Assembly: GCA_963710985.1 (NCBI GenBank)
Contig: CAVQCI010000007.1
Location: 401,240 to 465,239 of the forward strand
DNA length: 64,000 nt
Reading direction: 5' to 3'
Source of the DNA: an uncultured Actinomycetes bacterium
GTDB taxonomy: Bacteria > Actinomycetota > UBA4738 > HRBIN12
This document shows positions 1 through 64,000 of this stretch, one piece after another; position 1 is the stretch's first letter, and each line of letters starts with the position of its first letter. The notes beneath the pieces were generated by a model. It was not told the origin of the DNA and searched no databases. It worked only from the letters and a program-made list of their open reading frames with translations. The translations under genes were made by a program, and so were the position numbers.

Positions 1-190
1 TCGCGCCCGACAGGCGTAAGACGTCGCGGAGCGCGTCTTCCGCGCTCTCGTACGACTTCATCCGCGTGCCGCCCATCGCCGGGCCCAGCCGGGTGGAGTG
101 CACGCCCACGAACATCCAGGTCCCAGTCGGCTCGTCGTACCGGGCGACGAGCTCCTCGCCGTCCCAGGACCGCAGGAGCGCATCGAACAT
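1..190 (-). CDS. Glu/Leu/Phe/Val dehydrogenase family protein, N-terminal fragment (gene runs off the left edge)
   Basis: Own translation of the minus strand from ATG at 190: MFDALLRSWDGEELVARYDEPTGTWMFVGVHSTRLGPAMGGTRMKSYESAEDALRDVLRLSGA. The H-x-T-x-LGPA-x-GGTRM and LRL motifs match leucine/valine dehydrogenases. Absent from the ORF track because it is truncated. Confidence 0.6.
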   Translation of the reverse strand, partial: MFDALLRSWDGEELVARYDEPTGTWMFVGVHSTRLGPAMGGTRMKSYESAEDALRDVLRLSGA

Positions 191-243
191 GGGCTCAGTC
201 TAGGAGCCGCATCGGCCGCAGGTGACGTGGGTCGCGCAGCCCT

Positions 244-777
244 CTACACGGGCGCTCGCTCGACGGTCAGGTGGTGCGCGGAGATCCCGAAGTAGATGCT
301 CGGGTCGTCGACCCGGTGCTGCACCAGGATCGTCCAGCGGCCGGCGGGCAGCACGCGGCTCTTCTCCATCGTCAGGGAGTAGTCGTCCTGCCCGACGCCC
401 GAGGTCACCTCGAGCACCGTCCTCATCGTGAACGGCAGCAGCGTGACGGTCTTCGTCGCGGTCTTCGCGAGGATCCGCAGCTGGCAGGCGCCGTTCCCGA
501 CCCCTGGCGTGTTCGGATCGCAGTACGTCATCCCGTCGAAGCGCGCCACGATCAGGTCCTTCTCCCCGGTCGGAACCCTCATCCGCACGCTCCCTACAGG
601 AACCCATCCCGTCGAGGAGGTCCCGACGAGCGCCTCGCTCCACTCGGTCTTCACCTGCTTGATCGCGCCCGCGGCCGAGCTGCCGGTCGCCGAGACGCGA
701 CCCGCGTACGCGACCGCGGTCCCGACCACCCCACCCACGATCGCCGCCACCGCCAGCATCGCACCCCATCTGCGCAT
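244..777 (-). CDS. hypothetical exported or membrane-anchored protein (177 aa)
   Basis: ORF 244..1053 trimmed to ATG 777 (MRRWGAMLAVAAIVGGVVGTAVAYA, an N-terminal hydrophobic helix). The longer ORF would overlap groEL. No family recognised. Confidence 0.45.
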   Translation of the reverse strand: MRRWGAMLAVAAIVGGVVGTAVAYAGRVSATGSSAAGAIKQVKTEWSEALVGTSSTGWVPVGSVRMRVPTGEKDLIVARFDGMTYCDPNTPGVGNGACQLRILAKTATKTVTLLPFTMRTVLEVTSGVGQDDYSLTMEKSRVLPAGRWTILVQHRVDDPSIYFGISAHHLTVERAPV

Positions 778-825
778 CGGACCCTCCTTCGGGACGTGGA
801 CGTGCGGACGATACCCCCGTACGCC

Positions 826-853
826 GAAGGGGGCGGCTCTCGCCGCCCCCTTC
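826..853 (-). terminator. GC-rich hairpin downstream of groEL
   Basis: Perfect 11-bp stem GAAGGGGGCGG / CCGCCCCCTTC with a 6-nt loop, about 29 nt past the groEL stop. No clear U-tract. Confidence 0.4.
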
Positions 854-881
854 CGGGACCTGCCGCTCGAGGACAGAGCGA

Positions 882-2525
<1,644 letters not shown>

Positions 2526-2536
2526 TCAGACGAGAC

Positions 2537-2560
2537 GGGGCTCGCGGTCCCGCGAGCCCC
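2537..2560 (-). other. intercistronic groES-groEL stem-loop
   Basis: Perfect 10-bp stem GGGGCTCGCG / CGCGAGCCCC with a 4-nt loop, in the 77-nt spacer between the groES stop (2579) and the groEL start (2501). Confidence 0.4.
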
Positions 2561-2578
2561 GGTCACGTGGATGCTCGG

Positions 2579-2878
2579 CTACTTCTTCTTCATCGTGGCC
2601 AGCACGTCGCGCGCGGAGAGGATCAGGTACTCCTCGCCGTCGACCTTGACCTCGGTGCCGCCGTACTTCGAGTAGATGACGGTGTCGCCGACGGCCACGT
2701 CCAGCGGCACGCGGTTCCCGTCCTCGAACCGGCCGGGGCCTACCGCCACGACCGTCCCTTCCTGCGGCTTCTCCTTCGCCGTGTCCGGGATCACCAGGCC
2801 CGACGCGGTCGTCGTGTCGCTCTCGTTCGCCTGCACGACGATCCGGTCCTCGAGCGGCTGGAGCTTGAAGTCCGCCAT
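2579..2878 (-). CDS. groES: co-chaperonin GroES
   Basis: 99 aa from ATG 2878 (GGAGG about 10 nt upstream): [20 protein letters not shown]...[31 protein letters not shown]. Trimmed from a spurious 486-aa ORF. Confidence 0.95.
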
Positions 2879-2928
2879 CCTCGACATCCCTCCTTGTGCT
2901 GTGTGCCTTCCGACCGATCTGCTTGCCG

Positions 2929-2955
2929 TTAGCACTCGCCGGTGACGAGTGCTAA
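2929..2955 (-). promoter_or_regulatory. CIRCE operator (HrcA binding site) upstream of groES
   Basis: TTAGCACTC-gccggtgac-GAGTGCTAA. This is an exact match to the consensus TTAGCACTC-N9-GAGTGCTAA, about 50 nt upstream of the groES start. Confidence 0.9.
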
Positions 2956-3058
2956 CAGGATAGCCAGGCGAGTGCCAAACGGTCAACGCGGTTGCTGGAC
3001 GTCCCCCGGGAGCGGGCAGGCGAGGAAGTGGCCAGGGCGGCGGTGCTAGCGTCTGGCC

Positions 3059-4132
3059 ATGCACGACCGTGACGTGCTGGTCGTCGACGACCCGGACGTG
3101 CGGACCGCGGGTCGCACGTCGCTCATGACGGTACGCGCGCTCGCGGCGGGCGGGTACCGGCCCCTCCTGGTCACGAACGATCGTCGCTCGATGGCGGGCG
3201 CGTCCGACTCGTGTGCCGGGGTCTTCGTCGCGGATGAGCCGACGACCTCGGGCGTCCTCGCCACCGTGCGAGCGGTCACCGCGAGGATCGGGGAGGTCCC
3301 CACGTTCCCGACGGGCGACGGCATGGTCCTCGCGCTGCATCCCGGGTACGGGCATCTCGTGGACAAGTCGTGCCTCGCCGAGCGGGCGAGCGGGGTCGGG
3401 TTCGAGATGCCGCCCACGCAGCTGGCGCAGGACCGGACGGAGGCACGGTCGATCCACGAGCGCCTCCGCTTCCCGGTGGTCGTGAAGCCTGCCCTCGGCC
3501 ACGGCACCCGGATCGCCCGCGACCCGGCGTCGTTCCTCACGATGGTCCAAGGTCCGTTCCCCATGCTGGTCCAGCCCTATCTCCCCCTGGAGATCCGCAC
3601 GGTCGCCGGCGTCGTCCACGACGGTCGCTTCCGCGCGCTCGTCCATCAGCGCTTCCTGCGCATATGGCCCCCGGACGCCGGGATGGCCGCCGCCTCGATC
3701 ACGACGCCGCCGGATCCGGAGCGCGAATCCAAAGCGCTGGCGCTCCTCGAAGGGTTCGACGGCGTGTTCCAGCTGCAGTTCCTGGGGCCCTACCTGATGG
3801 ACGCCAACCTCCGCGTGTACGCCTCCCTGTCGCTCGCGCTCGCCGCCGGCGTGAACCTCCCCGCGATCTGGTGCGACGCGCGACGCGGCGACGACGCGCC
3901 CCTGCGACGCGCACGTCCCGGCGTCTTCTACCGTTGGTTGGACGCGGACATCCGTCACGCGATCGTGAGCGTCCGTCGCGGCACGCTCTCTCCGTTCGCG
4001 GCCGCGCGGCAGCTCCGGCCGCGACGCCAAACCGCGCACGGCGGCCCGGAGTCGCTCTCGGATCCGAAACCGTCGGTCGCGCGCCTCCGACAGGTGACGT
4101 CTGCCCTTCTGCAGCAGCGGGGACGCGGGTGA
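3059..4132 (+). CDS. ATP-grasp domain protein
   Basis: 357-aa ORF with ATP-grasp-like segments ([36 protein letters not shown]). Family-level call only. Its stop overlaps the next start. Confidence 0.55.
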
Positions 4133-5256
4133 GCGACGCCGGGCTCGCCGGGGCCGGCGAAGCCCCGCGCGTGCTCGTCGTGGGGCAGGGCGAGCCGTCC
4201 CGCGGCGGGATCCCGAGCTTCATCCGGACCCTCCTGGACGACCCGTGGCTCCGTGAGCGCGCCCGGCTCTCCTTCCTGAACACGACCCACGAACCGACGC
4301 GACCGGGCGCCGCGACGCTCGCGAACCTCCGCTGGGCCGTCGACGACGTGCGGCGCGTCCGCAGCGCGGCGCGCGGCGTCGACGTCGTGCACCTGAACCT
4401 GGCGCCGGCGCCGCTGCTCCCCCTCGTCCGCGCGATCTCGCTCGCCCTGGCCGCGAGGTCCGCAGGCGCTCGCGTGGTGCTGCACGCGCACAGCGGCCGG
4501 CTCCACCTCGCCGCGCGCGGACGCGCCTACCGCCTCGCGCTCCGTGCGCTCGTCCGCGCCACCGATGCGATCGTGGTCGTGTCGGATAACGGGGTGGAGA
4601 CCGTGCGCGCCGCCGGCGGCGACGCCGAGCTCCTGCCGAACGCGGTGGACACCTCCGCCTTCGCCCCCGGGGCGCGTGACCCCGACCGCGTCGGGGTCAC
4701 GTTCGTCGGGACGATCTGCGAGCGCAAGGGCCTCGACGACCTCCGCGCCGCGCTCCTGCAGCTGCAGGCCGAGCGCGCCATCCCCGAACGCATCCGCGTG
4801 CGGCTCGTCGGCGACGCCCGCCAGGAGGGCCCCGGTGTGTTCGAACGGGTCCGCGACGCCTACGCGGCGAGCGGGCTCGGCTGGGTCGAGTTCACCGGGG
4901 CCCTCCCGCCCGAGGAGATCCGCGAGGTCCTGGCCACGTCCGAGGTGTTCTGCCTCCCCTCGCACTGGGAAGGCATGCCGATCTCGATGCTCGAGGCGAT
5001 GGCGGCAGGCACGGCGGTGGTCGCGACTCGCGTGGGCGACATCCCCGCCGTGCTCGAGGACGGCCGCGCCGGGGTCCTCGTGGACGTGCGGTCGCCGTCG
5101 CAGCTCGCCGACGCGCTCGGCCGACTGCTGGACGATCCGGACGTACGCCGCCGCCTCGGCGAGGCCGCCCGCGAGATCGCCGTGGCGCGCTACGACCGCC
5201 GCCGGATGACGCAGAGGCTCCTGGAGATCTACCGCCGGCTCGCCTACTCGATGTAG
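4129..5256 (+). CDS. glycosyltransferase family 4 (GT-B)
   Basis: GTG 4129 overlaps the upstream TGA (GTGA). C-terminal GT4 signature [31 protein letters not shown] (E-x7-E). Trimmed from a 628-aa ORF. Confidence 0.8.
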
Positions 5257-6872
5257 CCGAGACCCCGCAGCGACTCCTCGATCGCCTGCTCGTCCTCCTC
5301 GGAGAAGGGGTAGTGGGCGCTGCCCGGCTCGGGCTCCTCCCCCGCCGGGACCACCGCCTCGCGGACCTCGCCCGTCACCGCGCCGCTCAGGATCTCCTCC
5401 GCGACGCGGCCGTCCAGTCCCGCCGGCACCTCGAGCCCTCCCACGCGGAACGCCGTCGGCAAGACGTCGACGATGTCCAACGGCGCGGGGAGCGAGCCGG
5501 TCACGAACGCCGGCCCGGCGCCGATGAAGACGCCGTCCTGGTGGTGATAGCCCCAGGGGCGATCGCGATGGTCGGTCAGCACCGAGGTGGCGGCGAGCGT
5601 GTCGCTCAGCTCGTACCGCTGGTCGCGGCAGACCGGGAACAGGTGCGGCGCGCGCGGCGCGAACGGGCCCTGCGCCGCCTCCTCACGGCGGACCACCCGA
5701 TCCACGACGGGTTCGCCGTCGGCCGGGTCGAGGAGCGCGAGCAGCCGCTCGGTGAGCTCTGCCTCGATCGCCCCGACGTCTCTCGGATCCACCACGCCCA
5801 ACGGCAGCGCGCCGCGCTCGTTCACGTGGATCCCCTGCTCGGCGACTTGCGAGGCGAACGCGCGGGTCCGTTCCCACTCGATCCCGCGGTTGATCCGGCT
5901 CTTCGCCGACAGCAGGAGACCGCGGGGCAGCAGCTTGCGAGCGGCCGCCTGGATCGGACCGGCGACCACCCCGAGGCGCGTGATCCGGCTGACGGCCGGC
6001 AGGCGCAGGTAGCCCCACTCCTGCAGCAGGAGGTTCACGTTGAGCGTCTTCTCCCATGGGCCCGCGCCGTGGTCGGAGGTCACGATCACGTTGCCGTCCT
6101 CGCCGGCCCATGCCACGAGGTCCCCGATCGCCTGGTCCAGCTCGGCGAAGTAGGACCAGGCGCGGCGGCGGAACTCGGGGGCCTCCGGACGCCCGTACCA
6201 CGCGGAGCTCTCCACGAGGTACTGGTAGTGCAGGTGCTGCAGCCGGTCCGGCCCTTCGAACACCGCGAACAGGAACTCCACGTCGCGCCGCTCGAGCAGT
6301 GCCGCGAGGACCTTGCGTCGCATCCTCTGGATCCGCTCGACCTCGTCGATCGACTCGGGGCGGGCCCAGTCGTTCTCGTAGGACACGACGGTGTCGATCG
6401 GGTACGCGCCCCCGCTCACCTCCTCGACGATCTTCGCGACCTCGGCGTCTGAGGCGAACCCACCGGTGTCGGGCGAGGTCCACCCGGCCGCGAGCCCGCC
6501 GGAGACCATGAACCCGCGGACATCCTTCGCGGGCGGGTAGGTCATCGGCACGTTGTAGACGCCGATCGGGGTCTCGCGCTCGGCGGCGTAGCGCCAGATC
6601 GGCGTCGCCGAGATCGTCCCGGAGTGCGCGATCTTCACCGGCTCCTGCGGGGTGGTGGCGAGGAAGCCGTAGACGTTGTGCCGGCCGGGGTTCACCCCGG
6701 TGAGCATCGAGACCCAGGCCGGCGGCGTGTACGCGGGGGTCGTGGAGCGCAAGGTGCCGTCCACCCCTCGCTCGCGGAGCGCGGCGAGGGCCGGCACGAC
6801 GCCGTCCGCACAGAGCGGGTCGAGCAGGCGGAACGTCGCCCCGTCGAGCCCGATGATCGCCGTCTTCCCCAC
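5244..6872 (-). CDS. alkaline-phosphatase-fold / nucleotide pyrophosphatase-phosphodiesterase (NPP) family protein, paralog 1
   Basis: Motifs IIGLDGATF, TPPAWVSMLTGVNPGRHNVYGF and VTSDHGAG; C-terminus RGLGYIE. Start set to GTG 6872 (GGAGG 8 nt upstream); ATG 6944 is the alternative. The 3' end overlaps GT4 convergently by 13 nt. Confidence 0.7.
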   Translation of the reverse strand: MGKTAIIGLDGATFRLLDPLCADGVVPALAALRERGVDGTLRSTTPAYTPPAWVSMLTGVNPGRHNVYGFLATTPQEPVKIAHSGTISATPIWRYAAERETPIGVYNVPMTYPPAKDVRGFMVSGGLAAGWTSPDTGGFASDAEVAKIVEEVSGGAYPIDTVVSYENDWARPESIDEVERIQRMRRKVLAALLERRDVEFLFAVFEGPDRLQHLHYQYLVESSAWYGRPEAPEFRRRAWSYFAELDQAIGDLVAWAGEDGNVIVTSDHGAGPWEKTLNVNLLLQEWGYLRLPAVSRITRLGVVAGPIQAAARKLLPRGLLLSAKSRINRGIEWERTRAFASQVAEQGIHVNERGALPLGVVDPRDVGAIEAELTERLLALLDPADGEPVVDRVVRREEAAQGPFAPRAPHLFPVCRDQRYELSDTLAATSVLTDHRDRPWGYHHQDGVFIGAGPAFVTGSLPAPLDIVDVLPTAFRVGGLEVPAGLDGRVAEEILSGAVTGEVREAVVPAGEEPEPGSAHYPFSEEDEQAIEESLRGLGYIE

Positions 6873-7078
6873 GCCCTGCACCTCCGCCGCCCTTCCCGAC
6901 GCGACCAGCGACGGCCGAGACGCGGGCCTTTCGTCCTCCCCCATGCCCCGGCCGGATCACGTCGGTTCCGCCGATGTCCGGGGGGTCCGAACGAACCGAT
7001 ACCTGGATCGACAGCGTACCGTCCGGCGGCTCGGCAAGGCCCCGCATCCTCGCCGCCGCCACTGCTGAGGGGGATACC

Positions 7079-8332
7079 GTGTCTGGTGGTCCGGGCCGAG
7101 CGCAGGCGCCGTCCGTGCTGTCCCGTTCGCGCGGGTGGATCGTGCTCGCGGTCGTCATGCTGCAGCTGCTCGTGTTCATCGCGGTCGGATCTGCGACCGG
7201 CAAACCGTCGAAGCGCTGCGACCCGACGAAGATCGTCTGTACCAAGCGGTCGCCGTCGCCGTCTCCGTCGCCGAGCGCCTCTTCGACCGCCGCTCCTTCG
7301 CCGAGCGCCTCGCCGACGACCTCACCGTCGCCGTCGCCCTCGCCGGTCCAGCCCACGTCCTCGTCGTCGACCGCCTCGCCCACGGCCACCTCGTCGTCCT
7401 CGAGCCCGTCCCCGACGGCCACGTCCTCGTCGTCGTCGGCGCCCACGTCCTCCGAAGGGATCTTCGAGGCGACGAGCTACTGGAACACGCCGCTCCCCGC
7501 CTCGGCGCCGGTCGACCCGAACTCGAACGCGATCATCGCTTGGCTCCAGGCCGACAACACGACGAACTACCTCCGCCTCGGCGGCGCTACGTCGGCGGGC
7601 ACGTGGGGCAACCCCGTCTACTGGGCCGAGCCGAGCGACCCCACGTACGCCGTCGTCAACACGTGCTCGATGTCCCAGCCGGGGGAGTTCCGCTCCGTGC
7701 GGATCCCGATCGGCGCCCTGCCCGACCCTTCGTCGGATGCGGCGATGACCCTCTACGACCAGAGCGCGGGCATCGTGTACGGCTTCTGGCACACGAGCTA
7801 CGACGCCACCCGCAACGTGTGGAGCGCCTGCGGCGGGACCGTCTACCACCTCGGCTCCAACGGTCTGCATCACGACCTCGCGGCCAGCGACGACCCTCGG
7901 AACACCGGCCACCGCGGGGTGCCTCCCTCCACCTACGCCGCGCTGTACGACGAGATCAAGGCCGGATCGATCGACCACGTGCTGAAGATCGCCGTGGATA
8001 CCACAGGATGCGCACACGTCTTCCCGATGGTCGGCGACGAGTGCGGCACGACCGCGGCGGACGCGCCGCCCGAAGGCACACGGATCAGGATCGACCCGTC
8101 GCTGGACCTGTCCAAGCTCGGACTCTCTTCGGCCGCGCTCGTGATCGCGAAGGCCCTGCAACGCTACGGCGCCGTGATCGGCGACCAGTCGGGCGGCCCC
8201 GTCACGCTGAAGCTCGAGAACACGATCGCGGAAGGCAGGGGCTTCCTGTGGGATCACGTGCTCACCGCCACCGCGCTTCAGGCGATCCCGCTCAGCTCCT
8301 ACGAGGTCGTGCGGCTCGGCTACTCGCCCTAG
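7079..8332 (+). CDS. membrane-anchored/secreted protein with Ser/Pro/Thr-rich linker and a C-terminal domain of unknown function
   Basis: Start set to GTG 7079 (GAGGGGGA upstream); ATG 6974 is the alternative. Hydrophobic helix GWIVLAVVMLQLLVFIAVGSA, then about 80 aa of S/P/T linker, then a roughly 290-aa domain (YWNTPLP...IDHVLKIAV...PPEGTRIRIDPSLDL...) that I cannot place in a family. Confidence 0.5.
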   Translation: MSGGPGRAQAPSVLSRSRGWIVLAVVMLQLLVFIAVGSATGKPSKRCDPTKIVCTKRSPSPSPSPSASSTAAPSPSASPTTSPSPSPSPVQPTSSSSTASPTATSSSSSPSPTATSSSSSAPTSSEGIFEATSYWNTPLPASAPVDPNSNAIIAWLQADNTTNYLRLGGATSAGTWGNPVYWAEPSDPTYAVVNTCSMSQPGEFRSVRIPIGALPDPSSDAAMTLYDQSAGIVYGFWHTSYDATRNVWSACGGTVYHLGSNGLHHDLAASDDPRNTGHRGVPPSTYAALYDEIKAGSIDHVLKIAVDTTGCAHVFPMVGDECGTTAADAPPEGTRIRIDPSLDLSKLGLSSAALVIAKALQRYGAVIGDQSGGPVTLKLENTIAEGRGFLWDHVLTATALQAIPLSSYEVVRLGYSP

Positions 8333-8487
8333 ACCGGTCGGCCGGGCGTCGCTCGACCGATGCGTAGGCCTATCCGAGTCGGTAACGTGAGGGTGTCGTT
8401 GACCACGAGTGAACGACCCTGACGCTCCGGAACGCGGGTCACCCCGTCCTCACCGGGCGGGGTCGACGCGCGGAAGGATGGACGTAG

Positions 8488-9474
8488 GTGGAAGGGTTGA
8501 TCCGGTACGTCTGGCGTCGCTGGTGGATGTTGGTCGCCGGCGTCGTGCTCGGGGGGCTCCTCGGTTTCGCGGTGACGGCGATCCATCAGGACGCGTACGT
8601 GGCGCAATCGTTGGTCGTCCTGACCGACTCGCAGATCCCGTCCACGCAGTTCGTCGACGTGGCTCGGTCGGTGTTCAGCACCGACACGGTCCTCTCGCCC
8701 GTGATCTCCGAGCTCGGGATCAAGGACGAGACACCCCGGAGCCTGATCTCCTCCGGCGCCCTGTCGGTCGTGGCCACGCCCGGCGGGCAAGCCGTGCAGG
8801 TCGTCGCGAAGACGCAGCAGCCGGCGCTCAGCGTCGACCTCGCCAACGCGGCGGCGAAGTCGCTCAAGGACGTCGGCCAGAGCAACGGCCTCGGCACGTT
8901 CGCGCAGTTCGAGACGCAGGGGCCCGCGCGCCGGCAGGCCGACCCGGTCCTGCGCTACACGCTCGCGGGCGCGATCCTCGGGTTCGTGATCGCGGGGCTC
9001 GGGCTCACGCTCTGGTACCTCGCCAAGCACGGCCTCGCCCTTGCCGGCGACCCGCTCAGGGCCGACGCCACGTTCCGGGTGCACGTCAAGGCCGCCGAGA
9101 CCGACGGCGACGGGGTCACCCACCCCCTCGACTTCGCCCCCGAACACGCGCTCCCGGCGCTCTTGCAGGGGATCGAGTCCGGATCCGGAGGCGGCCCCGT
9201 GATCGGCGTCGTCGTGGACGACGGGCGCGACCTCTGGGCGCCGCTCGCCGTCGCGGAGCAGCTGGCGTCGCTCACCGACCACGATGGTGTCGCGCCGTTC
9301 CGCTGGTCGCGCTCGAGCGAGCCGATCCCGCAGACGGATGCGGCATGCGTCGCGGTGATCGCGAGCGAACGCGCGTCCACGGCGCGGCTGCACGACGTGG
9401 GGCGGCAGCTGAGCGACTTCGGTGAGCCGTACCTCGTCCTGGTGCGCGTCTCCGGGTCCGACGTCTCGTCGTGA
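8488..9474 (+). CDS. polysaccharide co-polymerase (Wzz/PCP-like) protein, paralog 1
   Basis: GTG 8488 with GGAAGGA SD. Two hydrophobic helices (WWMLVAGVVLGGLLGFAV; YTLAGAILGFVIAGLGLTLWYL) bracket a roughly 150-aa exported segment. The roughly 110-aa cytoplasmic tail has no P-loop. Confidence 0.55.
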   Translation: MEGLIRYVWRRWWMLVAGVVLGGLLGFAVTAIHQDAYVAQSLVVLTDSQIPSTQFVDVARSVFSTDTVLSPVISELGIKDETPRSLISSGALSVVATPGGQAVQVVAKTQQPALSVDLANAAAKSLKDVGQSNGLGTFAQFETQGPARRQADPVLRYTLAGAILGFVIAGLGLTLWYLAKHGLALAGDPLRADATFRVHVKAAETDGDGVTHPLDFAPEHALPALLQGIESGSGGGPVIGVVVDDGRDLWAPLAVAEQLASLTDHDGVAPFRWSRSSEPIPQTDAACVAVIASERASTARLHDVGRQLSDFGEPYLVLVRVSGSDVSS

Positions 9475-10445
9475 CGATGCGTACCGCCGAACGCACGCCG
9501 GTGCGCCGAGGGCTGCTGAGGCAGCGCGCCTCGGGGCTCGGGACCGGCGGCGACGACACCCTGCTCGTCGCGTGGATCCGCCACTACACGACCGTGATCG
9601 TGCTGTTCGTCCTCGGCACCGTGATCCTGGCGCTCACCTGGGGAGCGCTCACGCTGCCCAAGACCGAGGTCTGGTCGATCGTGGTCGACACCCAGCAGGT
9701 GCTGCCCTCGAGGCAGCTCGGCGTCGTGGCGGAGGCGTTGTTCCGCGCGGAGACCACCTACCGGATCGCGCTGCCCGAGGTCGGCATGACGGACCCGAAC
9801 GAGCTGTACAAGACGGTCCAGCTGATGTCGGTCCCGGAGTCGCGGATCTTGATCATCGTCGCCAAAGGCAGCGACCCGTACCAGGCGTCGCGCGCGGCCG
9901 ACGCGATGGCTCGCGCCCTCGCGCAGGCGTTCGACCAGGCGGGCTACCCGGGCTTCACGGTGCTCGGCTCGCCCCAGCCGGCGCCGATCCCGTCCACGAT
10001 CTCGACCCCCGTCCTCGCATTGCTCGGGGCGCTGGTGGGACTCCTGCTCGGTCTCGGCACCACGATCCTCATCTACCGCGCGAAACATCCGTTGATCGCG
10101 ATGCAGCGCGCGGCGGAGTTCGTGGGACCCCAGACCGTGTTCTCGGCGCCGGGACGTCGCCGATGGCTCGGCGCCCTGCGCACGCATCCGCCGGGGCTCA
10201 CTCGCGCCGGCGTCGGCGTGATCCAGGCGACCATCCCACCGGACGCGGAGGGGTTCCGGATCGTCACGCCGGGCCTCGACGAACGTCGCCGGGAGGAGCT
10301 CCTGCGCGAGCTGGGCGTCTCCGAACACGAGGAAGGACGTCCGCTCCTCGTCTGCGATCCCAAGACGCGGGAAGACGACCTCCTGCGGGCGATGCTCGGT
10401 CGCGCCGACGACGACGGGCCGCCGACCCTCCTGTGGCTCGAGTGA
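9471..10445 (+). CDS. polysaccharide co-polymerase (Wzz/PCP-like) protein, paralog 2
   Basis: GTG 9471 overlaps the upstream stop (GTGA). Same two-helix topology (TVIVLFVLGTVILALTWGAL; VLALLGALVGLLLGLGTTILIY) and a P-loop-less C-terminal tail. Confidence 0.45.
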   Translation: MTMRTAERTPVRRGLLRQRASGLGTGGDDTLLVAWIRHYTTVIVLFVLGTVILALTWGALTLPKTEVWSIVVDTQQVLPSRQLGVVAEALFRAETTYRIALPEVGMTDPNELYKTVQLMSVPESRILIIVAKGSDPYQASRAADAMARALAQAFDQAGYPGFTVLGSPQPAPIPSTISTPVLALLGALVGLLLGLGTTILIYRAKHPLIAMQRAAEFVGPQTVFSAPGRRRWLGALRTHPPGLTRAGVGVIQATIPPDAEGFRIVTPGLDERRREELLRELGVSEHEEGRPLLVCDPKTREDDLLRAMLGRADDDGPPTLLWLE

Positions 10446-10458
10446 TGGAGGACCTCGC

Positions 10459-11850
10459 ATGAGCCTGCACCTGCTCGAGCTCGTGCCCGCCGCGATGCTC
10501 GGCGTGCTCGCGCTGATGCTCTGCGTCCGCCGGCCGGTGGCCACGATCGTCCCGATCTACGCGGCGCTGGTCCCTTTCGGCGATGTCTTCTCCCTCCGCG
10601 TCCCCCTGCCCAAGCCGTTCAACTCGCTCAGCTCGGTCGTCGGCGCGCTCACGATCGTCGCGCTCGTGCTTCACCTGGTGCTCGAACGGCGAGGACGCGT
10701 CCCGACGCTGCCCGTCGGCCTGTGGTTCGCGTTCCTCGGCTGGGGGGCGCTCACGTTCGTGTGGGCCCAGGACCCCACGAACGTCGTCCACGAGGTCCTG
10801 ATCGCCGGGCCGCTCCTGCTCCTCCTGCTGTTGGTCTCCATGGTCTCGGTGACGCGCCGGGAGCTCCATCGGGTCCGCGACGCCGTGGTGCTCTCCGGCG
10901 CGGGGGTCGGCGCCTACGGCCTGCTGCTGATGCTTGCCGGCAGGTCATTGCCGGCTCACGGTCTGACCGATCGCTTCTCGGTGGCCGCGAACCCCAGCAA
11001 CACGAACCCCAACCAGCTCGCCGCGGCGCTGCTGCTCCCGCTGATCCTCGCGATCGACCTGGTGCTCGAGGGCCACGCGGAAGGCGCGCCCCGGTGGCGC
11101 ACGTGGTTCGGCGGGATCGCCGCGGTGCTCACGGCGTTCGCGATGGCGATCTCAGGTTCGCGCGGCGGCGCGCTCGCCGCTGTGGTCGGCTTCGTGACGT
11201 TGCTGATCCTGTGGTACCGGTGGCGTCCGTGGCAGCGCTACCGCGTCCGCCGCGTGGTGGCCGGCACGGCGCTCGGGGGTGTCGTCGTGATCGTGCTCCT
11301 GGCGATCACGGTCGCCCTGTTCCCCCAAGGCAAGGTCGCGAACGTCGTGACCAGCGGCCCGCTGCAACGTCTGACGGAGACGAGCTCGAGCTCCGGGCGC
11401 GCCGAGATCTGGACGACCGGAGCGATCGCGTGCCGCACCTATTGCGCGATCGGCGCGGGGATGGGCAACTTCCCGATCGTCTACTCCAACGTCGTGGCCT
11501 TTTCCGACGTGACCCGCAACGTGGGGCTCTCGCGTCCCGGACACAACCTGTACCTCGAAACGGTCGTCGAGATGGGAGTGATCGGGTTCGCGCTGTTCTG
11601 GATCGCGGTCGGCAGCGAGGTCCGCTCCCTGCACGCACGCGGGTCCTATGAGATCGCGGCCGCGCTCACGGCGGCGATCGTCGCGATCTTGCTCGCCGAC
11701 TTCTTCGAGGCGTTCCTGTGGTTCAAGCACGCCTGGCTGCCGTTCATGATGGTCAGGCTCCTCGAGGGGGTCTACGCGGCGGACCCCGTGCGCGAGGCCG
11801 TCGCGAGGTTCCGACCGTCGGCGCTGGGGATCGAGAGGACGACGGCGTGA
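10459..11850 (+). CDS. O-antigen ligase / Wzy-family polymerase-like membrane protein
   Basis: 463 aa with many hydrophobic helices. Wzy_C-like region SGSRGGALAAVVGF ... GHNLYLETVVEMGVIGFALFWI. ATG 10459 with GGAGGA SD. Confidence 0.75.
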   Translation: MSLHLLELVPAAMLGVLALMLCVRRPVATIVPIYAALVPFGDVFSLRVPLPKPFNSLSSVVGALTIVALVLHLVLERRGRVPTLPVGLWFAFLGWGALTFVWAQDPTNVVHEVLIAGPLLLLLLLVSMVSVTRRELHRVRDAVVLSGAGVGAYGLLLMLAGRSLPAHGLTDRFSVAANPSNTNPNQLAAALLLPLILAIDLVLEGHAEGAPRWRTWFGGIAAVLTAFAMAISGSRGGALAAVVGFVTLLILWYRWRPWQRYRVRRVVAGTALGGVVVIVLLAITVALFPQGKVANVVTSGPLQRLTETSSSSGRAEIWTTGAIACRTYCAIGAGMGNFPIVYSNVVAFSDVTRNVGLSRPGHNLYLETVVEMGVIGFALFWIAVGSEVRSLHARGSYEIAAALTAAIVAILLADFFEAFLWFKHAWLPFMMVRLLEGVYAADPVREAVARFRPSALGIERTTA

Positions 11851-12764
11851 CCCGTGCGAACCTGGTGATCGTCGGCGTCCCCAAGGCGGGAACGAGCTCG
11901 TTGTTCGCCTACCTCGCGCAGCACCCGGACGTCTGCCCGTCGAGCAAGAAGGAGCTCGGGTACTTCACCGGGCGGCGCGAGGACGGTCGTTCGGGCCCGC
12001 TCGAGGACTACGAACGGTTCTTCGCGAACCGCACCGGTGAGCGCTACGCGATGGAGGCGACGCCGGCCTACTGCTACCAGGGGCCCGCGGTCCTGCGCGC
12101 GATCCGCGAGACGCTGGGGGCGCCCCGGCTCCTGCTGATCCTGCGCGAGCCGGTCGAGCGGCTGTGGTCCGCCTACACGTTCCAGCGGAGCCTCGGCCAC
12201 CTCGGCGGCGTGGCGTCGTTCGACGAGTACCTCGACGCCTGCGAAGCCGCCAGGCGCGAGCACCCCTCCATCCTCGACCAGGGCCACCGCAAGGGCCTGT
12301 CGATCGGGATGTACGGCGACTACGTCGGCGGCTGGTGCGAGACGTTCGGCGCCGATCTGCGGGTGCTCTGGTTCGACGACCTGCGCGCAGACCCCGCCGG
12401 CGTCGTCCGCGACGTCTGCTCGTGGCTCGGGATCGACCCGGAGATCGCGTCGTCGTTCCGGTACGGGGCGCGCAACCCGACGATGCATCCGCGAAGCCTC
12501 GCGCTCGCCAGGGGCGCCGCGGTCGGGCGGGGGCTGAGCCGGAAGGTGTTCGGACGGACCCCCGGGCTGAGCGGTCGGCTGCGCGACACGTACTTCCGGT
12601 TGAACGCCGGGCGGCTGCGCGAGGGGCTCCCGCCCGCGACGCGGGCGCGCGCGGTCGCGCTGTACGCGCATTCGAACCGAACGGCGGCCGAAGCGCTGCG
12701 CGCCCACGGCGACACGCTGCCGGCCTGGCTCGAGCCGGCGTCGACGGGCGAGGCGCGCGCGTAG
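11847..12764 (+). CDS. PAPS-dependent sulfotransferase (PF00685-like)
   Basis: GTG 11847 overlaps the upstream stop (GTGA). 5'-PSB loop VGVPKAGTSSL and 3'-PB segment LILREPVERLWSAY. Confidence 0.8.
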   Translation: MTRANLVIVGVPKAGTSSLFAYLAQHPDVCPSSKKELGYFTGRREDGRSGPLEDYERFFANRTGERYAMEATPAYCYQGPAVLRAIRETLGAPRLLLILREPVERLWSAYTFQRSLGHLGGVASFDEYLDACEAARREHPSILDQGHRKGLSIGMYGDYVGGWCETFGADLRVLWFDDLRADPAGVVRDVCSWLGIDPEIASSFRYGARNPTMHPRSLALARGAAVGRGLSRKVFGRTPGLSGRLRDTYFRLNAGRLREGLPPATRARAVALYAHSNRTAAEALRAHGDTLPAWLEPASTGEARA

Positions 12765-12783
12765 CCGCGAGGGCTCCGCTCGC

Positions 12784-13677
12784 TCAGGCGTACCCCAGCT
12801 CGCTCAGGAGCGGCTCGCAGGCCGCGCGGACCTTCGCCTGTTCCTCCGCGGGCCACGCTCGGTACCGCCCGGAGTTCGGGACGATCTCGCGGAGCTTCGC
12901 GACGTTCGGGTCCTCGATCCCGACGTGATGCTCGGTGGCCGCGTAGTCGATCACGCCCGGTTCCCAGGGCTCGCCGAGGAACGCGAACATCGGCTCGAGC
13001 ACGGCGGCCGGATCGGCCGTCAGCTCCTCGTACCGGATCTCGTGGCAGGCCTCCGGGTGCGCCGCGGCGAAGTCCCTCATCTTCCCGGTCTGTCGCCGCC
13101 AGAACAGGCCTCCACCGGCCGCGACGTCGCCGCCGGCCTCGGCGACGCATCGGTCGATCGCCGGGTACCGGCGCTTGGGGTCGGCGAGCGAGTACGCCAC
13201 GTCCATCCCGTGGCGCACGATCGTCACGAACCGCGCGCGCGGTCCGAACAGCTCCCACAGGTCCTCGAGGATGTCGACGTAATGGGGGGTCTTGTCCGCC
13301 CAGCGCGGCTTGCCCTGCGCGGCCGCGTACCCCTCGTAGAACGTCGTGGCGAACGCCGCGAGCCCCTGCGCCACGGCGGCGCGGTCATACCCCATCGCCT
13401 CGAACCCGCGCGTGGACCGCCTGTCGTGCAGGACCTCGACGAGCGGGACGAGGAACGTCGTCTCGGGCGGACACGCGATCCGGGAGTGCGAGTCGAGGAT
13501 CCGCCGCAGCAGCGACGTGCCGCTGCGCTGACAGCCGATCACGAAGATCGGCGCCTCGCCGCTCGCGGCCGTCGCGGGCAGCGCGATCGCCGGGGCGTGG
13601 GGCTCGCGGGAACGCCGCGCCTTGCCCACCCACCGGCGGGCCTTCCTGCCGAACGAGAGCCTCGCGGAGCCGGTCAC
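12784..13677 (-). CDS. sulfotransferase family protein (Sulfotransfer_3-like)
   Basis: GTG 13677 overlaps the upstream stop (GTGA). IFVIGCQRSGTSLL (5'-PSB) and FVTIVRHGMDVAYS (3'-PB). Trimmed from an 808-aa artefact ORF. Confidence 0.8.
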   Translation of the reverse strand: MTGSARLSFGRKARRWVGKARRSREPHAPAIALPATAASGEAPIFVIGCQRSGTSLLRRILDSHSRIACPPETTFLVPLVEVLHDRRSTRGFEAMGYDRAAVAQGLAAFATTFYEGYAAAQGKPRWADKTPHYVDILEDLWELFGPRARFVTIVRHGMDVAYSLADPKRRYPAIDRCVAEAGGDVAAGGGLFWRRQTGKMRDFAAAHPEACHEIRYEELTADPAAVLEPMFAFLGEPWEPGVIDYAATEHHVGIEDPNVAKLREIVPNSGRYRAWPAEEQAKVRAACEPLLSELGYA

Positions 13678-15236
13678 TCGATGTACCCGAGGTCGCGCAG
13701 GTGCTGCGAGATCTCGTCCTGCTCCTGGGGGCTCACCTGGCCGGCGGCGGACCTCACCGCGACGGCAGCGGAGGCGCGCTGTTCGTCCAGGGTCACGTCG
13801 TGGGCCACGATCCCGGCGATCGCCGACCCGTCGAGCCCCGGCACCGCGAGACCCTGCGCGGCGAGCAGCGTCGGCGCGACGTCCACGATCGAGGCGACCC
13901 CGAGCTCGGCGACCGACGCCGAGGACGCGACGAGGATCCCTTCCCGCCGGTGGTCGCCCGAAGGCCACTGCGACGCGCGCGTCACCTGCCCGATGTTGCC
14001 GAGGCTCCACAGCGGCGAGGGCCGGGCGATCAGATCCGGAGCCAGGTCGAGATGCTCCCCGGACGGGAACTCCTCGCGCAGCAGCACCTCCGCGATCGGG
14101 TGATCGCCGGTGCGCGGGTCGCGGTAGGCAAGCATCCCCTCGGCCACCTCGGCACGCACCCGCTCGTGGTCGGCGGCGTCGACCACACCGTGGATCTCGC
14201 GACCCCGCAGGTTGACCGAGACCGCGCCGCCGGTCCCGGACGGATAGGCGAGGGTCCTCGACCAGTCCAGCGTGGCCGGGGCGCGCACCTTCTTCTTGAG
14301 CGCGTACCCGGCGCGCGAGCGGGCCACCTTCCGCACCGGCGCCCAGTGGCGGATCGACCGCGCGACCTCCGCGCGCGAGCCCGCCGACGCGAACCCGGTC
14401 GCCTGCAGGAGCCGGTTCAGGCTGACGACGTTCGCGATCGGCCGGAAGCCGTGGTCGGAGAGCAGGAGCGTGAGCGTTGCGGGACCGGCCGCGGCGCGGA
14501 GGCGGCCCAGCGCCTCGTCGACCAGGGCGTACACGCCGCGGATGCCCTCCGCGATCCCCGACGAGGCCCGTTGCGCGTAGGCGGGGTGCGACGGGAGCAG
14601 GTAGGCCCCGAACGGATGCTGCAGCCGGTCGGGCGCCACGAACACGCACACGGCGACGTCCCACGTCCCCTGAAGGAGCGCCTCGAACGACGCCGTCCGC
14701 GCCTGGACGAGCGAGCGGGCCTCGGCGATCAGGGCCTCGGGCCGGTCGGCGTAGCGGAGCCACTCCATGCCGTTCACCGGGAACGGGGCGACGCGCTCGA
14801 GCTCGGCGGCCCACTCCTTCGGGGTGACGAACGGCGCTCCCTTCGGGATCGCGACCCCGCCGATCATCCGCCCGTGCACGTCCCACGCCGGGAACGTCAC
14901 CGGGATGTTCGCGGCACGCACCTCGACCCCGGCCACCGAGAGCCGGTCCAGGAAGGTCGCCTGCTTGATCGACGTCGAGGAGACCGGCAGGCGGCGGTCC
15001 GGGTCGGTCGGGTCGCGCTCCACGAAGTCCCACACCCCGTGGCCCGCCGGCTGGAAGCCCGTGAGGAACGACGACCACGCCGACCAGGAATGCGAGGGGA
15101 TCGTGGACATCAGCGTGCCACGCGCCCCCTCGGCGAGCATCGCCTGCAGGTGCGGGAGCAGCCCCCGGTCGAGGAGATCGTCGACGATCTCCCAGTCGGC
15201 GCCGTCCCACCCGACGACGAGTACGCGTTGCCTCAC
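13674..15236 (-). CDS. alkaline-phosphatase-fold / NPP family protein, paralog 2
   Basis: GTG 15236 with GGAGGAGG just upstream. VLVVGWDGADW, TIPSHSWSAWSSFLTGFQPAGHGVWDF and LLSDHGF; C-terminus RDLGYIE. Trimmed from a 695-aa ORF. Confidence 0.7.
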   Translation of the reverse strand: MRQRVLVVGWDGADWEIVDDLLDRGLLPHLQAMLAEGARGTLMSTIPSHSWSAWSSFLTGFQPAGHGVWDFVERDPTDPDRRLPVSSTSIKQATFLDRLSVAGVEVRAANIPVTFPAWDVHGRMIGGVAIPKGAPFVTPKEWAAELERVAPFPVNGMEWLRYADRPEALIAEARSLVQARTASFEALLQGTWDVAVCVFVAPDRLQHPFGAYLLPSHPAYAQRASSGIAEGIRGVYALVDEALGRLRAAAGPATLTLLLSDHGFRPIANVVSLNRLLQATGFASAGSRAEVARSIRHWAPVRKVARSRAGYALKKKVRAPATLDWSRTLAYPSGTGGAVSVNLRGREIHGVVDAADHERVRAEVAEGMLAYRDPRTGDHPIAEVLLREEFPSGEHLDLAPDLIARPSPLWSLGNIGQVTRASQWPSGDHRREGILVASSASVAELGVASIVDVAPTLLAAQGLAVPGLDGSAIAGIVAHDVTLDEQRASAAVAVRSAAGQVSPQEQDEISQHLRDLGYIE

Positions 15237-15434
15237 CGTTCCTCCTCCGACGGCCTGCGTCCAGAAGCCTCGACCGGTCCAGAGCCGAGGTTGAGGACCA
15301 CGGGGTGCGATCGTCGATCGTCCGGGACCCAGGCGCCTGGGTGACCTATCATGCCATCCCCTCGGGTCGTGGCCCCGATCCGCTCCGGCCCGGCCCGCCG
15401 ATGCACCGCCGGAGCGGCACGACGAGGACCACCG

Positions 15435-16208
15435 ATGACGATCCTGACCTACCACGCGATCGACCCGGGATGGCGAGCGCCCCTTTCGGTGTCCCCGGCG
15501 CTGTTCGCGCGACAGCTCACCTGGTTGCATCGAAGCCGGCCGATCGTGCACCTGGGCGACGCGATCCCCGGACAGGGTGGCGCCCGGCCGACCGGAGCGA
15601 TCGCCGTGACGTTCGACGACGCCTTCACCTCGGTCTACGAGCACGCGATACCGGTCCTCGAGCGGCTCCGCATCCCGGCCACGATCTTCCTGATCGCCAA
15701 GACGCTCGATCCCGGCGCGGACGGGTTCGAGGTCGACTGGGTCGACCGGCCACCGGCACATCCGCTGCGCGTCCTCGATGCGACGCAGGTCAAGGAGTTG
15801 CAGGCGGCCGGGGTGCGGTTCGGCTCACACAGCTACGCGCACCGGGACCTCACGACACTCGGGTACGAGGCGTGTCTGGAGGACCTCCGTCGCAGTCGCG
15901 CGGTCCTCGAAGACCTCCTGGGCGAACCAGTGACGACCCTGGCCTACCCGAGGGGCCGCCACGACGAGACCGTGCGGCGCGCGGCCGCCGAGGCCGGGTT
16001 CGTGTGGTCCTTCGGGCTGTCGGTCCCCGAGCGGATCGCCGGCCCGCAGGCGGTGCCGCGCGTGGGGGTGTATCCGGCGGATACGCCGTTGAGCCTCTGG
16101 GTAAAGACCCGGGGATGGTACGGACGGTTCCGAGCGAGCGGGCCCTATCCCTGGTTGCGGCGCAGGGTGGATCGGCTGCGCCCGGGCGCACCGCCGCGGC
16201 AGGCCTGA
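15435..16208 (+). CDS. polysaccharide deacetylase (NodB/CE4 family)
   Basis: ATG 15435 (ILTYHAI...). NodB motifs AVTFDDAF, GSHSYAHRDL and LAYPRG. ATG 15351 is an alternative start. Confidence 0.8.
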   Translation: MTILTYHAIDPGWRAPLSVSPALFARQLTWLHRSRPIVHLGDAIPGQGGARPTGAIAVTFDDAFTSVYEHAIPVLERLRIPATIFLIAKTLDPGADGFEVDWVDRPPAHPLRVLDATQVKELQAAGVRFGSHSYAHRDLTTLGYEACLEDLRRSRAVLEDLLGEPVTTLAYPRGRHDETVRRAAAEAGFVWSFGLSVPERIAGPQAVPRVGVYPADTPLSLWVKTRGWYGRFRASGPYPWLRRRVDRLRPGAPPRQA

Positions 16209-16301
16209 CCTTCGGACGCAACCGGCGGATGTGCTGATGCACAGGGGGAACTGCGCCTTTAGGACTAAAGGAGGGCTTCACGGAGTCCCCTGGATAGGCC
16301 T

Positions 16302-17723
16302 ATGATGCCCAGAACGTCCCCCGAACGGGGGAGCCCGGCTCATATGGCATACGTAGACCCCTCGATCCATCCCACCCCCGACTCCGGTGCTCTCCCCGGG
16401 CACCTGGGTGGCGTGTACGTCCGGCGGGCCGAGGGGCTATCCACCCGCCGGCTCGTCCTCACGCTCGACGTCGTCGTGCTGGCGGCGTTCGCGGCGATCC
16501 ACGGTGGGATCGCCGGCGTCGCCTACGCGGTCCTTGCGCTGTTCGGGCTGAAGGCCGCGCGGGTGTACGGACCGAGGATCCAGCCGCGCCTGGGCGACGA
16601 CGTGCCGCGACTGCTGGCCGCGGTGGTCACCCCGGTCATCGTGCTGCCGCTGTTCGCCTCGAACCGCGAGCTCGGGGCGATCCTCGCGACGCTGCCGTTC
16701 GTCGTGTTCGCGTTGCTGGTGGGGCGATCGGTCACCTACACGATCTTGAACCGCGCGCGGGCGGCCGGTCACCGGCACGACCGGGTGCTGCTCGTCGGTG
16801 CGGGCGACCGTGGGATCGAGATGGCGCGGATCCTCCGGGAGCACCCGAAGTACGGCCTCGAGCCGGTCGGGTTCGTCGATGAGATCGCGCTCGGCTCGTT
16901 GCCCCTTCCGCTGCTGGGCGGCGTCGAAGATCTCTCCCGCCTCGTGTCGATCCACGGGATCGACCGCGTGATCGTGGCCGGATGGGAAGGTGAGGACGAC
17001 CTGCTGCTGCCGGCGCTGCGCGCGTGCACCGCCCGCCATGTCCAGGTCCATGTCGCCCCGCGCCTGTTCCAGCTCGGCACGGCGCCCGCGAACCCCTCGA
17101 CCGACTGGCTGTGGACCACGCCGGTCGTTCGCCTGCCCGCCATGCCGCGGGACACGCGTGCGTGGCAGGTCAAGCGTGCGATCGACCTCGGCGTCTCGGG
17201 GACGGCGCTGGTGGTGACCGCGCCGCTGTTCCTCGCGCTCGCGGCCGTGATCAAGCTCTCGAGCCCCGGTCCGGTGCTCTTCCGCCAGACGCGCGTCACG
17301 GAGGGCGGTCGGCTGTTCGAGCTGCTGAAGTTCCGTTCGATGCCGCTCAACGACTCGTCGGACACGCATTGGCACGGGGAGCTCCAACCGACCTGGATCG
17401 GCAGGGTGATGCGCTCGACCGGTCTGGACGAGCTGCCGCAGCTGCTGAACATCCTGCGCGGGGACATGTCGCTCGTGGGGCCTCGCCCCGAGCGCCCGTA
17501 CTTCGCGGAGCGCTTCATGGAATCGATCGACGGCTACGCGGACCGTCTGCGCGTGCCGGCCGGGCTGACCGGCTGGGCACAGGTGCACGGCCTGCGTGGC
17601 GACACCTCGATCGAGGAGCGCGCGATGTTCGACAACGAGTACATCGAGTACTGGTCGCTGTGGCGCGACTTCGTCATCATGGTCCGCACCGTGAAGACGT
17701 TCGTGGCCGGCGAAGGTCGGTAG
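16302..17723 (+). CDS. polyprenyl-phosphate sugar-phosphate transferase (priming glycosyltransferase, WbaP/EpsB-like)
   Basis: 473 aa with N-terminal TM helices plus a bacterial sugar transferase domain: KRAIDL, PGPVLFRQTRV, LLKFRSM, DELPQLLNILRGDMSLVGPRPERP. Confidence 0.85.
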   Translation: MMPRTSPERGSPAHMAYVDPSIHPTPDSGALPGHLGGVYVRRAEGLSTRRLVLTLDVVVLAAFAAIHGGIAGVAYAVLALFGLKAARVYGPRIQPRLGDDVPRLLAAVVTPVIVLPLFASNRELGAILATLPFVVFALLVGRSVTYTILNRARAAGHRHDRVLLVGAGDRGIEMARILREHPKYGLEPVGFVDEIALGSLPLPLLGGVEDLSRLVSIHGIDRVIVAGWEGEDDLLLPALRACTARHVQVHVAPRLFQLGTAPANPSTDWLWTTPVVRLPAMPRDTRAWQVKRAIDLGVSGTALVVTAPLFLALAAVIKLSSPGPVLFRQTRVTEGGRLFELLKFRSMPLNDSSDTHWHGELQPTWIGRVMRSTGLDELPQLLNILRGDMSLVGPRPERPYFAERFMESIDGYADRLRVPAGLTGWAQVHGLRGDTSIEERAMFDNEYIEYWSLWRDFVIMVRTVKTFVAGEGR

Positions 17724-17738
17724 GTCCGGTCGCTCGCG

Positions 17739-18770
17739 GTGCCCGTCCCCTCCCAGGACGTCCCCATGCCCGACGCACCCGAGCTCATCACGGTCGTGGT
17801 CCCCGCGAGGAACGAACGTGCGTCGATCGAGGCCTGTCTCGCGTCGATCACGTCGCAGACCTACCCCGCGCTGCAGATCGTCGTCGTCGACGGCACATCC
17901 ACCGACGGCACCCGGGAGGCGGTGCGCCGCCTGGCCGCGGAGGATCCGCGGATCGAGCTGTGCACCGACACGGACGGACGGATCCCCGTGTCGATGAACG
18001 CGGGGCTCGCCGCGGCGCGCGGCCGCTGGCTCGCGCGCGTGGACGCCCACTCGATCGTGCCGCCCGACTACGTGGCGGTCCTCGTGCGCCATCTCGCGAC
18101 CGGCCCGTGGGGCGGCGTCGGAGGCCGCAAGGACGCCGCGCCCGCAGACACCCCGACCGCCCGCGCGATCGCGGCCGCGCTCGGTTCGCGGGCGGGCGTC
18201 GGCAACTCCGCCTACCACTACGCCGAGCAGCCCCAGACGGTCGACCACATCCCGTTCGGCGTCTACCCGGTAGAGCTGCTGCGCTCGCTCGGCGGCTGGG
18301 ACGTGTCCCTCGACGCGAACGAGGACTACGAGCTCGACTACCGGATCCGCGCATGTGGGCGGGAGCTGCTGCTCGATCCCTCCGTGCGGATCTCGTGGCG
18401 CTCCAAAGAGACGATCGGCGCGCTCTTCGCGCAGTACCGGCGGTACGGGCGAGGCAAGGCCGACGTCGCGCGACTGCACCCCGGTTCCCTCGCGGTCCGC
18501 CACCTCGTGCCGCCGGCGCTCGTGGCCGGCGCGCTCCCCTGGACGGCGATCGCGGGCCGGCGTCCCCGCGTGGCGCTGCTGCTCGCGCTCCCCTACCTCG
18601 TGTTCATCGCGGCGGCCGGCGTCTCGGTCGCGCGCGAGATGCGCGAACCCCGCCTCGCGTCGCGCGTCACCCTCGCGCTCGGCGCGATGCACGTCGGCTG
18701 GGGACTGGGCTTCTGGGAGGGCACGCTGGCACACCTGCGCGGACGGCGCCCGACGGCCGCACCGGCCTGA
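17739..18770 (+). CDS. glycosyltransferase family 2 with C-terminal membrane helices
   Basis: [20 protein letters not shown] and ARVDAHS; hydrophobic C-terminal third. GTG 17739 (ATG 17766 is the alternative). Confidence 0.8.
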
Positions 18771-18783
18771 AGGCCCGCGCGAC

Positions 18784-19761
18784 TCACGATCCGGGTTCGG
18801 GCTCGCCGAGCCGGTAGCCGCGCGCCTCGAGGTATGGGCCGATCGCCTCCTCGAGCTGGGCCACCTGCGCGGGCGTGAGGTCCTTGCGGAACGCCTCCCG
18901 CCGCGACGTCGCGACCGGATAGCGGCCGAACGCCTCCTCGAACGGGGCGTTCCAGGCGAGCCCCGCGAGGTCGAGGATCGCCGGCCACGAACCGCGCGGA
19001 TCGCCGACGATGTCCTCGTAGCGGAGCTCCAGGTACCGCTGCGGCGGGATCCGCTTCGCGACCTCGTCGAAGGCGTCCATCAAGATCGCCCACTCCAGCC
19101 CCGCGAGCACCACGAACGACCGGTTGCTGCGTTCCCAGCGCTCGCGCAGATCCTCGGGGAGCTCGCCGAAGCCCCATCCCGGGACGCCGAGGTACCCCTT
19201 CCACCAGGGCCGTTGGATGATCGAGCTCGCGACCGCCCTGCCGTCGCGCACGACGTGGAGGAACCGCGCGTTCGGCATCACCCGGTCGATGAACCGCGCG
19301 CGAGGCCACCCCGTGAACTTGTGCATGAACACCGGCGTCCGCTGCGCCGCGGCCCGCTCCTCGAAGAAGGTCCGGAACCGGGCCGCGAGCCACGGCGTGA
19401 CGTCGTCCTCGGTCAGGTCGCGGAACGGCGCCGACACGGCCGGCGCGACCTGCCGGCTGATCAGCTTGTACCCCTCCGACGGGCCGAAGTGGATCCGCTC
19501 GCCCAGGGTGAACCGCAGGTTCTTGAGGTAGGCGCGGTCACGGCGGCCGAGCGCCGATGGCACCGACCCGTACAGGAGATGGTTGCGTGCGCCCTTCGGG
19601 TTCCAGCCCGCGAGCGCCGTGTCGACGTTGGACACGAACCCGACGTCGGGATGACGCGCGATCAGCTCCTGCACGAGCGTCGACCCGCACCGGCCGGTGC
19701 CGATGATGAACAGGTACGTGGGGCTCGTCGTCTCGCTCACCTCCGAGCCTCGCTCTCCCAT
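18784..19761 (-). CDS. sulfotransferase family protein (third copy)
   Basis: ATG 19761. [14 protein letters not shown] (5'-PSB) and [14 protein letters not shown] (3'-PB). Confidence 0.75.
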
Positions 19762-19908
19762 AGGCCGATCCACTCCCCCGCGTTCGCCGTACGTTACCGG
19801 ACGCCCTGTCGCCACGATCCTCGCGACCGATGGTGCTTACTCCGGCCGCGCGGCGTTCCGATGGGTATCCTCGACCGGTCCTCCCCACGCCTGAAGGAGA
19901 GCCCCCAC

Positions 19909-21456
19909 ATGCCCGTGCCCTCCACGTCCTCCCCTCGGTTCCGACGTGCGCTCACGACGGCGGCGACCGTCGCCGCGACGGCGCTCGTCCTGGCCGCCTG
20001 CACCGGCGGCGCGCCCACGATCCAGACGTCGCCCGGAGGCGGGGCCTCCGACACCGGCGCCGGTGCCAGTTCCCCCGTGACCGGCGTCACGACGTCCTCC
20101 ACCGATCCGAGCGACGGCAAGATCAAGCACATCGTGATCGTGATGCAGGAGAACCGGTCGTTCGACCAGTACTTCGGGACGTTCCCGGGCGCCGACGGCT
20201 TCGCGCTCGGCGCCGACGGCAAGCCCAAGGTATGCGTCCCGAACCCCGACGTGCAGGCGGGGTGCACCCGTCCGTGGCTCTCGAAGGAGGACATCAGCCA
20301 GGGCGGGCCGCACACGAACGAGGCCGCGATCGCCGACGTGAACGGCGGCAGGATGGACGGCTTCATCACCGAATGGAGCAAGTCGGGCCTCTACTGCAAG
20401 AAGAACCCGACCGCGGAGGTCTGCATCCAGAACCGCACCCGCCCCGACGTGGTCTCCTACCACGACGCCTCCACGATCCCGAACTACTGGAAGTACGCGC
20501 GCGACTTCGTGCTGCAGGACCGCCTGTTCCAGCCCAACATAGGATGGAGCGAGCCCGCCCACCTGTTCACGGTGTCGGGCTGGTCCGCGGAGTGTCGCCC
20601 CCCGACCTCGGCCAGCAACTGCACGAGCTCCAACGGGTTCGTAGACGTCGACCGCGGCAAGCGCTACCAGGGGCCGGCCGACGTTAACTCCTACCAGTGG
20701 ACCGACCTCACGTACCTGCTCGCCAAGAACGACGTGTCCTGGGCGTACTACACGGGCATGGGCACCGTGAACGACTGCAACGACAGCTGCCCGAAGGACG
20801 TGGGCACGCCCGAGATCTGGAACACGCTCCCGGACTTCCAGACGGTGCACGACGACGGCCAGCTGGCCAACGTCACGACGATCGATCGCTTCTACTCGTC
20901 CGTGAAGGACGGCACGCTCCCGGCGGTCTCGTGGATCATGCCGGACATCAAGCACAGCGAGCACCCGCCGGGCAACCGGATCAGCGACGGCCAGGCCTGG
21001 GTCACGGACATCGTGAACGCGGTCGGGCGGAGCCAGCTCTGGGGCTCGACGGCGATCTTCGTGACCTGGGACGACTGGGGCGGGTTCTACGATCACGTCG
21101 TGCCGCCCAAGGTGGACGGACTGGGCTACGGCCTGCGCGTGCCCGGGATCGTGATCAGCCCCTACGCGAAGCAGGGGTACATCGATCATCAGCGGCTGAG
21201 CTTCGACGCGTACCTGAAGTTCATCGAGGACGTCTTCCTGAACGGTCAGCGGCTCGATCCCAAGACCGACGGACGCCCCGACCCCCGGCCGACGGTGCGG
21301 GAGGAGGTGCCCGGGCTCGGGGATCTCGCGAAGGACTTCGACTTCACCCAGGCGCCGGTCAAGCCCCCGATCCTCGACCCCTACCCGCTCGGGCGCCCGT
21401 CTTGCGGTGACGCCTGTGGCATCCCGACCACGAACGCCGACATCCTGCACGGCTGA
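19909..21456 (+). CDS. phospholipase C / acid phosphatase (phosphoesterase) family lipoprotein
   Basis: ATG 19909 with GAAGGAGA SD. Lipobox [31 protein letters not shown] and [12 protein letters not shown]. Trimmed from a 1033-aa artefact ORF. Confidence 0.8.
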
Positions 21457-21479
21457 GCCGGTCGGCCCACGCGCCTCGA

Positions 21480-22889
21480 TCAGGAGTCGAACCCGAGCCC
21501 GGCCGCGTCCAGCGCCCGGAGCCACGGGCCGCGACGTCCCCGCCGCCGGTCGGCCCGCGCGAGCGCCCGGACCGTGACCGCGATCCCGGCGCTGCGAAGC
21601 GGTTCGGGCGGGAACGGCAGGGGCTTGCGGCGCACCAGCTCCAGCCGGGTGCGGGGCGTGTTCATCCCGTCGACGAGCTCGAGCGCCACCCGCGCGCCGA
21701 ACCGCGTCGCGCCCACCCCCATCCCGGTGTAGCCGGCCGCGTAGGCGAGCGCCCCGTCGAACGCGCGGCCGAAGAACACGCTGAACCGGCTGCACGTGTC
21801 GATCACGCCCGCCCAGCGATGGGAGAAGCAGAGCCCCTCCAGCTGCGGGAAGGTCTCGAAGAAGTGCGTTGAGAGCGCGTCGAACGTGGCCGGGCGGTCC
21901 TCGAACGCGGGATCGACGCCGTTGCGCCAGTGGTAGACGGCGTCGAACCCTCCCCACAGGATCCGGCCGTCCTCCGTGCGGCGGTAGTAGTGGAACCGGT
22001 TCGCCATGTCGGCCAGGCCCTGGCGCCGGTCCCAGCCGACGGCGTCCCACTGCGCCGCGGACAGCGGTTCGGTGACCAGCACGTGGTCGTAGACGGGCAC
22101 GACGTAGCGGCCGATCTCGCGGAGCAGCGGCGGGTAGCCGTTCGTCCCGAGGATCGCCCGGCGGGCGCGGACCGGACCGCGAGGTGTCGTCAACCGGATC
22201 GCCGCGCCGTCGCGCGCGAGCGCCGTGACCGGGGTCCGCTCGTGGATCCGCACGCCCAGCGCGAGGGCCGCGCCACGGAGTCCCCACGCGAGCCGCGCCG
22301 GGTCGAGCATCGCGCAGCCGGACCGGTCCCACGCCCCCGCGAGGTAGGTCGGCGAGTCCGCCTCGGCCCGGACCTCGTCACGGTCCAGGAACAGCGCGTC
22401 GTAGCCGAACCTGCGGAGTTCCTCCACCGCCTCGCGCGCCCAAACGACCTCGTGGGGCTCGCGCGCCACGGCCAGCTCGCCCGACTCCGTCCAGTCGCAC
22501 GCGATCGCGTAGCGCTTGACCGTGTCGCGCAGCCCCTCGAAGTTGACGGCGGCCTCGGCCTCGATCGCCGACAGCTCCCGCGGGAACCGGTGCAAGCCGT
22601 TCGCGATCCCGTGCGTGAGCGTGCGCATGCAGAAGCCTCCGTTGCGTCCGCTGCCGCCGAACGCGACGGTCTCGGCCTCCAGCAGGACCACGTCGCGGCC
22701 GGGATCGTCCTCCTTGGCCTGCAGCGCCGCCCACAGACCGGTGAACCCGCCCCCGACGATCGCGAGGTCGGCCTCGGCGGGGCCGTCCAGCGGTGGCTGG
22801 GCCTCCGGCGCGTCGGGACTGTCCAGCCAGAAGACCGAGCGTTCGGCCTCGCGCCAGGCGCGACGCGCGGTCGCCGTGTCCACGCTCAT
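21480..22889 (-). CDS. FAD-dependent oxidoreductase (DAO family)
   Basis: 469 aa. Dinucleotide fold DLAIVGGGFTGLWAAL, then GGSGRNGGFC. Confidence 0.8.
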   Translation of the reverse strand: MSVDTATARRAWREAERSVFWLDSPDAPEAQPPLDGPAEADLAIVGGGFTGLWAALQAKEDDPGRDVVLLEAETVAFGGSGRNGGFCMRTLTHGIANGLHRFPRELSAIEAEAAVNFEGLRDTVKRYAIACDWTESGELAVAREPHEVVWAREAVEELRRFGYDALFLDRDEVRAEADSPTYLAGAWDRSGCAMLDPARLAWGLRGAALALGVRIHERTPVTALARDGAAIRLTTPRGPVRARRAILGTNGYPPLLREIGRYVVPVYDHVLVTEPLSAAQWDAVGWDRRQGLADMANRFHYYRRTEDGRILWGGFDAVYHWRNGVDPAFEDRPATFDALSTHFFETFPQLEGLCFSHRWAGVIDTCSRFSVFFGRAFDGALAYAAGYTGMGVGATRFGARVALELVDGMNTPRTRLELVRRKPLPFPPEPLRSAGIAVTVRALARADRRRGRRGPWLRALDAAGLGFDS

Positions 22890-22898
22890 CCGCCGAGG

Positions 22899-23546
22899 CT
22901 ACCGGCCGGCCGGCTCGGGGGACGGGAAGACGGCGACCGACCAGACCGCGAGCGCGGCGGCCTGCAGCACGTGCCACACGGCGTGCCACTGGAGCACGGA
23001 GTCCGGACGGCACCAGGGTGAGCCGTCCTTGCCGATCCAGAACACCGCGGCTCCCAGCGCGAAGAGCGTCGCGGCCACGACCCAGGGACGCGTCCGGTGG
23101 AGGTCTCGTCGAAGGCACGTCAGCTCGGCGAGTCCGAACGCGACGCCGAGGACCGCGTAGAGCGGCCGCTGCGCGTCGGGCCAGGCCGCGAAGGTCACAC
23201 TCGCCAGGGCGATCACGACGGCGGCCCCGCCGAGCGCGACCCGCCGCCCGGCGCCCAGGAGCTCGGCGTCGACCGCCACCGACAGCGCCAGCCCCGCGGC
23301 GATCGCGACGTCGTGCGCCCACTGGCCCCACGGCGGGTGCGGTCCGTGGAGCACGACGCTCCCCACCCCGACGAGCCCCACCGCGACCCCGAACAGCGCG
23401 GCCTCCAGGCCCATCGACGGCGCGCGCCGCGCTCGCCACACGATCCACGCGCCCGCCACGACCAGAGCGAGGCTCGACAAGGCGTTGGAAGGCTGCCCGA
23501 GGAACCCCGCGCGCGCCGCCTCGCAGTCGCCGGTCCCGGCGCTCAC
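22899..23546 (-). CDS. hypothetical polytopic membrane protein
   Basis: 215 aa, GTG start, 6-7 hydrophobic helices with several conserved-looking His residues. Family uncertain. Confidence 0.45.
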   Translation of the reverse strand: MSAGTGDCEAARAGFLGQPSNALSSLALVVAGAWIVWRARRAPSMGLEAALFGVAVGLVGVGSVVLHGPHPPWGQWAHDVAIAAGLALSVAVDAELLGAGRRVALGGAAVVIALASVTFAAWPDAQRPLYAVLGVAFGLAELTCLRRDLHRTRPWVVAATLFALGAAVFWIGKDGSPWCRPDSVLQWHAVWHVLQAAALAVWSVAVFPSPEPAGR

Positions 23547-23559
23547 GGCCGCTCTGCGG

Positions 23560-24942
23560 TCACCCTTCGACCGGATCGAGCCGAGCGAGCGTCGACGAGC
23601 CGAGCATCACCGACCGCACCCGGCCGTCGGCGCGACGGACGAACGAACACGGCTCGCCCGACTCTCGCACGCCCGGCTCGACGATGAACGTGTCCGGCGC
23701 CTCGGTCGGCGCCAGCGTCGGACGCCAGGCGGGTTCGTCCGGGTCGAGGAACGTGAGCTTCCCGTCACGCCACTCGAGCCGCGCGACGAGGCCGAACTCG
23801 GGATCGGCGTACAGGCCCAGGAGCGAGCGGTAGGCCTCCGGCAGCGGGACGGGCGGCGCGATCGCCGGCACGGCCTCGCGCACGGCGGTCCGCGCGATCG
23901 CGCCCAGCTCCGACGCGAGCGCCGAGGCATCCCCCAGCCCGTTCACGAGCGCGATCGCCCCGACACGCTCCTTCGGGTCGAAGCAGACGTTCGTGATGAA
24001 GCCGTGCAGCCCGCCGGAGTGTTGGATCCAGATGACGTCGTCCTTGCGCCGCGCGTACCAGCCGATGCACCAGGCCTCGGTCCATGCCTCGTCGCCGAGG
24101 TAGCGCGGCCTGTGCATCTCGCGGAGCGTCGGCCCGGCGAGGACCTGCGCGCCGTCGCGGGGTCCGCCGTCCTCGCGGAACTGGAACGCGAGCCAGCGGG
24201 CCAGGTCGGCGACGCAGGACCACAGCCCGCCTTCAGCCCGCACCGAAGGGGCCTGGACCGACGCGACGAAGTCGTCGCTGAACGCCCGCGGCGCGTAGCC
24301 GAGGGCACGCCGGTCGGCCAGCGCGTCGGTGAGCGGCTCGAACACCGTCGATCCGAGCTCGAGGGGATCCAGGACGTTCGCCCGCAGATAGGCTTCGTAC
24401 GTCACGCCGGACACACGGGCCACGACCTCGCCCAGGAGCTGGTAGGCGAGGTTCGAGTACTTCTGCTGCGTGTTGGGCGGGACGCGGGTCCCGATCTCGG
24501 CGATCCGCGCCAGGTTCGCGGCCGCGTCGCCCTCGTAGAGCGGGGCCGACCAGTCGGTGCCGGGCGGGTCGCCCATCAGGCCGGACTCGTGCGACAGCAT
24601 CCGGCGCAGGGTGACGGTCTCGATCGCCCCGAACGCGCTCTCGGCGCCGCGGAGCTCCGGCAGGTAGGCGACCGCCGGATCGTCGAGGTGCAGGCGCCCC
24701 TCGTCGCGGAGCTGCATGATCGCCGTGGCGGTGAACGTCTTCGTGATCGAGGCGATCCGGTACAGGGTCCCGGCGTCGGGAGGCCGCGCCGCGGCGACGT
24801 CGGCGAAGCCGGCGCCCGCGGACCACACGAGCTCCTCGCCGTGGACGACGCCGGCCGCCACGCCGGGCAGCCGCTGCTCCTTCGCGAAGGCGGCGGTACG
24901 GGCCTCGAGCTTCGACGCGACGTCCGCCACGGGACTCGCCAC
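23560..24942 (-). CDS. serine hydrolase (beta-lactamase / PBP family)
   Basis: S-x-x-K motif ASITKTF and Y-x-N motif YSNLAY. GTG 24942 lies 2 nt after the upstream stop. The ORF-track start at 25011 would overlap the epimerase gene. Confidence 0.8.
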   Translation of the reverse strand: MASPVADVASKLEARTAAFAKEQRLPGVAAGVVHGEELVWSAGAGFADVAAARPPDAGTLYRIASITKTFTATAIMQLRDEGRLHLDDPAVAYLPELRGAESAFGAIETVTLRRMLSHESGLMGDPPGTDWSAPLYEGDAAANLARIAEIGTRVPPNTQQKYSNLAYQLLGEVVARVSGVTYEAYLRANVLDPLELGSTVFEPLTDALADRRALGYAPRAFSDDFVASVQAPSVRAEGGLWSCVADLARWLAFQFREDGGPRDGAQVLAGPTLREMHRPRYLGDEAWTEAWCIGWYARRKDDVIWIQHSGGLHGFITNVCFDPKERVGAIALVNGLGDASALASELGAIARTAVREAVPAIAPPVPLPEAYRSLLGLYADPEFGLVARLEWRDGKLTFLDPDEPAWRPTLAPTEAPDTFIVEPGVRESGEPCSFVRRADGRVRSVMLGSSTLARLDPVEG

Positions 24943-24944
24943 GT

Positions 24945-25889
24945 TCAGACCCCCTTGAGGTACGCGACGGTCTCCGCCAGACCGTCCTCGAGATGGGTCC
25001 ACGGCTTCCACGCGATCGCCGAGGCCGCGGAGGAGATGTCGAGGGCGCTTCGGCGGAGCTCACCCTGCGGGAGCGGCCCGTGCTCGGGCGCCTTGTCGAA
25101 CCCGATGATGTCGGCGAGCAGCCGGTAGATCCCGTTGACGCTCGTCTCCAGGGCGGTGCCGACGTTCACGACCTTGCCCGAGCCGCGGTCCATCGCCTGG
25201 ACGAACGCGTGCACGACGTCGTCGACGAACACGTAGTCGCGCGTCTGGTTGCCGTCGCCGAAGATCGTCGGGATCTCACCGGCGAGCATCTTCGAGGCGA
25301 ACACCGCGATCACGCCGGCCTCGCCGTGCGGGTCCTGGCGAGGACCGTAGACGTTGGCGAGGGCGCACGCGGTGAAGTCCAGCCCGTGGTACCGGTGGAA
25401 GAACGCGAGGTAGTCCAGGACGACCTTCTTCGAGATGCCGTAAGGACTCATGGGGTAGGAGCCCTGAGCGGCGGACTCCTTCACCGGCAGCCGGCGCGGC
25501 TCCCCGTACAGCGTGCCCCCGCTCGCCGCGTAGACGACCTTGCGCGCCTCGACCTTCGCCGCGCACCGCAGCACGTTCAGCGTGCCCATGATGTTGACGC
25601 TCGCGTCGTGGATCGGGTCGGCGAGCGACGGACGGACGCCTGCCTGCGCGGCGAGGTGGAACACGACCTCCGGCCGGTGCCGCTCGAACAGGGGCAGCAG
25701 CCCTTCGGCGCGCACGTCCATGTTGAAGAACGTGTAGGCCTTGCCGTACGCGCGCGCCTCGGCGAGGTTCGCGATCCGTCCGCTCGACAGGTCGTCGACC
25801 GCGATCACGCGATAGTCCTCGGCCAGGAGTCGATCGGCCAGGTTCGAGCCGATGAACCCGGCGCCCCCGGTCACCAGGACGGTCGTCAC
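24945..25889 (-). CDS. NAD-dependent epimerase/dehydratase (GalE-like SDR)
   Basis: GTG 25889 overlaps the tsaD stop (GTGA). VLVTGGAGFIGSNL and YGISKKV (YxxxK). Confidence 0.85.
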   Translation of the reverse strand: MTTVLVTGGAGFIGSNLADRLLAEDYRVIAVDDLSSGRIANLAEARAYGKAYTFFNMDVRAEGLLPLFERHRPEVVFHLAAQAGVRPSLADPIHDASVNIMGTLNVLRCAAKVEARKVVYAASGGTLYGEPRRLPVKESAAQGSYPMSPYGISKKVVLDYLAFFHRYHGLDFTACALANVYGPRQDPHGEAGVIAVFASKMLAGEIPTIFGDGNQTRDYVFVDDVVHAFVQAMDRGSGKVVNVGTALETSVNGIYRLLADIIGFDKAPEHGPLPQGELRRSALDISSAASAIAWKPWTHLEDGLAETVAYLKGV

Positions 25890-26893
25890 GGCGCCAACCT
25901 TAGGTTCGGGTCCGCGGCGATGTCCAGCGACGTGCGTTCGCCCGACGCGAGCTTGGCGGCGCCCAAGCACGCGATCATCGCGCCGTTGTCGGTGCACAAC
26001 GGAAGCGACGGATACAGCACGCGCAGACCCGCCGCCTCCCCGTCGCTCCGCAGGCGATCCCGCAGCCGTGTGTTCGCGACGACCCCGCCGCCGAGTAGCA
26101 CCGTGTCGACCCCGGTGGCCCGCGCGGCCGCGATGGTCTTGGTCACCTGCACGTCGACGATCGCCTCCTGGAAGCTCGCCGCCAGGTCGGGCAGCACGAT
26201 GTCGCGTCCGGCCGCCCGCTCCGCCTTCACGTACCGCAACACGGCGGTCTTCAACCCGCTCATCGAGAAGTCGAGGTCGCCCGAGTCCTGCATCGCGCGT
26301 GGGAAGCGGATCGCGTCCGGGTCGCCGTCGGCCGCCGTCGCGTCGATCGCGGGGCCGCCGGGGAACCCGAGGCCGAGCAGCCGGGCAACCTTGTCGAACG
26401 CTTCCCCCGCAGCGTCGTCGAGGGTCTGGCCGAGCACCACGTGGTGGTGCAGCGACGGGACGTGGACCAGCATCGTGTGGCCCCCGGAGACGATCAGCGC
26501 CACGTAGGGTGGCGCGGGCGGGCCGTGCTCGAGGAAGTTCGCCCAGTAGTGGCCCTCGAGGTGGTTCACGCCGATCAACGGGGTGCCGGTCGCGAGGGAG
26601 AGCGCCTTGGCCGCCGCCATCCCCACCAGCAAGGCCCCGACGAGCCCCGGGCCCACGGTCACGGCGATCCCGTCGAGGTCGCGCACACCGACGTCCGCCA
26701 CGGCGAGCGCCTCCTCCAGGAGCGGGTTGAGGTTCTCGACGTGGGCCCGTGCCGCGACCTCCGGGACCACCCCGCCGTAGCGCTCGTGCAGGTGGACCTG
26801 GGCCGCGATCAGGTTGGAGCGGACCCTGAAGCCGTCCTCGACCACGGCGATCGCGGTCTCGTCGCAGGACGTCTCGATGCCGAGGGTGATCAC
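25886..26893 (-). CDS. tsaD: tRNA N6-adenosine threonylcarbamoyltransferase TsaD
   Basis: GTG 26893 overlaps the rimI stop (GTGA). VITLGIETSCDETAIAVV..., SGGHT, and a C-terminus typical of Kae1/TsaD. Confidence 0.93.
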   Translation of the reverse strand: MITLGIETSCDETAIAVVEDGFRVRSNLIAAQVHLHERYGGVVPEVAARAHVENLNPLLEEALAVADVGVRDLDGIAVTVGPGLVGALLVGMAAAKALSLATGTPLIGVNHLEGHYWANFLEHGPPAPPYVALIVSGGHTMLVHVPSLHHHVVLGQTLDDAAGEAFDKVARLLGLGFPGGPAIDATAADGDPDAIRFPRAMQDSGDLDFSMSGLKTAVLRYVKAERAAGRDIVLPDLAASFQEAIVDVQVTKTIAAARATGVDTVLLGGGVVANTRLRDRLRSDGEAAGLRVLYPSLPLCTDNGAMIACLGAAKLASGERTSLDIAADPNLRLAP

Positions 26894-27441
26894 GAGGGGC
26901 GCACGCCCTCCGGCAGGTCGGTCGCGAGCTCGCCGAGGCGCATGCGGAAGGCGTCGGTACGGATGTCGTCGGTCCACATGATCAGCGCGTCCTCGCGGAG
27001 CTCCGCGTAGTAGTTGCGCCGGACGCCGATCGGGTGGAAACCGAACCGCGCGTAGAGGCGCTGGGCGCGCCAGTTCGTCACGCGGACCTCCAGGGAGAGC
27101 GCGCGGGCGCCCATCGCGGTGGCCGCGATCAGCTGCTCGAACAGCAGACGGTGCGCGATCCCGTGCCCCTGCAGCATCGGGTCGACCGCGATGTTCGTGA
27201 TATGGGCCTCGTCGCCGTAACAGATCAGGCCGCAGTAGCCGACGACGTCCTTATCGATCCGCGCGACGAGGTAGTTGCGGTTGTTCGGCTCGGTCATCTC
27301 CGCGACGAACAGGTTCGGGCTCCACGGGCGTGCGTAGGCCTGCCGCTCGATCGCCATCACGCCGCGCAGGTGCCGCCGGCGCATGCGGGTGATCTCGAGC
27401 CTAGGCGCCCCGAGCTCGTGTATCCCACGCGATCTCAGCAT
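26890..27441 (-). CDS. rimI: ribosomal-protein-alanine N-acetyltransferase RimI
   Basis: GNAT fold (NIAVDPMLQGHGIAHRLL, RLYARFGF) in the conserved tsaB-rimI-tsaD position. Its start overlaps tsaB by 41 nt. Confidence 0.8.
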   Translation of the reverse strand: MLRSRGIHELGAPRLEITRMRRRHLRGVMAIERQAYARPWSPNLFVAEMTEPNNRNYLVARIDKDVVGYCGLICYGDEAHITNIAVDPMLQGHGIAHRLLFEQLIAATAMGARALSLEVRVTNWRAQRLYARFGFHPIGVRRNYYAELREDALIMWTDDIRTDAFRMRLGELATDLPEGVRPS

Positions 27442-28102
27442 CCGACTTCCTCAGGTAGAGCGGCACGACGTCGTACAGACGGTCGTGCTCCTCGCGCAGC
27501 AGGCGCGGCACCGCCAGCTCGACCAGCGCCGCGGCGTCCGGATGGGCGACCGCGGGCGAGGCGAACACGATCCGCGCGCCCGCCGCCTGGAGCACGTCCC
27601 GGTACAGGATGGCACCATCCCCGACCGCGAGCATCTCCCCCGGCCACGTCTCGAGCTGCGCCACCAGGTGGTCCGCCGTCTGCACCGCGAACGGCGTGTG
27701 GCGCATCACGCCCCCGGGCACCGGCTTGTAGATCGCGCTGAACACCTCGCCGCGTCGGCCGTCGATCACGGCGACGATCGTGCGGTGCGTGTAGCGCACG
27801 GCGTAGGCGAGCGCGTCGAGGCTGGTGATGCCGAGGATCGGCGCGAGCGTCACCTGCGCGAGGGTCTTCGCGGTCTCGACCCCGACGCGCAGGCCCGTGA
27901 ACAGACCGGGTCCGATCCCCACCGCGAACCCGCCCACCTGGTCGAGGTCGACCCCGGACCAGCGCAGCAGCTGCTCGAGCGCCGGTGTCACGGACTCCTG
28001 CCTGGCTTTGCCGACGACCTGGATCCGCCCGAGGATCTCGTGCTCGGTGCCGATCGCGACCGAGGTCTGCGGCGTCGACGTATCGATCGCGACGACGATC
28101 AC
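27401..28102 (-). CDS. tsaB: tRNA threonylcarbamoyladenosine biosynthesis protein TsaB
   Basis: GTG 28102 overlaps the tsaE stop (GTGA). [17 protein letters not shown]..., [13 protein letters not shown]. Confidence 0.85.
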
Positions 28103-28596
28103 GGCGCCCTCCACGGGGCGAGCGCGTCGGCGAGCGCGCGCGCCCGCTCCTCCCAAGCCGGGCCGACGGTGGTCACGACGATCCGGCGCGCCTCGATCGC
28201 ACCCGTCGGGTCCTCCGAGGTCAGCTCGACGCGCACCCGGTCGGGCGCCAGGAGCTCCTCGACCGCGTCGCCCCACTCGACCACCAGGACCGCGCGTCCG
28301 TCCTCGAGCTCGTCGAGCGCGAGGTCCACCACGTCCTGCTGGCGCTCCAGCCGGTACACGTCCACGTGCGCGACCGGCAGCCGACCGCTCACGTACTCCC
28401 GGACCAGCGTGAAAGTGGGCGACGCGACGTGCTCGTCGGCGCCGAGCCCCGCCGCCAACCCCTGCACGAACGTCGTCTTGCCCGCCCCCAGCTCCCCCGT
28501 CAACACCACCACGTCGCGCTCGCGGAGCAGCGGCGCCAGGGCCGCCCCCACCCCGCGCGTGTCGTCGGCCGTCGCCGCCCGCAACACGGCTCCCAT
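28099..28596 (-). CDS. tsaE: tRNA threonylcarbamoyladenosine biosynthesis ATPase TsaE
   Basis: 165 aa from ATG 28596. P-loop [17 protein letters not shown] and HVDVYRL. Confidence 0.85.
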
Positions 28597-29241
28597 CAGA
28601 ACAGCTCCAACTGGTCGGGGTCCACCGCGATCGGCTCCGCCGCAGCCCCCGGGGCAGGCGGCGCCGGTGGGTTCGCCACCTCGTCGAGCGTCGCGCGCAC
28701 GAGTCCGAAGTCCTCGCGCAGCTCGCCGAACTGCCTCGACTTCTCGCCGCCGCCGTGCAGGATCGCCGCGGGGTGGAACGTCGGGATCACGCTGCGCCCG
28801 TGCCAGTCGTACACGTGCCCGCGCATGCTCGTGATGCCCCGCGGGGTCTGCAGCACGAACTTCGTGGCGAAGTTCCCGAGCGTGACGATCACGCGCCGGC
28901 TGGATCAGGGACACTTGCTCGACGAGCCAGGGCGTGCAGGCCTCGATCTCGTCGGGGAGTGGATCGCGGTTCCCCGGGGGCCTGCATTTCAAGATGTTTG
29001 CGATGTAGACGTCCTCGCGCTTGAGGCCGATCTCGCCGAGCATCCGCGTGAGCAGCTGTCCGGCGGCGCCCACGAAGGGCTCGCCCTGGCGGTCCTCGTG
29101 GAAGCCCGGCGCCTCCCCGATGAACAGCAGGTCGGCGTCCGGATCGCCGACGCCGAACACGACCTGGGTCCGCGTCGCCGCGAGCCCGCACCTCGTGCAG
29201 CCCGCGGCCTCGCGCGCGGCCTCCGCGAGCGGGCGGGTCAT
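28596..29241 (-). pseudogene. udg: uracil-DNA glycosylase family 4, reading frame broken by one extra base
   Basis: The N-terminal part ([20 protein letters not shown]...FIGEAPG...[12 protein letters not shown]...LIQPA) and C-terminal part ([12 protein letters not shown]...[11 protein letters not shown]) are in different frames. The junction is near 28893. Length is 646 nt (3n+1). Confidence 0.8.
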
Positions 29242-30275
29242 GCGGCGCCCTTCCCTCCGCGTCTTGGCCGGCCGAGCCCGAACACCGACCGCGCGAACCC
29301 CGCCACGGCCTCGCTCACCGCCTCGGGCCGCTCGAGCATCGGGATGTGGCCGGCGCCCTCGATCAGGGTGAGCCTGCCCTCGGGCAGCGCCGCCGCCAGC
29401 TCGACCGCCGCGGCCGGCGGCGTGACGCGATCGTGCTCGCCGACGATCACCAGCGAGGGCACGCGGATCCGCGGCACCGCGTGGCGCAGATCCATCTCCA
29501 TCAGGTTGGGCAGCGCCTCGGTCCACACCTCCGAGGCCGTGCGTTGCGCGAGCGTCACGACGTGGTCCACGACGCGCGAGGGGGCGTCCGGGCCGAACTG
29601 CGTCACGCGCGCGACGACGCCGCTCACGTCGACCGGGCTCGCCATCAACGCCTTGCGCAGCCGGTTCACCCGTTCGGCCGCAGAGGACAGGCTGCCCAGA
29701 CGCGGCCGTAGCAACTCGGTCACCGACCCCATCGCGCCTTGCAGGAGGTCGGAGGAGGCCGCGCCCATCAGCACGACACCGGCGATCGGACCGCCGAACA
29801 GCTCGGGGCGTTGCTCCGCGAGCGCGAGGATCGCCATCGCGCCCATCGAATGCCCGACGACCACGGCCGGCCGCTCCCCGGCCACCGCGGCGAGCACGGC
29901 CCCGAGGTCGCGACCCATCGCGCGGATCGTGAGATCGCCGCCGGCGGCGCGCCCGCTCGCGCCGTGCGAGCGATGGTCGAACGCCACGACCCGCAGGTCG
30001 CCCACGAGCGCGGGCCACAGGTCGCACCACACCGACATGTCGAGGCTGAAGCCGTGCGAGAGCAGCACGACCGGGGCATCGGGATGTCCCGCCCCGCGCA
30101 CCGCGAGCTCGGTCCCGTCGAACGAGACAACGGTGCCGAGGTCGTCGGGCGGGACCGCGCCGATCGGCTCCCCGGCCCCCTGATGCCACCGTCGCGCCAC
30201 GGTGCGCCCGAGCACCCCCGCGGTGACGGCGCCGGCCGCGATCCCGGCAGACAGGAGCGCGGTGCGTCGCTTCAC
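29238..30275 (-). CDS. alpha/beta hydrolase
   Basis: GTG 30275 overlaps the alr stop (GTGA). N-terminal anchor helix, HGF, nucleophile elbow VVGHSMGA, and C-terminal GAGHIPMLE. Confidence 0.8.
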
Positions 30276-31381
30276 CCGATGTACTCCCGCGGCACGCGCT
30301 CGCCGATCCTGGTCACGATCTCGTACGCGATCGTGTCGGCATGCCCGGCGAGCTCCCAGGCGTCGACCGTCTCGTCGCCTTGAGGACCGAGCAGGACGAC
30401 CTCGTCGCCGGTCTCGATCGCCAGGTCGCCGCAGTCGACGAGGAGCTGGTCCATCGTCACGTTGCCCGCGACGCGGCAGCGCCGGCCGCGGATCAGGACG
30501 TCGGCCTTCGAGGAGAGCGCCCGCGGGTAGCCGTCGGCGTAGCCGACCGGGACCGTCGCCACCCACGCGTCGGCCGCGAGCTCGTAGCGGTGGCCGTAGG
30601 AGAGACGCTCTCCGGCGGGCAAGCGCTTGGCCATCGTCACGGCCGACCGCCAGCTGAGTGCCGGCCGCAGCGCGAGGTCCTCGCCCACGCCGGGCGCCGG
30701 CACGATCCCGTACATCGCGATCCCCGAGCGGATCAGGTCGAACGAGGCGTCCGGGTGGCGGATCGCGCCGCCGCTGTTCGACGCGTGGATCCACCGGGGG
30801 CGAACCCGGCGGCGCGCGCTGCGACGATCACCGCGCGGAACCGCTCGAGCTGCTCGGTCGTGGTCCGCTCGTCCTCCTCGCTCTTCGCGAAGTGCGTCCA
30901 GAGCCCCTCCACGGACAGGCCGGCGTCGTGGACCCGCGAGAGGAAGGCGACCGTCTCCTCGGGCGGCCACACACCCACGCGGTGCATCCCGGTGTCGACC
31001 TTCACGTGGACGCCCAAGGACCGCCCTTCGGCCGCCGCAGCCAGCCGCTCAAGCCCGCCGTCGGTGTACAGCGACGGGGTGAGCCCCGTCTGCAGCGCGC
31101 GCATCTCGGACCCGGGCGGGACCTCCGACAGCACGAGGATCGGCGCCGACGTGCGCATGCGCAGCGCGACCCCCTCCTCCACCAGGGCGACGCCGAGCCA
31201 GGTCGCGCCGGCCTCGACCGCGGCGACGGCCACGCGGTCGGCCCCGTGCCCGTAGGCGTCGGCCTTCACGACCGCCATCACCGCGGCGTCGCCACGGGCC
31301 AGCACCCGTACGTTGTGCCGGATCGCCGTCGAGATCGACCTCGACCCAGGTCGGGCGATAGCCGCGCAACGCCTGCCTCAC
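30272..31381 (-). pseudogene. alr: alanine racemase with two frame-breaking indels
   Basis: GTG 31381 overlaps the nnr stop. VRQALRGYRPTWVEVDLD is in frame 1. AIRHNVRVLARGDAAVMAVVKADAYGHG...AAGFAP is in frame 2. RWIHASNSGG...[10 protein letters not shown] returns to frame 1. Junctions are near 31326 (extra base) and at the G5 run 30796-30800 (missing base). Total length is 1110 nt (3n). Confidence 0.85.
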
Positions 31382-32907
31382 GCCTGCGCCTCCACGGTCC
31401 GCAGCGCCTCGGGGAGCAGCTCCGCGACGTCTCCGGCGAGCGTGCCGTCGCCGAGCGCCCTCCCGGCGAGGATCCCGGCGAGCCCGTGCACGTAGGCGCC
31501 GGCCCACGCCGCGTCGAAGGCGCTCAGCCCGCGCGCGAGTAGCCCGCCGATCGTGCCGGTGAGGACGTCGCCGGTTCCCGCGGTGGCGAGGAACGCCGAG
31601 CCGGTGGGGTTGATCCGCGCCGCGCCGTCGGGCGCCGCGATCACCGTGCGGCTCCCCTTGACGAGCGCGACGGTGCGGGCGCGGGTGGCGAGGTCGCGCG
31701 CAGCACCGAGGCGGTCCTCCGCGCCCGCGCCGGCCCCGAGCAGACGCGCGAGCTCGCCCAGGTGCGGCGTCAGCACCGCGTCGGCCGCGCGTGCGGCCAG
31801 TGCCTCGGGCTCCCCGGCGAACGCGTTCAGCCCGTCTGCGTCGAGCACGAACGGCGCCGGGCTCTTGGCCACGAGGTCGCGGACGAACCGCTGCGTCTCG
31901 GGCGCGGTCGTGAGGCCCGGGCCGAGCGCCAGCGCGTCGGCGTCCTCGAGCCGCTCCAGGACCGCGTCGAGAGCTGCGGGCGCGACCGTGCCAGCGGCGG
32001 TCTCGGCGAGCGGCACGAAGACGGTCTCCGTGAGCCCGGCCTGCACCACCGGCAGGATCGAGGCCGGGACGCACACGAACACGTAGCCCGCGCCGATCCG
32101 ACCCGCCGCGCGCCCGATCAGCCGGGCGGCGCCGGTCATCGTCCGCGAACCCGCCACGACCACGAGGGTCCCCGACGCCTTCTTGTGCGCGTCGGCGGCG
32201 CGTGCCGGCAGGACGCCCACGACGTCGGCCGGTTCGGTGAGCCCGACCGCCGACGGCACGAGGTCCTCGGGGAACCCGATATCGGCCACGCGCACGTCGC
32301 CGGCGAGCTCCGCGCCGGGCAGCAGCAACGCGCCGGTCTTCGCGGCGCCGAACGTCACGGTCAGCTCCGCGCGGACAGCAACCCCGTCCACGGCCCCGGT
32401 CGTGCCGTTCACGCCGCTCGGGATGTCGACCGCGACGACCGGCGCGCCGCCCTCGTTCAGCGCTTGGATCGCGTCGGCCACGTCGTCCTCGGGCACGCCC
32501 CGGAACCCCGTGCCGAACACCGCGTCGATCGCGACGTCGGCACGCCGGAGCTCGCGGCGGAGCACGGCCGGGTCGAACGGGCGCAGCCGCACGCCGGTCC
32601 CGGCGAGGAGCCGCGCGTGCTGGGTAGCGGCGGGCTCGCGGAGCCCGCTCGGATCGTCCAGCAGCACCACGAGCACGCGCACGCCCCACGCGTCGAGGTG
32701 GCGGGCCGCGACGAACCCGTCGCCCCCGTTGTTGCCCTTGCCGGCGACGACCACCGCGCGCCGGCCGTAGGTCCCGCCGACCAGGTCGACCGCCGCCCGC
32801 GCGACCGCGCGTCCCGCGCCTTCCATCAGCGTCTCCGCAGCGATCCCGCGCGCCTGGGTGGCCCGGTCGAGCTCGACGGCCTCCTGCGGGCTCAGCACCG
32901 GCTTCAC
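31378..32907 (-). CDS. nnr: bifunctional NAD(P)H-hydrate repair enzyme (epimerase / ADP-dependent dehydratase)
   Basis: 509 aa. YjeF_N motif GKGNNGGDG and C-terminal kinase-fold GTGDVLTG. GTG 32907 overlaps the acpS stop. Confidence 0.85.
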   Translation of the reverse strand: MKPVLSPQEAVELDRATQARGIAAETLMEGAGRAVARAAVDLVGGTYGRRAVVVAGKGNNGGDGFVAARHLDAWGVRVLVVLLDDPSGLREPAATQHARLLAGTGVRLRPFDPAVLRRELRRADVAIDAVFGTGFRGVPEDDVADAIQALNEGGAPVVAVDIPSGVNGTTGAVDGVAVRAELTVTFGAAKTGALLLPGAELAGDVRVADIGFPEDLVPSAVGLTEPADVVGVLPARAADAHKKASGTLVVVAGSRTMTGAARLIGRAAGRIGAGYVFVCVPASILPVVQAGLTETVFVPLAETAAGTVAPAALDAVLERLEDADALALGPGLTTAPETQRFVRDLVAKSPAPFVLDADGLNAFAGEPEALAARAADAVLTPHLGELARLLGAGAGAEDRLGAARDLATRARTVALVKGSRTVIAAPDGAARINPTGSAFLATAGTGDVLTGTIGGLLARGLSAFDAAWAGAYVHGLAGILAGRALGDGTLAGDVAELLPEALRTVEAQA

Positions 32908-33281
32908 GCGTCGATCACCGCCATCGCGAACGCGACCGCGTTCGTCTTCTCGTGGGTGAAGGTGACCAGGACCCGGGAGATCCCCAGGCCGGCCGCGCGG
33001 CGCTTCGCGTTGCCGGTCAGGGCGATGACCGGCGCCCCGCTCGGGTGCCGCGTCACGCTGATGTCCTGCCAGCGCTTCCCGCGGTAGCCGCCGAGCGCCT
33101 TGATCACCGCCTCACGCGCCGCGAACCGCCCCGCGTAGGACTCCGCGGGACGGGCCTTCGAGTCGCAGTAGGCGATCTCCTCGGAGGTGAACACGCGCTC
33201 GCGCATCCTGGGGTGACGGGCGAGCGCTCGCTCCATCCGCGCGATCTCGCAGATGTCGACGCCGAGCCCGACGATCTCCAC
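32904..33281 (-). CDS. acpS: holo-[acyl-carrier-protein] synthase
   Basis: 125 aa. MEIVGLGVDICEIARM..., FAAREAVIKAL. Confidence 0.9.
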   Translation of the reverse strand: MEIVGLGVDICEIARMERALARHPRMRERVFTSEEIAYCDSKARPAESYAGRFAAREAVIKALGGYRGKRWQDISVTRHPSGAPVIALTGNAKRRAAGLGISRVLVTFTHEKTNAVAFAMAVIDA

Positions 33282-33291
33282 GGCTCGAAGG

Positions 33292-33951
33292 CTAGCGAAC
33301 CGGACCCTCCGACGGCTCGTCGTCTCGATCGTCCGTGGGCTCGGCCGCCTCCGCGTCGGGCTCGCTCGCGGGTCCGGACCGCCGACGGCCGGCCAGGAGC
33401 GACGCCCCGATCAGCGCGACGCCGCCGAGCAGCCCGAGCACGGCGACAGCCCATACCGGCAGTCCGGACGACGAGGAGGCCGCCGGGATCGGCGACGGCG
33501 TGACCGTCGGCGTGAGCGGCGCCGGCGAGGCCGGCGTGCCGCCGACCCGCTCGAGGTCCGCGACGCTCAGGTAGGAGCAGACCGAGCTCGTGTACGTGCC
33601 GTCGGGCTGAGCCGACGCCACGACCGCGACGGGGGTCCCCGTCGGATAGAGCACCCCGCACGAGCTGCCGCCGGTCGGTCCGATCGCCGCGAGGACGTCC
33701 ACGCGCGAGGGCACCCGGCCCCGGTAGACCTGCGAGACCGCGAACGTCTGGACCGTCGACGTCCCGCTCGCGGGCACCTGCGCCACGACCCGCCCGACGA
33801 ACGCGATGTCGGCGCCACGCACGATCTGCCGGGGGTTGCGCGCGACGCAGGTGCACGCGGCGCACGGCCCCGCGGTCGTGACGAGCCCGGCCGTCGCGAG
33901 GCCGAGGACGAGCGCGACGCGCAGCCACCGCGCGGGCGTGCGACCCCTCAC
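33292..33951 (-). CDS. exported, C-terminally membrane-anchored protein with a TIMP/NTR-like C-x-C N-terminus
   Basis: GTG 33951. Signal-like RWLRVALVLGLATAGLVTTAGPCAA, then CTCVARNPRQIVRGADIAFVGRVV. Pro/Ser linker and C-terminal helix LPVWAVAVLGLLGGVALIGASLL. Trimmed from a 1318-aa artefact ORF. Confidence 0.5.
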   Translation of the reverse strand: MRGRTPARWLRVALVLGLATAGLVTTAGPCAACTCVARNPRQIVRGADIAFVGRVVAQVPASGTSTVQTFAVSQVYRGRVPSRVDVLAAIGPTGGSSCGVLYPTGTPVAVVASAQPDGTYTSSVCSYLSVADLERVGGTPASPAPLTPTVTPSPIPAASSSSGLPVWAVAVLGLLGGVALIGASLLAGRRRSGPASEPDAEAAEPTDDRDDEPSEGPVR

Positions 33952-33962
33952 GGGGCCCGACG

Positions 33963-35801
33963 CTACTCGACGGTCACGGACTTCGCGAGGTTGCGCGGCT
34001 GGTCGACGTCGCAGCCGCGCAGCCGCGCCACGTGGTAGGCGAGCAGCTGCAACGGCGGGGTCACGACCACCGGCGACAGCAGCTCCGGCGTCTCGGGCAC
34101 CTCCAGGACGTGGTCGGCCAGACGGACGGCGTCGACGTCGCCTTCGGTGAGGACCGCGATCACCGAAGCGCCGCGCGCTTTCACCTCCTGGATGTTCGAG
34201 AGCATCTTCGGGTAGACGTGGCAGCGCGTGGCGATCGCCACCACCGGCACGCCCTGCTCGATCAGCGCGATCGGCCCGTGCTTCAGCTCCCCGGCCGGGT
34301 AGCCCTCGGCGTGTACGTAGGAGATCTCCTTCAGCTTCAGCGCGCCCTCGAGCGCGGCCGGGTAGCCCGTGTGACGCCCGATGAACAGCACGTCGGGCCG
34401 GTCGGCGATCGCCTCGGCGATCGCGCGGGTCCGGTCGTCCAGGGCGATCGCCCGCTCGACCTTGTCCGGCAGCTCGTCGAGGTCCGCGAGCACGGCCGCG
34501 ATCTCCTCGGGGAACTTCGTCCCGCGCACCTGCGCGAGGTACAGCGCCACCAGCTCCTGCGCGACCATCTGCGTCGCGAACGTCTTCGTGGCCGCCACGC
34601 CGATCTCCGGGCCGGCGTGCGTGTAGAAGACGCCGTCGGCCTCGCGCGCGAGCGAGGAGCCCACCGTGTTCGTGATCGCGATCACCTGCGAGCCCTGCCG
34701 GTTGGCGTGCCGCGCGGCCTCGAGCGTGTCGATCGTCTCGCCCGATTGCGAGACGGCGAGCGTCAGCGTGTCGGGCCCGAGCACGGGGTCGCGGTAGCGG
34801 AACTCGCTCGCGATCTCGACCTCGACCGGCAGCCGCGTCCAGTGCTCGATCGCGTACTTCGCGACGAGCCCCGAGTGGAACGCCGTCCCGCAGGCGACCA
34901 CGAAGACCTTCGAGACCTCCCGAAGGACGTCGTCGGGGATCCGCAGCTCGTCGAGCGAGAGCCGGCCTCCGGCCGTGCGCCCGGCCAGCGTGTCGCGGAT
35001 CGCCGCGGGCTGCTCGTCGATCTCCTTGCGCATGAACGCGTCGTAGCCGCCCTTCTGCGCCCGCGAGACGTCCCAGTCCACGACGACCGGCTCGACCGCG
35101 ACCGGCTCGCCGTCGAAGTCCGTCACGCGCGCGCCGTCGGGCGTGAGCTCCGCGACCTGCCCCTCGGCGATCGGCAGCACCGTGGTGGTGCGATCGAGCA
35201 CCGCGGGGATGTCGGAGGCGAGCAGGGTCTCCCCGTCGCCGAGCCCCACGACGAGCGGCGAGGACACCTTCACCCCGACGAGCGTGGTGGGCTCGTCCGC
35301 CGAACACACGACGAGCGCGTAGGCGCCCTCCAGCTCGCGGACCGTCGCGCGCACCGCGTCGGCGAGCCGCGCGCCCTCGCCGGCCGCGGCCAGGCGCTCC
35401 TCGATCAGGTGCGCTACGCACTCGGTGTCGGTGTCCGACACGAACGTGTGGCCCTCCTTCTCCAGACGGGCGCGCAGGTCGTGGTGGTTCTCGACGATGC
35501 CGTTGTGGATCACCGCCAGCCGGCCGCTGCAGTCGGTGTGCGGGTGCGCGTTCGCGTCGGTGGGCGCGCCGTGGGTCGCCCAGCGCGTGTGCCCCATCCC
35601 GGTGGTGCCCGGCGGCGTCGGCTCCTGCGCGAGGGCGGCCTCGAGCTCGCCGAGCTTGCCGGCGCGCTTGCGGACCGTCAGGCCCCCGTCGAGCACCGCG
35701 ACGCCCGCGGAGTCGTACCCGCGGTATTCCAGGCGGCGAAGCCCCTCCAGGACGATGGGGAGCGCCTCGTCCGGCCCGACGTAACCCACGATGCCGCACA
35801 C
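33963..35801 (-). CDS. glmS: glutamine--fructose-6-phosphate aminotransferase
   Basis: 612 aa. MCGIVGYVG..., two SIS domains, ends ...NLAKSVTVE. Confidence 0.97.
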   Translation of the reverse strand: MCGIVGYVGPDEALPIVLEGLRRLEYRGYDSAGVAVLDGGLTVRKRAGKLGELEAALAQEPTPPGTTGMGHTRWATHGAPTDANAHPHTDCSGRLAVIHNGIVENHHDLRARLEKEGHTFVSDTDTECVAHLIEERLAAAGEGARLADAVRATVRELEGAYALVVCSADEPTTLVGVKVSSPLVVGLGDGETLLASDIPAVLDRTTTVLPIAEGQVAELTPDGARVTDFDGEPVAVEPVVVDWDVSRAQKGGYDAFMRKEIDEQPAAIRDTLAGRTAGGRLSLDELRIPDDVLREVSKVFVVACGTAFHSGLVAKYAIEHWTRLPVEVEIASEFRYRDPVLGPDTLTLAVSQSGETIDTLEAARHANRQGSQVIAITNTVGSSLAREADGVFYTHAGPEIGVAATKTFATQMVAQELVALYLAQVRGTKFPEEIAAVLADLDELPDKVERAIALDDRTRAIAEAIADRPDVLFIGRHTGYPAALEGALKLKEISYVHAEGYPAGELKHGPIALIEQGVPVVAIATRCHVYPKMLSNIQEVKARGASVIAVLTEGDVDAVRLADHVLEVPETPELLSPVVVTPPLQLLAYHVARLRGCDVDQPRNLAKSVTVE

Positions 35802-35861
35802 GAGGCTTCGAGCCTAGCAGCGGGCTCCGCGACGGGGGACCCGCCGAAGGTCGGTAGTCGC

Positions 35862-37196
35862 TCAGCCGAGCGCGGAGCGCACGACCTCGGCGATCGCCTC
35901 CGCGTGCTTCGCGGCCTCGTCCTCGGTCTCCGCCTCGACCATCACGCGCACGAGCGACTCGGTCCCCGACGGGCGGACCAGCACCCGACCGCGCTCGCCG
36001 AGGGCCGCCTCGGCCGCCTCCACGGCCTCCCCGACCGAGCGCGCCTCGGCCAGCGCGTCGCGGTCGCGGACCTGCACGTTCAGCATCACCTGTGGGAATC
36101 GTCGCATCACGGCGGCGAGCTCCCCCAGCCCGATGCCGCGCCGCGCCGCGAGCGAGAGGAACCGCACGGCGGTCAGCAGACCGTCGCCGGTGGTCGCCTG
36201 CTCGCGGAAGATCACGTGCCCGCTCTGCTCGCCGCCCAGGACGAGCCCGCGGCGCTCCATCTCCTCCAAGACGTAGCGGTCCCCGACCCTCGCCCGGATC
36301 ACCTCGATCCCGGCCTCGCGCATCGCGAGCAGCAGGCCGAGGTTCGACATCACGGTCGCGACGAGGGCGTCGCCGGCGAGGGTGCCCGACGCCTGCATCG
36401 CGGTGGCGCAGGCGGCCAGGACGTGGTCGCCGTCGAGCACGTTGCCCTCGGCGTCGGCGAACAGCGCGCGGTCGGCGTCGCCGTCGTGGGAGACCCCCGC
36501 GTCGAACCCGAGCCGGACGACCTCGGCCGCCACGACCTCCGGGTGCAGGGCGCCGCATCCGTCGTTGATGTTCGCGCCGTCGGGCTGGGCATGGATCGCG
36601 TGGACCTCTGCGCCGAGGCGCGCCAGCAGCTCGGGCGCGAGCTCGGACGCGGCGCCGTTCGCGCAGTCGACCACCACCCGCATCCCGTCCAGGCGCGCCT
36701 CGGCCGCGGCCTCCAGGTGCCGGAGGTAGCGCTCGCGGCCCTCGGCGATCGGCCTGATCGCGCCGTGCTCCTCGGCGGGCAGGGCACCGTTCCCCTGTCC
36801 CAGCACGGCCTCGATCTCGTCCTCGAGGTCGTCGGGGAGCTTCATCCCGTTGGCGGCGAAGAACTTGATCCCGTTGTCGGGCGCGGGGTTGTGCGAGGCG
36901 CTGATCACGACGCCGCTGGAGGCGCCGAGATCCACGGTCATGAAGGCGATCGCCGGGGTGGGCTCGACCCCCGCGAGGATCACGTCGCCGCCCGCACCGC
37001 GGATCCCTTCGGTGAGCGCGTCCTCGAGCCACTCCCCCGACGCGCGCGGATCGCGTCCCACCACGAACGTCGGGCGGCCCTGCCCGTGGCGCCCGAGCAC
37101 CACGACCGCGGCCCGCCCCAGACCGTAGGCGAGGTCGCGGGTGAGGTCGACGCCGGCGCGCCCGCGCACGCCGTCCGTGCCGAAGAGCCGAGCCAT
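35862..37196 (-). CDS. glmM: phosphoglucosamine mutase
   Basis: 444 aa from ATG 37196. MARLFGTDGVRG and active-site SASHNPAPDNGIKF. Confidence 0.95.
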   Translation of the reverse strand: MARLFGTDGVRGRAGVDLTRDLAYGLGRAAVVVLGRHGQGRPTFVVGRDPRASGEWLEDALTEGIRGAGGDVILAGVEPTPAIAFMTVDLGASSGVVISASHNPAPDNGIKFFAANGMKLPDDLEDEIEAVLGQGNGALPAEEHGAIRPIAEGRERYLRHLEAAAEARLDGMRVVVDCANGAASELAPELLARLGAEVHAIHAQPDGANINDGCGALHPEVVAAEVVRLGFDAGVSHDGDADRALFADAEGNVLDGDHVLAACATAMQASGTLAGDALVATVMSNLGLLLAMREAGIEVIRARVGDRYVLEEMERRGLVLGGEQSGHVIFREQATTGDGLLTAVRFLSLAARRGIGLGELAAVMRRFPQVMLNVQVRDRDALAEARSVGEAVEAAEAALGERGRVLVRPSGTESLVRVMVEAETEDEAAKHAEAIAEVVRSALG

Positions 37197-37278
37197 GCGG
37201 CGCACGATACCGGAGCGACGGCGCCCTCGACGGCCGGCCTCGGGGCACCCAGAGGAAGGGCCGAACGGCCCCCGCGCA

Positions 37279-37292
37279 GGAGCGGTCGCTCC
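37279..37292. promoter_or_regulatory. 14-bp palindrome upstream of the first arsR-like gene (possible operator)
   Basis: GGAGCG-GT-CGCTCC, 14 nt upstream of ATG 37306, in the glmM / arsR divergent region. Confidence 0.3.
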
Positions 37293-37305
37293 GGACATCG
37301 GGGCC

Positions 37306-37610
37306 ATGGATCGTTCAACCGTTCTTGAAAGGTCCACCGAGGCCACGGCGCGCGTGTTCGCCGCGCTCGGCGACCCCGCGCGACGTTGATCTCGAGCAGC
37401 TGACGTGCGGGACCCGGTGCGCGTGCGAGATGGGCGATCTCGGCATGGCCCCGAACCTGCTCTCCTACCACCTGCGGGATCTGCGGGAGGCCGGCCTGGT
37501 ACCTCGGCGTGCGCACCGGGCGCCGGGTCGACTATCGGCTGGACCCTCGGGGGTTCGAGGCGCTCCGCGAGGCGATCGACCGGATCGGCGGGGGGCCAAC
37601 GTGCGCGTGA
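37306..37610 (+). pseudogene. ArsR/SmtB family regulator, frame broken twice
   Basis: Three pieces lie in three frames: MDRSTVLERSTEATARVFAALGDPA.., ..VDLEQLTCGTRCACEMGDLGMAPNLLSYHLRDLREAGLV, and LGVRTGRRVDYRLDPRGFEALREAIDRIGGGPTCA. Junctions are near 37380 and 37502. Length is 305 nt (3n+2). Confidence 0.7.
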
Positions 37611-38642
37611 GCACCGCCTCCACGCGACGGCTCGACCTGCGACCTCGCGCGTTCGCGCGGTGCTCGGCACGGGCGGCCGTGGTGGCTCCTGTACCGCCTC
37701 AACGGCCCCTTCTGGGACTGGGTCGTCTACCGGGCCGGGGGTCTCGCCCAGCAGGGCGCCTCGGGGAGACCGTGCACTTCTTCGTCTACGACACCACGAG
37801 GATCCTGCTCCTGCTGTCGGGCATCATCTTCGTCGTCACGGTGCTGCGTTCCTTCATGAGCCTGGAGCGGACCCGGGCGCTGCTGGGCGGCCGGCGCGAG
37901 GGCGTGGCCAACATCGCCGCGGCGGCGCTCGGCGTCGCGACCCCGTTCTGCTCGTGCAGCGCGGTGCCGGCGTTCATCGGGTTCGTCGCGGCCGGCGTGC
38001 CGCTCGGCGTGACGCTCTCGTTCCTGATCGCGAGCCCGCTGGTGAACGAGGTCGCGCTGGCGATGCTGTTCGCGATGTTCGGCTGGCAGATGGCGCTGCT
38101 CTACGTGCGCCGGGGCTGACGATCGCGGTCGTCGCCGGGTTCGCGCTCGGCCGGGTGCACGCGGAGCGCTGGGTCGAGCCGTTCGTGTTCGAGACGAAGG
38201 GGGGCCGCGGCGGCGCTAGGAGGGAAGCTCACGTGGCGCCGACCGCTTCGCATCGGGTCGCGACGAGGTCGTCACGATCGTGCGCAAGGTGCTCCCGTTC
38301 CTGCTGGTCGGGATCGCCCTCGGCGCGGTGATCCACGGTGGGTGCCGACCGACTTCTTCGTGCGCTACGCGGGGCCGGACAACCCTTTCGCGGTGCCGGT
38401 CGCGGTGCTGTCGGCGTCCCCCTGTACTCGAACGCCGCCGGCGTGCTGCCGCTCGTGGAGGTCCTGCACGCGAAGGGCCTCGGGATGGGGACGGTGCTCG
38501 CGTTCATGATGGCGGTCGTCGCCCTGTCGCTGCCCGAGACGATCCTGCTGCGCCGGGTCCTCAAGCCGAAGCTGATCGGCGCCTTCGTCGTCGTCGTGGC
38601 CGGGGACTGTTCGTCGGGTACCTGTTCAACGCCGTGCTCTAG
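37607..38642 (+). pseudogene. permease family membrane protein (FCSCS motif, ArsP_1/PF03773-like), at least 7 frame breaks
   Basis: The protein can only be read by hopping frames. The pieces run WWLLYRLNGPFWDWVVYRAGGLAQQGASG / ETVHFFVYDTTRILLLL...ATPFCSCSAVPAFIGF...MALLYV / GLTIAVVAGFALGRVHAERWVEPFVFETKG / AAAALGGKLTWR. They continue DRFASGRDEVVTIVRKVLPFLLVGIALGAVIHG / WVPTDFFVRYAGPDNPFAVPVAVL / GVPLYSNAAGVLPLVEVLHAKGLGMGTVLAFMMAVVALSLPETILLRRVLKPKLIGAFVVVVAG / LFVGYLFNAVL. The start is uncertain. Confidence 0.65.
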
Positions 38643-38653
38643 GAGGTCGAACG

Positions 38654-38894
38654 ATGATGCAGATCCGCGTGCTCGGCTCGGGATGCGCCAACTGCCGACG
38701 CTCGCCGAGAACACCAGGGAAGCCGCACAACAGACGGGGATCGCGGTCACGGTCGAAGAGGTCCACGACCTCGCCGAGATCGTCTCGATGGGGATCTCAG
38801 CACCCCCGCCATGACGATCGACGGCGAGCTGGTGCTCGCCGGCCGCGTGGCGTCCGTCCCTCAGCTCAGGGAGCTGCTCGCCGGGCGGACCTGA
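38654..38894 (+). pseudogene. small thioredoxin-fold protein (redox-active disulfide protein 2-like), frame broken twice
   Basis: AGGAGG SD 7 nt before ATG 38654. Three pieces in three frames: MMQIRVLGSGCANC / TLAENTREAAQQTGIAVTVEEVHDLAEIVSMGISAPP / MTIDGELVLAGRVASVPQLRELLAGRT. Length is 241 nt (3n+1, consistent with two missing bases). Confidence 0.65.
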
Positions 38895-38903
38895 GACCCG
38901 CCC

Positions 38904-39314
38904 TCAGGGCCCGACGCCGAGCTCGTCGAGTAGCGCGAGCACGCGTCGCTCGATCTCGTCGCGGATCGGCTCGATCTGCTCGAGCGACAGGCCCGCGGGA
39001 TCGGGCAGGTCCCAGTCGAGGTACCGCTTGCCGGGGAAGACCGGGCAGGCATCGCCGCAGCCCATCGTCACCACGACGTCGGAGGCCTCGACGTCGTTCG
39101 TCGCGAGCGGCTTCGGGTGCTCGCGCGAGATGTCGACCCCGACCTCGGCCATCGCGCGAACGACCTCGGGGTTGACCTCCTCGGCCGGCGCGCTCCCGGC
39201 GGAGCGGACCACCACCCGGTCGCCGGCGTGCTTGACGAGCAGGCCCGCGGCCATCTGCGAGCGCCCCGCGTTGTGGACACAGACGAACAGCACCTCGGGG
39301 CGACGCTCGCTCAT
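38904..39314 (-). CDS. arsC: arsenate reductase (LMW-PTP type)
   Basis: 136 aa, intact. CX5R loop LFVCVHNAGRSQMA and distal GCGDAC. Confidence 0.85.
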   Translation of the reverse strand: MSERRPEVLFVCVHNAGRSQMAAGLLVKHAGDRVVVRSAGSAPAEEVNPEVVRAMAEVGVDISREHPKPLATNDVEASDVVVTMGCGDACPVFPGKRYLDWDLPDPAGLSLEQIEPIRDEIERRVLALLDELGVGP

Positions 39315-39472
39315 GTGCCCATCATCCCTCCCGCGGATCCATCACCCACGCGAAGGCTCCGTCGCCGAGGTGTCGGCCGCCCGACGGCGCCGTGAACCCA
39401 TGATGAACGCGCGTGGCCGGGTGCGGTCCAAACGCGCGAGACGCTGCCGCCCCGGCATGCGACGATGCATCC

Positions 39473-39748
39473 ATGGGTGGACTGGTGCGGATCTGGGCAG
39501 GCGGCGACGCGTTCGAGGGCGAGCTGCTCCGCGGCCGCCTCGAGGTCGAGGGGATCGAGGCGCTCCTCAAAGGTGAGGGCGAGGGTCCCTATCGCGCCGG
39601 CCCGGTCTACCTCTTCGTGCCGACCGAGGACGAGACGCGGGCACGGGCCGTGCTGGACGCGGTCGCCTCGGGCGCCTACGCCGTCACGGACGACGACGTC
39701 GAGGGCGCGGCGACGGACGATGCTGCGGCGGTCGAGGACCGCGCCTGA
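39473..39748 (+). CDS. small hypothetical protein (DUF2007-like)
   Basis: MGGLVRIWAGGDAFEGELLRGRLEVEGIEALLKGE...VYLFVPTEDETRARAVL. Start taken at the internal ATG of ORF 39413..39748. Confidence 0.4.
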   Translation: MGGLVRIWAGGDAFEGELLRGRLEVEGIEALLKGEGEGPYRAGPVYLFVPTEDETRARAVLDAVASGAYAVTDDDVEGAATDDAAAVEDRA

Positions 39749-39754
39749 GGACGC

Positions 39755-40150
39755 TCAGCGCTTGGAGTACTGCGGCGCCTTGCGGGCCTTCTTCAACCCG
39801 TACTTGCGCCGTTCCTTCTCGCGCGCGTCGCGCATGAGGTAGCCCTCGGCCTTGAGCTGAGCGCGAAGCTCGGGCTCGAGCTCGATCAGGGCGCGCGCCA
39901 CGCCGAGACGGACCGCGCCGGCCTGACCGGCGACGCCGCCGCCGCGGATCGTGACCGAGATGTCGTAGTCCTTCTCCCGCCCGATCAGCCGCAGCGGCGA
40001 TTGCGCGATCATCCGGTGCACCCGCGTCGGGAAGTAGTCGTCGATCGGGCGGCCGTTGACGACGAAACCGCCTTCGCCCGGGACGATGCGCACGCGGGCG
40101 ACCGCTTCCTTGCGGCGTCCGGTCGACAGGTTCGCGGGGGTCACGGCCAC
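39755..40150 (-). CDS. rpsI: 30S ribosomal protein S9
   Basis: 131 aa from GTG 40150. GRRKEAVARVRI..., ends KKARKAPQYSKR. Confidence 0.93.
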   Translation of the reverse strand: MAVTPANLSTGRRKEAVARVRIVPGEGGFVVNGRPIDDYFPTRVHRMIAQSPLRLIGREKDYDISVTIRGGGVAGQAGAVRLGVARALIELEPELRAQLKAEGYLMRDAREKERRKYGLKKARKAPQYSKR

Positions 40151-40157
40151 GCTGGGT

Positions 40158-40880
40158 TCACTCCTCGGTCGTCTCGTCGGCCGCCTTCTTGGCGGGAGAC
40201 TTCTTCGCGGTGGGCTTCTTCGCGGTGGTCTTCTTCGCGGTGGGCTTCTTCGCGGTGGTCTTCTTCGCGGTGGGCTTCTTGGCCGCGCTCTTGGCCGCCG
40301 GCGGCTCCGCGGTGGTCTTCTTCGCGGCGGTCTTCTTGGCCGCGGCGGTCTTCGTCTTCGTGGCCGCTGCCGGCGCGACCTCGGTCTCCTCGGCCTTCGC
40401 CGCACGCGTACGCGGCTTGGGGGCCGGCAGGCCCTCCCACGCCGGGCGCTCGCCCAGCGCGAGCTCGGTGGGGCGCTGGGCGGCGTGCGGGTGCTCGGGT
40501 CCCGCCACGACGTGGAGCTTCTTGATCATCTGGCGACCGAGGCGGTTCTTCGGGAGCATCCCGCGCACCGCCTTCTCGACCGCGGCGACCGGCCTGGTCG
40601 CGAGCAGTTCGCCGTACTGGATCCCGCGGATCCCGCCCGGGTAGCCCGAATGCCGGTACGCGTACTTGTCCTGGGCCTTGTTGCCCGTCAGCTCCACCTT
40701 GTCGGCGTTGATCACGATCACGTGGTCGCCGGTGTCCATGTGCGGCGCGAACATCGGCTTGTGCTTGCCGCGCAACAGCGTGGCGACCTCGGTGGCGACG
40801 CGGCCCAGCACGTGGCCGCCGGCGTCGATGACGTACCAGCGGCGTTCGATGTGGTCAGGCTTCGGCGAGTAGGTCTTCAT
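40158..40880 (-). CDS. rplM: 50S ribosomal protein L13 with a roughly 95-aa Lys/Ala/Thr/Pro-rich C-terminal extension
   Basis: [30 protein letters not shown]... is a canonical L13 core of about 145 aa. It is followed by ...[61 protein letters not shown]. Confidence 0.93.
40201..40280. repeat. perfect 30-bp tandem repeat (2.7 copies) inside the rplM tail
   Basis: ttcttcgcggtgggcttcttcgcggtggtc occurs at 40201-40230 and 40231-40260. Its first 20 nt occur again at 40261-40280. It encodes the [10 protein letters not shown] repeats. Confidence 0.9.
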
Positions 40881-40889
40881 CGTGAAGAT

Positions 40890-40909
40890 GTCGGCGCGGG
40901 CGCGCCGAC
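40890..40909 (-). promoter_or_regulatory. stem-loop in the rplM leader, 9 nt upstream of the start codon
   Basis: GTCGGCGCG-gg-CGCGCCGAC (perfect 9-bp arms). No obvious SD lies between it and ATG 40880. Confidence 0.3.
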
Positions 40910-40918
40910 CGGGTGATA

Positions 40919-40949
40919 AGGCTACCTGCGCGAACGCTCCGGCGTCAAA
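40919..40949 (-). promoter_or_regulatory. candidate rplM-rpsI promoter
   Basis: On the minus strand: TTGACG (40944-40949), a 19-nt spacer, then TAGCCT (40919-40924). The spacer is long, so confidence is low. Confidence 0.25.
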
Positions 40950-40987
40950 GCCAGGCCGGGCGCCTGCATCCTGAGTATCGTCGCGCG

Positions 40988-42265
40988 GTGGCGTACACGC
41001 TCAGCTTCGTGATCCCCGACTCGGCGTCCTCCGTCCTGCTGGTCGAGGATGGATCCGGATGGGCGCTGCCCCGTGTGGCGAGCGAGGAGCCCGAGATCGT
41101 CCTCGGCGTGGCGCCGGCCCTGCGTGACCTCGTGGGGGATGACGTCGTCGTGCTCCGCGAGGTGCGGTTCGGTCCGATGCCGCCGCCGGAGGACTCGCTC
41201 GTCTACCTGACCGAGCCCGTCCGCGACCCGCATGCCGCGCGGGGACGGTGGTGGACCCGGACGGACCTCGGCGACCTGGACCTCGGCGATCCGCGCGATC
41301 GCTCGGCCCTGGAGACGTGGTTCCGGGAGGACGCGCCCGCCTCGCTCCAACCGTGGCAGCGCGAGGGCTGGTTCACGACGGCCGTCGCGTGGATCGACGA
41401 GGTCCTGCCCGGCGTCTCGGAGGTGCGCCAGTTCGCGACGTGGTGCAACTCGTGCGTCCTACGCGTCACGTCCGCCCGAGGTCGCTCCTGGTTCAAGGCC
41501 GTGCCGGCCTACTGGGCCCGCGAACCGGCGGTGATGGCGATGCTCGCCGAGCTCCTCCCGGGACGGACACCCGCGGTCCTCGCCCTCGAGCCGGAGCGCG
41601 GCTGGATGCTGCTCGAGGACCTCGGCGGAGAAGCAGCAGATGCGTTGCCGGTGGAGGAACGGGTCGGCGCGCTCGACGCGATCGGCGAGCTGCACCGCGC
41701 CGGCGCGCACCTCACCGACGCGTTGCTCGACGGCGGCTGCCTCGATCGCCGGCCCACCGTCCTGTCGGCCCAGATCGCGGCGCTCGCCGCGGACACGACG
41801 GTCGCGCTGCCGGGTGACCTGGGCACGCGCTTGCGTGCGGCGGTCCCGCGGCTCCAGGAGCTCTGCACCGAGCTGGCCTCGTCCGTGATCCCGCCGACCC
41901 TCGTCCACGGCGACCTCCACGCCGGGAACGTCATGCGGATCGACGACCGCTTCGTCGTGTTCGACTGGAGCGACGCGTGCGTCGCCGACCCGTTCGTCGA
42001 CGTGCTCATGTTCCTGGCCAGGCTGCCGGACGATCCGAGCCTGCGCACGGCGTGCCGCGAGCGCTACCTGGAAGCGTGGCCCGGGGTCACGCGATCCGAG
42101 GCCGCCGCCTACGCCGAGCTGGCGGAGCCGCTCGCCGCGATGCACCATGCGGTCTCGTACCGAGGCATCTACGACGCGTTCGGCCCGTACGAGTGGTGGC
42201 TCTTCGCGGGGTCGCTGCCCCGGTGGATCGAGCACGCGCTCGCATGTCCGATCGTCGCGGCCTGA
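40988..42265 (+). CDS. aminoglycoside/choline-kinase-type phosphotransferase (APH) family protein
   Basis: Catalytic loop [11 protein letters not shown] and [11 protein letters not shown]. Start set to GTG 40988, because the ORF-track start at 40913 would lie inside the rplM promoter region. Confidence 0.7.
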
Positions 42266-42322
42266 ACGGCTGCTCGAGGGCTCGGGGGGCTCGCGGAAGC
42301 GGAGTGCGTCGCCCAGCCCCCG

Positions 42323-42517
42323 TCAAAGGCGGGCTCGCACGGCGCGCTCGAACCCAACCCGATCCGGCTGGGCTTTGATCGCCGCCCAGATCTGCGGACA
42401 TCTGGCGTCCGGGCCTACGCCCAGCACCTCCCGGACGGCCGCGTCCACGACGCGCTTGTCCTCGGCGGAGGGCGAGGGCGGCAGCAGCGTCGCGAGGTGC
42501 CTCGTGTAGCAGGTCAC
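42323..42517 (-). CDS. small hypothetical protein (64 aa) downstream of arsM
   Basis: GTG 42517, 9 nt after the arsM stop. (V)TCYTRHLATLL...ARCPQIWAAIKAQPDRVGFERAV, with Cys3, His7 and Cys40. Confidence 0.45.
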   Translation of the reverse strand: MTCYTRHLATLLPPSPSAEDKRVVDAAVREVLGVGPDARCPQIWAAIKAQPDRVGFERAVRARL

Positions 42518-42526
42518 CGGCCCAGC

Positions 42527-43279
42527 CTACGCTGGCCGGCGAGCGCGGATCAGCGCCCCGTGCATCCCGTCGGCCACCGCGTGGGTCGGCTCGATCGTGA
42601 CCTCGACGAACCCGGCATGCTCCAGCCCCCGCCGGTACTCGGCGAACGACAGGGCGCCCGCGATGCACCCCGCCAGGGAACCCCGCTCGGCCCGCTCGTG
42701 CGCGCTCAGCCCGTCCTCGGCCACGATGTCGGACACGCCGATCCGCCCGCCGGGCTTGAGGATCCGCGCCATCTCCGCGAAGACCGCTTGCTTGTCGGCC
42801 GACAGGTTGATCACGCAGTTCGAGATGACCACGTCGACGCTGCGGTCGGGCAGCGGGATCGCCTCGATGTAGCCCTGCAGGAACTCGACGTTCCCGGCGC
42901 GGGCCGTCGCGGCGTTCTCGCGCGCCAGCGCGAGCATCTCCTCGGTCATGTCCAGGCCGTAGGCCCTGCCGGTGGGGCCGACCCGCTTCGCGCTCAGCAG
43001 CACGTCGATCCCGCCGCCGCTGCCGAGGTCCAGGACGGTCTCCCCCTCGCGGAGGTCGGCGACCATGAACGGGTTGCCGCAGCCCAGGCTCGCGAGGACC
43101 GCGGCCTCGGGCAGGTCGGCGACGTCCTCCCCGTACAGCGCGGCGCCGAAGATCTCCGATCCGACGTCGAGCGCGTCCGCGTCGCAGCAGGGGTCCGGCC
43201 CGCAGCAGCCGCCGCCCAGGACGGCGAGCGCCGCCCTCGCGTAGTGCTCCCGAACCTCGTCGCGCACCTCGTCGCTCAC
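42527..43279 (-). CDS. arsM: arsenite S-adenosylmethionine methyltransferase
   Basis: GTG 43279 overlaps the arsR stop (GTGA). SAM motif VLDLGSGGGID, Cys clusters GGGCCGPDPCC and LAGCIAG, and ISNCVINL. Confidence 0.85.
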   Translation of the reverse strand: MSDEVRDEVREHYARAALAVLGGGCCGPDPCCDADALDVGSEIFGAALYGEDVADLPEAAVLASLGCGNPFMVADLREGETVLDLGSGGGIDVLLSAKRVGPTGRAYGLDMTEEMLALARENAATARAGNVEFLQGYIEAIPLPDRSVDVVISNCVINLSADKQAVFAEMARILKPGGRIGVSDIVAEDGLSAHERAERGSLAGCIAGALSFAEYRRGLEHAGFVEVTIEPTHAVADGMHGALIRARRPA

Positions 43280-43647
43280 CGTGGCCCCTTCCCGCCGAAC
43301 CGCAGGACCTCGCCGAGGCGGCGGGCCGCCTCGCGGTTCAGGCTCCAGTACACCCAGATGCCGCGCTTGTCCCGGTCGAGGATCCCCGCGTCGTGCAGCT
43401 TCTTCAGGTGGAAGCTGACCGTTGGCTGCGAGAGCCCGAGCGGTCCCTCGAGGTCGCAGCCGCAGACCGCCTCCGACGACGTCGCGAGCAGGTTCACGAT
43501 CCGGACCCTGGCCGGATCGGCGAGCGCCTTGAACAGCGTGGCGGTGGCCGCGGCCTCGTCGTCGGAGAGGTCCGGCGACGCGATCGGCGCGCAGCAGGCC
43601 ACCGCCTGCTCCGTCTCCACCAGCTCGAGCGTTCGGCGCATGGCCAT
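43276..43647 (-). CDS. arsR: ArsR/SmtB family transcriptional regulator
   Basis: 123 aa, intact. N-terminal vicinal Cys (VACCAP), CGCDLEG, and HTH LSQPTVSFHLKKLHDAGIL. The real start may be the second ATG at 43641. Confidence 0.85.
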   Translation of the reverse strand: MAMRRTLELVETEQAVACCAPIASPDLSDDEAAATATLFKALADPARVRIVNLLATSSEAVCGCDLEGPLGLSQPTVSFHLKKLHDAGILDRDKRGIWVYWSLNREAARRLGEVLRFGGKGPR

Positions 43648-43685
43648 ATATTGACAGATGTCGATATCCTTGCCAACGTATCGAC
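43648..43685 (-). promoter_or_regulatory. candidate arsR-arsM promoter with flanking inverted repeat (operator)
   Basis: On the minus strand: TTGGCA (43671-43676), a 17-nt spacer, then CAATAT (43648-43653). The second ATG lies 6 nt further on, which would suit a leaderless mRNA. Inverted repeat GTCGATA (43660-43666) / TATCGAC (43679-43685) brackets the -35. Confidence 0.4.
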
Positions 43686-43736
43686 GATGTTCGATACGAC
43701 GGGTTCGACACGACCAGGCGGAAGGAGGTGCGCGCG

Positions 43737-43790
43737 ATGCTGAGGCTCGGAGACGACGACCCGTTCTGCTGCCCGCCCGGCTGCTGCTGA
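43737..43790 (+). CDS. candidate 17-codon Cys-rich sORF (MLRLGDDDPFCCPPGCC)
   Basis: AAGGAGG at 43722-43728, 8 nt before ATG 43737; TGA at 43788-43790. Divergent from arsR-arsM. Not in the ORF track because it is too short. Confidence 0.3.
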   Translation: MLRLGDDDPFCCPPGCC

Positions 43791-43801
43791 GCGACGCGCC
43801 G

Positions 43802-44587
43802 CTAGGGGCGGGGGGACCGGCCGGCCCTTCGCTCCTCGCGGCGGCGACCGTACACCACGCGCTCGAGCGTGAGCCCCTGCGGCGGCGCGACGGCCGCCGC
43901 CCTGGACCGGTCCCGCGCGGCGACCGCCGACGCCACGTCCTCCGGCGTGACCGTCCCCTCCCCGACCGCGACGAGCGTGCCCACGATCGAGCGCACCATC
44001 TGATGGAGGAACGCGTTGGCGCGCAACGAGAAGACGACGTGCTGCCCGTCGCGCGACACCGTCAGCCGCTGCAGGTCGCGCACGGTCGAGCCGATCCCCG
44101 CCCGGGTGGCGGCAGAACGACGTGAAGTCGTGCTCCCCCACCAGGGCCCGCGCCCCGCGCGCATCGCGCCGACCGACAGCGCCCCCGGCCGGTGCCACAC
44201 GAACCGCGCGGTGAACGGGTCGGCCACCGCGCCGGTGTCCACGACGTAGCGGTACTCGCGCGCCGACGCCGAGAACCGGGCGTCGAACCCGTCCGGCGCG
44301 TACGCGGCGTCCCGCACCACGACCTCGGGGGCGAGCCGGCCGTTCACGGCAGTCTGGAGCCGCTCCGGCGCGATCGAGGACGCCGTCACGAACGACACGA
44401 CCTGGCCCCGGGCGTGCACCCCGGCGTCGGTGCGCCCGGCCACCGACAGCCGCACCTCCCCTCGCAGGACCCTGGCGAGCGCCTCCCCGAGCGCACCCTC
44501 GATCGTCCGCACCGAGGCGTCGCGCTGTCGCGCCCAGCCGTGGAACGCGGTGCCGTCGTAGGCGACGAGCAGGCGGATCGTGCTCAT
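43802..44587 (-). pseudogene. truA: tRNA pseudouridine38-40 synthase TruA with a compensated pair of indels
   Basis: MSTIRLLVAYDGTAFHGWARQ and GRTDAGVHA are in frame. The conserved ARALVGEHDFTSFCRHPGGDR block is readable only in another frame, between about 44156 and 44091. After it, STVRDLQRLTVSRDGQHVVFSLRANAFLHQMVR is back in the original frame. Confidence 0.85.
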
Positions 44588-44630
44588 GGACCGGGAGTAT
44601 GGCGCCGGGAGCCGGCGGTAGGCTCGGGCG

Positions 44631-45069
44631 GTGCTGCGCATGCGACCGGCCGGGGCGGAGGACCTAGACGCCGTCCTCGAGCTGCTCGGCGAGCTCTACG
44701 CCGACCAGGACCGCCCGGACGCCGGGATCGCCCGCGACGCATGGCGGGCGATGCTGGCGCAGGCGGGCCGCGCGGTCCTCGTCGCCGAGCTCGAGGGCAT
44801 GGTCGTCGGGACCGCGGACACGATCGTGATGCCGAACCTGACGCGCGGCGCCCGACCGTGGGTGAGCGTCGAGAACGTGGTCGTGAGCGGCGTCGCACCG
44901 TCGCCGCGGCGTCGGGCGGGCGATGTTCGAGGAGATCTTCGCGCGCGCGGCGCGCGCGGGCGCGTACAAGGTCCAGCTGATGGCGGGCGTCGAGCACGAC
45001 CCCGCGCACGACTTCTACGAAGCGCTGGGCTTCGAACGCTCGGCCCAGGCGTTCAAACGCTACCTGTGA
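44631..45069 (+). pseudogene. GNAT family N-acetyltransferase, frame broken by one extra base
   Basis: MLRMRPAGAEDLDAVLELLGELY...VSVENVVVSGVA is in frame 1. RRRGVGRAMFEEIFARAARAGAYKVQLMAGVEHDPAHDFYEALGFERSAQAFKRYL is in another frame. The junction is near 44898. Length is 439 nt (3n+1). Confidence 0.7.
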
Positions 45070-45074
45070 ACGAC

Positions 45075-45101
45075 GAGGGGGGGGCCGAAGCCCCGCCCCT
45101 C
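45075..45101. terminator. GC-rich hairpin between the convergent GNAT and rplQ genes
   Basis: GAGGGGGGGG-ccgaag-CCCC(g)CCCCTC, a 10-bp stem with one bulge. No U-tract. Confidence 0.35.
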
Positions 45102-45126
45102 GAACGCGGCGCGAAGCCTCGGCGGG

Positions 45127-45489
45127 TTAGATCTCCTTCTCGACCAGCTCGATCCGCGCCATCGGGGCGCCGTCGCCCTTGCGCGGGCCGAGCTTGAGGA
45201 TCCGGGTGTAGCCGCCGTCGCGCTCGGCGAAGCGGGGCCCGATCTCGTGGAACAGCCGCGCGACCACGTCGCGGTCGGGGATGTCCTTGAGGACCTCGCG
45301 GCGCGCCGCGAGGTCGCCCTTCTTCGCCTTGGTGATCATCTGCTCCGCGTAGGGACGCAGCGCCTTGGCCTTCGCCTCGGTCGTGTCGATCTGCTCGTGC
45401 ACGAACAGCTGCTTCGCGAGCGTCGACAGCATCAGGCGTTGGTGGGCGGGGCCGGAGCCCAGGCGCGGTCCCTTCTTCGGCTTCGGCAC
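45127..45489 (-). CDS. rplQ: 50S ribosomal protein L17
   Basis: 120 aa. [21 protein letters not shown]... Confidence 0.95.
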
Positions 45490-45496
45490 GTCGGGC

Positions 45497-46426
45497 TCAC
45501 TCCTCCCGCAGGCCGAGCCCGAGCTCCTCGAGCTTGGCCTTGACCTCGTCGATCGACTTCTGCCCGAAGTTGCGGATGTCCATCAGCTCGCCCTCGGACT
45601 TCTGGACGAGGTCGCCGACGGCGTTGATCCCTTCGCGCTTCAGGCAGTTGTAGGAGCGGACCGACAGGTTCAGCTCCTCGATCGTGATCTGGTAGTCGGT
45701 CGGCAGCTCCTCGTCCTCGGCCGGGCCGACCGAGACGCTCGGCGCCTCCGCGAGGTCGGAGAAGAGCTGGACGAGCTCGAGCAGCGTGCCGCCGGCGGAC
45801 GCGAGCGCCTCGCGCGGAGACACCGAGCCGTCGGTCTCGACGTCGAGGATCAGCCGATCGCGGTCGGTCATCTGCTCGACCCGCGTGTTCTCGACCGAGT
45901 ACGACACCTTGCGCACGGGCGAGAAGATCGAGTCGACCGGGATCACGCCGATCGGATCGCGCGGCTTCTTGTTCTTGTCCGCGATCCGGTAGCCGACCCC
46001 GCGCTCGACGGTCATCTCCATCTCGAGCGATCCGCCCTTGCCGATCGTGGCGATGTGCAGGTCGGGGTTGAGGATCTCGATGCCCGCGGGCGGCGCAACG
46101 TCGCCGGCCGTGACCTCCGCCGGGCCCTTGGCCTTCAGGTAGATCGTGGTCGGCTCGTCGAGCTCGGAGCGGGCCACGAGCTCCTTCAGGTTGAGGATGA
46201 TGTCGGTGACGTCCTCCGTGACCTTCGGGATCGTGGCGAACTCGTGCAGCACGCTGTCGATCCGGACCGACGAGATCGCGGCACCCGGGATCGACGAGAG
46301 CAACGTACGGCGAAGCGAGTTGCCGACGGTGTAGCCGAACCCGGGCTCGAGCGGCTCGATCGTGAACTTCGAGCGGGTCGGCGAAAGCTGGTCCTCAGCG
46401 ATCTGAGGCCTCGCGACGATGAACAA
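45497..46426 (-). CDS. rpoA: DNA-directed RNA polymerase subunit alpha
   Basis: 309 aa, TTG start with [36 protein letters not shown], and [19 protein letters not shown]. Confidence 0.95.
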
Positions 46427-46518
46427 CGTGCATCCCTCCTCGGCGGGGGATCATCCACTGCTCCCCACCATCTGGGTTTCCCGGGCGCGGGTGCGCGTCC
46501 GGGCCGTCCGCGCGCGTG

Positions 46519-46911
46519 CTAGACGCGGCGGCGCTTGCGCGGCCGGCAGCCGTTGTGCGGCACCGGCGTCACGTCCTGGATCCCGGCGATCTCGAGCCCC
46601 GCCGCGGCGAGCGACCGGATCGCCGTCTCGCGGCCCGAGCCCGGACCCTTCACGAACACGTCGACCTTCTGCAGGCCGTGCTCCTGCGCGGCGCGGGCGG
46701 CCTTCTCGGCGGCCAGCTGCGCGGCGAACGGCGTCGACTTGCGCGAACCCTTGAAGCCGACGTTGCCGGCGCTGGCCCACGAGAGCGTGTTGCCCTGCAG
46801 GTCGGTGATCGTGACGATCGTGTTGTTGAAGGTCGACTTGATGTGCGCCTGTCCGTGCAGGACGTGCTTCTTCTCGCGGCGCTTGGTCTTCTTGGCTTTG
46901 GGCTTCGCCAT
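46519..46911 (-). CDS. rpsK: 30S ribosomal protein S11
   Basis: 130 aa. [18 protein letters not shown]...[20 protein letters not shown]. Confidence 0.95.
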
Positions 46912-46923
46912 CCGTGTGTCCCC

Positions 46924-47307
46924 TTACTTCTTCCGGGCAGCCTTCTTCTTGCCGGCGATCGCCTTCTTCGGGCCTTTGCGCGTGCGTGCGTTCGTGTGCG
47001 TGCGCTGGCCCCGCACCGGCAGCGAACGGCGGTGGCGGATGCCCTGGTAACAGCCGATCTCGATCTTGCGCTTGATGTCCTGCGCGACCTCGCGGCGGAG
47101 GTCGCCCTCGACCTTGTAGTTGCGGTCGATGAAGTCACGGATCCGCACCACCTCGTCCTCGGAGAGGTCGCGGACCTTCGTGCCGCCGTCGATCCCGGTG
47201 CCCTGGACGATCTGGTAGGCGCGGGTGGGGCCTATCCCGTAGATGTAGCGAAGGGCGATATCGAGCCGCTTGTCGCGGGGCAGGTCGACGCCGACGATCC
47301 GAGCCAT
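46924..47307 (-). CDS. rpsM: 30S ribosomal protein S13
   Basis: 127 aa. [26 protein letters not shown]... Confidence 0.95.
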
Positions 47308-47322
47308 ACCTCGTTCCTCTCC

Positions 47323-47436
47323 TCAGCCCTGACGCTGCTTGTGGCGCGGGTTCGAACAGATGACCAGGACGCGCCCGCGCCGGCGGATCACGCGGCACCG
47401 GTCGCAGATCTTCTTCACCGACGGACGCACTTTCAT
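47323..47436 (-). CDS. rpmJ: 50S ribosomal protein L36 (Zn-binding C+ form)
   Basis: 37 aa. [37 protein letters not shown]. Confidence 0.9.
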
Positions 47437-47449
47437 GTCTGTTCCTCGT

Positions 47450-47668
47450 TCACTTGTACCGGTACACCACACGACCCCGGCTGAGGTCGTAGGGCGACAG
47501 CTCCACCTTGACCCGGTCCCCCGGGAGGATCCGGATGTAGTGCATCCGCATCTTCCCCGAGATGTGGGCGAGCACCTTGTGCCCGTTCTCCAGCTCCACG
47601 CGGAACATGGCGTTCGGCAGGGGCTCGATGACCGTCCCCTCGACCTCGATGACGTCGTCCTTGGCCAC
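47450..47668 (-). CDS. infA: translation initiation factor IF-1
   Basis: 72 aa from GTG 47668. [52 protein letters not shown]. Confidence 0.93.
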
Positions 47669-47864
47669 GCTCCGGCTGTTCCTGTTCGGTCGGGATCCCC
47701 CGGTCGCTTCAGACGCGAAGAACACACCTCCGACCGGGGCGAGCGGCCAGTATAGGGGCAGGTCAGCGTGGATGTCCACGTGCCTTAGGGCCGGGTCGTT
47801 CGGCCCCTAGGTCGCGGGACGGGCGCGCGATGGGGCCTTCACCCTGGCTGGCTACGGTGGACGC

Positions 47865-49054
47865 GTGCCGACGACCGGAGCTCGCCGCCGAACGCGCCGG
47901 GGTGCGGGGACCGCCGCCCTCCTGCTGCTGCTGGCGCTGTTGGTGGTGCTGGCGGCCCCCGCGATCGCCCAGGAGAGCCCCTCCCCCTCGGCGAGCCCGA
48001 CCACGGAACCCTCCCCGAGCACCGAGCCGAGCCCGTCCGATACCCCCTCCCCTCCGACCCCGACCGACACGGGCAGCACCACGGCGCCGGGACCGGGCGG
48101 CGGGGGCTCCGGTGGCGGGACGGGCGGCTCCGGTGGCGGGACGGGCGGCGCGGGCGGAGGCGTCACCCTGTCGCTGCCCGGTGGATCCGGGCCGGGCGAT
48201 CCGTTCCCCGAGGCGCCCGGGTACGTACGGCGCATGCCGAAGGACGGGGAGAGCCGGGACTGGCGCGGATGGAAGCCGGACCCTCGCTGGGGGACCTACA
48301 ACACCGCCGCGCTCGACGCGCTCGCGGCCAAGCGCCGCGCGCAGGGCTGGTCGGACGTCGAGATCGCGGAGCAGAGTACGCGCCGTTCATCGTGGAAGGG
48401 CCGGCGGCGTGGTCGGACTCGTGGGGCGCACCTCGCTGGGACGGCTACTACCACCCGCATCACGGTCAGGACGTGCTCTGCCCGTACGGGGCGCCGGTGC
48501 TGGCGGTCGAGGCCGGCACGATCGCCTACGGCTACGACTCCCTCGGGGGCAACGCCGCCTACCTGCAGCGCGGCGACGGGAGCTTCTGGTACTACGCCCA
48601 CCTCAGCAGCTACGCGCCGAACCTGCGCAGCGGGATGCAGGTGGACAAGGGGGAGATGATCGGGCGGTGCGGCGCTACGGGCGACGCGTCCGTCCCCCAC
48701 GTCCACTTCTGCTTCTTCACGGCCAACCACGACGCCGTGGACCCGATGCCCTCGCTCGTGCACTGGCTGCACGTGGCGGAGGAGCGCGCCGGCGTGGGGC
48801 GGAGCCGGCCGAACGAGCACGCGAAGCCGCTCGACGAGGCCGAGCACGCGAGGGCACCGCACGCGCCGCCGACCGGCACCGTCACCGGGACCGTGAGCGA
48901 AGGGCCCCCGCTCGGGGCGCCCGCACTGACCGCCGTGCGCGACATCTCGTCGCGCACGCTCGGAACGGCCGCGGGGCTCGTGGTCTTCGCGCTCGGCCTC
49001 ACCTGGGCCGGACGGCGCTCGAGCCGCGGGGGCGAGGTCGGCTCCCGCCGGTAG
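47865..49054 (+). pseudogene. M23 family metallopeptidase (signal peptide, P/S- and Gly-rich linkers, C-terminal anchor), frame broken by one missing base
   Basis: GTG 47865. ...LLLALLVVLAAPAIAQE...RRAQGWSDVEIAEQ is in frame 1. YAPFIVEGPAAW...HHGQDVL...PHVHFCFF... is in frame 2. The junction is near 48375. Length is 1190 nt (3n+2). Confidence 0.75.
48105..48146. repeat. perfect 21-bp tandem duplication in the Gly-rich linker
   Basis: ggctccggtggcgggacgggc occurs twice (48105-48125 and 48126-48146). It encodes GSGGGTG twice. Confidence 0.85.
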
Positions 49055-49069
49055 TCGAACGCCCGCGGC

Positions 49070-49844
49070 CTACGCGGGACGCGCGCCGTTGCGCGCCGTC
49101 AGGATCTCCCGCCCGTGCTCGGTCACCGCGACCGTGTGCTCGAAGTGGGCGGACAGCGTGCCGTCGGCCGTGACGACGGTCCACCCGTCGGCCATCACGC
49201 GGGTGTCGTCGCCGCCGAGGTTCAGCATCGGCTCGAGGGCGATCACGAGCCCCGGCCGCATGTCCGGACCGCGCCCCGGCGGCCCCCAGTTCTGGATGAA
49301 CGGGTCCTCGTGCAGCTTGCGGCCGACCCCGTGCCCGCCGTACTCGCGGACGATCCCGAGCCCGGCCGCGGCGGCCACCGTCTCGATCGCGTGCCCGATG
49401 TCGGAGAGCTTCGCGCCCGGGTGCACCGTGGCGATCGCGGCGTCGAGCGCCTCCTCGGTGCTGCGCACGAGCCGCTCGGCGTCGGGGCTAGGCGCCGTGC
49501 CGCCGACGAACACCGTGACGGCGGAGTCGGCGTGGAAGCCCTCCCAGATCGCCCCGAAGTCGAGCGAGAGCAGATCGCCCTGGTGCAACGTCCGCGCCCG
49601 CGACGGGATCCCGTGAACGATCTCGTTGTTGATCGACGCGCAGATCGTGGCGGGGAACCCGCGGTAGCCCTTGAAGGAGGGCACCGCGCCCTCGTCGCGG
49701 ATGTGTCGCTCGGCGACGCGGTCGAGGTCCAGCGTCGTCGCGCCGGGAACGACCGCCTCGAGCACCCGCTCGATCGTGTCCGCGGTGATGCGTCCGGCGC
49801 GGCGCATCTTCGCGAGCTCGTCGGCCGACTTGCGGATCGATCAT
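49070..49844 (-). pseudogene. map: type I methionyl aminopeptidase, frame broken two codons after the start
   Basis: ATG 49844 gives MI, then one extra base (about 49838). After that, IRKSADELAKMRRAGRITAD...HGIP...DFGA...GHGVG...EPM...FEHT reads in the next frame. Length is 775 nt (3n+1). Confidence 0.85.
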
Positions 49845-49866
49845 CCCTTCCTCACCCCTCGGCCCC

Positions 49867-50517
49867 TCACAGGACGTCCGCGAGCGCCGACAGCATCCGT
49901 TCGGTGACGTCGTCGGGGGTGGCCTCCGCGTTCACCTCGCGGAGCAGACCGCGCTCCCAGTAGAAGAGCTCCAACGGCTCGGTCTGCTGGCGGTAGGTGG
50001 CCAGCCGGCGCTTCACCGTCAGCTCGTCCTCGTCGCTCCGCTTCTCCAGCGGGGAGCCGTCGAAGTCGCACGTGAGATCGTTGGCCGGAGGCTTCCACTC
50101 GATGTGGTAGGTCCGTTTGCACACGCCGCAGGTGAAGCGGCCGGTGATCCGGCGGATCGCGGTGCGGTCGGAGATCGTGAACTTCACGACCGCCGTGAGC
50201 GGGGTGCCGGCGTCGGCGAGCGCGCCCTCGAGCGCCTGGGCCTGCGGCACGGTGCGCGGGAACCCGTCGAGGATGAACCCCTTCGAGGCGTCGGGCTCCT
50301 GGAGCCGCTCGTTCACCATCCGCACGACGAGCACGTCGGGGACGTATGCCCCGTGGTCCATGTAGGTTCGCGCCTCGATCCCGAGCGCCGTGCCGCTCTG
50401 CACGTGCTCGCGCAGGATGTCGCCCGTCGAGATCTGGGGGATGTCCAGCTGCTCGCACAAGACCCGAGCCTGGGTCCCCTTCCCCGCGCCGGGCAGTCCG
50501 AGGAAGACGAACCGCAT
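49867..50517 (-). CDS. adk: adenylate kinase (Zn-type LID: CxxC-x16-CxxD)
   Basis: 216 aa. MRFVFLGLPGAGKGTQ..., LID CGVCKRTYH...CDFDG. Confidence 0.95.
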   Translation of the reverse strand: MRFVFLGLPGAGKGTQARVLCEQLDIPQISTGDILREHVQSGTALGIEARTYMDHGAYVPDVLVVRMVNERLQEPDASKGFILDGFPRTVPQAQALEGALADAGTPLTAVVKFTISDRTAIRRITGRFTCGVCKRTYHIEWKPPANDLTCDFDGSPLEKRSDEDELTVKRRLATYRQQTEPLELFYWERGLLREVNAEATPDDVTERMLSALADVL

Positions 50518-50523
50518 GGCCGA

Positions 50524-51800
50524 CTACCGCAGGAAGCCCTCGTAGTGGCGCATCAACAGCTGCGACTCGATCTGCTTCATCGTCTCGAGCGCGACGCCCA
50601 CCGCGATCAGCATCGATGTGCCGCCGAACGGGAACTGGTTCAGGTTCCACACGGCGAGCACGACCGTCGGGATCAGGGCGATCGCGGCGAGGAACAGCGA
50701 GCCCGGGAGCGTGATGCGTACCAGGATGTCGTTGAGGTAGTCGGCGGTGGGGGGACCGGGGCGGATCCCGGGGATGAACCCGCCTTGCTTGCGCAGGTTG
50801 TCGGCCGTCCGCACGGGGTCGAACTGGATCGCCGTGTAGAAGTAGGCGAAGAAGATGATCAGCGAGGCCAGGATCACCATGTACAGCAGGCTCCGCTGGT
50901 TCTGGATGTAGTTGTTGACGAAGTCCTGCAGCCACTGCGCGTGCACGACGCTCGCGATCAGCACCGGGAAGTACATCACCGAGGTCGCGAAGATGATCGG
51001 ATGACGCCGGCCTGGTTCACCTTGAGCGGCAGGTAGGTGCTGGTGCCGCCCATCATCTTTCGCCCGACCACGCGTTTGGCGTACTGCACCGGCACGCGGC
51101 GCTGCCCCTGGTCCATGAACACGATCGCGACCACGATCCCGATCCCGATCACCAGGACCACGATGAACTTCCCGGCGCCGCCGGCCTGCAGGATCGAGTT
51201 CCCCTCGAACGGCAGCCGGCTGATCACGGAGGTGAAGATCAAGAGCGACATGCCGTTGCCGACGCCTCGCTGGGTGATCAGCTCGCCGAGCCACATGATC
51301 ATCGCGGTGCCCGCCGTCATCACGAGCACGATCAGCAACACGTTGGCCACCGTGAAGGTGCCGGGCGGGAAGATGCTCTGCTGCAGACCGACCGCCTGCG
51401 GGTTGTTGAACAGGAAGACCAGCCCCGTGGATTGGAGCAGGGCCAGCACGACCGTGACGTAGCGGGTCCACTGGTTGATCTTCTTGACGCCGGTCTCACC
51501 CTCATCCTGCCACTGCGTCAGCTTGGGGATCACGACCGTGAGGAGCTGCATGATGATCGAGCTCGTGATGTACGGCATGATCCCGAGCGAGAACACCGAG
51601 AACCGGGTGAGCCCGCCGCCCGAGAACAGGTTGATGAACGCGAGGAAGCCGCCCTGGGCGGCCTGGTTCAGCTGCGTGACGTCGACCACCGGCACCGGCA
51701 CGTGCGAGCCGAACCGGTAGACGGCGATGATGAACAGCGTGAACAGGATCTTGTTCCGGAGGTCCGGAACCTTGAACGCGTTGAGGAATGCGCGCAGCAC
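50524..51800 (-). pseudogene. secY: preprotein translocase subunit SecY, frame broken by one missing base
   Basis: GTG 51800. ...TSTYLPLKVNQAGVI is in one frame and PIIFATSVMYFPVLIAS...MRHYEGFLR in another. Coding-strand atccgatc should read atcccgatc (plus strand 50999-51000). Length is 1277 nt (3n+2). Confidence 0.93.
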
Positions 51801-51819
51801 GGTTCGCTAAGGGTACCCC

Positions 51820-52254
51820 TCAGGCGATCGTCTCGGTGCGGCCGCCGGCCGCCTCGATCTTCGCCTTCGCGGCCTCGGAGAACGCGTGGGCGCGCACCGT
51901 GAGCGCCTTGTCGATGTCGCCGCGGCCGAGGACCTTGACCGGCTGCCCCTTGTGCACGAGCCCGTGCGCGTACAGGGACTCCGGCGAGACCTCGCCCTCG
52001 AAGTACTTCGCGAGCTGCTCGACGTTCACGGCCGCGTACTCGACCCGGTTCGGGTTCTTGAACCCCTTGAGCTTCGGGATCCGCCGCGACAGGGGCATCT
52101 GTCCGCCCTCGAAGTAGTCGGGGACGTTCTTGCGGGCCCCGGTGCCCTTCGTGCCGCGGCCCGCCGTCTTGCCGCGCGTGCCCGCACGGCCGCGGCCGAC
52201 CCGCGTCCTGTCCTTCGTGGCGCCCTCGGCGGGGCGCAGGTGATGGAGCTTCAC
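51820..52254 (-). CDS. rplO: 50S ribosomal protein L15
   Basis: 144 aa from GTG 52254 (GTGA overlap with rpmD). [33 protein letters not shown]. Confidence 0.93.
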
Positions 52255-52481
52255 TGGTCCCCTTCCTTCGCCGCCGCCGGGCGTCGCTTCGCGCGGCCCT
52301 CGGCGACCTCCTCGACCGTGACCAGGTGACGGACCTTGGCGAGCATCCCGCGGATCTCGGGGCGGTCCTGCTTGATCACGGTGTCGTGCATCCGGCGCAG
52401 ACCGAGCCGGCGGACCGTGTCCTTCTGGTCCTTCGGCCGGCCGATCACGCTGCGGACCTGGGTCACCTTCAGCGTGCTCAT
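52251..52481 (-). CDS. rpmD: 50S ribosomal protein L30 (with a short basic C-terminal extension)
   Basis: 76 aa. [31 protein letters not shown]... Confidence 0.9.
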
Positions 52482-53110
52482 CGTCGTCCCCCACGCGGGG
52501 CCGAGGACTCGGGCGTCGCGATCCCGTACTGCTCGGTGAGCGCCTCGGCGCGCGCCGCGTTGATCCGCGTCTCGGCGGCCTCGACCGCCTCGAGCATCGC
52601 CCTGGGCGCCACCTGGTGCACCTCACGGCCGCGCGCCTTCGCCACGTCGGCGGGCTTACGCAACGACTGCAGGCCGGCCACCGCCGCCTTCACGATGTTG
52701 ATCTGGTTCGAGGAGCCCATCGACTTGGACAGGATGTCCTTGATCCCGGCGCACTCGACGAGCGCGCGCACCGGACCGCCGGCGATCACGCCGGTCCCCG
52801 GCGCCGCCGGCTTGAGCATGACCACCCCGGCCCCGGCCTCGCCGAGCACCTCGTGCGGGATCGTCGTGCCCATCATCGGCACCTCGAACATCTTGCGCCG
52901 GGCCTCCTCGACGCCCTTGGCGATCGCGGCCGGCACCTCCTTCGCCTTGCCGTAGCCGACGCCGACGCGGCCCGCGCCGTCGCCCACGACGACCAGCGCA
53001 GCGAACGAGAACCGGCGGCCGCCCTTGACGACCTTGGCCACCCGGTTGATCGAGATGACCCGCTCCTCGAACGGGCTCTTCTCTTCGTTCCTCGCGTCGT
53101 AACGTCGCAT
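52478..53110 (-). CDS. rpsE: 30S ribosomal protein S5
   Basis: 210 aa from ATG 53110. [45 protein letters not shown]... Confidence 0.93.
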
Positions 53111-53458
53111 CAGAATCTGCAGTCCTCCCTCACGTGCGCCCTCGGCGACCGCGGCCACGCGGCCGTGGTACTGGCGCCCGCCGCGGTCGAAGACCGCGGC
53201 CTCGATCCCCGCTTCCTTGGCCCGGCCGGCGAGCAGCTGCCCGACGGCCTTCGCCCGGTCGGTGGGGCTGTCGCCCGCGACCTCGGTGTCGGATGCCGCC
53301 GCGACCGTCACGGCCTGCGCGTCGTCGATCAGCTGCGCGTAGACGTGGCGGTTCGAGCGGTACACGGCCAGCCGCGGACGCGTCTTGGAACCGGTGACCT
53401 TCTTGCGCACGCGGGCGTGGCGGCGCACGCGGGCCTCTCGCTTCGTCTTGGCTTCCAT
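53110..53458 (-). pseudogene. rplR: 50S ribosomal protein L18 whose stop codon is lost through one extra base (reads through into rpsE)
   Basis: ...[16 protein letters not shown] is followed by attctgatg. Without the a (plus strand 53116) it reads ttc tga, i.e. GLQF-stop overlapping the rpsE ATG. As given, L18 and S5 form one 327-aa ORF (52478..53461). Confidence 0.8.
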
Positions 53459-54006
53459 CACGCGGCACCCTTCGCAGCCTTGCCGGCCTTCTTGCGCACG
53501 ACCTCGTCCTCGTAGCGGATCCCCTTGCCCTTGTACGGCTCGGGCTTGCGGATCTTCCGGATGTTCGCGGCGACCTCGCCCACCTGAGCCTTGTCGTTGC
53601 CGCGGATCACGATCGACGTCGCGGTCGGCACCTCGAACTCGATCCCCTCGGGCTGGGGCACGAGCACCGGGTGCGAGTAGCCCACCTGGAGCTCGATGTC
53701 CTTGCCCTTGAGCGCCGCGCGGTAACCGACGCCCACGATCGACAGGCGCTTCTCGAAGCCCTTCGTGACCCCGTCGACCATGTTCGCGAGCAGGGTCCGC
53801 GTCAGGCCGTGCAGGCCCCGGTTGAAGCCCTCGTCGTCGGGGCGCTCGACGCGCGCCGCGCCGTCTTCGACCACGATCGTCATGTTCGGGTGCATCGTCT
53901 GGCTCAGCGTGCCGCGCGGGCCCTTGACCGTGACCAGGCTGCCCTCGGCCACCGACACCTCGACCCCGCTCGGGATCGCGACGGGCTGCTTTCCGATCCG
54001 ACTCAT
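53458..54006 (-). CDS. rplF: 50S ribosomal protein L6
   Basis: 182 aa. [19 protein letters not shown]... Confidence 0.95.
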
Positions 54007-54013
54007 CCGCTCA

Positions 54014-54442
54014 TCACCACACGTAGGCGAGGACCTCGCCGCCGATCCCTCGGCGGGCCGCCTCGCGGTCGGTCACGACGCCCTGCGACGTCGACACGAT
54101 CGCGATCCCGAGACCGCCCATCACCTTGGGCAGGTCGCCGCGACCGCGGTAGATCCGCCGCCCGGGCTTGGACACCCGGCGCAGGCCGGTGATCGTCCGC
54201 GCGCGGCGCGGGCCGTACTTCAGCTGGATCCGGAACGCCGCCTGGACGCCTTCGCCCTCGCGCTCGTACGCGCCGATGTAGCCCTCGGCCGCGAGGATGT
54301 CCAAGATCGCGCCCGACAGTTTGGACACGGGCGCCACCAGCTCGTCCTTGTAGGCGAGGTTCGCGTTGCGGATCCGCGTCAGCAGATCGGCGACCGGGTC
54401 CGAGATGTTCGAGGAGAAGTGCACCGTCTTCGTGCTCACCAT
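54014..54442 (-). CDS. rpsH: 30S ribosomal protein S8
   Basis: 142 aa from ATG 54442. ...[17 protein letters not shown]..., ends GGEVLAYVW. Confidence 0.92.
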
Positions 54443-54621
54443 GACGCCTTCGTCACCCCCGGCAGCTCGCCCAGGTGCGCCAGCTCGCGGAAGCACACCC
54501 GGCAGAGCATGAACTTGCGGTACACGGCGCGGGGGCGGCCACACCGCTGGCAGCGGGTGTACGCACGCACGCGGTACTTCGGCTTCGCCTGCTGCTTGTT
54601 GATCAGGGCCTTCTTCGCCAT
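54436..54621 (-). CDS. rpsZ: 30S ribosomal protein S14 type Z (zinc-binding)
   Basis: 61 aa. [61 protein letters not shown]. Confidence 0.9.
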
Positions 54622-54650
54622 GCCTTCTGCGTCCTCTCGGCCGTGTCCGC

Positions 54651-55223
54651 TCAGCCCGCCACGGGTTCCGTCTGCAGCGGGAACCCGAGCGCGAGCAGCA
54701 ACGCCCGTCCTTGGTCGTCGGTGCTCGCGGTGGTCACGATCGTGATGTCCATCCCGCGCACCTTCGCCACCTTGTCGTAATCGATCTCGGGGAAGATCAG
54801 CTGCTCCGTCACCCCGAACGTGTAGTTGCCGTGCCCGTCGAACGCGTTGGGGTTCAGACCCCGGAAGTCGCGGATCCGCGGGAGCGACAGCGACACGAGC
54901 CGGTCGAAGAACTCCCACATCCGGTCCCCGCGGAGCGTGACCTTGACGCCGATCGGCTGGCCCTGACGCAGCTTGAACCCGGCGATCGACTTGCGCGCCT
55001 TCGTGATCACCGGCTTCTGCCCGGTGATGATCGTGACGTCCTCGACGGCGGCGTCGAGCATCCGCCCGTCCTTCAGGGCGTCGCCGACCCCCATGTTCAC
55101 CACGATCTTCTCCAGGCGCGGCACCTGCATCACGTTGGCCAGCCCGAGCTGTTCCTTCAGCTGCGGCACCAGCTCGTCGCGGTAGCGCACCTTGAGCCGC
55201 GGTACGTATCCGTTCTCAGCCAT
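54651..55223 (-). CDS. rplE: 50S ribosomal protein L5
   Basis: 190 aa from ATG 55223. [40 protein letters not shown]. Confidence 0.95.
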
Positions 55224-55561
55224 CACTGCTCCTGCCCGCACTTGCGACAGATCCGGACCTTCACGCCGTCGGCGCTCACCCCGTGCCCGACCCGCGTCGG
55301 CTCGTGACAGTGCTTGCACACGAGCATGACGTTGGAGATGTCCACGAACGTTTCGACGTCGATGATGCCCCCCTGCTGCAGCTGGGTGCCCGCCGACGTC
55401 CGGCGCCCGGTCGTCTTCGAGTGCTTCTTCGCGAGCGCCACGCCGTCGACCATGACCCGGCGCTCCTCGGGCAGCACGCGGACCACGCGGCCTTCCTTGC
55501 CGCGGTCCTTACCCGCGATCACGCGGACCGTGTCGTCCTTCTTGATGTCGACGCCCGCCAC
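55223..55561 (-). CDS. rplX: 50S ribosomal protein L24 with C-terminal CxxC...CxxC zinc ribbon
   Basis: 112 aa, GTG start. ...[20 protein letters not shown]...[28 protein letters not shown]. Confidence 0.93.
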
Positions 55562-55933
55562 CTACAACACCTCCGGGGCCAGCGAGATGATCTTCATGAA
55601 CCGCTTCTCGCGGAGCTCGCGCGCGACCGGTCCGAAGATGCGCGTGCCGCGCGGGTTCTTCGCGTCACCGGTCAGCAGCACCACCGCGTTGTCGTCGAAC
55701 CGGATGTAGGAGCCGTCGGGGCGGCGGCGCTCCTTCGCGGTGCGCACGACGACCGCCTTCACGACGTCGCCCTTCTTCACGCCGGCGTTGGGCAGCGCGT
55801 CCTTGACCGTGCCGACGATCACGTCGCCGACGCCGGCGTAGCGGCGCGCCGAGCCGCCGAGCACGCGGATGCACAGCACCTCTTTGGCACCCGTGTTGTC
55901 GGCGACCTTGCAGCGCGTCTCCTGCTGGATCAC
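55562..55933 (-). CDS. rplN: 50S ribosomal protein L14
   Basis: 123 aa from GTG 55933 (GTGA overlap with rpsQ). [26 protein letters not shown]. Confidence 0.95.
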
Positions 55934-56211
55934 TTCGCACGCTCCACGATCTCCACGACCCGCCACCGCTTCGTCTTGGACAGCGGCCGGGTCTCCACCA
56001 CGCGCACCGTGTCACCCACGTGCGCGTCGTTCTGCTCGTCGTGCGCGGCGAGCTTCGAGGACCGGCGCACGGTCTTGCCGTACAGCCGGTGGCGCACCTG
56101 GCGGTCGATCCGCACGAGGACGGTCTTGTCCATCGCGTCGGACACGACCACGCCCGTGCGCACCTTGCGCCGGCCGCGCTCGGCCTGCTCGGTCGTTCCT
56201 TGCTCGCTCAC
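55930..56211 (-). CDS. rpsQ: 30S ribosomal protein S17
   Basis: 93 aa, GTG 56211 (GTGA overlap with rpmC). [32 protein letters not shown]. Confidence 0.93.
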
Positions 56212-56483
56212 TGCGTCTCTCCGTCTTCGTGCGTCTGGTCGTCGTGCGGCTGCGGGGCCTCGGTCGCGACGATCGCGTCGAGCTCCTCCTCGATCTCGCG
56301 CTCGCGCAGGACCGTGGCGATCCGCGCCAGGTCGTGGCGGAGCTCCTTCAGCCGGGCGGTGTTGTCGAGCTGACCGGTCGCCAGCTGGAACCGCAGGTTG
56401 AAGAGCTCCTCCTTGGCGCTCTCCATCCGCGCGTAGAGCTCGTCCTCGGGCAGCTCCCGCAGCTCGGCAGCCTTGCTCGGCAT
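56208..56483 (-). CDS. rpmC: 50S ribosomal protein L29 (acidic C-terminal extension)
   Basis: 91 aa. ...[49 protein letters not shown]. Confidence 0.9.
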
Positions 56484-56487
56484 CGCG

Positions 56488-56901
56488 TTACTCCCCCACC
56501 CGGGTGATGAACTTCGTCTTGATCGGCAGCTTGTGCTGCGCGCGGAGCATCGCCTCGCGCGCCAGCCCTTCGGACACCCCGGCCAGCTCGAACATCACGC
56601 GGCCGGGCTTGACGACCGCGACCCACCCCTCGGGATTGCCCTTGCCCGAGCCCATCCGGGTCTCGGCGGGCTTCTTCGTGACCGGCTTGTCGGGGAAGAT
56701 CGTGATCCAGACCTTGCCGCCGCGCTTGATGTGGCGCGTCATCGCGACACGGCTGGCCTCGATCTGCCGGTTCGTGATCCAGCCCGGCTCCATCGCCACG
56801 ATCGCGAAGTCACCGTACTGGATGTCGGTGTGGCCCTTGGCCTTGCCCCGCATGTTGCCGCGGTGCTGCTTGCGGTGCTTCACCCGCTTGGGCGCGAGCA
56901 T
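56488..56901 (-). CDS. rplP: 50S ribosomal protein L16
   Basis: 137 aa. [23 protein letters not shown]... Confidence 0.95.
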
Positions 56902-57737
56902 CAGGACTCACCGCCTTCGATCGGAGCCGCCTGGGCTTCCGCCGGCGCGGGCGCGGGCGCGGCCACGGTCGCGGGCTCGGCCGCCTGCGGGGCCGGCCGG
57001 CGCTCGGAGCGCTCCGGTCGGTCTCCGGTCGGACGCGGGCCACGGGCGCGCGCGGTGGCGCGGGCGCGGGCGCGCTGCGTCTCCTGCTCGCGGTAGGGCA
57101 CCTCGTCGCCGTGGTAGACCCAGACCTTCACGCCGATCCGCCCGAACGTGGTCTTCGCCTCGGCGGTGCCGTAGTCGACCTTCGCTCGCAGGGTGTGCAG
57201 CGGCACGCGGCCCTCGCGGTACCACTCGCGGCGGCCCATCTCCGATCCGCCCAGGCGGCCGGCGGCGGCGACCCGCACGCCGAGGGCGCCCGAGCGCATC
57301 GCGGTCTGGACGGCGCGGCGCATCGCGCGGCGGAAGGCGACGCGGCCGGCCAGCTGCTCGGCGACGCCCTGCGCGAGCAGCGCGGCGTCGGTCTCGGGCC
57401 GGACCTCGCTCGAGGCCTGGTTCATGTCCTCGACCTTCACGTCGACGCGCTTCTTCGTGTAGCGCTCGACGTCCTTGCGCAGGCGGTCCACCTCGGCGCC
57501 CTTGCGCCCGATCACGATGCCGGGACGCGCGGTGCGGATGAACACCCAGATCTGGTCGCCCTTGCGCTCGATGTCGATCGACGAGATGCCGGCGCGGGTC
57601 AGCCGGGTCCGGATGTGCTTGCGGATCCAGATGTCCTCGTGCAGCTGGTCGGCGTAGTCGCGGTCGGCGAACCAGTTGCTCTTCCAGGGGTAGATGACCC
57701 CGAGCCGGAACCCGTACGGGTGGATCTTGTGTCCCAC
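56901..57737 (-). CDS. rpsC: 30S ribosomal protein S3 (long Ala/Pro/Arg-rich C-terminal tail)
   Basis: 278 aa, GTG start. [23 protein letters not shown]... Confidence 0.95.
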
Positions 57738-58087
57738 TAGGACTCGTCTCCCATCGTCTCGACCACGAGCGTCACGTGCGACGTGCGCTTGCGGACGCGC
57801 GTGGCGCGACCGTAGGCACGCGGACGGAACCGCTTGAGCGTCGGACCCTCGTCGACCCAGACGCGCGCCACGACCAGGTTCTCCGCGATCACGCCGGGCT
57901 TGGACTCGGCGTTGGCGATCGCGCTGTTCAGCAGCTTCTCCATGTCGTGGGAAGCGCCGAGGCCGGAGAACCGCAGGATCCGCCGCGCCTCCTCGACGTG
58001 CTGACCGCGGATCAGATCGACGGCCCGCCGCATCTTCCGCGGTGAGGTGCGGACGTACTTCATCGTCGCGCGAGACTCGGTCGTCAT
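57737..58087 (-). CDS. rplV: 50S ribosomal protein L22
   Basis: 116 aa from ATG 58087 (ATGA overlap with rpsS). [23 protein letters not shown]. Confidence 0.93.
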
Positions 58088-58365
58088 CGCGCCCCCGTCC
58101 TGCGCTCGTCCCGCGCGTGCGAGCGGAACGTGCGGGTGGGCGCGAACTCGCCGAGCTTGTGCCCCACCATCGACTCGGACACGAACACCGGCACGTGCTT
58201 GCGGCCGTCGTGCACGGCGAGCGTGTGCCCGATCATCTCCGGCACCACCGTCGAGCGGCGCGACCACGTCCGGATCACGCGCTTCTCGCCCTTCTTGTTC
58301 ATGTCGTCGACCTTGCGCATCAGGTGCTCGTCGACGAACGGTCCCTTCTTGATGGACCGAGGCAT
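58084..58365 (-). CDS. rpsS: 30S ribosomal protein S19
   Basis: 93 aa. [19 protein letters not shown]...[17 protein letters not shown]. Confidence 0.95.
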
Positions 58366-59195
58366 CAGCCACGCCCCTTTCCACGACGGCGCACGATGTA
58401 CTTGGTCGACGCCTTGTTCTTCTTGCGGGTACGACCTTCCTTCTGGCCCCACGGGGAGGACGGGTGCCGTCCGCCCGAGGACTTGCCCTCGCCGCCGCCC
58501 AGCGGGTGGTCGACCGGGTTCATCGCCACGCCGCGGACCGACGGGCGCTTGCGGGCCCAGCGCGCGCGCCCCGCCTTGCCGAGCGAGATCAGCTCGTGCT
58601 CGGCGTTGCCGACGGCGCCCACCGTCGCCTTGCAGGCGGCCGGGACCATCCGCGTCTCGCCCGAGGGCAGCCGCAGGGTCGCCATGTGGCCTTCCTTCGC
58701 CATCAGCTGGACGCTGGTGCCTGCCGAACGGGCCATCTTGGCGCCGGCGCCGGGCTTCAGCTCGATCGCGTGGATCACGGTGCCGACCGGGATGTTGCGC
58801 AGCGGCAGCGCGTTGCCGGGACGGATCTCAGCGTCGGGGCCCGACATCAGCAGGTCGCCCCGCGCCACGCCGTCGGGGGCGAGGATGTAGCGCTTCTCGC
58901 CGTCGACGTAGTGCAGCAGCGCGATCCGCGCGCTGCGGTTCGGGTCGTACTCGATGTGGGCGACCTTGGCCGGGACCCCGTCCTTGTTCCGGCGGAAGTC
59001 CACGATCCGGTAGCGACGCTTGTTGCCGCCGCCCTGGTGGCGCGCGGTGATCCGGCCGTGCACGTTGCGCCCGGCCTTGTTGCGCCCCTTGGCGACCAGC
59101 GCCTTCTCGGGCTTCGAGCGCGTGAGGTCCTCGAACGTGGAGACGCTCGCGCCGCGGCGGCCCGGCGTGGTCGGCTTGTACTTGCGGACTCCCAT
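58365..59195 (-). CDS. rplB: 50S ribosomal protein L2
   Basis: 276 aa. [21 protein letters not shown]...[18 protein letters not shown]. Confidence 0.96.
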
Positions 59196-59199
59196 GCTC

Positions 59200-59490
59200 C
59201 TACTTCCCGGTCTCGAAGATCTCGATCGCGTCGCCCTCGGCGAGCGTCACGATGGCGCGCTTCTGCGCGGCGGTGCGGCCCTTCGTCCAGCCGCGGCGCT
59301 TGGCCTTGCCCTGGCGGTTCAGCGTGTTCACCGAGGTCACGCGGACGTTCCAGATCAGCTGGACCGCCTCCTTGATCTCGGTCTTGTTCGCCCGCGGGTC
59401 GACGAGGAACGTGTAGCTGTTCTGCTCGATCCCCGCGTAGGACTTCTCCGACACGACGGGGCGGATGATCACGTCGCGAGCCGACTTCAT
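59200..59490 (-). CDS. rplW: 50S ribosomal protein L23
   Basis: 96 aa from ATG 59490 (ATGA overlap with rplD). [18 protein letters not shown]... Confidence 0.93.
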
Positions 59491-60117
59491 GCCGCCACCC
59501 CCTCGAGCGCGTCCAGCGCCTCGGTCGTGACGAGCACGCGGTCGGCGAGCAGCAGGTCGTAGGTGCCGAGCCCTCCGGCGTAGGCGATCTTGACGTACGC
59601 CAGGTTTCGGAAGGACTTCTCGACCGCGCCGCTCGGCGTGGGCTCCTTCAGCACGACGAGGACCCGCCCGTCGAGCTCGAGCGCGTCGAGGAGCTCGACC
59701 GCGGCCTTCGTCTTGGGCTCGTCGAACGACAGGCCCTGGACCACCGCGAGCTTGCCGCTCACGCAGCGCGTCGGTGAGCGCCGAACGCAGCGCGCCGCGC
59801 TTCATCTTCTTGTTGACGCGCATCGAGTGGTCGCGCGGCACCGGCCCGTGGGCCACGCCGCCGCCGGCCCACTGCGGGGAGCGGATCGAGCCCTGGCGGG
59901 CCCGCCCGGTGCCCTTCTGGCGCCACGGCTTCTTCCCGCCCCCGGCGACCTCGGCGCGCGTCTTCGCGCTGTGCGTGCCGGCGCGGATCCCGGCGAGCCC
60001 GGCCACGACGACCTGGTGCATCAGCGGCACGTTCAGCTCGCAGGCGAACAGCTCGTCGGAGAGCTCGCGCGTGGCGGCCTTCGTACCGGCGGGGTCGAAC
60101 ACGTCGATCGTCGCCAC
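59487..60117 (-). pseudogene. rplD: 50S ribosomal protein L4, frame broken by one extra base
   Basis: GTG 60117. ...[34 protein letters not shown]...[15 protein letters not shown] is in frame 1. [26 protein letters not shown]...[11 protein letters not shown] is in frame 2. The junction is near 59757. Length is 631 nt (3n+1). As given, the L4 N-terminus runs through junk sequence into L23, forming a 305-aa ORF. Confidence 0.9.
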
Positions 60118-60118
60118 G

Positions 60119-60770
60119 TCAGGCCCCCTTCTTCGCCGGCGACTTGACCGCCGAACGCACCATCAGCAGGCCCCCGTTCGGGTCCGGGGACCGCGCCCTT
60201 GATCAGCAGCAGGCCGCGCTCGGGGTCGGAGGAGACCACCTCGAGGTTCAGCACGGTGACGCGCTGGTTCCCGAACTGGCCCGCCATGCGCATGCCCTTG
60301 AACACGCGGCTGGGCGTGGCGCACGCGCCGATCGAACCGGGCGAGCGGTGCTTGCGCTTGACGCCGTGGCTCGCTCGCAGGCCGGAGAACCCGTGGCGCT
60401 TCATCACGCCGCTGAAACCCTTGCCCTTCGACACGCCGACCACGTCGACCTTGTCGCCGATCGCGAACACGTCGGCCCTCAGCTCCTGGCCGGGCTCGTA
60501 GGTGCCGGCGTCGTCGGTGCGGAGCTCGACGAGGTGGCGCATCGGCTCGGCCCCTGCCTTGTCGAAGTGGCCCTGGGAGGGCTTGTTCACGTGCCGGGGC
60601 AGCTGGCCGTAGGCGAGCTGCACGGCGTCGTAGCCGTCCACGGCCTCGCTCCGCACCTGCGCGACCACGCACGGTCCGGCCTTGATCACCGTGACCGGCA
60701 CGGCGCGCGTCTCGACGAAGATCTGGGTCATCCCCAGCTTCTCGCCCACGATCCCTTTGACGTCGGTCAT
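60119..60770 (-). pseudogene. rplC: 50S ribosomal protein L3, frame broken near the 3' end by one extra base
   Basis: [18 protein letters not shown]...[11 protein letters not shown] is followed by the expected C-terminus [17 protein letters not shown]-stop, which is readable only in the next frame. The junction is within 60171-60180 and includes a C5 run on the plus strand. Length is 652 nt (3n+1). Confidence 0.9.
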
Positions 60771-60771
60771 C

Positions 60772-61080
60772 TCAGAGCTTGATCTCGATGTCGACCCCGG
60801 CCGACAGGTTCAGGCGCTGGAGCTCCTGGACCGTCTTGGAGGTGGCGTCCACGATGTCGATCAACCGCTTGTGCGTGAGCATCTGGAAGTGCTCGCGCGA
60901 GTCCTTGTACTTGTGCGGGGAGCGGATGACCGTGTAGATGTTGCGCTCGGTCGGCAGCGGCACCGGGCCGACGACCTTCGCCCCGGTGCGCTGGACGTGC
61001 TCGACGATGTCGCGCGCGGCGACGTCCAGCATCCGGTGGTCGTAGGCCCGGAGCTTGATGCGGATCTTGGGTCCTGCCAT
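60772..61080 (-). CDS. rpsJ: 30S ribosomal protein S10
   Basis: 102 aa. [19 protein letters not shown]... Confidence 0.95.
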
Positions 61081-61110
61081 CGAAGCGCTCTTTCCTCTTC
61101 CCTGTCGGCG

Positions 61111-62296
<1,186 letters not shown>

Positions 62297-62311
62297 CTCC
62301 GTGCTCCCCTC

Positions 62312-64000
62312 CTACTCGCCGGTCACCCGGGCGACGATCTCCTTGCTGATCTGCGGCGGCACCTCGTGGTAGGCGTGCAGCTGCATCGGGCTCGCGGCCG
62401 CGCGACCCTGCGTCTTGGAGCGCAGGTCGGTGACGTAGCCGAACAGCTCCGCCAGCGGGACCACCACGCGGATCACCTTGGTGCCGGCGCGGTCGTCGAT
62501 GTTCTCGATCCGCCCGCGGCGCGAGGTGACGTCGCCCATCACGTCGCCGAGGAACTCCTCCGGCGTCGTCACCTCGAACTCCATCACCGGCTCCAGCAGG
62601 ACCGGCGAGGCCTTGCGGGCCGCGTCCTTGAGCGCCATCGAGCCCGCGATCTTGAACGCCATCTCCGAGGAGTCGACCTCGTGGTAGGTGCCGTCGATCA
62701 GCGTGGCCCGCACGTCCACCAGCGGGTAGCCGGCGACGACGCCGTTGTCCATCGCCTCTTGGATCCCCTCGTCGACCGCCGGGATGTACTCGCGCGGGAT
62801 CGCCCCGCCCGTGACCCTGTTGACGAACTCGTAGCCGCCGCCGGCGCCGGTGGGCTCGAGGTCGATCACGACGTGGCCGTACTGGCCGCGCCCGCCCGTC
62901 TGGCGGACGAAGCGCATGTCCACCTTGTGGACCGGCTTCGTGATCGTCTCGCGGTAAGCGACCTGGGGCCTGCCGACGTTCGCGTCGACGTTGAACTCGC
63001 GCTTGAGCCGGTCGACGATGATGTCCAGGTGCAGCTCGCCCATCCCCGAGATCACGGTCTGCCCGGTCTCGTCGTCGTAGCGCACGACGAACGTCGGGTC
63101 CTCGTCGGCGAGCTTGGCCAGGCCGTTGCCGAGCTTGTCCTGGTCGGCCTTGGTCTTGGGCTCGACGGCGACGCTGATCACCGGCGTCGGGAACGAGATC
63201 GCCTCCAGCACGACCGGCTTGGCGGGGTCGCAGATCGTGTCGCCGGTGGTGGAGTGCTTCAGCCCGACCACCGCGACGATGTCGCCCGTGTAGGCCGCCT
63301 GCATGTCCTCGCGGTGGTTCGCGTGCATCTGCAGGATCCGGCCGATCCGCTCCTTGCGGTCCTTCGTGGCGTTCAGCACGTGCGAGCCGCTGTGCAGGAC
63401 GCCCGAGTAGACGCGCAGGTAGGTGAGCCGGCCCACGTACGGGTCGGACATGATCTTGAAGGCGAGCGCCGCGAACGGCTCGGTGTCGTCGGGCTTGCGC
63501 TCGACGTGGTCGTCCTCCTTCAGCGGGAGGTGGCCCTCCACCGGCGGCACGTCGACCGGGCTCGGCAGGTAATCGACGATCGCGTCGAGCACCAGCTGGA
63601 CGCCCTTGTTCTTGAAGGCGGAGCCGCAGAGCACCGGCACGCCGGCCCCGTCGAGCGTGGCCTTGCGGATCGCGCGCTTCAGCTCCTCGACCGTCGGCTC
63701 CTCGTCGCCGATGAACTTCTCCATCAGCGACTCGTCGTGGTCGGCGAGCTTCTCGAACAGCTCGTGGCGAGCGAGCCCGGCCGCCTCGGCGTAGGCCTCG
63801 GGGATCTCCGTGTCCTTCCACTCCTCGCCCATGTCGCCGTCCCAGTAGTGGGCGTTCATGTTCACGAGGTCGATGCAGCCGTGGAAATCGGACTCGGTGC
63901 CCCAGGGCAGCTGCAGCACGAGGGGGTTGGCCTGCAGGCGGTCGACCATCATCGCGACCGTGCGCTCGAAGTTCGCGCCGGTCCGGTCCATCTTGTTGAC
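62312..64000 (-). CDS. fusA: elongation factor G, C-terminal about 560 aa (gene continues past the right edge)
   Basis: The frame stays open to 64000 (..[15 protein letters not shown]...). Domains II-V are readable. Ends ...[12 protein letters not shown]. Confidence 0.95.

Follow-up and report, generated by a model that had tools for sequence, protein, structure and literature searches.

Positions 3059-19761 of the window, that is, of the whole 64-kb stretch of DNA analysed, hold 14 contiguous genes, for which GC3 frame analysis combined with Pfam and NCBIfam scans recovered the same coordinates as an earlier note on this DNA had given. All 14 are intact and full-length in comparison with orthologs. 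The features are listed below together with g15, a possible accessory gene just beyond the cluster.

3059-4132, + strand: g1, ATP-grasp ligase, 357 aa; GTGA overlap with g2
4129-5256, + strand: g2, GT4 glycosyltransferase, 375 aa (Pfam)
5244-6944, - strand: g3, predicted cytoplasmic enzyme of the AlkP superfamily with an NPP/PhnA fold (paralog A; Phosphodiest), 566 aa
6974-8332, + strand: g4, membrane-anchored secreted protein with a domain of an unannotated family (TM anchor and model)
8488-9474, + strand: g5, PCP/Wzz-like, 2 TM, 328 aa (sub-threshold Pfam Wzz, topology, position)
9471-10445, + strand: g6, second PCP-like protein, 2 TM, 324 aa (topology, similarity to g5); GTGA overlap with g5
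10459-11850, + strand: g7, Wzy/O-antigen-ligase-family polymerase, 463 aa, about 10 TM (Wzy_C, hydropathy)
11847-12764, + strand: g8, sulfotransferase, HS 3-OST/NDST-like, 305 aa; GTGA overlap with g7
12784-13677, - strand: g9, sulfotransferase, TPST/CurM-like Sulfotransfer_3, 297 aa; GTGA shared by its start and the stop of g10
13674-15236, - strand: g10, NPP-fold paralog B, 520 aa (Phosphodiest)
15351-16208, + strand: g11, CE4 polysaccharide deacetylase (Polysacc_deac_1); likely start 15435
16302-17723, + strand: g12, priming polyprenyl-phosphate glycosylphosphotransferase, 473 aa (Bac_transf, TIGR03025)
17739-18770, + strand: g13, GT2 glycosyltransferase, 343 aa (Glycos_transf_2)
18784-19761 (ORF reaching 19815), - strand: g14, divergent Sulfotransfer_3 sulfotransferase, 325-343 aa (Sulfotransfer_3)
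19909-21456, + strand: g15, lipoprotein of the phospholipase C/acid phosphatase family (Phosphoesterase PF04185, lipobox-like LAAC)

The four non-sulfotransferase families for which HMM searches had been suggested (Bac_transf, Wzy_C, Polysacc_deac_1 and Phosphodiest) are all matched above threshold. The priming enzyme g12 matches Bac_transf (194.3 bits) and NCBIfam TIGR03025 (339.6 vs cut-off 295.55 bits). Among the glycosyltransferases, g13 matches Glycos_transf_2 (92.7 bits) and g2 matches Glyco_trans_1_4 (112.6 bits) and Glycos_transf_1 (110.1 bits), with NCBIfam matches to EPS GT4 models that are all sub-threshold. Wzy_C is found in g7 (73.5 vs cut-off 31.7 bits), a family in which polymerases, ligases and O-oligosaccharyltransferases cannot be told apart by membership, and Polysacc_deac_1 in g11 (91.6 bits), where TFDD and HSYAH motifs are visible. 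The claim of two Wzz-like proteins holds in part: g5, with two-TM topology and a position kept in relatives, falls just below the Pfam Wzz cut-off (24.7 vs 25.5 bits), and g6, which matches no Pfam or NCBIfam HMM and is conserved in relatives, is called on its two-TM topology and the weak similarity of its N-terminal region to g5 (E 1.6e-5). The ATP-grasp call for g1 fails on the single sequence (Pfam ATPgrasp_Ter 23.3 vs cut-off 29.1 bits) and stands at the family level, where 8 of 8 members match ATP-grasp models, the family profile finds CPSase (2e-14) and RimK (1.6e-8), and K143 and D248-x-N250 are invariant. We regard the locus, by these predicted functions, as confirmed to be a chromosomal Wzy-type glycan pathway in an uncultured soil actinobacterium.

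All three proposed sulfotransferases exceed Pfam gathering scores: g8 with Sulfotransfer_1 (40.5 bits) and Sulfotransfer_3 (37.1 bits), g9 and g14 with Sulfotransfer_3 (116.1 and 73.4 bits, respectively). The sequences contain all three motifs given in the earlier note (PKAGTSSL, CQRSGTSLL, GRCGSTLV), which are invariant or nearly so among orthologs, in which the PAPS-binding elements of all three enzymes (5′-PSB and 3′-PB residues) are preserved. The 3′-PB spacing, given earlier as R-x6-S, is actually R-x7-S (R100/S108 in g8, R155/S163 in g9, R190/S198 in g14). Invariant residues are K13, T16, S18, E70, R100 and S108 in g8 (n = 13 sequences); R51, S52, G53, T54, S55, E72, K129, R155 and S163 in g9 (n = 25); and R42, G44, K166, R190 and S198 in g14 (n = 13), for which at least 80% of the 13 sequences also keep E114, the other GRCGST loop positions and a stretch ending in.S. 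As to the catalytic residues, on which the earlier note had made its calls depend, a base can be placed in two of the three enzymes: the Glu of g8 and of g9 aligns with what we take to be the bases of HS 3-OST-1 and TPST2. Matches of g8 in the PDB are 3rnl (4.9e-21), 3-OST-1 (1.8e-10) and NST (1.8e-9), and those of g9 are TPST (2.8e-12) and the CurM sulfotransferase (2.3e-10). The nearest solved relatives of g9 are, then, protein-tyrosine sulfotransferases, and it may act on an acceptor other than a sugar. The three enzymes scarcely align with each other and belong to three different subfamilies; therefore, they would have distinct specificities and not be recent duplicates.

Two NPP-fold proteins accompany the sulfotransferases. 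In g3 (Phosphodiest, 119.6 bits), the AF2 model (pLDDT 81) is matched by Foldseek to PhnA, NPP and ENPP7 at E ~1e-13, and the bimetal site is conserved (D33, the T72 nucleophile, D233/H237, D291/H292 and H467/H468); translation probably begins some 24 codons further downstream than called. Its paralog g10 (Phosphodiest, 127.7 bits; 30% identity to g3, E 1e-50) has Ser at the nucleophile position. The long ORF 13674-15761 was rejected as g10, its Arg-rich N-terminus being spurious; the real start is GTG 15236, preceded by the Shine-Dalgarno sequence GGAGGAGG. The GTGA overlap makes g10 and g9 translationally coupled in the window, and a g10-type NPP always adjoins a g9-type sulfotransferase (17 loci). 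Complete active sites and a genetic tie to sulfotransferases are seen for g3 and g10.

The earlier note included g4 in its correct count of 14 genes and left it undescribed. The protein consists of a TM anchor, a Ser/Pro/Thr linker and a 290-aa domain, whose sequence has no match in Pfam, NCBIfam or PDB and whose AF2 model (pLDDT 94.8) finds no fold match in PDB. In BFVD, the model matches phage minor tail proteins (E 7e-19, TMq 0.70), and PHROG 17388, 'minor tail protein', is matched at 3.4e-6. The domain family counts 6388 representatives, and in other proteins it is joined to CBM96, fn3, dockerin and Metallophos modules. Because of the phage minor-tail likeness and the fusions to CBM96, FN3 and dockerin, g4 is likely a glycan-processing enzyme. 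Most related loci have it; the few that lack it include truncated ones. Beyond the cluster, g15 matches PF04185 at 234.5 bits, and a gene of its type adjoins the cluster in L002, L004, L006 and L008.

About 15 species-level MAGs share the cluster in synteny, and it typifies a lineage of uncultured Actinomycetota, most of them from soil and desert; the neighbourhood comparison that had been proposed shows the combination of sulfotransferase, NPP and Wzy conserved in related genomes. Every gene is under purifying selection (dN/dS 0.15-0.40, computed against L006, which carries the same reduced layout). This recurrence and these values mean that the arrangement is not chance. Frameshift-like defects occur elsewhere in the assembly (alr, UDG), none within the cluster.

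That the 64-kb window holds no Wzx flippase and no cysD/N/C genes for PAPS synthesis was verified by Pfam scans covering the non-ribosomal genes between 24.9 and 45 kb and by tblastn with a relative's Wzx (best E 0.40). The pathway was correctly called incomplete here, and the gap can now be placed: Wzx lies between the g9 and g8 counterparts in L001, L004, L007 and L008, a slot that is cleanly empty in the window, and at another place within the cluster in L012 and L016-L019. It is missing in-cluster from the window and its closest relative. L002 and L003 are likewise without it; therefore, the Wzx-less form is a stable variant.

We consider it probable that the locus as a whole directs the Wzy-dependent synthesis of a heteropolysaccharide, either cell-surface or extracellular, and the product, predicted from the genes, very probably carries several sulfate groups. 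We infer product sulfation, its acceptor and the route to PAPS. The repeat unit would be started on undecaprenyl phosphate by g12, whose placement in the TIGR03025 family of phosphoglycosyl transferases is supported, and may be extended by g13 and g2 to at least a trisaccharide. No TM segment or signal peptide was found in the sulfotransferases, CE4, ATP-grasp enzyme or NPPs of the cluster, which fits modification of the lipid-linked unit on the cytoplasmic face, where PAPS is available. There, g11 would N-deacetylate an N-acetyl-hexosamine, and the soluble PAPS-type g8, g9 and g14 would sulfate different positions. The CE4 enzyme and g8 may be a split analogue of the eukaryotic N-deacetylase/N-sulfotransferase, making N-sulfo-glucosamine; g1 may amidate an amine or carboxylate. 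For g3 and g10, predicted metalloenzymes, our best guess is that they turn over a nucleotide, either a by-product or a donor (PAP, PAPS, nucleotide sugar), or else transfer a phospho-substituent. A Wzx flippase would export the unit, acting in trans because it is encoded in-cluster in many relatives and not here; g7, together with g5 and g6, would then polymerise the units, and the extracellular domain of g4 may trim or release the polymer.

Alternatively, a short sulfated oligosaccharide could be moved to proteins (O-glycosylation) or another acceptor, with g7 as a PglL/WaaL-type ligase or oligosaccharyltransferase and no polymer made. The Wzy_C family spans ligases and O-OTases besides polymerases, the best NCBIfam match of g7 is 'putative O-glycosylation ligase, exosortase A system-associated' (48.8 vs cut-off 188 bits), with TfpM also matched, the cluster has two glycosyltransferases and a primer only, and haloarchaea have protein-linked glycans that are sulfated (PMC3892788). 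However, these ligase matches are all far under cut-offs, g12 passes an EPS-type model, two PCP/Wzz-like proteins stand directly upstream of g7 in the same operon with GTGA overlaps, and the likeness of g4 to phage tail or depolymerase-type modules, CBM-fused elsewhere, fits a polymer substrate, so that we find this reading unlikely. Less likely again, one or more sulfotransferases would act with the NPP partner on a non-glycan acceptor (protein or peptide tyrosine, lipid, small metabolite), leaving only part of the cluster to glycan sulfation. The TPST1/2 and CurM polyketide sulfotransferase relatives of g9 suggest this especially for that enzyme, many of whose homologs are named 'protein-tyrosine sulfotransferase' in JGI, and the g9-NPP pair also stands side by side in L035, L040 and L042, three distant bacteria that are unclassified. 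Yet a Wzx-like gene lies less than 6 kb away in L035 and L040, and in all loci of the Actinomycetota lineage the pair is embedded between Wzx/Wzy and priming/GT genes; the family calls of the 14 genes include no small peptide-substrate gene, PKS or acyltransferase. The Sulfotransfer_3 family includes carbohydrate sulfotransferases, and the sole NCBIfam match of g9 is the nodulation protein NoeE, far under cut-off (40.4 vs 500 bits).

We hold it very improbable that the cluster is a decaying, non-functional remnant that exports no product. Wzx, a second ATP-grasp and an Acetyltransf_6 gene of the relatives are absent from the window without remnant, and alr and UDG are disrupted elsewhere, but the full length of all 14 genes, their dN/dS against a genome of the same reduced layout and the Wzx-less form in L002 and L003 argue against decay. 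Flippases are, in general, often encoded elsewhere in the genome.

The preferred reading, a Wzy-dependent sulfated polysaccharide, has known counterparts, and no paper was found in the literature that connects the cluster with a non-sulfated product already characterised. The idea of sulfotransferase-bearing Wzx/Wzy clusters is not new, and the earlier background, by which few bacterial sulfated glycoconjugates are described, is dated. Such clusters have been proposed for Actinoplanes wps-1 (2026; PMC13390465) and for the N-sulfated exopolymer of Pontiella (PMC7356697); in NDST1, the deacetylase is a His-His-Asp (beta/alpha)7 enzyme (PMC10864358). Our additions to the earlier note are the g4 domain common to phage tails and the NPP paralog coupled to a sulfotransferase. 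Sulfated surface polysaccharide has so far been chemically proven mainly in cyanobacteria. In the Synechocystis synechan cluster xss, two sulfotransferases match two sulfates per repeat and sulfation is proven (PMC8205485).

Because the window has a GC content of ~71%, purely mechanical ORF prediction yields many shadow ORFs, and genes were called here by GC at third codon positions. The 14 contiguous genes that the earlier note had placed at 3059-19761 (g1 to g14) were recovered at the same coordinates, and the Pfam models in which it expected their products to fall (Sulfotransfer_1/3, Wzy_C, Bac_transf, Phosphodiest and Polysacc_deac_1) all matched cluster proteins above threshold. The ORF at 13674-15761, which contains the NPP-fold gene g10, has an Arg-rich N-terminus antisense to g11; judging by sequence signals, the true start of g10 is the GTG at 15236, preceded by a GGAGGAGG Shine-Dalgarno sequence. 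GTGA start/stop overlaps occur at four junctions (g1/g2, g5/g6, g7/g8 and g10/g9), which indicates operons with translational coupling. Rfam and tRNA scans of the window gave no match, and a promoter and terminator scan was uninformative in DNA of 71% GC.

The g12 product is a priming polyprenyl-phosphate glycosylphosphotransferase (Bac_transf 194.3 bits; NCBIfam TIGR03025, EPS polyprenyl glycosylphosphotransferase, 339.6 bits, cut-off 295.55), and g2 and g13 are GT4 and GT2 glycosyltransferases by Pfam. With 73.5 bits for Wzy_C (cut-off 31.7) and ~10 transmembrane segments, g7 is a predicted Wzy-type polymerase of a family whose membership cannot tell polymerase from ligase. Two candidates for the polysaccharide co-polymerase (PCP) have the PCP-like two-transmembrane topology: g5 falls just below the Wzz cut-off (24.7 against 25.5 bits), and g6, weakly similar to g5, has no HMM match. 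Among the modifying enzymes, g11 is a CE4 deacetylase, matching Polysacc_deac_1 at 91.6 bits (cut-off 23.1) and carrying Asp-His-His metal motifs (TFDD and H-S-x-x-H, seen by eye). The single g1 sequence is below the Pfam ATP-grasp cut-off; at the family level, ATP-grasp models were matched by all eight members, the family profile matches carbamoyl-phosphate synthetase at 2e-14, and both the ATP-binding Lys (K143) and the D-x-N Mg motif (D248/N250) are invariant, which identifies g1 as an ATP-grasp ligase.

Three sulfotransferases with both PAPS-binding elements had been claimed for this cluster, and this claim holds. All three exceed the Pfam gathering thresholds: g8 scores 40.5 bits for Sulfotransfer_1 (threshold 22) and 37.1 for Sulfotransfer_3 (threshold 27), while g9 and g14 score 116.1 and 73.4 bits for the latter. 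The P-loop-like 5′-phosphosulfate-binding loops (K/R-x-G-T/S-T/S), namely PKAGTSS in g8, QRSGTSL in g9 and GRCGST in g14, are either invariant among orthologs or conserved in at least 80% of them, and align with those of 3-OST-1 and TPST2. The 3′-phosphate-binding R-x7-S pairs (R100/S108 in g8, R155/S163 in g9, R190/S198 in g14) are likewise conserved and aligned to solved enzymes. Among solved structures, g8 aligns with the bacterial sulfotransferase 3rnl (4.9e-21) and also with the heparan-sulfate enzymes 3-OST-1 and 3-OST-3 and the sulfotransferase domain of NDST. Its 5′-loop Lys/Thr, its R-x7-S pair and E70, which aligns with the Glu of the 3-OST-1 VEKTPAY motif, are invariant in 13 orthologs. 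g9 aligns with TPST1/2 and the CurM sulfotransferase; its R51-S55, E72, K129, R155 and S163 do not vary across 25 homologs, and E72 aligns with the Glu of the TPST CGEET motif. We take the Glu of VEKTPAY and that of CGEET to be the catalytic bases of those enzymes. [quoted passage not shown] The three proteins are almost unalignable to each other and belong to three subfamilies, which suggests that each has a sulfation specificity of its own.

The two NPP-fold genes, g3 and g10, encode full-length proteins that are paralogous to each other (30% identity, E 1e-50) and fall in the NPP/PhnA branch of the alkaline-phosphatase (AlkP) superfamily, with Phosphodiest scores of 119.6 and 127.7 bits (cut-off 23). 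g3 matches the fold of NPP/PhnA structures at E ~1e-13 and conserves D33, T72, D233, H237, D291, H292 and H467/468; g10 retains the bimetal ligands of g3, with Ser at the nucleophile position. Both share with NPP and PhnA the core fold, the bimetal ligands and the Thr/Ser nucleophile. They differ in being cytoplasmic (neither has a signal peptide) and, relative to PhnA and Xac NPP, in their length of 520-566 aa, ~150 residues longer with large insertions. Public annotation is the generic "predicted AlkP superfamily phosphohydrolase/phosphomutase". Assignment to PhnA itself was rejected, the two proteins scoring 30.8 and 24.7 bits against the TIGR02335 equivalog cut-off of 407.55. A phosphonate link through the neighbouring DAO gene was also rejected: its "aminophosphonate oxidoreductase" score is 226 against 632 bits, and the gene adjoins the cluster only here and in locus L001 of a relative.

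A NPP gene is present in all loci of the Actinomycetota lineage but in only 4 of ~64 distant sulfotransferase loci, so that the idea of a general cross-phylum sulfotransferase-NPP module is only partly true. g10 adjoins a g9-type sulfotransferase in 17 loci, three of them from distant unclassified bacteria. We found no described precedent in the literature for NPP-fold enzymes in a sulfotransferase/Wzy cluster. Our guess is that g3 and g10 act on PAP, PAPS or nucleotide sugars, or transfer a phospho-substituent. Agl7 (HVO_2046) of Haloferax volcanii, implicated by its sulfation phenotype in sulfating a dolichol-phosphate-linked hexose, might be an AlkP-superfamily protein like these two, a lead on which no reading given here rests.

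The g4 gene (6974-8332, plus strand), left undescribed in the earlier note, encodes a transmembrane anchor, a Ser/Pro/Thr linker and a C-terminal domain of 290 aa, and its invariant residues include D90, D94, H152, H174, E206 and D243. It has no sequence match in Pfam, NCBIfam or the PDB. Its AlphaFold model (pLDDT 94.8, pTM 0.92) has no significant fold match in the PDB, but in a library of predicted viral structures it matches phage tail proteins (E 7e-19 to 1e-10, TMq 0.6-0.7), among them the minor tail protein of a Gordonia phage and a protein named "parallel beta-helix repeat"; by sequence it matches the PHROG "minor tail protein" family. The domain family comprises 6388 representatives at E ≤ 1e-3, and its longer proteins combine the domain with CBM96, FN3/Ig, dockerin and Metallophos modules. 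Secreted carbohydrate-active enzymes are usually built in this way, and we infer that g4 acts on glycan, probably as an extracellular trimming or releasing enzyme, and regard its domain as a candidate for a new carbohydrate-active enzyme family. Copies of g4-type genes form a tandem triplication in L017 (49-2963) and a duplication in L008 (14803-15669 and 17875-19032), which suggests diversification of an extracellular processing enzyme.

Next to the cluster lie the chaperonin genes:

882-2501, minus strand, groEL
~2560-2860, minus strand, groES

The position of groES places the cluster, along with a few other genes, between the groES-groEL operon and the tsaD block. About 22 kb separates groES/groEL from the tsaD-rimI-tsaB-tsaE-alr block (from 25886), and to us this stretch looks like an insertion between what we take to be normally adjacent neighbours in actinobacteria. 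Beyond the glycan cluster it holds genes for a PLC/acid-phosphatase lipoprotein, a DAO oxidoreductase, a ceramidase-like membrane protein, a beta-lactamase-fold protein and, at 24945-25889, a NAD-dependent sugar epimerase/dehydratase. The rest of the window is housekeeping: the epimerase, tsaD/B/E, rimI, alr, acpS, glmS, glmM, ars genes and ribosomal operons.

Frameshift-like defects occur elsewhere in the assembly, in alr, in a UDG gene running into tsaE and in L18-S5 as one ORF. The alanine racemase gene (30272-31377, minus strand) is split into a C-terminal (30272-30715) and an N-terminal domain (30733-31305), the frame change at ~30715-30733 being either a frameshift or an assembly indel. 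The ORF at 28099-29241 (minus strand) joins a truncated N-terminus of family-4 uracil-DNA glycosylase, an Arg-rich stretch that looks out of frame and a complete TsaE, and probably arose through a frameshift that lets the UDG gene read on into tsaE. L18 and S5 share a single 327-aa ORF (52478-53461, minus strand) without an intervening stop codon, which reflects either true fusion or read-through, or else a sequencing error where L18 should end. Beyond an ArsR-HTH/ArsP-permease ORF (37325-38119, plus strand) and a gap, a second ORF (38443-38814, plus strand) encodes the ArsP C-terminus and has a weak thioredoxin-like match (19.9 bits, cut-off 24.8); the pair is probably another disrupted gene, near an ArsR regulator, a methyltransferase and a LMW phosphatase/ArsC-like gene. 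Ribosomal protein L13 (40158-40880, minus strand) bears a C-terminal extension of ~100 aa that is weakly like histone H1-like HC2 (20.8 bits, Pfam cut-off 40).

Homologs of g9 number 541 at E ≤ 1e-10, nearly all of them metagenomic, and those above about 50% identity all come from uncultured Actinomycetota MAGs, according to contig look-ups and a scan of species-representative genomes; the names of these MAGs point to soil, desert and saline-lake studies. The earlier note's question of whether the gene neighbourhood recurs in related genomes can be answered: a tblastn matrix finds the same cluster in ~15 species-level genomes. The cluster family as a whole extends to hundreds of metagenomic contigs, many from sample sets of soil or desert type, judged by their names. 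All three sulfotransferases are present in eight fetched loci (L001, L002, L004, L006, L007, L008, L016 and L020; L009 and L001 are one contig), and other loci have one or two, so that the sulfotransferase complement varies much like serotype determinants. The nearest relative, L006 (JBLMXP010000150.1), is an 88%-identical locus with the same layout and proteins 73-87% identical. It was deposited as "Planctomycetaceae bacterium MAG253"; since all other close relatives are Actinomycetota, the contig is probably mis-binned. Between the third sulfotransferase and GT2, three loci (L002, at 3030-3767, L007 and L016) carry a Lysyl_oxidase gene (PF01186), an unusual family for a bacterial polysaccharide cluster.

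We consider a Wzy-dependent pathway the best-supported model. A repeat unit, built by the primer, GT2 and GT4, would be assembled on undecaprenyl phosphate, modified on the cytoplasmic side by CE4, by the ATP-grasp enzyme and by all three sulfotransferases, exported by a Wzx encoded elsewhere, polymerised by g7 together with g5 and g6, and finally processed outside the cell by g4. Given the ambiguity of its family, g7 might instead direct transfer of an oligosaccharide to protein or ligand, a route that we do not favour for a gene lying in one cluster with a primer and two PCP-like proteins. Nor do we favour a non-glycan acceptor for g9. Its likeness to TPST1/2 and CurM takes in the PAPS-binding residues, a presumed Glu base and the sequence signature of the fold, whereas its gene context is glycan biosynthesis, with no PKS among the 14 genes, and its acceptor is probably a sugar.

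That the cluster is decaying in this genome would fit the absence of genes present in relatives, where a Polysacc_synt/Wzx flippase lies exactly between g9 and g8 (L001, L004, L007 and L008) or elsewhere in the cluster (L012, L016-L019), a second ATP-grasp lies between CE4 and NPP, and an Acetyltransf_6 adjoins the third sulfotransferase. As already reported from the sequence, Wzx and PAPS-synthesis genes are missing from the window: Pfam scans taking in the cluster and the non-ribosomal genes at 24.9-45 kb detected no MOP/Polysacc_synt protein, the best tblastn hit of a relative's Wzx was at E 0.40, and neither ATP sulfurylase nor APS kinase was found. No ABC exporter was found in the window either, and the flanks of L001-L005 lack both PAPS-route genes within ±10 kb. 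The window holds no remnants of Wzx, the second ATP-grasp or Acetyltransf_6 (best tblastn E 0.17). Decay is nonetheless not our favoured reading. No frameshift-like defect was seen within the cluster, and dN/dS against the nearest syntenic relative is 0.15-0.40 for every gene. Because L006 has the same reduced layout, the Wzx-less form is a stable variant.

Sulfated polysaccharides retain water and bind cations, and they are of value as biomaterials. Chemical proof of the genetics of their synthesis in bacteria exists only for cyanobacterial synechan; for actinomycetes such genetics were proposed only in 2026. Recurrence of the cluster suggests a widespread group of uncultured Actinomycetota predicted to make a surface glycan with several sulfates, which could play a part in soil aggregation and in tolerance of desiccation. 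The compact set of 14 genes could serve heterologous production, its three distinct predicted carbohydrate-type sulfotransferases could serve glyco-engineering, and the NPP-fold partners and the g4 domain are two concrete targets for biochemical study. We offer as a tentative and rather unlikely proposal that the cluster defines an undescribed sulfated-glycan system of an uncultured soil Actinomycetota lineage, with the NPP-fold partner and g4 as two new enzymatic components. Translationally coupled here and adjacent in other loci, a cytoplasmic NPP-fold metalloenzyme may be an obligate partner of a Sulfotransfer_3 enzyme, and could either be dedicated to handling PAP/PAPS or modify the glycan by a new kind of phospho- or sulfo-transfer. 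With the g4 domain as its founding member, there could be a large unannotated family of enzymes acting on glycans, which has more than 3000 representative clusters but neither Pfam model nor solved structure. As it is common to host EPS clusters and actinophage tails, phages could use a g4-type domain as a depolymerase for the cluster glycan.

Among eukaryotic systems, a close analogy is with heparan-sulfate NDST/3-OST (PDB 1nst, 8ccy, 1vkj, 3uan), to which g8 aligns over ~200 residues, retaining the 5′-loop Lys/Thr, the presumed catalytic Glu position and the 3′-element Arg/Ser. A separate metal-dependent deacetylase nearby (CE4) mirrors N-deacetylation followed by N-sulfation, and CE4 with g8 may resemble a split N-deacetylase/N-sulfotransferase. 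The deacetylase domain of NDST1 is a His-His-Asp (beta/alpha)7 metal enzyme (PMC10864358), of the same mechanistic class as the cluster CE4. However, g8 is a bacterial, soluble, single-domain predicted sulfotransferase only ~25-30% identical to these enzymes (a by-eye estimate from the alignment), and the cluster deacetylase stands alone as a CE4 protein instead of forming a fused Agd3-like domain.

Bacterial sulfated glycoconjugates had been introduced as few, a view now dated, as the synechan xss, Actinoplanes wps-1 and Pontiella clusters have already been described. In Synechocystis sp. PCC 6803, the Wzx/Wzy cluster xss has two sulfotransferases, their number equals the sulfates per repeat unit, and the sulfated product is chemically proven (PMC8205485). 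Both it and the window cluster are of Wzx/Wzy EPS type and combine sulfotransferases of different subfamilies with a priming transferase, a PCP (two candidates in the window cluster) and a Wzy. But xss has eight glycosyltransferases, an in-cluster Wzx and the XssQRS regulators, and lies on a megaplasmid of a diderm cyanobacterium, whereas the window cluster is chromosomal, in a presumably monoderm actinobacterium. The latter has three predicted sulfotransferases and only two glycosyltransferases plus primer, adds CE4, ATP-grasp, two NPP-fold enzymes and the g4 domain, and lacks Wzx and regulator.

Closer in taxonomy is wps-1 of Actinoplanes missouriensis (2026), for which a sulfated EPS is proposed by its authors with sulfation unverified (PMC13390465). 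Compared by its description, it too is of Wzx/Wzy type, comes from an actinomycete and includes sulfotransferases from two different families, one each, with one of heparan-sulfate type like g8, and has a dedicated glycanase (GH26 WpsE) comparable to g4 in its proposed role. It has its own Wzx, methyltransferase and kinase-like protein, and the passages that describe it do not mention the NPP-fold, CE4 and ATP-grasp genes present in the window. In Pontiella sulfatireligans, the measured exopolymer is sulfated, mostly N-sulfated, and the link between product and a putative GAG-like cluster is also unproven (PMC7356697). That non-cyanobacterial cluster likewise has a PF13469 sulfotransferase among GT2- and GT4-rich polysaccharide genes, but belongs to another phylum (Kiritimatiellae) with another gene set and one in-cluster sulfotransferase. 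MAGs from Shark Bay mats extend the idea of sulfated polysaccharides to other phyla (PMC9723792). Taken against these systems, what sets the window cluster apart is the set of three sulfotransferases, the conserved NPP-fold pair, CE4 with ATP-grasp, the g4 domain and the uncultured Actinomycetota host.
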